A stretch of 32,000 bases of DNA from Candidatus Scalindua sp. (GCA_031316235.1 JALDRA010000001.1:1830001-1862000); one strand, 5' to 3'. Shown: positions 1 to 32,000, numbered from the stretch's first letter. Notes: generated from the letters alone by a model not told the origin. Translations and numbers: made by a program.

Positions 1-490
1 AAGAATTATTTACCCCGGCAAATTTCTGCTTAAGAAGTTTTTCCACTTCAGACGGTACAAATGAGGACACATTTCCCCCCAGGCTGATAGCTTCTTTTAT
101 CAAGCTGGAATCAAGATACGAATATTCGAGACTCGCCATTACAAAGACCGTTTCTGCATCTTTTTTCAGCACTCGATTGGTAAGAGCTCTCTGGAATTCA
201 TACTCAAAATCCGATACAGTTCTAATACCTCTCAGGATTACGTTAATTTTTTTCTCTTCCATATAATCAACCAGCATGCCTTCAAAACAGTCGACCTTAA
301 CATTTGAGAGTTCTTTTGTGTATCGTGTGATCAATTCCATTCTTTCCTTCAGGGTAAATATCGGTTTCTTAAAAGGATTGTGACCGACGGCCACAATAAG
401 GTTGTCGAATATATCGCTCCCACGCTTAACAAGATCAAGATGCCCATACGTAACCGGATCAAAAGTACCGGGGTAAACAGCATTCCTCAT
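1..490 (-). CDS. coaD: phosphopantetheine adenylyltransferase, 3' end runs off the window
   Basis: My translation of the minus strand from the ATG at 488-490 gives MRNAVYPGTFDPVTYGHLDLVKRGSDIFDNLIVAVGHNPFKKPIFTLKERMELI...ISSSLIKEAISLGGNVSSFVP. The GTFDPxTxGH nucleotidyltransferase motif and the roughly 163 codons fit CoaD. It is absent from the ORF track because no stop lies inside the window. Confidence 0.85.
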   Translation of the reverse strand, partial: MRNAVYPGTFDPVTYGHLDLVKRGSDIFDNLIVAVGHNPFKKPIFTLKERMELITRYTKELSNVKVDCFEGMLVDYMEEKKINVILRGIRTVSDFEYEFQRALTNRVLKKDAETVFVMASLEYSYLDSSLIKEAISLGGNVSSFVPSEVEKLLKQKFAGVNNS

Positions 491-508
491 TACACATTTC
501 CCAATCCA

Positions 509-3298
509 TTAAAACATAAACATGTTTCTTATATTCTGTGTACCCCCCCCGCGAGGGACAATATCAAAACGGGCAACGTTATTTGTTCGGACTTCATCTA
601 CCGCTAGCGTCATGCTTCCAATCCAGTCATGGAAAAATCTAGAAATCACAATACTGGTATTGAGATTTGAGCTCTCTTCGGAAACAAGGGTTCCCGCCAC
701 ATTTGTTTTTCTTGTCTTAAAGTCAAATAATTCAAAGAAACGCACCTCCCATTTTTCGCCGAGAGATACGGCTGATGAAACTACCACAGAAGAACTGATG
801 TTTTCAATGAACCTGTTACCGAGATAGAAACTCCATTTTGGCATATTATTATAATTAACACCTAAATTAAACACATCAATACCCCCTCTATCCAGGTTAA
901 ACTCATTATGTTCTGAAAGAATTGAAATTTTATCGCTCAAATTAAACCGCATATCCAATTTAATATAATCATCACGTTTTCTATTTAAACCCGCATTACC
1001 TGGAAATAAGTTAAATTCAATATCAAAATCAGCAATGTCCACGGGTATCTCACTGCCTGTCTGCCCTCGTTTTGTTTGAAACCTGTTACGGACGCCAAAT
1101 GAGACCGACTGATACGTGTCCAATGCATCCACCCCATCAAACTGGTTTAAATCTTCCGGGTCCTGTGATACGATCGGGATAAAATTAAAACGCATTTCCG
1201 GGGTAATTATATGCCTGAGCCTGTTTATGTTGAGAAATTTATTATAAGTGCTGTAAGTTCTTGAGATGGTGGTGTTTGCTTCAATACCAAGCGTGCCTGC
1301 TATTCTCAGACGGGGGGTACCACCCCCTATGTTCTCAGACGTAACAGGGTCTCTCTTGACACTCTCGCTGTAGCCGGTAAGACGAGCTCCTACAAAAGGG
1401 TTAAACCTTACCCCAAAAAAACGAAACGGTGCGCTGAGCAAATGATCAGTATCAAACCTGATCGTTTCCTCCGGCTCCAGCCTGACAGGCACTCTGTCAA
1501 AGACTCTTTCTGCGGTCAATAAAGCCCCACGACCAAGAAATCTTTCCTCCGCCCTCTTCGGAGAAATTCCATCAAACATTCTGCTTTGATAAGCAAGTCC
1601 CGTTTCAGCTGTGTAATTCAGCCTACCCTCCCATAAGGGTTCCCCTATCATACGATACTTGAATTCCGGCAATGATTCATTTTTCCTGTTGAGCCTTGTT
1701 GAATCAACATAGGTATCATATGTCCTCAGCTGACGCTCTGCCCGCACAGTCATTCCCCTGTTATCAGAAATTTTCCTTAGATACAATAACGTTTCCCTGT
1801 CTTTATCTGTTTTAAACTCCATAACGTGAAATTCTCGAAAATAACTTCTATCGCTTACTTGTGAGACTTCAATATCAGCTCTCCAGCCATTCCGCAGCAA
1901 TTGTCTGTGCCGCCAGAGAAAGTGCCCTCTATCGTTATCCTCAACGGGAACACTATTAATATCAAAATCCTCTTTGTCCTGAATATAATAGGTCCTTGCC
2001 AATCCCCAGAAATTAGGTTTCGCATATTCAAAATCCAACCCAACCGCAGGGCCTCTCATGGAAAGGTAATCGGCACTTAATGTCAACTCACTCCAGTCAC
2101 TTAAACTGCCAGCAGATGCCAAGCTGTACAGGTCCCAATCTGTTGTAACAAATCTTCCAAATCGGGAAGCAGTTCCAGTCTCCCACTCTTTTAACAGCGA
2201 TCTATTTTTTTGCAAATTAAATGATAAAAAAGGGATATAAAATATAGGAATATTTCCCGCATACAATGTGTCTTTTTGTGTGGCAATTATTGAATGCTTG
2301 TCTGTTTTAAAAAGCCTGATATTTGCAGATTTGAAATGGAAGTGAGGATGCCCATAAGTACAGCTTGAAAATGACCCATTTTTCACATCATATTGCCCTT
2401 GACCTCTATGCTTAATCTCATCACCCCTTATATACATGGGGATATTTACCTCTGAGAAGGTTGTCCTGATGGTACTGTTCACCAGCAGCCCTTTTCCCTC
2501 TTTAGCGTTTTCGAAAACCTTGTCAGCTATCAGTATGTCTTTTCCACGCCTGAGAGTGACATTACCCTCAGCGTAAAATTCCTCAAATGTCTGCTGTTCA
2601 GGATCTGCATCTTTCTCCTTTTTCTGGTCGAGATACAGAATTACGTTATCAGCATTCAAGGTTTCTCCTGTCCGCTCAATCCTGACATTTCCCGTAGCAA
2701 CAATTATACGGAGATCCCTCTCAACCCAGCTATCGATGTCATCTGCAAAAATCTCTACCGGCAGCCCCTCAGGCGGAGCACTAACAGGTGAACCAAGAGG
2801 AATACCTATAGGAGATTCCCTGGAAGCAAATTCACCTTTCCCGTCATCTCTGATCTTTTTCCCTCGCAGATAAGTCCCAACGTTTACCCCCTCTTCAAAA
2901 CTTTCTATCGCGACATTTCTGGAGTCTGCAACGATTCCTGCAGTAGTAATCAACCGCAGATACATGTGTTCAAAATCATCCGTCACCCCGTCCTGAGACA
3001 ATGTTACCTTACTGTCACAATAAACATCCATATGCCCTTCAGCAAGTTGAGAAACCTTAACTTCCGAGAACCAGGCAACCAGCGAGTCAGCGTTGATTTG
3101 TATATCCCCCTGCTCCACTCTAACGGTACCTTGAGCATAAAAAACTTTGTATCCATTCTCATCCCACGTCTTGATTGAGTCAGCACTCAGGGATATAGGC
3201 TGCGGTGATACATCCTTTGTAATGAGGGCTCCTTCAGCAAAATGGAGGCAACAGAAAACTAAGGATACCAGGCGGACAGCTACGGTAATATATCGCAT
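509..3298 (-). CDS. lptD: LPS-assembly outer-membrane protein, LptD/OstA family
   Basis: This is ORF 509..3376. I prefer the internal ATG at 3296-3298, which gives MRYITVAVRLVSLVFCCLHFAEGA, a signal-peptide-like N-terminus. Two OstA-like segments are present (ADSIKTWDENGYKVFYAQGTVRVEQGDIQINADSLVAW and ADDIDSW..ATGNVRIERTGETLNADNVILYLD). A long beta-rich C-terminal part ends in ...NMFMF, the aromatic terminal residue typical of outer-membrane barrels. Confidence 0.7.
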   Translation of the reverse strand: MRYITVAVRLVSLVFCCLHFAEGALITKDVSPQPISLSADSIKTWDENGYKVFYAQGTVRVEQGDIQINADSLVAWFSEVKVSQLAEGHMDVYCDSKVTLSQDGVTDDFEHMYLRLITTAGIVADSRNVAIESFEEGVNVGTYLRGKKIRDDGKGEFASRESPIGIPLGSPVSAPPEGLPVEIFADDIDSWVERDLRIIVATGNVRIERTGETLNADNVILYLDQKKEKDADPEQQTFEEFYAEGNVTLRRGKDILIADKVFENAKEGKGLLVNSTIRTTFSEVNIPMYIRGDEIKHRGQGQYDVKNGSFSSCTYGHPHFHFKSANIRLFKTDKHSIIATQKDTLYAGNIPIFYIPFLSFNLQKNRSLLKEWETGTASRFGRFVTTDWDLYSLASAGSLSDWSELTLSADYLSMRGPAVGLDFEYAKPNFWGLARTYYIQDKEDFDINSVPVEDNDRGHFLWRHRQLLRNGWRADIEVSQVSDRSYFREFHVMEFKTDKDRETLLYLRKISDNRGMTVRAERQLRTYDTYVDSTRLNRKNESLPEFKYRMIGEPLWEGRLNYTAETGLAYQSRMFDGISPKRAEERFLGRGALLTAERVFDRVPVRLEPEETIRFDTDHLLSAPFRFFGVRFNPFVGARLTGYSESVKRDPVTSENIGGGTPRLRIAGTLGIEANTTISRTYSTYNKFLNINRLRHIITPEMRFNFIPIVSQDPEDLNQFDGVDALDTYQSVSFGVRNRFQTKRGQTGSEIPVDIADFDIEFNLFPGNAGLNRKRDDYIKLDMRFNLSDKISILSEHNEFNLDRGGIDVFNLGVNYNNMPKWSFYLGNRFIENISSSVVVSSAVSLGEKWEVRFFELFDFKTRKTNVAGTLVSEESSNLNTSIVISRFFHDWIGSMTLAVDEVRTNNVARFDIVPRGGGTQNIRNMFMF

Positions 3299-3698
3299 AT
3301 AATTTGAAATAAAAAAGTTTAAGAGGATAAAAATTCGTCTCCCGCTATTGAATTGATAAAAAAATAGCCCCCCCACACTGCTTTCTCACTGAGCCCAACT
3401 GCATTCTGAAGAACCAGCGCATCTCAGGAATTAATATCTTCCCGAAAGGTGAGGAGCAAATCCAACAACTCGTTCATGGTGGTTATAAGGTTTCCGGACT
3501 GCTGTATTGCCCAGCCATCCGAAAGGAACCCTTAAGATCTGGACATAGAATGCAACCCTGTCAAGATCGTTTGAACGATGTGGTAGTATGAAGAGAAAGA
3601 GCCTGTGTTGCACAACCCCGGGGAAAATAATCCGGGTATACTATATCAGGATATTTTATGAAATATTCTCTATTATAAGAGCTGTATGTTAGTCTATG

Positions 3699-3719
3699 CA
3701 AAAGGCTTGGAGGCAAACC
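3699..3719 (-). terminator. candidate intrinsic terminator downstream of the DegT-family gene
   Basis: The minus strand reads GGTTTGCCTCCAAGCCTTTTGC. This is a 6-bp stem GGUUUG/CAAGCC (one G.U pair), a CCUC loop and then UUUUG. It starts 13 nt after the stop at 3732. Confidence 0.35.
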
Positions 3720-3731
3720 AATTAATTCTGT

Positions 3732-4865
3732 TTACCTGCTTGAAAAAACTTTTAGCGCTTCAATAACATAGTCCTGTTCACCTTTTGTTATTTCCGGGAA
3801 ATTTGGAATTGCCACTATTTCCCTTGCTGCCCTTTCAGCTTCAGGCATGTCGCCTTCTTTGTAGCCTAAAAATTCGATACATTTCTGCAAATGTTGCGGG
3901 ACAGGATAGTGTACGGCGCAATCTATATTTTTTTCTTTAAAATATTCCAGGAGCTTGTCCCGTGCCTTTAACCTGATCACGAAGAGGTGAAACACATGTT
4001 TATTGAAAGTCGCCGTCCCGGGCAGCGATACATTAAGCCCTTCCAGCTGTTCCATGTAGTATGATGCTTTCTTCCGCCGATTCTCATTCCACTCGTCGAT
4101 ATACCTCAATTTTACGATAAGGATAGAGGCTTGTAACGTATCCAACCTGCCATTAATCCCCACAAGGGGGTAATAATTTTTCGTTTTTCCTCCATGAACC
4201 CTCAACATAGAAACCTTTTCAGCAATCTCGTCACTGTTACACGTAACCAGTCCTCCATCCCCGAACGCTCCAAGATTTTTGCTGGGAAAAAAAGAAAAGC
4301 ATCCCAAATCGCCCATTGAACCGGCTTTTCTTTCTTTGTATTCTGAGCCAATTGCCTGCGCCGCATCCTCTATAACCTTGAGACCATACTCTTCTGCAAT
4401 TGCCAGTATCGGTTCCATATCAGCACATTGACCGTATAAATGTACGGGAATAATAGCCTTTGTTCTTTTCGTTATGCACGCCCTGATTAAGTCAGCCCTG
4501 ATGGTATATGTATCTGGATCAATATCCACAAAGACAGGAGTTGCACCGACATTACAAATCGAACCAACTGTGGCAAAAAAGGTGAAGGGGGTAGTTATAA
4601 CTTCATCGCCATTACCGATTCCCAATGACTTAAGGGCCAGAACCAAGGCATCCGTCCCAGATGAAACTCCTATCGCATGTTTTGTCCTGCAGTAAGCAGC
4701 AATCAGTTCCTCAAATTCTTCAACCTGTGGCCCCAAGATAAAGGCCTGGCTTTCAAGGACTTTTTCGATTGCGGAGTCTATTTCATCCTTTATACCTCGA
4801 TATTGCCGCTGCAAATCGATCAGGGGTACATTTTTTATTGTGTTATTACTGACTGAAGAGCCCAT
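3732..4865 (-). CDS. DegT/DnrJ/EryC1/StrS-family PLP-dependent sugar aminotransferase
   Basis: The 377-aa ORF starts IDLQRQYRGIKDEIDSAIEKVLESQAFILGPQVEEFEE and contains GVSSGTDAL and the FSFFPSKNLGAFGDGG region with the PLP lysine context. Length and layout are typical of the family. Confidence 0.85.
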   Translation of the reverse strand: MGSSVSNNTIKNVPLIDLQRQYRGIKDEIDSAIEKVLESQAFILGPQVEEFEELIAAYCRTKHAIGVSSGTDALVLALKSLGIGNGDEVITTPFTFFATVGSICNVGATPVFVDIDPDTYTIRADLIRACITKRTKAIIPVHLYGQCADMEPILAIAEEYGLKVIEDAAQAIGSEYKERKAGSMGDLGCFSFFPSKNLGAFGDGGLVTCNSDEIAEKVSMLRVHGGKTKNYYPLVGINGRLDTLQASILIVKLRYIDEWNENRRKKASYYMEQLEGLNVSLPGTATFNKHVFHLFVIRLKARDKLLEYFKEKNIDCAVHYPVPQHLQKCIEFLGYKEGDMPEAERAAREIVAIPNFPEITKGEQDYVIEALKVFSSR

Positions 4866-5055
4866 TCTATCCCAGAAGAAGTTGCGAAAAAACCTTCAAA
4901 ATACCAACTTTATTTCTTTCTCCTCCTCGCTCTTTTTTTCAGGATATATTTTTTTCTGTTCAACCTATGCTTTTTCTTTCCTTCAAATCCTTTTGCCATA
5001 AAATGAAACCTTCCTTAAATAGGTAAAAAACCCAACCCCCAAAAAACTACTTTAC

Positions 5056-5084
5056 TTGAATACCATTAGTTATTCTGATAAAAT
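5056..5084 (+). promoter_or_regulatory. sigma70-like promoter candidate, TTGAAT-17-TAAAAT
   Basis: TTGAAT lies at 5056-5061, a 17-nt spacer follows, and TAAAAT lies at 5079-5084 on the plus strand. It sits in the divergent intergenic region about 230 nt upstream of the comEC start. The long leader lowers confidence. Confidence 0.3.
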
Positions 5085-5315
5085 CAGACCCTATAATTAG
5101 CGCATTACCTTTGAGTTTCCTATTCAGCAGTAATGGCCTTTATTAGCCGATGCCTGAGCACCAGTCTCATTTCATATGTACTTCATACTGTTCCACTAAT
5201 TGAAAATATTGCGCATTGTACAAACTTGTAAATCATTTTACAAGTGATTCTTTTGTTAGGATCACCATTACTCTGTTCAACAGAAAACCATAAATACTGG
5301 AACTTTGAACCCAAA

Positions 5316-7934
5316 ATGAAGAATCGGCCCCTTATAGGAGTCACACTATCTTTCATAACAGGCATATTGGTTGTTAATTTTCTCACTATAGATTTATTAT
5401 CTGCACTGTTGATAACAACTGTGCTTTTAATTATCTCATTGTGTTTATTGATATCTCATCGTAGAGAATATGTATTCTCGATCCTTTTACTAACATTTCT
5501 TACCGGTATCATATACCACCAGTACCGTTCTTCCCCTTTCCCGTCCAGCAATATATCACATTTTGTCAAGAATGATAAATTACCCGTTCGCTTACGCGGA
5601 ATTGTCCTGACTGATCCCGTAATCAGGCACATGCCTCCCCCTCCATTATCTCAGCAATTCCGACAAAATGAGATAACAACTTTTTTAATGAAAATCGAGG
5701 CTGCCGGAGAGACTCCGGATATTCGCACATATGGATACAGGCAGAAGGAAAGGACCTCTCATAAACAAAAGGAAAATTCACCACAGCTGCATTGGAAGAA
5801 GATTACGGGCATCGTAAAAGTAAATGTCTACCCGAGGATAACGTCTCATTCTCTAAAGCAGAAAGAAGATACTTTCAAAATCAGAAACCAATTTACTGCA
5901 AATTCTGTAAAATATGGTGACAGGATTGAGTTAATCGGTTACATCTCAAAACCTGAGGCACCTCACAATCCTTACCAGTTTGATTACAAAACATATCTTC
6001 AGAGACAGAGACCGCACATTGATGTGATCGCCAACCTTATCAGTGCAAAGAATATTCAATTGTTGTCGGAAAAAAATGGAAATTATTTTTCTGCATCTAT
6101 CTACAGACTGAAGAGAAAACTGACAACTATCCTGAACAGGTATATAACAGAGGATAGTGCACCCCTTGTCTGCAGTATCTTGCTCGGTGACCGTGAGAAG
6201 GTTAATCACCATCTACTGGACGGTTTTGTAAAGACAGGAACAATGCATTTCCTGGCAATAAGCGGCTTCCATGTGGGAATTCTGGTTATTTCGTTGCATT
6301 TTTTCTTAAGGTTACTTGGGATGAATACAAAACATGCAACCATAATTATTATTATATTTACTTTTATCTATGCCGCCATAACGGGAATGAAGACACCAAT
6401 ATTACGAGCAAGTATCATGGTGGCAACCTTCTATGGTGCATATATTTTTCACAGGAGATGGGATCTTCCAAATAGTATTTCCGCAGCAGTACTTTTAATT
6501 CTTATCATAAATCCTTCAGACCTGTTTAACCCAGGATTTCAACTTTCCGTCCTTGCGATTCTCGGGATTGTCTGCCTCTCAGGCAGAATCGAAAATCGTC
6601 TCTGGAAATCGACTCATTTGGTTGAGAAATTACAAGCGAATCATGAAAGGAACACTGCCTGGTTACTCTTCAGAAAATATTGTAGAAAAACATTTTGTGC
6701 TTCTGCTGCAGCCTGGTTTGCCGTCACACCTCTTATAGCCTATCATTTCAACATAGTAACACCGCTTGCACTGCTGTTGAATATCGTTGTTCTCCCCTTA
6801 ATATGGTGCATACTCGTTGGTGGTTTTCTCGTCTTGCTGACGGGTATTACGATTCCCGTGCTGGCTCCCCTGTTTGCATGGATAGTTTCATATTCTGAGA
6901 TAGCATTGAAAAATATTATCCTCACATTTTCTTCAAATAGTACGATTTTTCACTACACAGCGGGATTATCATGGATCTGGATACTCATCTATTATGTGGT
7001 AGCCGCCCTTTTTGTTCTCAGAAAGAGTTTTCGGCTTAAGTTTGAACATATGGTGATAGCCTCACTGTTTCTTTTAAACATATTTATTTTTACCGGCCTG
7101 CTTATTAAAAAGAACGATTTTTTACACTTGACCTGTTTTGATGTGAAGCACGGAACCGCAATCTTTATCCAATTCCCAAATGGTAAAAATATGCTGTTTG
7201 ATTCTGGCACATGGAGTAATTATGATGTTGGGGAACGTGTCGTCGCCCCATTTTTATGGAAGCGGAAAGTGGAAACCATAGACACAATAGTTATTTCTCA
7301 TGAACATGAAGACCACTGTAATGGAATACCTTCACTCATTGAAAGGTTTACTGTCAGCAATGTTTTTATCAACAAATTCTTATTACAATCCGGTAGAAAG
7401 AATGAATTGCTGAAACTCATCAGTAATGAGAATATCAATATCGGCTTACTATCAAACGGTTTAGAAATCACAGGATATGAACCTGCAAAAATAACCGTAC
7501 TTAACCCACCAGATAAAGACACGATGAGACATGTTGGCCATGCACCTCATCAGCTCACCGCAAATGATGCATCAAGTGTGCTATTGATTGAATATATGAA
7601 TTACAGGATAGTTCTCTGTGCCGATGTAGGTGAATCTGGAATTAAATTGTTTCTATCCAGCATGAACATCTCGACAGATCCGTCTGAAGATTTTATTGCT
7701 GACATTCTTCAGGTTCCGCACCATGGCGGATTTATTGAAAACACAGAAGAGCTGATCTGGCGGATCCGGCCAAAATATGCCATAATAAGCGGAAATAGAA
7801 GTATTATTTCAACTGCCACCATGAAAGCCTACGAGAGATCCGGAGCAGAGGTGTTTAAGACGTATCAAGATGGAGCGATATCATTTACGATCGGTAAGGA
7901 AGGTATAATCTTCTCAAAATTCCTCAATGACTAA
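5316..7934 (+). CDS. comEC: DNA internalization competence protein ComEC/Rec2 with C-terminal metallo-beta-lactamase domain
   Basis: This is ORF 5244..7934. I prefer the ATG at 5316 (MKNRPLIGVTLSFITGILV...). It has a multi-pass membrane core (FVKTGTMHFLAISGFHVGIL) and a C-terminal MBL motif (ISHEHEDHCNG ... VPHHG). Confidence 0.85.
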   Translation: MKNRPLIGVTLSFITGILVVNFLTIDLLSALLITTVLLIISLCLLISHRREYVFSILLLTFLTGIIYHQYRSSPFPSSNISHFVKNDKLPVRLRGIVLTDPVIRHMPPPPLSQQFRQNEITTFLMKIEAAGETPDIRTYGYRQKERTSHKQKENSPQLHWKKITGIVKVNVYPRITSHSLKQKEDTFKIRNQFTANSVKYGDRIELIGYISKPEAPHNPYQFDYKTYLQRQRPHIDVIANLISAKNIQLLSEKNGNYFSASIYRLKRKLTTILNRYITEDSAPLVCSILLGDREKVNHHLLDGFVKTGTMHFLAISGFHVGILVISLHFFLRLLGMNTKHATIIIIIFTFIYAAITGMKTPILRASIMVATFYGAYIFHRRWDLPNSISAAVLLILIINPSDLFNPGFQLSVLAILGIVCLSGRIENRLWKSTHLVEKLQANHERNTAWLLFRKYCRKTFCASAAAWFAVTPLIAYHFNIVTPLALLLNIVVLPLIWCILVGGFLVLLTGITIPVLAPLFAWIVSYSEIALKNIILTFSSNSTIFHYTAGLSWIWILIYYVVAALFVLRKSFRLKFEHMVIASLFLLNIFIFTGLLIKKNDFLHLTCFDVKHGTAIFIQFPNGKNMLFDSGTWSNYDVGERVVAPFLWKRKVETIDTIVISHEHEDHCNGIPSLIERFTVSNVFINKFLLQSGRKNELLKLISNENINIGLLSNGLEITGYEPAKITVLNPPDKDTMRHVGHAPHQLTANDASSVLLIEYMNYRIVLCADVGESGIKLFLSSMNISTDPSEDFIADILQVPHHGGFIENTEELIWRIRPKYAIISGNRSIISTATMKAYERSGAEVFKTYQDGAISFTIGKEGIIFSKFLND

Positions 7935-8079
7935 ACAGAGCCTGAATCCCCGGGAACACCTTACCCGAATGCAGAAAAAATATAACAGGATTTCCCCTCC
8001 CGCTTCCCTGAATAGAGATAGCTCAAGATGAAAAAATGAGAAAATTCTGATACGGTAGAATGGAAATCTCACCTTTTCT

Positions 8080-8943
8080 TCAAGAAACCCCACCACCGCT
8101 CCTGTAAGGTTCAAAATCAAGAGTCACCCATTTGTACCCACGCTTTTTGCCTTCAGCAACCAGGATCTCACCCTGCTGCAATACAGACTGCATCTCTTCA
8201 GGTGCGGATTCAATCCTGAAAAAAAGCTCCGCGCTCTCCCGGCAAAGGCGTACACGAAAGACCTTTATACCTGCTTCTTTCAGTATCGCCTCCATGGCTT
8301 CAATATCGTTTAGCCGCTTTTTCGTAATAGGGATTCCGGTCATTATTCTCGAACTCAAACAGGGACTTGCCGGCTTCTCCGCAATAGCTAAATGGTTGGC
8401 ACGAAGAACGGTCCTGATATCATCTTTCGTAAAACCCGCATCAGCGAGCGGTGATATTACGTTATTTTCCAATGCGGCTTTATGACCCGGCCGAATATCG
8501 TCTCCGTCGGAAACGTTATAACCATACAGCACCCATTTATATTTATCGCCCTTCGCAATAGAACCGGTAATTCCAAACAGTTCCTTTTTACAATAATAAC
8601 ATCGATCATAATCATTCCGAATGTATTCTTCATCGAAAATCTCTTCACTTTTTTCAATAGTGTGTTCTACATGTAAATCTTTTGCAAAGCCCAAAGCATC
8701 TTCCAATTCGGTTCGAGATAAGCTCGGGCTATCAGTAGTTACCGCAAGCAGCTTACCACCAGACTCGTCTTTCACTTTTTTTGCTGCCCATAAGAGCATG
8801 GCGCTATCGATGCCCCCTGAGAAGGCGACGATTACTCCACCAGGAAGGAATTTCCTCAATTGGTTTGAGAGCGCCTCCAATTTCCCCGTTAACTCTGAAC
8901 CTAATTCTCCTCTGTTTTTTACCAGGATATTACTCTTTTCCAC
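8080..8943 (-). CDS. LarE-like PP-loop ATP pyrophosphatase (adenine nucleotide alpha-hydrolase, TIGR00268-like)
   Basis: The ORF has the PP-loop VAFSGGIDSAMLL and a conserved cysteine context KPASPCLSSRI resembling the LarE sulfur-donor Cys region. ORF 8080..9186 has no ATG between 9186 and the PP-loop, and its 5' part overlaps the DinB gene. I therefore place the start at the GTG at 8941-8943 (VEKSNILVKNRGEL...). This start is uncertain. Confidence 0.6.
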   Translation of the reverse strand: MEKSNILVKNRGELGSELTGKLEALSNQLRKFLPGGVIVAFSGGIDSAMLLWAAKKVKDESGGKLLAVTTDSPSLSRTELEDALGFAKDLHVEHTIEKSEEIFDEEYIRNDYDRCYYCKKELFGITGSIAKGDKYKWVLYGYNVSDGDDIRPGHKAALENNVISPLADAGFTKDDIRTVLRANHLAIAEKPASPCLSSRIMTGIPITKKRLNDIEAMEAILKEAGIKVFRVRLCRESAELFFRIESAPEEMQSVLQQGEILVAEGKKRGYKWVTLDFEPYRSGGGVS

Positions 8944-9103
8944 AATCTGATTGCCATTATACAGAATTTTATACCTTCTTAGACTTGTTTTCACGAACCT
9001 TAATCCGAATTCCCGCAACCCTCCTGCGCGAGAAAGATTATACAACCCCCTGGATTTGAGACTCTCAAACGTTGCCCCTATGCATAGAATGCGAACAACC
9101 CTA

Positions 9104-9718
9104 TCACTGAGGATCTGGACGTTCTGTACACGGCTTATCTCCAGGACCGGGAAGAGGTACTCTATTACTGCCGCCATCTGTTTCACCTGCGATCAGGGCT
9201 TCAACACTTGGATATGGATATATTGTCTCAGCTTTATTCTGCATTAAACCGCCGGTATCAGCAGTAGGTCCATAGGTGCTGTAGATTTCCCTTCCCAATA
9301 TCCGAAGCAACATCGTCAACTGCCCCCGATGATGTGCTGTATGGGCGATTCTTCTCGTTACAACCCAGGCCCGTGAACGAGTAACGGTAAAGAATTTTAC
9401 CTCTTCTTCCCACCAGGCATCATCTTTTTCCCGTAAGGCTGTCAGTCGTTTTCCGGAATCCTCAGCATAGCGTTTTATGAATTCGAGACGTGTTTCCTGT
9501 TCCGGCAAAGGAGGTGCGCCCACGTCAATTCCGAGCATATTGGAAAACCAGAGATTTTCTCCCATGCATTGATGAACCATGTGCTCAAGGGCGTTTCTGC
9601 CTCTTCTATCCTCCGGGTGAGGGCGTCTTTTCAGGTCTTCATCTTTAAACGTACTCCAGGTACTAAGCGTCTTCATCCGTTCCGTTTCATAGGTATCAAT
9701 GAGAAATGTATAGCCCAT
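9104..9718 (-). CDS. DinB-family (DinB/YfiT-like) metal-dependent protein
   Basis: The 204-aa ORF has His-rich helices (ALEHMVHQ, RRIAHTAHHRGQL) typical of the DinB four-helix-bundle family. A strong SD (AAAGGAG) precedes the ATG at 9718. Confidence 0.75.
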   Translation of the reverse strand: MGYTFLIDTYETERMKTLSTWSTFKDEDLKRRPHPEDRRGRNALEHMVHQCMGENLWFSNMLGIDVGAPPLPEQETRLEFIKRYAEDSGKRLTALREKDDAWWEEEVKFFTVTRSRAWVVTRRIAHTAHHRGQLTMLLRILGREIYSTYGPTADTGGLMQNKAETIYPYPSVEALIAGETDGGSNRVPLPGPGDKPCTERPDPQ

Positions 9719-9732
9719 TCTGATTCTCCTTT

Positions 9733-10128
9733 TTATTGGTTGTCCGCCAAATAGCTGTTCAGTAAATTACGTGCTGCATTCTGTGCCGCTTCAATTGGCC
9801 ACACCTCTCCATAATTTTGACTTGCAGCAATAGCCCCTTCTACCAGGACATATACCAGCTAAAATTACAGGAAACCAAACACACCGAGAATTCGAGACTC
9901 TACAGATTCATGACTTTCCACACTTCTCGTCAGCCACTCCATCCAAATAATGTGCCTCGCTTGCAGATACGCAACACAAAGGTGTTCTTTCGAGGAAAAG
10001 TGGTGATAAAATGTGGCCTTTGCTACCCGGGATTCTGAAATTATCTGGTTTATTCGCGTGGCCTGATATCCCTGTTCATAAAAAAGGTGTAAGGAAGTAT
10101 CGATTATTCTACTTCGTGCCCTATCCAT
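9733..10128 (-). pseudogene. TetR/AcrR-family regulator, disrupted by two in-frame stops and shorter than family norm
   Basis: The N-terminal 87 aa carry the TetR HTH (IIDTSLHLFYEQGYQATRINQIISESRVAKATFYHHFSSKEHL). The frame then reads TAA (9865-9867), one codon, then TAG (9859-9861). It continues in the same frame as LVYVLVEGAIAASQNYGEVWPIEAAQNAARNLLNSYLADNQ to a stop at 9733-9735. The total of about 131 codons compares with about 190 typical for the family. Confidence 0.7.
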
Positions 10129-10152
10129 ATTTTTTACTCAGACAGTGAGGAT

Positions 10153-10179
10153 TCTATACCAGACAGACTTGTCTGTCAA
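10153..10179 (-). promoter_or_regulatory. promoter with embedded 16-bp perfect palindrome (candidate TetR operator)
   Basis: The minus strand reads TTGACA (10179-10174), a 15-nt spacer, then TATAGA (10158-10153). The palindrome GACAGACTTGTCTGTC at 10162-10177 overlaps the -35 box and spacer. It lies 34-49 nt upstream of the TetR start. Confidence 0.45.
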
Positions 10180-10554
10180 GGGGTGAGTCTTCGGAAAATA
10201 ACAGTGCACGATAAGAGAACGAAGCAGGAAAGGGGCTTTGTAAGAGAGATTCGGGGAGAGAGCATAGTATCTGTTCTGTTAAAGCCATAAATATTGAAAC
10301 TTACCAAAACATATACCGTGAGAGACAAAATTGTTTAAAAAAAAGCGCTGCCAATGTTTAAACCTTCTCAGGAATGACCGGGCACGAAAACAGATCTTTT
10401 CAAGACACTCCTCAAACAGTTTCTCATAAACAGTTCCCGATAAAACCCTCAGGCTAGTTACCAGGCAGCCACGAATGTTTCCCTTTCATGATTTCTCATC
10501 GCCGGAGTTTCACCAAATAAGCATTTCGAATCCAGATTTGAAGCAAGGGGTCAC

Positions 10555-10641
10555 ATATACTAAAACCAAGTCCTGGTGAAGGTATACTCGCTCAATTTTG
10601 TCTCGGATTTTATCCGAAATTCAGTATGAGATGAGTATACT
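10555..10641 (-). repeat. dispersed hairpin repeat, copy 1 (subfamily I, short form lacking hairpin 2)
   Basis: The plus strand reads ATATACTAAAACCAAGTCCTGGTGAAGGTATACTCGCTCAATTTTGTCTCGGATTTTATCCGAAATTCAGTATGAGATGAGTATACT. Its reverse complement matches copy 3 at about 94% identity, apart from a clean 28-nt absence of the long hairpin. Confidence 0.9.
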
Positions 10642-10875
10642 ACCTGAGTTTTTGCAAAAGACCTTTAAACAGATAGAGCCGACAGGCAGCCAGAGGTGCC
10701 CGCCTGAACCAACTGTATAAACCTCGTGTTTAAAAAGCTTTCAAATACCCCGTCCCCTTGCATCTTTAGACGTTAAGAGCGAAAAAAGCAGAGATGGTTA
10801 CCCTTTCTCTATACACTCTCTCACGATGGAGCCGTTTCGCCGGTTCCAGCAGACATACACACCTGACTGCATACT

Positions 10876-11148
10876 TCAATTGAGCTTATGCAGTCCGTTT
10901 TCAACAAGGTGTTTTGGCTCTACTGAAGCACCGTTTATGGAATAAACACTGGATGCAATCCTCTCATTAGCGATCCTGCATTTATCGCAGATGCGGTTGT
11001 ATGGCCCTTCACTGATGAACTTTTTGTCACATCTCAAACAGTACCTCTTCTCTTTTGATTTTCTCCTTGCCGGTTTACACACTTTATGTGTCTCTTTTGA
11101 TTTACTCTCTTTACGGTTAATATTTATACATTTTGATATATTTTTCAT
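10876..11148 (-). CDS. small basic zinc-ribbon protein (CxxC-x16-CxxC), function unknown
   Basis: The 90-aa ORF has a strong SD (GGAGGTG) 7 nt upstream of the ATG. The N-terminus is Lys/Arg-rich. It is followed by YCLRCDKKFISEGPYNRICDKC. Confidence 0.6.
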   Translation of the reverse strand: MKNISKCININRKESKSKETHKVCKPARRKSKEKRYCLRCDKKFISEGPYNRICDKCRIANERIASSVYSINGASVEPKHLVENGLHKLN

Positions 11149-11302
11149 GGTTTTTCACCTCCGCCATCACAAACAATACTTTTCCTTGAGAAGTTCCCAA
11201 AATTTTCCCCATTTTTCCGGAAGGTTTTAATAATTCTCATGATTTACAGGTTTCTATTTTATGTTTGTTGACATTTTCACCAGTTTTACTAGAATCTGTT
11301 CC

Positions 11303-12433
11303 ATGCAAAATAATGAGGCGCTTTTAATTATTGCAGATAGCGAAAAAGATTCTAATATGTTTTATGCTACAGGTTTTTCAGCACCTGATCCTTTTATTTA
11401 TCTTCAGTATGTTGATAAAAAGATCATGGTCATACATGACCTTGAAATAGACCGTGCAAAGTCTCAATCTAAGACAGAAAAGGTCCTTTCCCTTTCAAAA
11501 TACGAAAAAATTGCGGCACGACAAAATAGAAAACCTCCAGAACTGATCGAAACCGTTATGGTTATATTAAACGAAATTAAAATAAAAAAGCTTATAGTGC
11601 CTGAAAATTTCAGTATAAAATATGCAGATGCGCTACGAAAAAACGGATTTGAGCTGGAAGTCAGGCAGGAGCCCCTCTTTCCTGCCAGAGAGATTAAAAA
11701 CAAACAGGAAATAAGGTATATAACCAGGGTTCTACGAACAACCGAGAAAGTTCTTTCGAAAGCAATTGATTCCATAGCAAACTCTTCCATCAAAAATGGT
11801 TTTTTGTACACCAGGCATGGCAAAGCAATTACCTCAGAATCGGTAAAAAAAATGATAAATGTTGAATTAATGAAAAATAGCTGTACAGCCAAGCACACTA
11901 TTGTATCCTGCCATGAACAATCATGCGAACCACATAATGTAGGAAGCGGACCGTTAAGGGCCAACGAGTCTATCATATTTGATGTTTTTCCGAAAGATGA
12001 AGAAACAGGGTATTACGCAGACATCAGCAGGACTATTGTCAGGGGGAAAGCTTCTCTTTCACTTAAGAATATGTACAAGGCTATAGAGTCTGCTCAGAAC
12101 TTAGTATTCAAATTAGCCAAAAGCGGTGCTGACGGCAGCAATATCCATAGTAAAGTTGTCCACCATTTAAAGTCACTTGGATATACAACAGGAAAGACCG
12201 GGGGTAGAATGAGAGGTTTTTTTCATGGAACCGGTCATGGAGTCGGCCTTGATCTCCACGAAACTCCACGAATTTCCCGTTCGAAATATACCTTAATGGC
12301 AGGAAACGTGGTTACCGTTGAACCGGGGCTCTACTATCCAGGCATTGGAGGAGTAAGACTTGAAGACATGATACATATTACCGATGACGGATGTATCAAT
12401 TTGACGAAATTTCCAAAGATACTGGAAGTATAA
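11303..12433 (+). CDS. M24-family Xaa-Pro aminopeptidase/dipeptidase
   Basis: This is ORF 11261..12433. I prefer the ATG at 11303 (MQNNEALLIIADSEKDSNMFYATGF, a creatinase/prolidase N-domain style). The M24 metal-ligand pattern is present: FDVFP..YYADISRT, HGTGHGVGLDLHE, VVTVEPG, GVRLEDM. Confidence 0.85.
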   Translation: MQNNEALLIIADSEKDSNMFYATGFSAPDPFIYLQYVDKKIMVIHDLEIDRAKSQSKTEKVLSLSKYEKIAARQNRKPPELIETVMVILNEIKIKKLIVPENFSIKYADALRKNGFELEVRQEPLFPAREIKNKQEIRYITRVLRTTEKVLSKAIDSIANSSIKNGFLYTRHGKAITSESVKKMINVELMKNSCTAKHTIVSCHEQSCEPHNVGSGPLRANESIIFDVFPKDEETGYYADISRTIVRGKASLSLKNMYKAIESAQNLVFKLAKSGADGSNIHSKVVHHLKSLGYTTGKTGGRMRGFFHGTGHGVGLDLHETPRISRSKYTLMAGNVVTVEPGLYYPGIGGVRLEDMIHITDDGCINLTKFPKILEV

Positions 12434-12456
12434 GATAAATCTAGCAGAACTTGTTT

Positions 12457-12626
12457 TATACTCATCTTATACTGGTTTTCGGATAAAATCCGAGAAAAAA
12501 CGGAGCGAGTACAGGTCCTCGGCGTTTTTTGTCCGGGGAAAGCCCTCGGCAAGCTTTTGTCAGGGGATAACAGCAACCAGGCTTCGGTTTTGAGAAAAAT
12601 CTAAAACCAAAGCGGTTTCAGTATAC
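12457..12626 (+). repeat. dispersed hairpin repeat, copy 2 (subfamily II, long form with duplicated insert module)
   Basis: The sequence is TATACTCATCTTATACTGGTTTTCGGATAAAATCCGAGAAAAAACGGAGCGAGTACAG, then two roughly 28-nt units (12515-12541 and 12542-12570), then ...CAGCAACCAGGCTTCGGTTTTGAGAAAAATCTAAAACCAAAGCGGTTTCAGTATAC. It starts 24 nt after the peptidase stop and ends 37 nt before the next start. Confidence 0.9.
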
Positions 12627-12662
12627 ATGCATTTTTTCTCCTTTTTTAAAGAGGTGTGACAT

Positions 12663-13178
12663 TTGTCCTGTTTTCAAAAATACCATCGACAAAAAAGGGG
12701 AAAAATTTTACCCATACTGACAGTTATTCTTGGAATGTTCACGTCATTGAGCGCCTGCAATAAATCTGAAGAGATAAAAGATGCAGAAAAATCTCCTTCG
12801 TTTGCTGCAGAATCGGATCCGGGAGAGAACAGTCTTAAAAATGCCATGAAAAAGACATCCAGGGACGTACGGCGGTTATCAAAGGCCCTGGAGAAAAAAG
12901 ATTGGGTTGAAATAGAGATGTGGGCAGAAGAGCTGAAACGTGGCATTGGAGCCAGTTGTGTAAACTTGTATATAAAAAACCACTCAGGTGCCTCAGGTGA
13001 ATTTATTATATTGGGTGACAGATTTTATAACGCTGCCAACAAATTGACCATTTCCTGCCAAAACCATGACATTCAGGCTGCACATACCGAATTTAATATG
13101 ATGCTGAAGTCATGTGATGATTGCCATGAAGGCTACAAAGAAAGCAGAGAAGCAGGGAGCAAGAGCATTGTTAACTGA
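12663..13178 (+). CDS. class II cytochrome c (cytochrome c'-like) lipoprotein
   Basis: The 171-aa ORF has a single CxxCH heme c motif near the C-terminus in the cytochrome c' context (SCDDCHEGYKE). The body looks helical. The N-terminus is lipoprotein-like (ILPILTVILGMFTSLSAC). A TTG start is preceded by AGAGGTG. Confidence 0.55.
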   Translation: MSCFQKYHRQKRGKILPILTVILGMFTSLSACNKSEEIKDAEKSPSFAAESDPGENSLKNAMKKTSRDVRRLSKALEKKDWVEIEMWAEELKRGIGASCVNLYIKNHSGASGEFIILGDRFYNAANKLTISCQNHDIQAAHTEFNMMLKSCDDCHEGYKESREAGSKSIVN

Positions 13179-13200
13179 AATAGTTGCCCAACACCTTCCG

Positions 13201-13458
13201 CTACTCATCTTCATCTTCTTCATCTTCTTCATCTTCTTCATCTTCTTCATCTTCTTCATCTTCTTCATCTTCTTCATCTTCTTCACCAGGGGCTTCTACC
13301 TCAGATCCGGTTTTCTTGCCAGTACCAAAAAGATCACCCGCTCCGATAAAGAAGGCAGTTGCCGACACACCAAGTATAAGAAGGCACACAAAACCACCCA
13401 ATTTCCGAATAATATCATTCATCATGATACTGTCTAACTTTTTAAAAAGCTGTTCCAT
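13201..13458 (-). CDS. small single-pass membrane protein with poly-acidic (EED)8 C-terminal tail
   Basis: The 85-aa ORF has an AGGAG SD 7 nt upstream of the ATG at 13458. It contains one hydrophobic helix (GGFVCLLILGVSATAFFIGAG). The tail reads GEEDEEDEEDEEDEEDEEDEEDEEDEDE. Confidence 0.6.
   Translation of the reverse strand: MEQLFKKLDSIMMNDIIRKLGGFVCLLILGVSATAFFIGAGDLFGTGKKTGSEVEAPGEEDEEDEEDEEDEEDEEDEEDEEDEDE
13204..13284 (-). repeat. 9-bp coding tandem repeat (TTCTTCATC on plus strand, about 8 units)
   Basis: Direct reading of 13204-13284 shows CTCATCTTCATC followed by (TTCTTCATC)n. On the minus strand it encodes (EED)n. On the plus strand it generates spurious poly-Ser and IFF-repeat ORFs. 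Confidence 0.95.
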
Positions 13459-13512
13459 CGGTATCTCCTAAATAAAAAATGGCTATAGATTACGATCGCT
13501 AAAACAGGTGGA

Positions 13513-13540
13513 ATTATACATTTTTACAATAAAAATTCAA
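13513..13540 (-). promoter_or_regulatory. sigma70-like promoter candidate, TTGAAT-16-TATAAT, for the acidic-tail protein gene
   Basis: The minus strand reads TTGAAT (13540-13535), a 16-nt spacer, then a perfect TATAAT (13518-13513). This lies about 55 nt upstream of the ATG at 13458. Confidence 0.4.
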
Positions 13541-13645
13541 GAGATAATTCATTTATCTACTCTTAAATTCTGAACCAAAGCAAAACCTAAGTCAAGCATA
13601 TCCTGATGAGCTCTTTTAAAATTGCACTACGGCTTATTTCAAAGC

Positions 13646-14005
13646 TTAGGGGGTAATTGATTCTACTCTGAGTTTTTTTTTAAACTTCAAGGCTACCCCA
13701 TATTTTGTACCGTATCCGTTCACCTCTCTTTCATCAGCATTTATATCTGTCCTGATAATCACGCCAGATCCTGTAAGCCTTACCGTCTTGTTCGGTAAAT
13801 CGGATTCAGTTGAAGATATAGTTATTTCAAGTGCAAAAGTTTTCCCGATGGAAAACTTTTTGATATCCTCTTTTATTACCTCAAAATAGACACCTCCTGA
13901 ACAGATATTCTTTGATCTGATCTGATGGTCATTTAACCTGATTTGTACCGCCTGTTTCCGTCGTTGGTCTGCACGTCTCTCTTCTGCCCTTGAAAAGTTA
14001 TCCAT
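13646..14005 (-). CDS. PilZ-domain-like protein (putative c-di-GMP binding)
   Basis: The 119-aa ORF has an N-terminal Arg-rich RxxxR-type stretch (ERRADQRRK). It is followed about 25 residues later by NICSGGVYF, which resembles the (D/N)xSxxG PilZ motif with Cys in place of Ser. The size fits a stand-alone PilZ protein. Confidence 0.5.
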   Translation of the reverse strand: MDNFSRAEERRADQRRKQAVQIRLNDHQIRSKNICSGGVYFEVIKEDIKKFSIGKTFALEITISSTESDLPNKTVRLTGSGVIIRTDINADEREVNGYGTKYGVALKFKKKLRVESITP

Positions 14006-14009
14006 TTAT

Positions 14010-14122
14010 TATACTCATCTCATAATGGTTTTCGGATAAAATCCGAGATAAAATTGAGCGAGTATACCTTCACCAGGATTTGGTTTCCGGTAAAACCGGA
14101 AACCAAATCAGTTTTAGTATAT
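14010..14122 (+). repeat. dispersed hairpin repeat, copy 3 (subfamily I, canonical form)
   Basis: The sequence is TATACTCATCTCATAATGGTTTTCGGATAAAATCCGAGATAAAATTGAGCGAGTATACCTTCACCAGGATTTGGTTTCCGGTAAAACCGGAAACCAAATCAGTTTTAGTATAT. It contains hairpin 1 (TCGGAT-AAA-ATCCGA) and a perfect 15-bp hairpin 2 (14077-14091 paired with 14095-14109). It differs from copy 6 at 3 of 113 positions. Confidence 0.95.
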
Positions 14123-14274
14123 ACCCAACCAATTATAGTGCCAATCAACCCACAAAAAAATAAACCCGTTGCGCGCAGTGAATTCAAGCCACATTAAGCT
14201 CTGCACCCTTTCGCCAGAAGTTCAGAAAAGATGAATTCTCCTTAACTGGTGTCGACAATGCCATACAAAGGCGT

Positions 14275-15648
14275 TCATTTTGCGCAGCGAAATCCAATAC
14301 CTTTATTTCCAAGTCTCGGATCCACGGCCTTTCTCGCTGTGGCTCTCAGCAAAAGACCAGTACGGGCAAATCGAGAGCCTCCCCGAACACTCTTTTTTAT
14401 CCCTTCCTCAGGCCCCTGCGGATTTTTCTTCGGACTTACCGTATAGTATAATACATCTGCCCAGTCAGAGCACCACTCCCCCACACTGCCTGCCATATCA
14501 TAGCAACCAAATGCGCTCTTCCCCTCTTCATAACTCCCAACCGGTTTAGGGTCCCCAGGTTCAGAACTGCCAACATTACATTTCTCTGGGTCCCATATGT
14601 TTCCCCATGGCCACTTTCTTTCATCTCCCCCCCGAGCAGCCTTTTCCCATTCAGCCTCTGTTGGCAATCTCTTCCCTGCCCATTTCGCATATGCAAACGC
14701 ATCATACCAATCAACCCTCATTACGGGAAACTCAGGATTGTTAAAATAATCATCTGCCCAATTTGAAGGAACATGACTTTTGTCCGCAGGCTCATCTTCA
14801 TGACATTTGCTATGGTCTGAAGATGCCTCCATGTATTCCAGAAATTCATAATATTGGGCATTTGTCACCTCATACCTGTCAATATAGTATCCATCCAGGT
14901 AAACTTCATGGCTTGGTCTCTGTTCTATCTTGACATCATCAAACCCCATGATAAACGGACCTGCCGGAACAAAAACCATAGTACATTTTTCCTTAATTCC
15001 CGGCAAAGCATTCTTCATAACCGTGTCTCTTTTTTCTTGAGATTCCGCTAATTCATTTTTCCTGTCTATAATGGACTGCAATACTGACATTTTTAAAAGG
15101 ACCTTATCCCTGTCTTCTGCTTCAGGTTGCAGTATGCAGTAGTTCCTGAAGTGCTCTATAGCTTTTTCTGGCGCTCCAATCTTCCCGTAGAGCCATGCTG
15201 TATTGAATTGAAGTTCTGGTATGTCGGGATATAAGTCGATAGCTTTTTTATACTCTCTCAGAGCCTTATCAAACTCTTCTTGATCTGAAAAAGTGTTGCC
15301 CTTTTTTAAACATTTCGAGGCTTCCGATTTATTTTCAAGATGTTTCTGTTCATTGGCAATGACCTCTTCAGCGGTTAACAGTTTTCCACCATCTTCCCTG
15401 CAGAACTCCTCACCAGAAAAACCACTCTTTCCGCAGACAGAACAAAGAGGAAGCTTTTCAGTTTTTATTAATTCGCTCCCGTCTTTACCGCAAAACTTGA
15501 CATTATTTGAGTAATTAGTACCACACTTGGGGCATTCATTAACCGGTTCACTATTTGGATGTACCGTCTCAGCACTTGTTACCGATACAAGAAACATCAA
15601 ACAAAACGCCAGTAGTAATTTAAGCCAAAATATTTTTATGTAAATCAT
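14275..15648 (-). CDS. formylglycine-generating enzyme (SUMF1/EgtB/PvdO) family protein with N-terminal double zinc-ribbon and TPR-like region
   Basis: The 457-aa ORF starts with a signal-like N-terminus (MIYIKIFWLKLLLAFCLMFLVSVTSAE). Two CxxC..C zinc-ribbon units follow (CPKCGTNYSNNVKFCGKDG and CSVCGKSGFSGEEFCREDG). The C-terminal FGE-sulfatase-domain motifs are RLPTEAEWEKAARGG, GNIWEW-type GSVGEWCSDW and RGGSRF. The 5' end overlaps the valS 3' end by 29 nt. An alternative ATG lies at 15597. Confidence 0.8.
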   Translation of the reverse strand: MIYIKIFWLKLLLAFCLMFLVSVTSAETVHPNSEPVNECPKCGTNYSNNVKFCGKDGSELIKTEKLPLCSVCGKSGFSGEEFCREDGGKLLTAEEVIANEQKHLENKSEASKCLKKGNTFSDQEEFDKALREYKKAIDLYPDIPELQFNTAWLYGKIGAPEKAIEHFRNYCILQPEAEDRDKVLLKMSVLQSIIDRKNELAESQEKRDTVMKNALPGIKEKCTMVFVPAGPFIMGFDDVKIEQRPSHEVYLDGYYIDRYEVTNAQYYEFLEYMEASSDHSKCHEDEPADKSHVPSNWADDYFNNPEFPVMRVDWYDAFAYAKWAGKRLPTEAEWEKAARGGDERKWPWGNIWDPEKCNVGSSEPGDPKPVGSYEEGKSAFGCYDMAGSVGEWCSDWADVLYYTVSPKKNPQGPEEGIKKSVRGGSRFARTGLLLRATARKAVDPRLGNKGIGFRCAK

Positions 15649-18352
15649 CCAGGATATCCTTTACCTTCTCTATCTGCCCTAGCAACTCTGCCTCTTTCTC
15701 TTTTTCTGCATTAACAATGTGCAGAGGTGCATTCTTGATAAAATTTTTGTTTAAAAGCTTTTTTCTCACAATGGTTAGATGGGATTGAAGTTTTTTACTG
15801 TGGTCAAGCTGTTTCTTTCTTTCTGCCTCTGGATTAATAAGCCCTTTTAAAGGGACAAAAATCTGTATGTTTTCAACTACTTCACTTGCGGCAGAATCGG
15901 GTTTTTTCCTGTTAATTCCGATATCTATCTCCTCAAGATTTGCCATTTGAGACAAAAAGACATGATGTTTATCCAGCCGGTCTTTCATTTCATTATCAGG
16001 TACAGAGATTAACATTTTCAATGGCTGCTTTGAAGGAATTTCCATGTTACACCTGATATTTCTTATTGCCCTTATCAGATTTTGAAGCAATAGCATTGTT
16101 TCGGTAACATTGTGTATCTTTACCCCTTCTGATAGAGACACAGAGTCCTGGACACTGATTGATAGATTTGAATCGGGCCACGGTGATATTATCAGGCTTT
16201 CGTTCGCCATGGATTCAGTTGCAATCAGTCCATTCTTTCCCACAAGACTTTTTACACCTTGCCATATCTCTTCGGTAAAAAATGGAGCAAAAGGATGCAA
16301 AAAACGCAGTATATTGTCCAGTACATGTGTTAACGTTTTAAGCGCTACTATTCTACTCTTCGCATCTGCAGAATTATAGAGACGAGGCTTTACAATCTCC
16401 AGATACCAGTCACAAAACTCATTCCATATAAATTCGTAAAGGCTTTTTATTGCCTCATTAAACCGGTATTTCTCCAGAGCTGAAGTACACGCTGCGGTTA
16501 CAAGAGACAGACGGTTGAGAATCCAGACATCCTCAAACTCGTAATCCTCCTGTTCAATTTTTACTGCTAAAGGTTCATCAAAGGTAAGATTCATCATGAC
16601 AAATCGAGCAGCATTCCAGACCTTGTTAATAAAATTCCTCCCCATTTCAAACCTGTTTTCATGGAGTTTGATGTCCTGACCCTCAACGGTCAGCATGATA
16701 AGAGAGATTCTGACAGCGTCCGCACCGTACTGGTCTATCATCAATAAGGGATCAATACCGTTACCCAAAGACTTACTCATTTTTCTTCCCAGGTCGTCAA
16801 GGATTGTGCCGTGGATATACACATTACGAAACGGAATATCTCCGTTGAGCTCTAATCCCATCATAACCATCCTTGCCACCCAAAAGTATATGATCCCCCT
16901 ATCTGTTACCAGGGTGGATGTCGGGTAGTAATATTGCAGCTCTTCTTTCTTTTCGGGCCATCCCATGGTGGAAAAAGGCCATAGTGCGGAACTGAACCAT
17001 GTGTCCAAAACATCTCCATCCTGCTCAAGTTCACTGTTTCCGCATTTTGCACACTTTTCAACCTCTTCGCTGCTGATATGTGTTTCACCGCAACCTTTAC
17101 AATGCCATGCAGGGATCCTGTGACCCCACCATATCTGCCGTGAAATGCACCAGTCCCGAACATTTTCCAGCCAACTTAAATATACTTTTGTCCACCGTTC
17201 GGGGTAAAATGTTACACACCCTTTATCTTGGACCTCAATTGCCGCCCTTGCTAAAGGTTTCATCCTGATGAACCATTGGTCGGAAAGATATGGTTCGGTT
17301 ACGGTTCTGCATCGGTAGCAATGTCCTACAGAGTGAGAATAGGGCTCAACTTTTATGATATGTTTCGCCTCTTTCAGCTCCTCAACCAATGCTTCCCGGC
17401 ACTCGAATCTATCCATCCCCTTATAGCCAGAGACATCACCTGCCATTGTTCCATCTTCATTCATGATCAGAATTGATTCCAGTTTGTGCCTCTTACCAAT
17501 ATCAAAATCATTTTGATCGTGTGCGGGTGTAATCTTTACCGCCCCGGTACCAAAAGCAGGATCAACCGATTCATCCGCAATTATCGGGATTTCCCGCCCG
17601 ACTACGGGAAGCATGAGAATTTCACCGATCATCTCCTTATATCTCTCATCGTTTGGATTCACGGCAACGGCAACATCACCTAACATAGTCTCAGGGCGAG
17701 TTGTTGCAATAGTGAAAAACAGATGGGGAGAATCACGAAATGGGTACCGAATATACCAGAGATGCCCTTCGTGGTCTTCATGTTCTACCTCATCATCAGA
17801 TAGTGCTGTATGACATCTCGGACACCAGTTAATGATATATTTCCCCTTATATATCAATCCTTTTTCATACAGGGCAACGAAGGCTTCTCTTACGGCCTTT
17901 GAAAGACCGGCATCCATCGTAAACCTTTCCCTCTCCCAATCGCAGGAACTTCCCAATTTCCTTAATTGTTTCAGGATTTCAGAGCCGTATTCATTCTTCC
18001 AACTCCATACTTTCTCGATAAACTTTTCCCGTCCAATCTCTGCACGGCTCAAGCCTTTTTTCAACAGCGCCCGTTCAACTACATTCTGGGTAGCAATACC
18101 AGCATGATCAGTTCCCGGCATCCATAAGGTGTTATAGCCCTGCATTCGTCTCCATCGTATGAGGATGTCCTGCAAGATGTTGTTTAAGGCATGTCCCATG
18201 TGGAGAACCCCGGTTATATTTGGCGGGGGAATAACGATACTATACGGTTTTTTTGCAGCATCAGGTGCACTGTGAAAAAATCCACCCTTTTCCCAAAAGC
18301 TGTACCACTTGTCTTCAATCTCTTTGGGGTTATATTTTGTTGGTAATTCCAT
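15620..18352 (-). CDS. valS: valine--tRNA ligase
   Basis: The 910-aa ORF has the class I HIGH-type motif (PPPNITGVLHMGHAL) and KMSKS. It also has an editing-domain region and a C-terminal coiled coil typical of ValRS. Confidence 0.97.
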   Translation of the reverse strand: MELPTKYNPKEIEDKWYSFWEKGGFFHSAPDAAKKPYSIVIPPPNITGVLHMGHALNNILQDILIRWRRMQGYNTLWMPGTDHAGIATQNVVERALLKKGLSRAEIGREKFIEKVWSWKNEYGSEILKQLRKLGSSCDWERERFTMDAGLSKAVREAFVALYEKGLIYKGKYIINWCPRCHTALSDDEVEHEDHEGHLWYIRYPFRDSPHLFFTIATTRPETMLGDVAVAVNPNDERYKEMIGEILMLPVVGREIPIIADESVDPAFGTGAVKITPAHDQNDFDIGKRHKLESILIMNEDGTMAGDVSGYKGMDRFECREALVEELKEAKHIIKVEPYSHSVGHCYRCRTVTEPYLSDQWFIRMKPLARAAIEVQDKGCVTFYPERWTKVYLSWLENVRDWCISRQIWWGHRIPAWHCKGCGETHISSEEVEKCAKCGNSELEQDGDVLDTWFSSALWPFSTMGWPEKKEELQYYYPTSTLVTDRGIIYFWVARMVMMGLELNGDIPFRNVYIHGTILDDLGRKMSKSLGNGIDPLLMIDQYGADAVRISLIMLTVEGQDIKLHENRFEMGRNFINKVWNAARFVMMNLTFDEPLAVKIEQEDYEFEDVWILNRLSLVTAACTSALEKYRFNEAIKSLYEFIWNEFCDWYLEIVKPRLYNSADAKSRIVALKTLTHVLDNILRFLHPFAPFFTEEIWQGVKSLVGKNGLIATESMANESLIISPWPDSNLSISVQDSVSLSEGVKIHNVTETMLLLQNLIRAIRNIRCNMEIPSKQPLKMLISVPDNEMKDRLDKHHVFLSQMANLEEIDIGINRKKPDSAASEVVENIQIFVPLKGLINPEAERKKQLDHSKKLQSHLTIVRKKLLNKNFIKNAPLHIVNAEKEKEAELLGQIEKVKDILDDLHKNILA

Positions 18353-18442
18353 TTTTTCCTTAATAATAGTAATTTTTCAGAAATTCATATTCTCTCTTTT
18401 TTTTAAAAACATACACGCGAACAGGATAAACCATGCAGACCT

Positions 18443-20032
18443 TTACCCTTCATCCTTTAAAAGCTTATACTCAAAACTATCAACAAGCGCCTGCCAACTC
18501 GCCTCAATTACGTTTTCAGAGACACCAATCGTACCCCAGATATCTTTGTCATCATGCGTTTCAATTACGACCTTTACTTTTGCGGCTGTTGCATCCTTTT
18601 GACTGATGACACGCACTTTATAGTCCATAAGCTTTATTTCATGGATAGCAGGAAAGAATTTTCCAAGGGCCTTCCTGAGAGCGCCGTCCAGTGCATTCAC
18701 CGGACCATCTCCATCACTAACGGTGAGCTCTTCCATACCATCAACCTTTATCTTAACCGTTGCCCGTGTAATTGATTTTCCGTCTCTTCCTTTTTCTACA
18801 ATTACCCTGAAGTCTTCAAGTTCAAAAAACCCCTTATACTTTCCTAATATCTTTTTAACCAGAAGGTCAAATGAACCCTCAGCCGATTCAAAATGGTAAC
18901 CTTCATTTTCAAGGTCTTGAACTTTCTTGAGAATTTTTTTCATTAATTTCGGATCATGGTCAATGTTATACTTTTCAACCTTTGCCAGGATATTAGAGCT
19001 CCCGGAGAGCTCTGATATCAAAATCCTTCTCTCATTTCCAACAGTTTCCGGAGAGATGTGTTCATACGTATTCTTATTTTTTTGTATCGCATTTACATGC
19101 AATCCTCCTTTATGAGCAAAGGCACTTGACCCCACAAAAGGCTGATTTGTCCTTGGGACAAAATTTGCGACCTCATACACATACCGTGATATCTCTGTCA
19201 GCTTTTTAAGTCCTGAATCTCCAAGGCAGGAAAACTTTCCCTTTAAAACAAAATTAGGGATTAAAGAGCAGAGATCTGCATTACCACACCGTTCACCAAA
19301 TCCATTTATGGTGCCCTGGACATGCCGGATTCCAATGCCGACGGCTGATAATGCGTTCGCCACGGCAAGATCGCAATCGTTGTGCGTGTGGATGCCTAAA
19401 GGGATTTTGATTTTATTAAAAACAATTTTGGTTATTTCGATTACTTCGTATGGAAGGCACCCCCCGTTTGTATCACAAAGCACTATCGTATCCGCACCTG
19501 ATTCCTGCGCAACTTTCAAGACTTTCAGGGCATATGCAGCATTATGTTTATGGCCGTCAAAAAAATGTTCAGCATCGACAATTACCTCTTTCCCCTCAGC
19601 TTTCAAATACTCTACAGAATCAGAAACCATCTTTAAATTGCCATCCAATGACACTTTGAGAACATCCGTAACGTGAAAATCCCAACTTTTCGCAACAATT
19701 GTTATTGTGGGAGCTCCCGATAAAAGCAGTGCGTTGAGCCCGGGGTCCTCAGATGCCTTCTTGTTCAATCGCTTAGTGCTGCCAAAAGCGGCTATCTTGG
19801 CATTTTTCAGGGTCAGCTTCCCTATCTCTTTGAAAAAACTCGCATCTTTGGGGTTTGATAAGGGATACCCCCCCTCAATGTAATCAACACCGAAATCATC
19901 AAGTCTCAGAGCAATATTCAGCTTGTCATGCAAAGAGAAAGAGATGCCCTCCATCTGGCTTCCATCACGCAAAGTCGTATCATATATCGTTATTTTTTCG
20001 CGAGTTTCCATTTTTTCCGGTAAAGTGCACAC
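18443..20032 (-). CDS. cimA: (R)-citramalate synthase (LeuA/CimA family, long form with LeuA dimer/regulatory domain)
   Basis: The 529-aa ORF contains ITIYDTTLRDGSQMEGISFSLHDKLNIALRLDDFGVDYIEGGYPLSNPKD and GIHTHND, with a C-terminal regulatory domain. This pattern is closest to the citramalate-synthase clade. The start at 20032 is a GTG preceded by AAGGAA. An alternative ATG lies at 20011. Confidence 0.75.
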   Translation of the reverse strand: MCTLPEKMETREKITIYDTTLRDGSQMEGISFSLHDKLNIALRLDDFGVDYIEGGYPLSNPKDASFFKEIGKLTLKNAKIAAFGSTKRLNKKASEDPGLNALLLSGAPTITIVAKSWDFHVTDVLKVSLDGNLKMVSDSVEYLKAEGKEVIVDAEHFFDGHKHNAAYALKVLKVAQESGADTIVLCDTNGGCLPYEVIEITKIVFNKIKIPLGIHTHNDCDLAVANALSAVGIGIRHVQGTINGFGERCGNADLCSLIPNFVLKGKFSCLGDSGLKKLTEISRYVYEVANFVPRTNQPFVGSSAFAHKGGLHVNAIQKNKNTYEHISPETVGNERRILISELSGSSNILAKVEKYNIDHDPKLMKKILKKVQDLENEGYHFESAEGSFDLLVKKILGKYKGFFELEDFRVIVEKGRDGKSITRATVKIKVDGMEELTVSDGDGPVNALDGALRKALGKFFPAIHEIKLMDYKVRVISQKDATAAKVKVVIETHDDKDIWGTIGVSENVIEASWQALVDSFEYKLLKDEG

Positions 20033-20054
20033 ATACCGTTCCTTTTAAGACTGT

Positions 20055-20083
20055 AAAGTACAAAAAAGGGAGGAATGTGTCAA
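20055..20083 (-). promoter_or_regulatory. sigma70-like promoter candidate, TTGACA-17-TACTTT, for cimA
   Basis: The minus strand reads TTGACA (20083-20078), a 17-nt spacer, then TACTTT (20060-20055). This lies just upstream of the cimA start. Confidence 0.3.
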
Positions 20084-20399
20084 TAAACTTATCCCCAGGC
20101 ATCACTGAACACTCATTTTTTCATAAGAAATTGTTCGTTACGAACAGGGCTTGTTGAGATTTGCTTATATCATCAGCTAATCTGCTTTCTTCTTGGAATC
20201 TATCAAACAACGCCTCTTCTCCTTTTCGTTTGCTATCTTATACATAATGATTGATTTCCATGCCCTCTCTTCTCAATTACAAAGTTACGCGTGCGTTTTC
20301 CCCGGATCAGATTCTTATTGAAACAGAGGCAGCACCCCTGCAATAGTATGGCGGTAGCGGTTGCGGTGTCAGCTGTTCATGAATGAATAGTTAAACAAG

Positions 20400-20428
20400 T
20401 TGCGTTTATTGTCTATTATTTGTATAAT
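20400..20428 (+). promoter_or_regulatory. sigma70-like promoter candidate, TTGCGT-17-TATAAT with TG directly upstream of the -10
   Basis: TTGCGT lies at 20400-20405, a 17-nt spacer ending in TG follows, and TATAAT lies at 20423-20428. It points toward the radical SAM gene at 20716. Confidence 0.35.
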
Positions 20429-20442
20429 TATACCATATGAAC

Positions 20443-20459
20443 CAATCAACCGTTGATTG
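20443..20459. promoter_or_regulatory. 17-bp palindrome CAATCAAC-C-GTTGATTG (candidate operator)
   Basis: Perfect 8-bp arms surround a single central base, 15-31 nt downstream of the candidate -10. A 1-nt loop is too tight for an RNA hairpin, which favours a dimeric DNA-binding site. Confidence 0.3.
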
Positions 20460-20541
20460 ATATCCACTTTGTACGCTCGACAGGCCTTTTAATATTTTTG
20501 TATTTCAATTTAAGTGAAATACCGGTAGAATTGTACATTTC

Positions 20542-20680
20542 TCTACTCACTTTATAGTGGTATTCGGATAAAATCCGAGAAAAAAGAGCGAGTAAAGTCC
20601 TTGGCGTATTTTGTCCGGGGATACCAGTAACCGCGTTTTGGTTTTTAGAAAAATCTAATACCAAATCGGTTTTAGTATAT
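20542..20680 (+). repeat. dispersed hairpin repeat, copy 4 (subfamily II, single insert module)
   Basis: The sequence is TCTACTCACTTTATAGTGGTATTCGGATAAAATCCGAGAAAAAAGAGCGAGTAAAGTCCTTGGCGTATTTTGTCCGGGGATACCAGTAACCGCGTTTTGGTTTTTAGAAAAATCTAATACCAAATCGGTTTTAGTATAT. It ends 36 nt before the radical SAM start codon. Confidence 0.9.
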
Positions 20681-20715
20681 GTAAGATAAAAAATTTAATA
20701 GTATGAGGGTATAAG

Positions 20716-21912
20716 ATGAAAAGTATACAGAAAAAGAGCCCAGACCATCACAACAGGGAAGAGGGAACAATTAAGGATGTTTACGGGAAGATAAAAGACC
20801 ACGACCACTCTAAGGTCTCTCAGCAATATATGAAAAATATGAAAAACCAGCTTCGTCTTGTGTTCTGGGAAACAACTGCGGGTTGTAATCTGGAATGTAT
20901 CCACTGTAGAAGGCTAGACGTAAGTACCCAGCTGGCCAATGACGATCTGACCACAAAAGAGTCATTCGAGCTCGTCGACGCTATAGCCGAAGCAGGCAAC
21001 CCGATCCTTGTCTTAAGCGGGGGAGAACCTCTTTTTCGCCCAGACATATTCGATATTGCGAAACACGCAGTGGATAAAGGTTTAACCGTGGCACTAGCTA
21101 CCAATGGAACCCTGGTAGACGAAGCCATGGCCAGGAAAATTGTGGATGCCGGGGTATCCAGGGTTTCCATTAGCCTTGACGGCGCCGACGCTGAGACCCA
21201 TGATAAATTCCGCAAACTAAAGGGTTCATTTGAACAGGCCATCAGAGGGTTCAACCATTTAAAAGCACAGGGTATGGGCATGCAAGTTAACTGTACGATT
21301 GCAAAACACAATGAAAATCAGCTTCGTGACCTCTATAACCTTGCCGTAAAACTGGGCGCCGAGGCCATTCACATATTCATGCTCGTTCCGGTAGGTTGCG
21401 GGGTTGAAATTGCCGACGACCAGATGCTGGCCCCGGAAAGGTACGAAGAACTGCTGAACCTTTTTTATGATTTATCCAAAGAAGCGGTTATCCAGACAAA
21501 GGCAACCTGTTCACCTCACTATTTCAGGATAATGCGCGAGCGAGCAAAAGAAGAGGGTATTAAAATTACACCAAAAACACATGGAATGGCCGCAATGACA
21601 AAAGGTTGTCTTGCTGGAACCGGAGTGTGCTTTGTCTCTCATAAAGGAGAAGTTTTCCCCTGTGGATATCTGCCTGTTGAAGCCGGACACATCAAAAAAC
21701 AGAAATTTAAAGATATCTGGAAGGACTCTGCTGTCTTTGCCAAACTCAGAGAACCGGATTTGCTTGGAGGAAAGTGTGGTGAATGCGAATATAAAAAGGT
21801 TTGCGAAGGATGCAGAGCCCGTGCGTTTTATGAAACAGGGGATTATATGGCAGAAGAGCCATACTGTATATACAAACCGAAGCTTATGAGCAAGGGAGAA
21901 ACCGTAGGATAA
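20716..21912 (+). CDS. radical SAM/SPASM-domain enzyme, NirJ/AhbC/AhbD-like
   Basis: The 398-aa ORF has a CxxxCxxC cluster (TTAGCNLECIHCRR), a SAM-binding region (LSGGEPLFRPD) and a C-terminal SPASM-type Cys cluster (CLAGTGVCFVSHKGEVFPCGYLP...GGKCGECEYKKVCEGCRARAF). A GAGGG SD precedes the ATG. Confidence 0.8.
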   Translation: MKSIQKKSPDHHNREEGTIKDVYGKIKDHDHSKVSQQYMKNMKNQLRLVFWETTAGCNLECIHCRRLDVSTQLANDDLTTKESFELVDAIAEAGNPILVLSGGEPLFRPDIFDIAKHAVDKGLTVALATNGTLVDEAMARKIVDAGVSRVSISLDGADAETHDKFRKLKGSFEQAIRGFNHLKAQGMGMQVNCTIAKHNENQLRDLYNLAVKLGAEAIHIFMLVPVGCGVEIADDQMLAPERYEELLNLFYDLSKEAVIQTKATCSPHYFRIMRERAKEEGIKITPKTHGMAAMTKGCLAGTGVCFVSHKGEVFPCGYLPVEAGHIKKQKFKDIWKDSAVFAKLREPDLLGGKCGECEYKKVCEGCRARAFYETGDYMAEEPYCIYKPKLMSKGETVG

Positions 21913-22101
21913 CAATTGTAGCTCTGTTTTTAAAGTGGCCGCATCTCTGAGCCAGCCTCACGTGAGTCAGAGACCGGTCGAAACAAATCTGACAACTTCA
22001 ACGTACACCTATTTTTTTATCCCGTAAAGGGAAAGTCTGAAAAGATCATGTGTGCGTTTCTTTATAGTGGTTCTTTTAAGGCCGGGTTGGGAGTATTAAT
22101 C

Positions 22102-23061
22102 ATGCATAAATGTCTAAAATTCTTTTGTTGCTTACTCATTGGTTTAACATCCTCTTCTCTCTTCTCAGGAAAAGAGGCCTTCTCAGAGCAGGACCTGCTT
22201 CAAGAGAAAAATATCCGTGAATCTGTCGCAGCCGGACGCTTCTATCCGGACACTGCAGGTGAACTGAGAAAAGAGATAAACACTCTTTTGGGTAAGGAGC
22301 GCACCGAAGACTTACAAGGCAAGCCCCTAGCAATAATTTCACCACATGCAGGCTATCAGTATTCTGGTTCCGTTGCAGCATATGGATATCGTGCAATAAA
22401 GAACTATAGCTATAAAAGAGTCATCGTAATTGGGCCTAGTCATTACTCCAGATATATAGGGGCCTCAATCCCTGACGTTAGTTACTACAAAACACCCTTA
22501 GGATTGGTAAAGGTTGATCAGGGGATATGCAACAACCTCATCAACAACCCACCAATGTTAGGCACATTTAAAAATGCACACCTGAGAGAACATTCTCTGG
22601 AGATACAATTGCCGTTCTTACAGGAAACACTCAAGGATTTCAAACTTATCCCTATACTGGTAAGCAAACTCAACAATGAAACAATAGAGTTAATTGCAGA
22701 GAAAATCAAACCGTTTATTGATGAAGAGACCCTGATCGTTGTAAGTTCTGATTTCACCCATTATGGTCCTTCGTATGGCTATGTTCCAAAATTCAAAGAT
22801 GGTGATGTAAAGGAAAATATTCAAAGGCTTGACTATGGAACGTTTGAACGCATCCTTGCAAAGGATCTGAATGGTTTAATCAGATACAAACAGGCTACGA
22901 GGATAAATGCTTGCGGGTTTATGCCAATTGCATTGTTATTAAAACTCTTACCCAGTGATGCCCGCGGAAAGGTACTGAATTACGATTCTTCCGGCAATCA
23001 AACAGGGAATTTTGAGAATTCTGTAAGTTACGCTTCAATTGTTTTTACCAGTGGAGAGTAA
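22102..23061 (+). CDS. MEMO1-family protein (AmmeMemoRadiSam system protein B type) with signal-peptide-like N-terminus
   Basis: This is ORF 22048..23061. I prefer the ATG at 22102 (MHKCLKFFCCLLIGLTSSSLFSG). Memo motifs present are AIISPHAGYQYSG, EHSLEIQLPFL, VSSDFTHYG and NACGFMPI. Confidence 0.8.
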   Translation: MHKCLKFFCCLLIGLTSSSLFSGKEAFSEQDLLQEKNIRESVAAGRFYPDTAGELRKEINTLLGKERTEDLQGKPLAIISPHAGYQYSGSVAAYGYRAIKNYSYKRVIVIGPSHYSRYIGASIPDVSYYKTPLGLVKVDQGICNNLINNPPMLGTFKNAHLREHSLEIQLPFLQETLKDFKLIPILVSKLNNETIELIAEKIKPFIDEETLIVVSSDFTHYGPSYGYVPKFKDGDVKENIQRLDYGTFERILAKDLNGLIRYKQATRINACGFMPIALLLKLLPSDARGKVLNYDSSGNQTGNFENSVSYASIVFTSGE

Positions 23062-23222
23062 TGTTCTGATAGTTACTGCAAATCTTCAGGCTTGCAGTAA
23101 AGAGGGATTAACGGCATTTGCCAGGCCAGAGGTTTTTTTCTGCTGATGAATTTAATGACAATACCATTTACCATCAATTTTACCCTTTTTCCTCTTTTTA
23201 TTCGTTACGATTCCATGTTCCC

Positions 23223-23771
23223 ATGAATAGCGCAGAAAAGGGAATATTACTCGATATCGCAAGAAATAGTATTAAATCTGCAATTCAAGGCACACCAATC
23301 GATGCTACTCAATTCCAGGGCAATACTCAGAAATCCAAAACAGGGCACGGCGTATTTGTCACCTTAAGAACTAACGGGAAATTGAGAGGATGTATCGGTC
23401 GGCTCGTTTCGCATAAACCTTTGAGAAAACTTGTTTCAGAGATGGCGGTATCAGCAGTATCAGAAGATACCAGATTTGAGAACAACAGAATCAAAATTTC
23501 GGAATTAAATGATCTTAAGATAGAGATCTCTGTCTTATCTCCTCTGAAAACACTTGAGAACCCCCTCGAACTTGAACTCGGCCGGCATGGAGTTTACATT
23601 AAGAGAGGCAGTAAAAGCGGATGCTTTTTACCACAGGTTGCCTCAGAGACGGGTTGGTCAAAAGAGGAATTTCTGTCAAAATGCTGCTACACAAAAGCAG
23701 GTTTGCCGCCAGATGCCTGGAAAGACGAAGGTACCGAGGTTTATATCTTTACTGTAGAGACTATTTCATAA
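23223..23771 (+). CDS. AMMECR1-domain protein (AmmeMemoRadiSam system protein A type)
   Basis: This is ORF 23118..23771. I prefer the ATG at 23223, giving 182 aa. The AMMECR1 signature GVFVTLRTNGKLRGCIG is present, followed later by HGVYIKRGSKSGCFLPQV. Confidence 0.8.
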   Translation: MNSAEKGILLDIARNSIKSAIQGTPIDATQFQGNTQKSKTGHGVFVTLRTNGKLRGCIGRLVSHKPLRKLVSEMAVSAVSEDTRFENNRIKISELNDLKIEISVLSPLKTLENPLELELGRHGVYIKRGSKSGCFLPQVASETGWSKEEFLSKCCYTKAGLPPDAWKDEGTEVYIFTVETIS

Positions 23772-23858
23772 CCTGTAATGAATCACACGTTTATGGCTCC
23801 TTCAGCCGGCAGCAAAGCTCCCGTTAGCTTTTACGTACCCATCTGCATCTACCCATCA

Positions 23859-24539
23859 CTACCTGGGCTTGACGGTATTAGACGTCATGATCTTGCTTCT
23901 GACTATACTATATGCAGCTATAATTACGCCTAACCCCAGAAGCAGGAATGGAAAATTATCGCGAACCGCGTTCTTACCATTAAACACAAGTTCCGCGTAA
24001 GTCATGTCGCTGGAGATCGAGGCGAGATAATATCCAGTAAGCACAAGTATGACCGACCAGATACCTGCACCAAGGAGCGTAAAAAATGCAAAACGAAATA
24101 GAGCCATTTTGGCAAGGCCTGCGGGAATTGATATAAGCTGACGGATGGCGGGAAGCAATCGACAGACAAACGTTGTAATATCCCCATATCTGTTGAAAAT
24201 TTCTTCGGATCTTTCAATAGTTGGTGGCGACAAAAAAAAGTATTTCCCGTATTTGTATAAAAAGGGCCGCCCAAACCTTAACGATAGAAAATAATTGATG
24301 GAAGCTCCCAACAGCGAACCTGCTGTTCCACAGATTATGACTATGAGTGAATCTGTAACCGGAGATGCAAAAAATAATTCATGCCGATATGCAAGAAAAC
24401 CACCTGGAATCATGACCACTTCACTCGGAAAGGGAATAAAAGAACTTTCTATGGTCATACAGAGAAAGACAAAGAGAAAGCCCCACAGATGGGCATGCCG
24501 TACACCCCATTCAATATATTGCACACAGAAATCAGTCAT
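23859..24539 (-). CDS. DedA/VTT-domain family membrane protein
   Basis: The 226-aa multi-pass membrane ORF contains ESSFIPFPSEVVMIPGG, FGRPFLYKYGKY and RLLPAIRQLISIPAG, which is the typical DedA motif layout. Confidence 0.85.
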   Translation of the reverse strand: MTDFCVQYIEWGVRHAHLWGFLFVFLCMTIESSFIPFPSEVVMIPGGFLAYRHELFFASPVTDSLIVIICGTAGSLLGASINYFLSLRFGRPFLYKYGKYFFLSPPTIERSEEIFNRYGDITTFVCRLLPAIRQLISIPAGLAKMALFRFAFFTLLGAGIWSVILVLTGYYLASISSDMTYAELVFNGKNAVRDNFPFLLLGLGVIIAAYSIVRSKIMTSNTVKPR

Positions 24540-24607
24540 TACTATAATTTGCGCTATATGTTATATATGGTTCCCGAAAAACTCCTGTTCACGGCAAGAA
24601 AATTTAT

Positions 24608-25603
24608 CTATTCTTCCCGGAACAACATAGTCTTTAATACATCAAGGATGAGTTGCTGTACAACATCAATATCACCGTTTACCTCGCATCCAGCGGCATA
24701 TTTATGACCACCCCCACCAAACCTTTTTGCAACGGCGTTGACATCATAACCGTTTCGACTCCGCAGGCTCACTTTAATTCGATTATGCTGTGCCATCTCA
24801 CGAAGTAATACCCCTACGGATACAGTGTCTATTGAGACAGGAATGTCGGCAAACTCATGAGTATCGAGAGCGTTGACGTTGGTTTTTTCCAACATTTTAT
24901 TGGTCAGCCAGAGTGTGGCTACCTGATTTTTCATATGAAGCTTAAGTGTGTCAAGGGCCAGTGATTGCAACCGAATCTGATAAAAAGAATTAGCATTGTA
25001 AATGTGCTTGGAGATCTCTGAATGTCTTGCCCCTTGCTCCATGAGAAATGCTGCTGCCCTGAGAGCTTCTGGTGTGGTGTTACTATGGACGAATCTACCT
25101 GTATCTGTAACGATAGCCACATAAAGGGCTGTAGCAATATCCGGTGTAATTTCAAGCTTCATCGCTCTTAAAAGGCTGAGGATAATCTCTCCTGTAGCGC
25201 ACACATCACTTGCCACCCAATTGATATCACCAAAATATTCACTGGAAATATGATGATCAATATTTATGATTGTTGCATTCTTCGGAAGTATCTTCTGTAT
25301 TTTACCCAGCCGTTCCAGGGTAGGACAATCCAGGACAAAAACAACCTCTGGATTCTCTTTGGGAATTTCCGGATAAATGAAAACATTGGTATTGTGTGTT
25401 ATAAATTCAAAAATCCTGGGCATAAAGGAGTTATTGGCAATCGTAACCGATTTTCCCATTTGCCTGAGTGCGTGATAGAGGGCTACCTCAGAACCAATGG
25501 CGTCTCCATCTACCCGAATGTGAGTAGTAATGAGAAAATTGTTATGCTGCTTTATTGTTTCATGTATATCGTTTACATACTTTGTTACCGTAGAGTCTTT
25601 CAA
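24608..25603 (-). CDS. nrnA: DHH/DHHA1 phosphoesterase, NrnA-like oligoribonuclease/pAp phosphatase
   Basis: The 331-aa ORF carries the DHH-family motifs HIRVDGDAIGS, NIDHH, DTGRF and a C-terminal DHHA1 motif FGGGGHKYAAG. Confidence 0.8.
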   Translation of the reverse strand: MKDSTVTKYVNDIHETIKQHNNFLITTHIRVDGDAIGSEVALYHALRQMGKSVTIANNSFMPRIFEFITHNTNVFIYPEIPKENPEVVFVLDCPTLERLGKIQKILPKNATIINIDHHISSEYFGDINWVASDVCATGEIILSLLRAMKLEITPDIATALYVAIVTDTGRFVHSNTTPEALRAAAFLMEQGARHSEISKHIYNANSFYQIRLQSLALDTLKLHMKNQVATLWLTNKMLEKTNVNALDTHEFADIPVSIDTVSVGVLLREMAQHNRIKVSLRSRNGYDVNAVAKRFGGGGHKYAAGCEVNGDIDVVQQLILDVLKTMLFREE

Positions 25604-26098
25604 ATTATACTCTTCCTCTGGTTAAAATATTTCTAAAATCTATTAACAGGTGCAGTAAATTGTACAGACCGCCTCTGTTTTCTTCAACAGTTGGCTGTTA
25701 TCGTTCACTCTGTGTTGCGAAATACTGCACCCAAACCGGAAAAGGCTCTCATATTATAGAACTTATTGGTTACTCTTGAGGCTCACCTCAGCCATTTACC
25801 CGGATCCTCTTTTCACGCAACGCTTCAACGAAGCCGGCACTCAAAGCTTCAGGTAATAGTACTATACACACAGGTAAAAGTAAATGTAAATAAATGAATG
25901 CGAATGCCACACCTGAATCATGAAACAAAATCATACGCAAAAGAGGCAGATTTCAGCATGAAAAATCAACGTGCATAAAAAAATAGTTGAATTCTTTCTG
26001 CATATCGTTTAAGTTTTATCAAGCCTTGCCTGTTAATTCGCGGTAATTCCAGCTTTTTTTCTCCGTGGCTTGTCAAATGGCACTAAAAATGCGCATTT

Positions 26099-26212
26099 AG
26101 TCCTGAATCGAGCGATTTTCACCTGACAGTCCCGACGGGTTTGGCAGGCAGAGTGGTTTTACTTACGTTCTCATGTTCCCGAAACCCTGAAAGCCGCTCG
26201 ATTCAGGACTAT
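26099..26212. repeat. 114-bp element bounded by perfect 17-bp inverted repeats, in the ahcY leader (candidate MITE or structured leader RNA)
   Basis: TAGTCCTGAATCGAGCG at 26099-26115 is the exact reverse complement of CGCTCGATTCAGGACTA at 26196-26212. The terminal TA dinucleotides could instead be a TA target-site duplication flanking 15-bp TIRs. The element ends 46 nt before the ahcY ATG. Confidence 0.85.
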
Positions 26213-26257
26213 TCAACTTTATATTATTCGATATCGTTTTTCTATGAGGAGTATTGT

Positions 26258-27664
26258 ATGACAAGTGATAACTGTGGAGTAGCTGACCTTAATTGTGCTG
26301 TTAGTGAAAAAAAAGGAGACTTTAAAGTCGCTGATATCAGTTTGGCAGAGTGGGGAAGAAAGGAAATTGCCATTGCAGAAGCTGAGATGCCGGCCCTGAT
26401 GGCTTTACGGAAGAAGTATTCCCCGACTCAACCGCTACGCGGAGCAAAAATTATAGGCTGTATCCATATGACAATACAGACAGCGGTCTTGATAGAAACG
26501 TTAATAGCTTTAGGCGCTGAGGTTCGATGGTCTTCGTGCAATATCTTTTCGACGCAGGACCATGCAGCGGCTGCCATGGCTGCCGCAGGAGTTCCTGTTT
26601 ATGCCTGGAAAGGACAAACCAACGAAGAGGGTGAATGGTGCATTGAACAGACTATCCTCAAAGACGGCAAGCCCTGGGATGCCAATATGCTGCTTGACGA
26701 TGGCGGTGATTTAACGTTAATGGTTCATGAAAAATACCCTGCCATGCTTGATAAAATTCATGGAATAACCGAGGAGACTACAACGGGCGTGCATCGATTG
26801 CTGGAAATGCTTGAGAAGAAAACTCTCAAGGTCCCCGCCATCAATGTAAACGACTCGATTACAAAATCAAAAAATGACAACAAGTATGGTTGCCGCCACA
26901 GTTTAAATGATGGGGTGAAACGAGGCACCGATATGCTGCTTGCCGGCAAAAAAGCACTTGTTATCGGTTATGGGGATGTCGGTAAAGGATCTGCCCAGAG
27001 TTTGCGTCAGGAAGGGATGATCGTCAAGATTTCAGAGATTGATCCTATTTGTGCAATGCAGGCCTGTATGGACGGCTATGAAGTAGTTTCACCCTATAAC
27101 AACGGGAAAAATACAGGCAAGGTTGAAGATATTGACAAGGCACTTCTTGGTCAACTTGATCTTATTGTAACTGCTACGGGCAATCTAAATGTTTGCGATG
27201 CCCAGATGCTGATGACGGTAAAATCGGGTTCGGTGATTTGCAATATTGGCCATTTCGACAATGAAATTGACACACAATTTCTGCGGGAAACCTATGAATG
27301 GGAGGAGGTAAAACCTCAGGTGCACAAAATCTACCGTAACCGTGAACTCAATAACTACTTGATTCTTTTGTCTGAAGGAAGACTTGTAAATCTCGGCAAT
27401 GCAACTGGCCACCCATCACGGATTATGGATGGCTCTTTTTCCAATCAGGTCCTGGCACAGATGTTCCTGTACGAAAAAAAATGGGCGGATACGAAAACTG
27501 GTGATATCAGTGTCACCGTACTCCCGAAAAAACTTGATGAGGAGGTGGCACGTGATATGGTCGAGGGTTTTGGAGGCATAATCACACACCTCACGAAACA
27601 GCAGGCCGCGTATATTAACGTACCGATAGCGGGTCCTTTTAAGTCTGGAGATTATAAGTACTAG
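26258..27664 (+). CDS. ahcY: adenosylhomocysteinase
   Basis: This is ORF 26141..27664. I prefer the ATG at 26258, which is preceded by GAGGAG. The product contains [27 protein letters not shown] and the NAD-binding motif [15 protein letters not shown], and ends in ...GDYKY. It is about 468 aa. Confidence 0.95.
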
Positions 27665-27970
27665 GGAGAGACCGTAAAAATTTTTGTCTCCACTGCAATC
27701 CTTCCTGCACTACCGGTCCGGTTAACGTTATGACATTTCCTGCTTATGATGCCTGTCATTTGAGAATTCGTCATGCGGAGCTGTGCTCCGCATAACCGGG
27801 CGGAGGCTTGTCCAGATTATTGTCTCATACAGGGCATAATAAACCCCTAATCTTGGTGCGCAGAATTTGAGGGATATGGGAAGTGAATGAGGCTTAAAGG
27901 GAGAAAGAGGCTGAATACGCTTCATTATGCCACCTGAATCTTTCGATGAAACGCGGTATGGTTTAAAATC

Positions 27971-28055
27971 CACTAAAACCAAAGCCTGATTGGTAGCATA
28001 CCCGTTCCGTTTTTTCTCGGATTTTATCCAAAAACCATTATAAGGTGAGTATACT
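27971..28055 (-). repeat. dispersed hairpin repeat, copy 5 (subfamily II, short form lacking hairpin 2 and the insert)
   Basis: The plus strand reads CACTAAAACCAAAGCCTGATTGGTAGCATACCCGTTCCGTTTTTTCTCGGATTTTATCCAAAAACCATTATAAGGTGAGTATACT. On the minus strand it begins 6 nt after the stop of the lipoprotein gene. Confidence 0.85.
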
Positions 28056-28060
28056 TAAGA

Positions 28061-28402
28061 TTAAGGCATATACCCCCTCTTGAGGAGTTCCTGCCTCATA
28101 ATCTCCAATCTCTGTTCTAATTTATTGATTTTAGCCGAGTTTTTCTGCTTCTCCCCATGACCATTAGCTGTATTCCCACTTGAAGATCTGGGAAAATCCG
28201 TGTTGCCTTTCCCAGAAGGGCCCTTAACCATGTATAACTCAAGATCTGTTGCATAGTACTTGTCAATCAACTCCTGGTCAGATAGTTTATCTACAGGTTT
28301 AAGAGCTGTGCAAGCAAAGAGTAAGGCTGGAATAAGGAGAAATATGATTGTTTTTATTGTTTTCACCTTCGCAATGCTATACAATCTTTCAAATAATTTC
28401 AA
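28061..28402 (-). CDS. hypothetical lipoprotein
   Basis: This is a 113-aa ORF starting at a TTG at 28402. An internal GTG at 28366 would give VKTIKTIIFLLIPALLFAC, a textbook lipoprotein signal with lipobox LLFAC. The mature part is low complexity with a C-terminal coiled-coil-like segment. I recognise no family. Confidence 0.5.
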   Translation of the reverse strand: MKLFERLYSIAKVKTIKTIIFLLIPALLFACTALKPVDKLSDQELIDKYYATDLELYMVKGPSGKGNTDFPRSSSGNTANGHGEKQKNSAKINKLEQRLEIMRQELLKRGYMP

Positions 28403-28527
28403 GTCGAAATGACTAAGCCCTTACCATAAATTGTTGTTGCAGGTACAGCGAGAGCCCAACGATGAAACGATGTTTAAATACTGAGGATGAAAAGTGTTTG
28501 ATGAGCAACGCGTCCGGAAGACGCAGG

Positions 28528-28641
28528 ATATACTAAAACCGATTTGGTTTTCGGTTTTACCGGAAACCAAATCCTGGTGAAGGTATACTCGCTCAATTTT
28601 ATCTCGGATTTTATCCGAAAACTATTATGAGATGAGTATAT
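28528..28641 (-). repeat. dispersed hairpin repeat, copy 6 (subfamily I, canonical form)
   Basis: The plus strand reads ATATACTAAAACCGATTTGGTTTTCGGTTTTACCGGAAACCAAATCCTGGTGAAGGTATACTCGCTCAATTTTATCTCGGATTTTATCCGAAAACTATTATGAGATGAGTATAT. Its reverse complement is 97% identical to copy 3. Confidence 0.95.
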
Positions 28642-28842
28642 CTCTGGTGAAATATCCTGCCATAACGCTGAAGAGGTACTTTTCGTTATACAATGCCATA
28701 GACAAGTGGTAGAACCAGCAGAAAATAGTCAGCTCAAAAAAATCCCTGCTGATTGAAGAAAGCCGGAGAAGATAGTTACCATCAGAAATGCGGGAAAAGC
28801 TTTCTGAAGAGTTGAAAACCTTTTTACAGAACATCTCAAAGT

Positions 28843-30324
28843 ATGTCAATAGATTTTAAGATTATGTTTGCCTCTCCTGAAGTCGTTCCTTTTGCCAAGA
28901 CAGGAGGGCTCGCTGATGTATCCGGTTCACTACCAAAACATCTCAAAAGGCTTGGGTGTGATACGAGGATTGTTATGCCATTCTACCGGATGATTCGAGA
29001 ACAACAACTCCCGCATGTCACCATAATAGAGGACCTTGATGTCCCCTCCAAAGGCGGTATCCTGAAGGCGAAAGTAATACAGGTCAACCTTGAAGGTATT
29101 ATTCCCGTTTATTTCATAATGTATGATGAGTTCTATGACAGGGGAAACCTTTATGGTAATTCCGAAGGTGACTACCATGATAATGCTGAACGCTTTATTT
29201 TCTTCTGCAGATCAATTCTTGAGCTCTCCAGACGAATTGATTTTCGCCCTGACATCATACACTGTAATGAATGGCAAACAGGCTTAATCCCCGCATACCT
29301 GAAAACGTTATATAATGAAGATCCGTTTTTCTCAAACACCAGAACGGTGTTTACCATACACAATATTGCCTACCAGGGCATCTTTGAAAAAGAGATATTT
29401 AAAAAGACCTGTCTGCCTGACAATGTATTCGATACCGGTATTGAATATTATGGGAAAGTTAACTTTATGAAGGCGGGCATTGTCTATACCGATATCATTA
29501 GCACCGTAAGCCAGAAGTACAGCACAGAGATTCAGACCGAAGAGTATGGATGTGGACTGCAAGATATTTTGAAAGAGCGGTCTGATTCTCTTTTCAGTGT
29601 ACTCAATGGTGTTAACTACGACGAATGGAACCCTGAAACCGATGCATTTATAGTTGCCAATTACAATAAAGAGAACGCCTCAGGAAAAATAGCGTGCAAA
29701 CAGGACCTGCTTAGCCATTTTACCCTACCACTTTCACTCATGAAACGTCCGCTACTGGGGATTATATCACGTTTGGTAGAACAGAAAGGTATTGATCTCT
29801 TATTAGAAACCCTTGACCGGTTGATGGCATTTAATGTGGGTTTCATACTTCTGGGGTTAGGTGAAGAGAGATACCATCGACAATTTCTAAATTTTGCCCG
29901 CAGATATCCGAAAAGGATTGGCCTTTGTATAGCGTATAATAATGTCCTGGCTCATAAAATCGAGGCCGGAGTTGATATCTTTTTAATGCCTTCCCGATAT
30001 GAGCCTTGCGGGCTGAACCAGATCTACAGTCTAAGATATGGAACAATTCCAATAGTGCATGCGACAGGAGGGCTTGATGACACGATAAAAGATTACGATC
30101 AGGCAAATGGGGCAGGGAATGGTTTCAAGTTCAAAGAATACAACACCAGTGCATTCCTTAACAAAACGAAACAGGCGCTCAATGTATTTGAAAACAGAGA
30201 AGAGTGGAGTCGGTTAATGAAAAACGCAATGGCTGAAGATTTCTCATGGGAGATATCAGCAGAGAAATATATAGAACTTTATAAAAAAGCTGCCTCCTGT
30301 CGGCAATTTTCGCCTTTTCGATAA
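28843..30324 (+). CDS. glgA: glycogen synthase (ADP-glucose type, GT5)
   Basis: The 493-aa ORF has an N-terminal EVVPFAKTGGLADV motif, HCNEWQTGLIP, TVFTIHNIAYQG, and the C-terminal motifs PSRYEPCGLNQIY and TGGLDDT. Confidence 0.9.
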   Translation: MSIDFKIMFASPEVVPFAKTGGLADVSGSLPKHLKRLGCDTRIVMPFYRMIREQQLPHVTIIEDLDVPSKGGILKAKVIQVNLEGIIPVYFIMYDEFYDRGNLYGNSEGDYHDNAERFIFFCRSILELSRRIDFRPDIIHCNEWQTGLIPAYLKTLYNEDPFFSNTRTVFTIHNIAYQGIFEKEIFKKTCLPDNVFDTGIEYYGKVNFMKAGIVYTDIISTVSQKYSTEIQTEEYGCGLQDILKERSDSLFSVLNGVNYDEWNPETDAFIVANYNKENASGKIACKQDLLSHFTLPLSLMKRPLLGIISRLVEQKGIDLLLETLDRLMAFNVGFILLGLGEERYHRQFLNFARRYPKRIGLCIAYNNVLAHKIEAGVDIFLMPSRYEPCGLNQIYSLRYGTIPIVHATGGLDDTIKDYDQANGAGNGFKFKEYNTSAFLNKTKQALNVFENREEWSRLMKNAMAEDFSWEISAEKYIELYKKAASCRQFSPFR

Positions 30325-30339
30325 TTAACTTTCTCACTC

Positions 30340-32000
30340 TCATAATCCCATTGACTCAATCATCATTTTTCCTATGTCCGTACTATGCCACAAACCATCA
30401 AATCGGTTTTGAACAGCTTCCGGTCCAAAAGCTATGACAAAGACCGGCGTTGAAGTGTGAGTCCCCGTTCCCCATACAACCTGTTGCTGTTCTGCAATCT
30501 TCCGGGCTGTGAGGGCCTGCCTGTTCACTCGCACGTTTGGATAAAATGCCTTGAAATCATGGATAACAGGTATTGATTGAAAAGACAGGTATGGGTGATG
30601 CCCCTTTCCATAAAACGGTACGTATTCTTCTCCGATAATTTCTTTGGCCTGCTCAAGCGTAATCTCGAATTCAAGATTCTCATTAACAAGCCTTTTAAGC
30701 TCCTGATCAGTCTTTTGATGCGGAGTTAATGCATCAAACACCCTGAATACCTCAGTCAGCGTTTTTTTTTGGTTGTATATTTTGTCTAACACTTCATAGG
30801 ACCCGTAATTATATACAGATTTGCAGTTGTCCTCTTTCAATTGCACCCCTCCTGATGCTGCAGATTGATGGAAATTGCCGGAATAACTGAAGCCAAAAGA
30901 ACCGGTTTCGTGGTCTGCTGTTATTATGAGCAGGGTATCTTTACGATCTTTCATCCACTCAAACACTGCCCCGACAGCCTCATCAAATTTCAGCATTTCG
31001 TGGAGCAGCCAACCCGTGTCGTTAGCATGGCCAGCATAATCGATGAGCCCTCCTTCAACCATTAAGAAAAAGCCCTCCTTATTTACAGAGAGGAGAGAAA
31101 TCGCCTTCTGGGTCATCTCTTTTAGTGTGGGGGGGCGATCAAGACTCTCTCTTGTCTGAGAACAAATGATTCCGTCAGGCATTTCCGATCTGCAAAAAAG
31201 TCCAAGAACTTTTCCGGATTTACTCTGTAAAAGGGACTTTTTATTAAAAATAAGTTCATAGCCATTTTCACTTGCCTTAAGTAAAAGGTTTTTCTGATCT
31301 TTTCTTTTTGATTTGACCAAAGACTCGTTTTGGACTAAAGACAGGACCGTTTTATAACCGGCAGAACCTTTTCTGTTTACCCCCATTGGCAGGAAATACT
31401 GCAATCCTCCCGAAAGCATTATGTCTGCTTTTGATTCAACAAGCTGCTCTGCAATCTCATCTTCTGCCATGCGGTCAGCAACATGGACCGCAAATGCGGC
31501 GGGTGTGGCATGAGTAATGGTTGTATCGCTGACAAGTCCTGTTGATTTCCCCGCGTTTCTGGCTTTTTCCAAAATAGTCTCAAGAGGATTTCCATGAATA
31601 TCCACCCCTATCGCTTCCGGAGGCACGGCTTTCCCTGTAGCAAATTGAGTAGTACTGCAGGCAGAATCAACAACAATTTTTCCATAAGGGCCAACCATAA
31701 CAACCCCTGTTTCACCAGCGTCCATCACTTTTTCAATATTGAGTTTTCGGTTTTTGATTTGAGAATTGGGAGCATGTTCAGCATAAATAACAGCCAACCC
31801 AACTTGTTGCGGCCCCATACCATCACCAATCATGAGAATTACATTTTTGACTGAATTCGGAATTGTTGTACCATCGGCATCAACTCCTTCATCATTCAGG
31901 GGATCAACAGATAAGGCGGTACTCTTTGCCTCAAATGACGTATTTTGCTTCACCATCCCGGACGATTCCATTGCATATCCAGCCATACAAACGAGCTGAG
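30340..32000 (-). CDS. alkaline phosphatase (PhoA family), 5' end probably beyond the window
   Basis: Motifs present are IGDGMG, the nucleophile region VDSACSTTQFATG, TADHETG and GTHTS. The frame stays open from the first ATG (31986) to the window edge (...QLVCMAGY...). No signal peptide is seen after that ATG, so the true start probably lies upstream. Confidence 0.85.
   Translation of the reverse strand, partial: QLVCMAGYAMESSGMVKQNTSFEAKSTALSVDPLNDEGVDADGTTIPNSVKNVILMIGDGMGPQQVGLAVIYAEHAPNSQIKNRKLNIEKVMDAGETGVVMVGPYGKIVVDSACSTTQFATGKAVPPEAIGVDIHGNPLETILEKARNAGKSTGLVSDTTITHATPAAFAVHVADRMAEDEIAEQLVESKADIMLSGGLQYFLPMGVNRKGSAGYKTVLSLVQNESLVKSKRKDQKNLLLKASENGYELIFNKKSLLQSKSGKVLGLFCRSEMPDGIICSQTRESLDRPPTLKEMTQKAISLLSVNKEGFFLMVEGGLIDYAGHANDTGWLLHEMLKFDEAVGAVFEWMKDRKDTLLIITADHETGSFGFSYSGNFHQSAASGGVQLKEDNCKSVYNYGSYEVLDKIYNQKKTLTEVFRVFDALTPHQKTDQELKRLVNENLEFEITLEQAKEIIGEEYVPFYGKGHHPYLSFQSIPVIHDFKAFYPNVRVNRQALTARKIAEQQQVVWGTGTHTSTPVFVIAFGPEAVQNRFDGLWHSTDIGKMMIESMGL

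Follow-up and report, generated by a model that had tools for sequence, protein, structure and literature searches.

A modular intergenic repeat family of Scalinduaceae, probably a MITE of the IS630/Tc1-mariner type

The six repeats found in the window (the whole 32-kb stretch of Candidatus Scalindua DNA that was analysed) are very probably copies of a MITE, a DNA transposon that is non-autonomous and of the IS630/Tc1-mariner type. We favour this reading because the element has sharp ends and inverted repeats, shows a TA duplication when filled sites are compared with empty ones, occupies differing sites between species and has a related insertion sequence (IS). The original prediction offered a MITE/REP-like element as one reading of the family; these same features uphold the MITE part, and the REP part is rejected. 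A literature search on Scalindua or anammox bacteria together with MITEs found no description of the repeat family, which seems to be new and undescribed; the kind of element is well known.

Copies in the window and limits of the element

The original prediction of six copies of one repeat family in the window is correct, and its positions are right within 2 nt. The invariant core GGATAAAATCCGAGA occurs 6 times in the window compared with 0.10 by chance, and the 5' end TATACTCATCTCATAATGG, with at most three mismatches, occurs 5 times compared with 0.00 by chance. The copies and the parts of the canonical copy 3 are as follows, with refined copy coordinates that take in the flanking TA at both ends.

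10556-10639 (-): copy 1, 84 nt; short form, 5' module and 3' terminus without the long 3' hairpin
12457-12625 (+): copy 2, 169 nt; long form, internal module A (AAGTCCTCGG..TTTTGTCCGGGGA-like) twice in tandem
14010-14121 (+): copy 3, 112 nt; canonical form, TA duplications at 14010-14011 and 14120-14121
14012-14035 (+): copy 3, 5' terminal inverted repeat, TACTCATCTCATAATGGTTTTCGG
14030-14048 (+): copy 3, small subterminal hairpin, TTTTCGGAT-AAA-ATCCGAGA
14077-14109 (+): copy 3, long 15-bp hairpin, then AGTTTTAG
14096-14119 (+): copy 3, 3' terminal inverted repeat, two positions off the family consensus (reverse complement TACTAAAACCGATTTGGTTTTCGG)
20542-20679 (+): copy 4, 138 nt; one module A, 5' TA mutated to TC
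27969-28053 (-): copy 5, 85 nt; short form, 3' end degenerated to AGTGGA
28529-28640 (-): copy 6, 112 nt; canonical form

Copies 3 and 6 differ at the three positions that had been counted before (97% identity over 113 nt), and the two 'subfamily' variants proposed for the family, GAGATAAAATTGAGCG and GAGAAAAAACGGAGCG, are real and are found again in other genomes. Regarding gene context, copy 2 has an M24 peptidase gene on one side and a cytochrome c'-like gene on the other, and copy 4 ends 36 nt upstream of the start of a radical-SAM gene. Copy 5 starts 8 nt past the stop codon of a 113-aa ORF, 28061-28402(-), and copy 6 lies in the divergent spacer between the 113-aa ORF and a starch-synthase-like gene. 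One of the public contigs from the window's own organism stops 111 nt before the radical-SAM gene start, just downstream of the place that copy 4 occupies in the window. All copies had been called intergenic, and none lies inside a Pfam-supported gene; however, two short ORFs are overlapped, one at 27728-27982(-) with no Pfam match and one at 12334-12576(-) outside the Pfam scan. The window encodes no transposase gene according to a Pfam scan of its ORFs, as had been predicted.

To place the limits of the element, we compared 109 complete copies. At one end conservation stays at or above 96% as far as TA-TACTC, at the other as far as AGTA-TA, and one base further out it is at background. Outside TA-TACTC…TTTTAGTA-TA the likeness breaks off sharply, and TA is present at both ends in about 105 of the 109 copies. 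Set against the reverse complement of the 3' end, TACTAAAACCGATTTGGTTTTCGG, the 5' end TACTCATCTCATAATGGTTTTCGG is identical at 16 of 24 bases; the bases shared by these imperfect terminal inverted repeats of ~24 nt include the TACT tip and TGGTTTTCGG. The short terminal inverted repeat TATACT/AGTATA of the original prediction is indeed part of an inverted repeat, but it consists of the duplicated TA plus the first 4 nt of these longer repeats. Minimal copies are formed by the two ends fused together, at L001:2897-2938 and L080:2681-2732 (L numbers denote the sampled loci).

As empty sites we used uninterrupted paralogues of other repeat families into which copies of the element had inserted. 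L001, L119, L064 and L101 read CCTTG-TA-CCTGGG (empty), and L008/L016 read CCTTG-TA-element-TA-CCTGGG (filled). The same step from a single TA when empty to two when filled is seen for L066:5565-5703 compared with L082, and for L092:2743-2854 compared with L025. These three filled/empty pairs show that TA is duplicated on insertion. Some copies are nested inside other repeats. A comparison of the window with Scalindua RBC_AMX3 gives ~80% identity of genes over 5.7 kb with the element at different sites, and copy 4 has no counterpart in the orthologous spacer of that genome (L044). At base resolution, the comparison of empty sites between the window and L044 was only partly successful, since the intergenic DNA has diverged too far. 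Taken from insertion-site comparisons, past mobility of the element is the probable reading.

Family size, hairpins and internal modules

The Scalinduaceae sample comprised 98 8-kb blocks from six assemblies (~0.8 Mb), with loci fetched by exact 18-mer. It holds at least 137 copies of the family: nhmmer returned 145 hit clusters, 137 of them from the Scalinduaceae blocks and a further 6 being the window copies. The 22 non-Scalinduaceae blocks proved to be chance 18-mer matches rather than carriers, and among the matches listed in the genome scan the host range is Scalinduaceae (anammox Planctomycetota) only. Most copies (132 of 143, ~92%) do not fall within any ORF of 100 aa or more. The copies have no coding capacity and range from ~57 to 223 nt, in size classes of about 57, 84, 112, 139, 165, 194 and 223 nt. 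Canonical copies are 90% similar between species compared with 91% within a genome, values inflated by the exact-18-mer fetching; orthologous genes are 78-84% identical. The likeness of canonical copies between species could reflect selection on their sequence.

The description of the element as hairpin-rich is well founded, as the predicted hairpins are far more stable than those of shuffled sequence, with z = -7.4 on each strand. Each terminal repeat is predicted to pair with an internal copy of itself, which would form the small hairpin at the 5' side and the long hairpin at the 3' side. Thus, the 'optional long hairpin' of the original prediction is there, and we reread it as the 3' terminal repeat pairing with its own internal copy. 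The long 3' hairpin is missing from copies 1 and 5, in what looks like a deletion between repeated GGTTT/GTTTT motifs. In other copies, the loop of the small hairpin is a recurrent breakpoint and the point of module insertion.

The modular build of the family is real. The internal modules of the element, namely A, B and the GC-rich hairpins G1-G3, are essentially confined to it according to blastn-short. Each occupies the loop of a hairpin, in every case immediately 5' of TAAAA(C/T)C, and none is accompanied by a TA duplication. The size classes would stem from losing the long hairpin and from internal modules being gained, lost or duplicated in tandem. An IS110-family element is also inserted into module A. 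It is quite unlikely that the modules arose by a second, loop-targeting insertion or by template-switching specific to hairpins, or that the host recruited the conserved hairpin cassette, as an RNA or a terminator built of modules. If either of these were true, a bacterial MITE would be both the landing site and the framework for additional mini-elements.

Candidate mobilising partner and competing explanations

The related IS belongs to the IS630 family, is ~1.12 kb long and encodes, at L124:1501-2532, a transposase of 343 aa with DDE_3, HTH_33 and HTH_29 domains. At least 6 copies are present in the Scalinduaceae genome CBDCUS01, and the IS stands at a minimum of 4 contig ends of Scalindua SCAELEC01; both genomes also carry the MITE. 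The termini of the IS are TACCGG…/…GAGTA, with TA on both sides in 5 of the 5 copies displayed. Its right end is identical to the 5' end of the MITE at 19-20 of 24 positions (binomial P about 3e-6 for at least 19/24), and its left end matches the MITE ends weakly, at 11-16 of 24. The IS and the MITE are alike in the TA duplication and the termini TACC/TACT…GAGTA; however, the MITE is non-coding, and the sequence they have in common is limited to the ~24 terminal nt. From this resemblance, the IS is a candidate mobilising partner. No copy was found in the sampled parts of RBC_AMX3 or in the window, and a transposase gene with ends identical to those of the MITE was not found in the sampled Scalinduaceae DNA and the window. 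For P0035, an IS630 family transposase of Candidatus Scalindua sp., a contig location was not found. IS630-family ISs are reported from the anammox genomes of Kuenenia, Brocadia and Jettenia KSU-1 (PMC7814187).

Other candidate partners were rejected. An autonomous copy was sought as an ORF enclosed by two element ends at a spacing of 0.6-3.5 kb, and every candidate proved to be ordinary genes between separate copies. A 430-aa ORF in L089 runs antisense to an IS110-family element that is frameshifted and sits in module A, and a 432-aa ORF in L101, for which Pfam gave no match, adjoins other inserted repeats. Long repeats among the loci correspond to a fragment of DDE_Tnp_1 and to a toxin-antitoxin pair, HepT/MNT, neither of which is related.

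The biology of IS630/Tc1-mariner elements is an established basis for mobilisation in trans and for cut-and-paste transposition, and by analogy we infer both for the Scalindua element. The element proper, TACTC…TTTTAGTA, would act as a non-coding unit with ~24-nt imperfect inverted repeats at its ends. A DDE transposase of the IS630 family, with its gene at another place in the genome, would bind both terminal repeats, excise the element and paste it into a TA dinucleotide, and the TA would be doubled on either side.

A repeat of MITE origin may still have been kept as an intrinsic terminator or mRNA 3'-end stabiliser, given a long hairpin that is followed, in the consensus orientation, by the T-run GTTTTAG. 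The hairpin of copy 3 is the best terminator-like site in a scan of the window, with a 15-bp stem followed by AGTTTTAGTA, and the fold of this copy is highly stable (-42.5 kcal/mol, z = -7.4). The copies are well conserved in sequence across species, the upstream stop codon lies at a median distance of 85 nt, and tandem gene contexts show a mild co-directional excess of 33:19. However, this orientation bias is not significant (p = 0.07), and the co-direction with an adjacent gene claimed for five of the six window copies is no general rule elsewhere. Divergent genes flank 34 copies, where a terminator is needless, and the long hairpin is missing from short forms, among them copies 1 and 5. A C·A mismatch also occurs in the upper stem of 19 of 33 copies, and the region holds 17 terminator-like sites compared with 16.9 in shuffled sequence. 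We consider such retention unlikely. What is left of the predicted terminator or insulator role is at most a side effect: any influence on neighbouring genes would be a by-product of the MITE, for example termination by the long hairpin and T-run in one orientation.

The original prediction also suggested a family of small structured RNAs, either sRNAs or riboregulators, for which the repeats would be the genes; the analysis speaks against this, and we regard it as very unlikely. Folding is strong on both strands. G·U-type wobbles are equally common on the two (48 and 54), and both orientations relative to genes occur. Conservation is high (94% mean column identity over 33 copies), and one double change, TACACTC/GAGTGTA in L008 and L016, keeps the outer stem paired; however, this compensatory change is a single event common to two duplicated copies, and departures from pairing mostly break pairs rather than compensate. 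The covariation score is 0.050 compared with 0.047 after shuffling (reached or exceeded by 102 of 500 shuffles), with 4 covarying pairs compared with 3.7, a comparison of low power given the small sample of sequences that are 94% identical. Rfam 15 gave no match over the whole window at the gathering threshold, and none on the elements of subregion 12400-14200 at E <= 1. The TA-flanked sharp ends and the empty sites account for the family without an RNA. Still less do we expect REP-like or IS200/IS605-type palindromes, which a Y1 (HUH) transposase would move as single-stranded hairpins without target duplication; this reading is extremely improbable. Both ends do have subterminal hairpins, GC-rich hairpin modules lie inside hairpin loops, and a Y1_Tnp gene (L114:5284-6258) adjoins a 5' fragment of the element. 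That gene, however, stands beside only one of about 145 copies, and a broken fragment at that. The duplication is a true one, with one TA in empty and two in filled sites, the TA flanks are symmetrical at both ends, and the inverted-repeat termini match an end of the IS630-family IS. The REP/REPtron (RAYT-associated) class, defined by a GC-rich imperfect palindrome of 20-40 nt, no target duplication and a flanked Y1 transposase gene, was rejected for an element that is AT-rich, 84-169 nt long in the window and TA-duplicating.

Comparison with known systems and significance

RUP of S. pneumoniae duplicates TA, and its ends are like those of an IS630-family IS presumed to mobilise it in trans. 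It is a MITE of 107 bp that is bounded by terminal inverted repeats, occurs in many intergenic copies and shows the properties of a classic MITE (PMC3184786). The Scalindua element likewise duplicates TA and has a length of ~110 nt, terminal inverted repeats and many intergenic copies; however, the two show no sequence similarity, and the host phylum differs, being Planctomycetota for the Scalindua element. Modularity is also much greater in the latter, which ranges from about 57 to 223 nt and contains internal modules A, B and G1-G3. In a further difference from RUP, its two ends are both similar to one end of the related IS, the right one.

Correia elements have 26-bp terminal repeats and a TA duplication. 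In Neisseria, these MITEs (CREE) measure about 104-157 bp, with a short form produced by internal deletion, and they are very abundant, often lie directly upstream of genes and can affect transcription (PMC3184786). The Scalindua element is a MITE with long and short forms by internal deletion as well, although the sequences are unrelated. Correia elements have documented promoters and an IHF site, features with no shown counterpart in the Scalindua element. Correia elements are not known to have a transposase partner; for the Scalindua element, in contrast, a related IS630-family IS is found.

BOX of S. pneumoniae has a variable number of internal units between fixed end modules, at 67-637 bp, and the ERIC-type (ERIC/IRU) elements of enterobacteria are flanked by TA at both termini (PMC3184786). 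The Scalindua element shares the modular build with BOX and the TA flanks with ERIC-type elements, and stable hairpins are predicted for all of them. However, BOX is without the classic architecture of inverted repeats and duplication, whereas the Scalindua inserts lie within a bona fide TA-duplicating MITE. These modular inserts also differ from BOX in that they are GC-rich hairpins and occupy hairpin loops.

Among marine anammox bacteria, Scalindua are the main group, and all knowledge of them comes from enrichments and metagenomes. With this family, the known IS630-derived MITEs gain a member from Planctomycetota, and current concepts are unchanged. A density of roughly one MITE per 10-20 kb helps to explain the fragmented Scalindua assemblies; the contig end near copy 4 and the IS at contig ends of SCAELEC01 are examples. 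For annotation, the family should be masked, lest its hairpins pass for sRNAs or terminators. The presence or absence of an insertion is a lineage-specific marker for strain typing. Finally, the family flags intergenic regions with possibly rewired regulation, as exemplified by copy 4, which is missing in a relative and whose end is 36 nt short of a gene cluster, radical-SAM/Memo/AMMECR1, on its downstream side.

Window copies and anatomy of the element

The six repeat copies claimed in the original prediction were all picked up by a repeat finder, as direct and inverted repeat families, and each was confirmed by reading the site.

10556-10639 (-), copy 1, lacking the long hairpin
12457-12625 (+), copy 2
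14010-14121 (+), copy 3
20542-20679 (+), copy 4
27969-28053 (-), copy 5, lacking the long hairpin
28529-28640 (-), copy 6

Copies 3 and 6 differ at three positions, as claimed; likewise, none of the six copies overlaps a Pfam-supported gene, and the window, which encodes no transposase, carries ordinary housekeeping genes (LptD, ComEC, ValRS, citramalate synthase, a radical-SAM/Memo/AMMECR1 cluster and SAH hydrolase). The window contains the 15-nt core GGATAAAATCCGAGA six times against 0.10 expected, and the 5' end five times against 0.00 expected. In a multiple alignment, all copies share a 5' module and an invariant small hairpin and vary in the middle; four of them also carry a long 3' hairpin and then TTTTAGTATA.

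The ends of the element are sharp. Conservation across 109 complete copies is at least 96% through TA-TACTC on the 5' side and AGTA-TA on the 3' side, and falls to background one base beyond. The 5' end, TACTCATCTCATAATGGTTTTCGG, shares 16 of 24 bases with the reverse-complemented 3' end, TACTAAAACCGATTTGGTTTTCGG, including the tip and the block TGGTTTTCGG. In the predicted fold, each terminal repeat pairs with its own internal copy, giving a small 5' hairpin and a long 3' hairpin. Size classes fall at about 57, 84, 112, 139, 165, 194 and 223 nt, and minimal copies consist of the two ends fused (L001:2897-2938 and L080:2681-2732; L numbers denote sampled loci outside the window). Solo 5' fragments (TATACTCATCTCATAATGGTTTTCGGATA…) also occur, at L012:7665, L064:3129, L067:5881(-), L086:5274 and L088:6333; all are broken at or beside the TA in the small-hairpin loop, a recurrent breakpoint. 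The optional parts of the element are discrete modules.

Module A (AAGTCCTCGGCGCCTTTTGTCCGGGGA): a single unit in window copy 4, two units in copy 2
Module B: a second discrete insert
Modules G1-G3: GC-rich hairpins within hairpin loops

Occurrences inside and outside the element are 56:0 for A, 9:0 for B, 6:0 for G2, 15:6 for G1 and 8:4 for G3, and several of the outside matches directly adjoin element intervals; in the sampled DNA, the modules are found only, or almost only, in the element. Module A of one copy in Scalindua RBC_AMX3 holds a frameshifted IS110-family element (L089:4512-6204; DEDD_Tnp_IS110 4627-5478, Transposase_20 5521-5886), inserted between AAGTCCTCGGCGCC and TTTGTCCG. Repeats are known targets of IS110-family elements, for example of IS621, which inserts into REP sequences.

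Three other features of the window were recorded. A tandem 9-nt repeat, TCTTCTTCA, of about 10 units (13196-13303) lies just downstream of a cytochrome c'-like ORF (12663-13178). A 24-nt inverted repeat (26098-26121/26188-26211; 92% complementary, arms 66 nt apart), which has no Rfam match, straddles the TTG (26141) annotated as start codon of the SAH hydrolase ORF; the repeat may form a leader structure, or translation may in fact begin further downstream. The TetR-family ORF at 9865-10128(-), about 430 nt downstream of copy 1, encodes 87 aa with an N-terminal HTH domain alone and is probably truncated or frameshifted.

Host range and insertion at TA

A scan of a species-representative genome collection with the exact 18-mer TTYGGATAAAATCCGAGA from the small hairpin returned at least 120 stretches. 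Searching the fetched loci and the window by nhmmer with copies 2 and 3 gave at least 145 hit clusters: in the fetched loci, at least 68 belong to Candidatus Scalindua SCAELEC01, at least 55 to RBC_AMX3, at least 12 to the Scalinduaceae MAG CBDCUS01, and at least one each to a Planctomycetota MAG, a further MAG and Candidatus Anammoxibacter. Another 22 fetched loci, from unrelated organisms and including a Kuenenia match, lack the element and were rejected as chance 18-mer matches. Identity of the element is 90% between species and 91% within genomes; since the loci were chosen by the exact 18-mer, this high between-species identity and the small-hairpin conservation are partly a sampling effect.

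When the joined flanks of each copy were used to search the remaining loci, some copies proved to be lodged in members of different repeat families. The element in L008 and L016 splits a 150-nt repeat with many intact paralogues, which read CCTTG-TA-CCTGGG where the filled sites read CCTTG-TA-[element]-TA-CCTGGG. The same contrast of one TA empty and two filled is seen for L066:5565-5703 against L082 and L092:2743-2854 against L025. Thus, the element inserts at TA and duplicates it. The window and RBC_AMX3 share orthologous genes over 5.7 kb at about 80% identity. The window belongs to none of the genomes listed above, and proteins identical to its own are found only in Logan assemblies from two sequencing runs, so its source is a Scalindua-like anammox bacterium. 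In the single orthologous region available for comparison, a 119-aa ORF is preceded by copy 3 in the window and by no copy in RBC_AMX3; RBC_AMX3 instead carries an inverted copy downstream of this ORF, where the window has none. The spacer before the radical-SAM gene lacks copy 4 in RBC_AMX3. A Logan contig from the window's organism (L122, SRR28338169_656515, 2452 nt) stops 111 nt upstream of this gene, just downstream of the copy 4 position, consistent with the element breaking short-read assemblies.

Other repeat families were met in these loci. One of them, likewise MITE-like and about 150 nt long (TAGTGTTTGAACGAAAACTACCC … GGGTTTTCGTTCACGCACTA), carries inverted ends of its own and is present in very many copies in SCAELEC01 (L001:314-481, L119:4157-4313, L064:4427-4582, L101:1047-1204 and dozens more); it supplied empty sites for the TA comparison and has no copy in the window. 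Small inverted-repeat families occupy L013:4156-4337, L064:6545-6726, L068:5114-5295, L063:4314-4494 and L101:~3850-4010; in one, about 182 nt long, the two ends both resemble the 5' end of the studied element (4-5 mismatches in 26), and another, with ends GTGTCCGGTTAGGTTTTTGC/GCAAAAACCGAACCGGACGC, interrupts the long hairpin in one MITE copy.

RNA, terminator and MITE readings

Three readings had been proposed, namely a MITE/REP-like element, a family of small structured RNAs, and terminator/insulator modules. A structured RNA is disfavoured. The two-domain fold is 91% paired in 33 canonical copies from five assemblies, the window included, but covariation in this set does not exceed shuffled controls (score 0.050 versus 0.047; covarying pairs 4 versus 3.7) and most departures from the fold break pairs. 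The sole clear compensatory change, TACACTC/GAGTGTA, is common to two duplicated copies, wobble-type pairs show no strand difference (48 versus 54), and the suggested Rfam search gave no match to the element.

The terminator reading is unlikely as the main explanation. The long hairpin of copy 3 with its T-run does score as terminator-like, but such sites are not commoner in the region than in shuffles. By simple longest-ORF calls in the loci, tandem gene contexts hold 33 co-directional and 19 opposite copies (p = 0.07), while 34 copies lie between divergent and 18 between convergent genes. In one orientation, the element might also terminate transcription or stabilise RNA as a side effect; the family can be explained without such an effect. 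The MITE reading is strongly supported by sharp ends, inverted repeats, TA duplication and intergenic position (132 of 143 copies).

Known relatives and a candidate partner IS

The features of a MITE are terminal inverted repeats, target-site duplication, small size, lack of a transposase gene, many intergenic copies and a stable fold (PMC3184786), and the element has them. It also shows the TA duplication typical of the IS630/Tc1-mariner superfamily. In the full-text literature, we found no paper naming Scalindua with 'miniature inverted-repeat', and no description of such a family among the anammox or Scalindua papers listed; on this literature comparison, the family seems to be an undescribed MITE of known type. 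Its closest analogues are RUP, a pneumococcal MITE linked to IS630, and the Correia elements, which have TA duplication and long and short forms; for modularity, they are the BOX and ERIC elements.

Pairing element ends in the sampled loci found no autonomous copy. When all six-frame ORFs of the loci were searched by phmmer with the IS630 transposase of Shigella sonnei pSS_046, the sole match was L093:4759-5787 in the Scalinduaceae MAG CBDCUS01 (E = 5.8e-14), with DDE_3, HTH_33 and HTH_29 domains (Pfam). A near-identical protein (P0001, 96%) is encoded at five more places in the same genome. The aligned copies define a 1.12-kb IS, TA-TACCGGTCGCGAAAAAGAATTCGAG … CCTAAAACCATTTCGTAATGAGTA-TA, whose flanks differ among all copies, with TA on both sides every time. 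Its right end, in reverse complement TACTCATTACGAAATGGTTTTAGG, agrees with the 5' end of the MITE in 19 of 24 positions (binomial probability of at least 19/24, about 3e-6); for a relative (L131-L134), the figure is 20 of 24. The MITE 3' end is also closer to the IS right end (16-17/24) than to the left end (11-13/24).

A different transposase-like gene, L114:5284-6258(+) in SCAELEC01, encodes a 325-aa protein that combines an IS200-like Y1/HUH transposase domain (Pfam Y1_Tnp, motif NHYHLLL) with an HTH at the C terminus. Immediately upstream of the gene is a 5' fragment of the MITE, broken within the small-hairpin loop; this fragment with its flank duplicates L114:3875.

The IS630-family IS itself is present at no fewer than four contig ends of SCAELEC01, the genome richest in MITE copies. 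Homologues of its transposase number thousands, most of them on contigs no longer than about 1.1-1.7 kb, which fits a repeated IS; one bears the name IS630 family transposase [Candidatus Scalindua sp.]. IS630-family ISs have been reported earlier in anammox genomes (PMC7814187). From the terminal similarity and this co-occurrence, we infer that an IS630-family transposase may mobilise the MITE.
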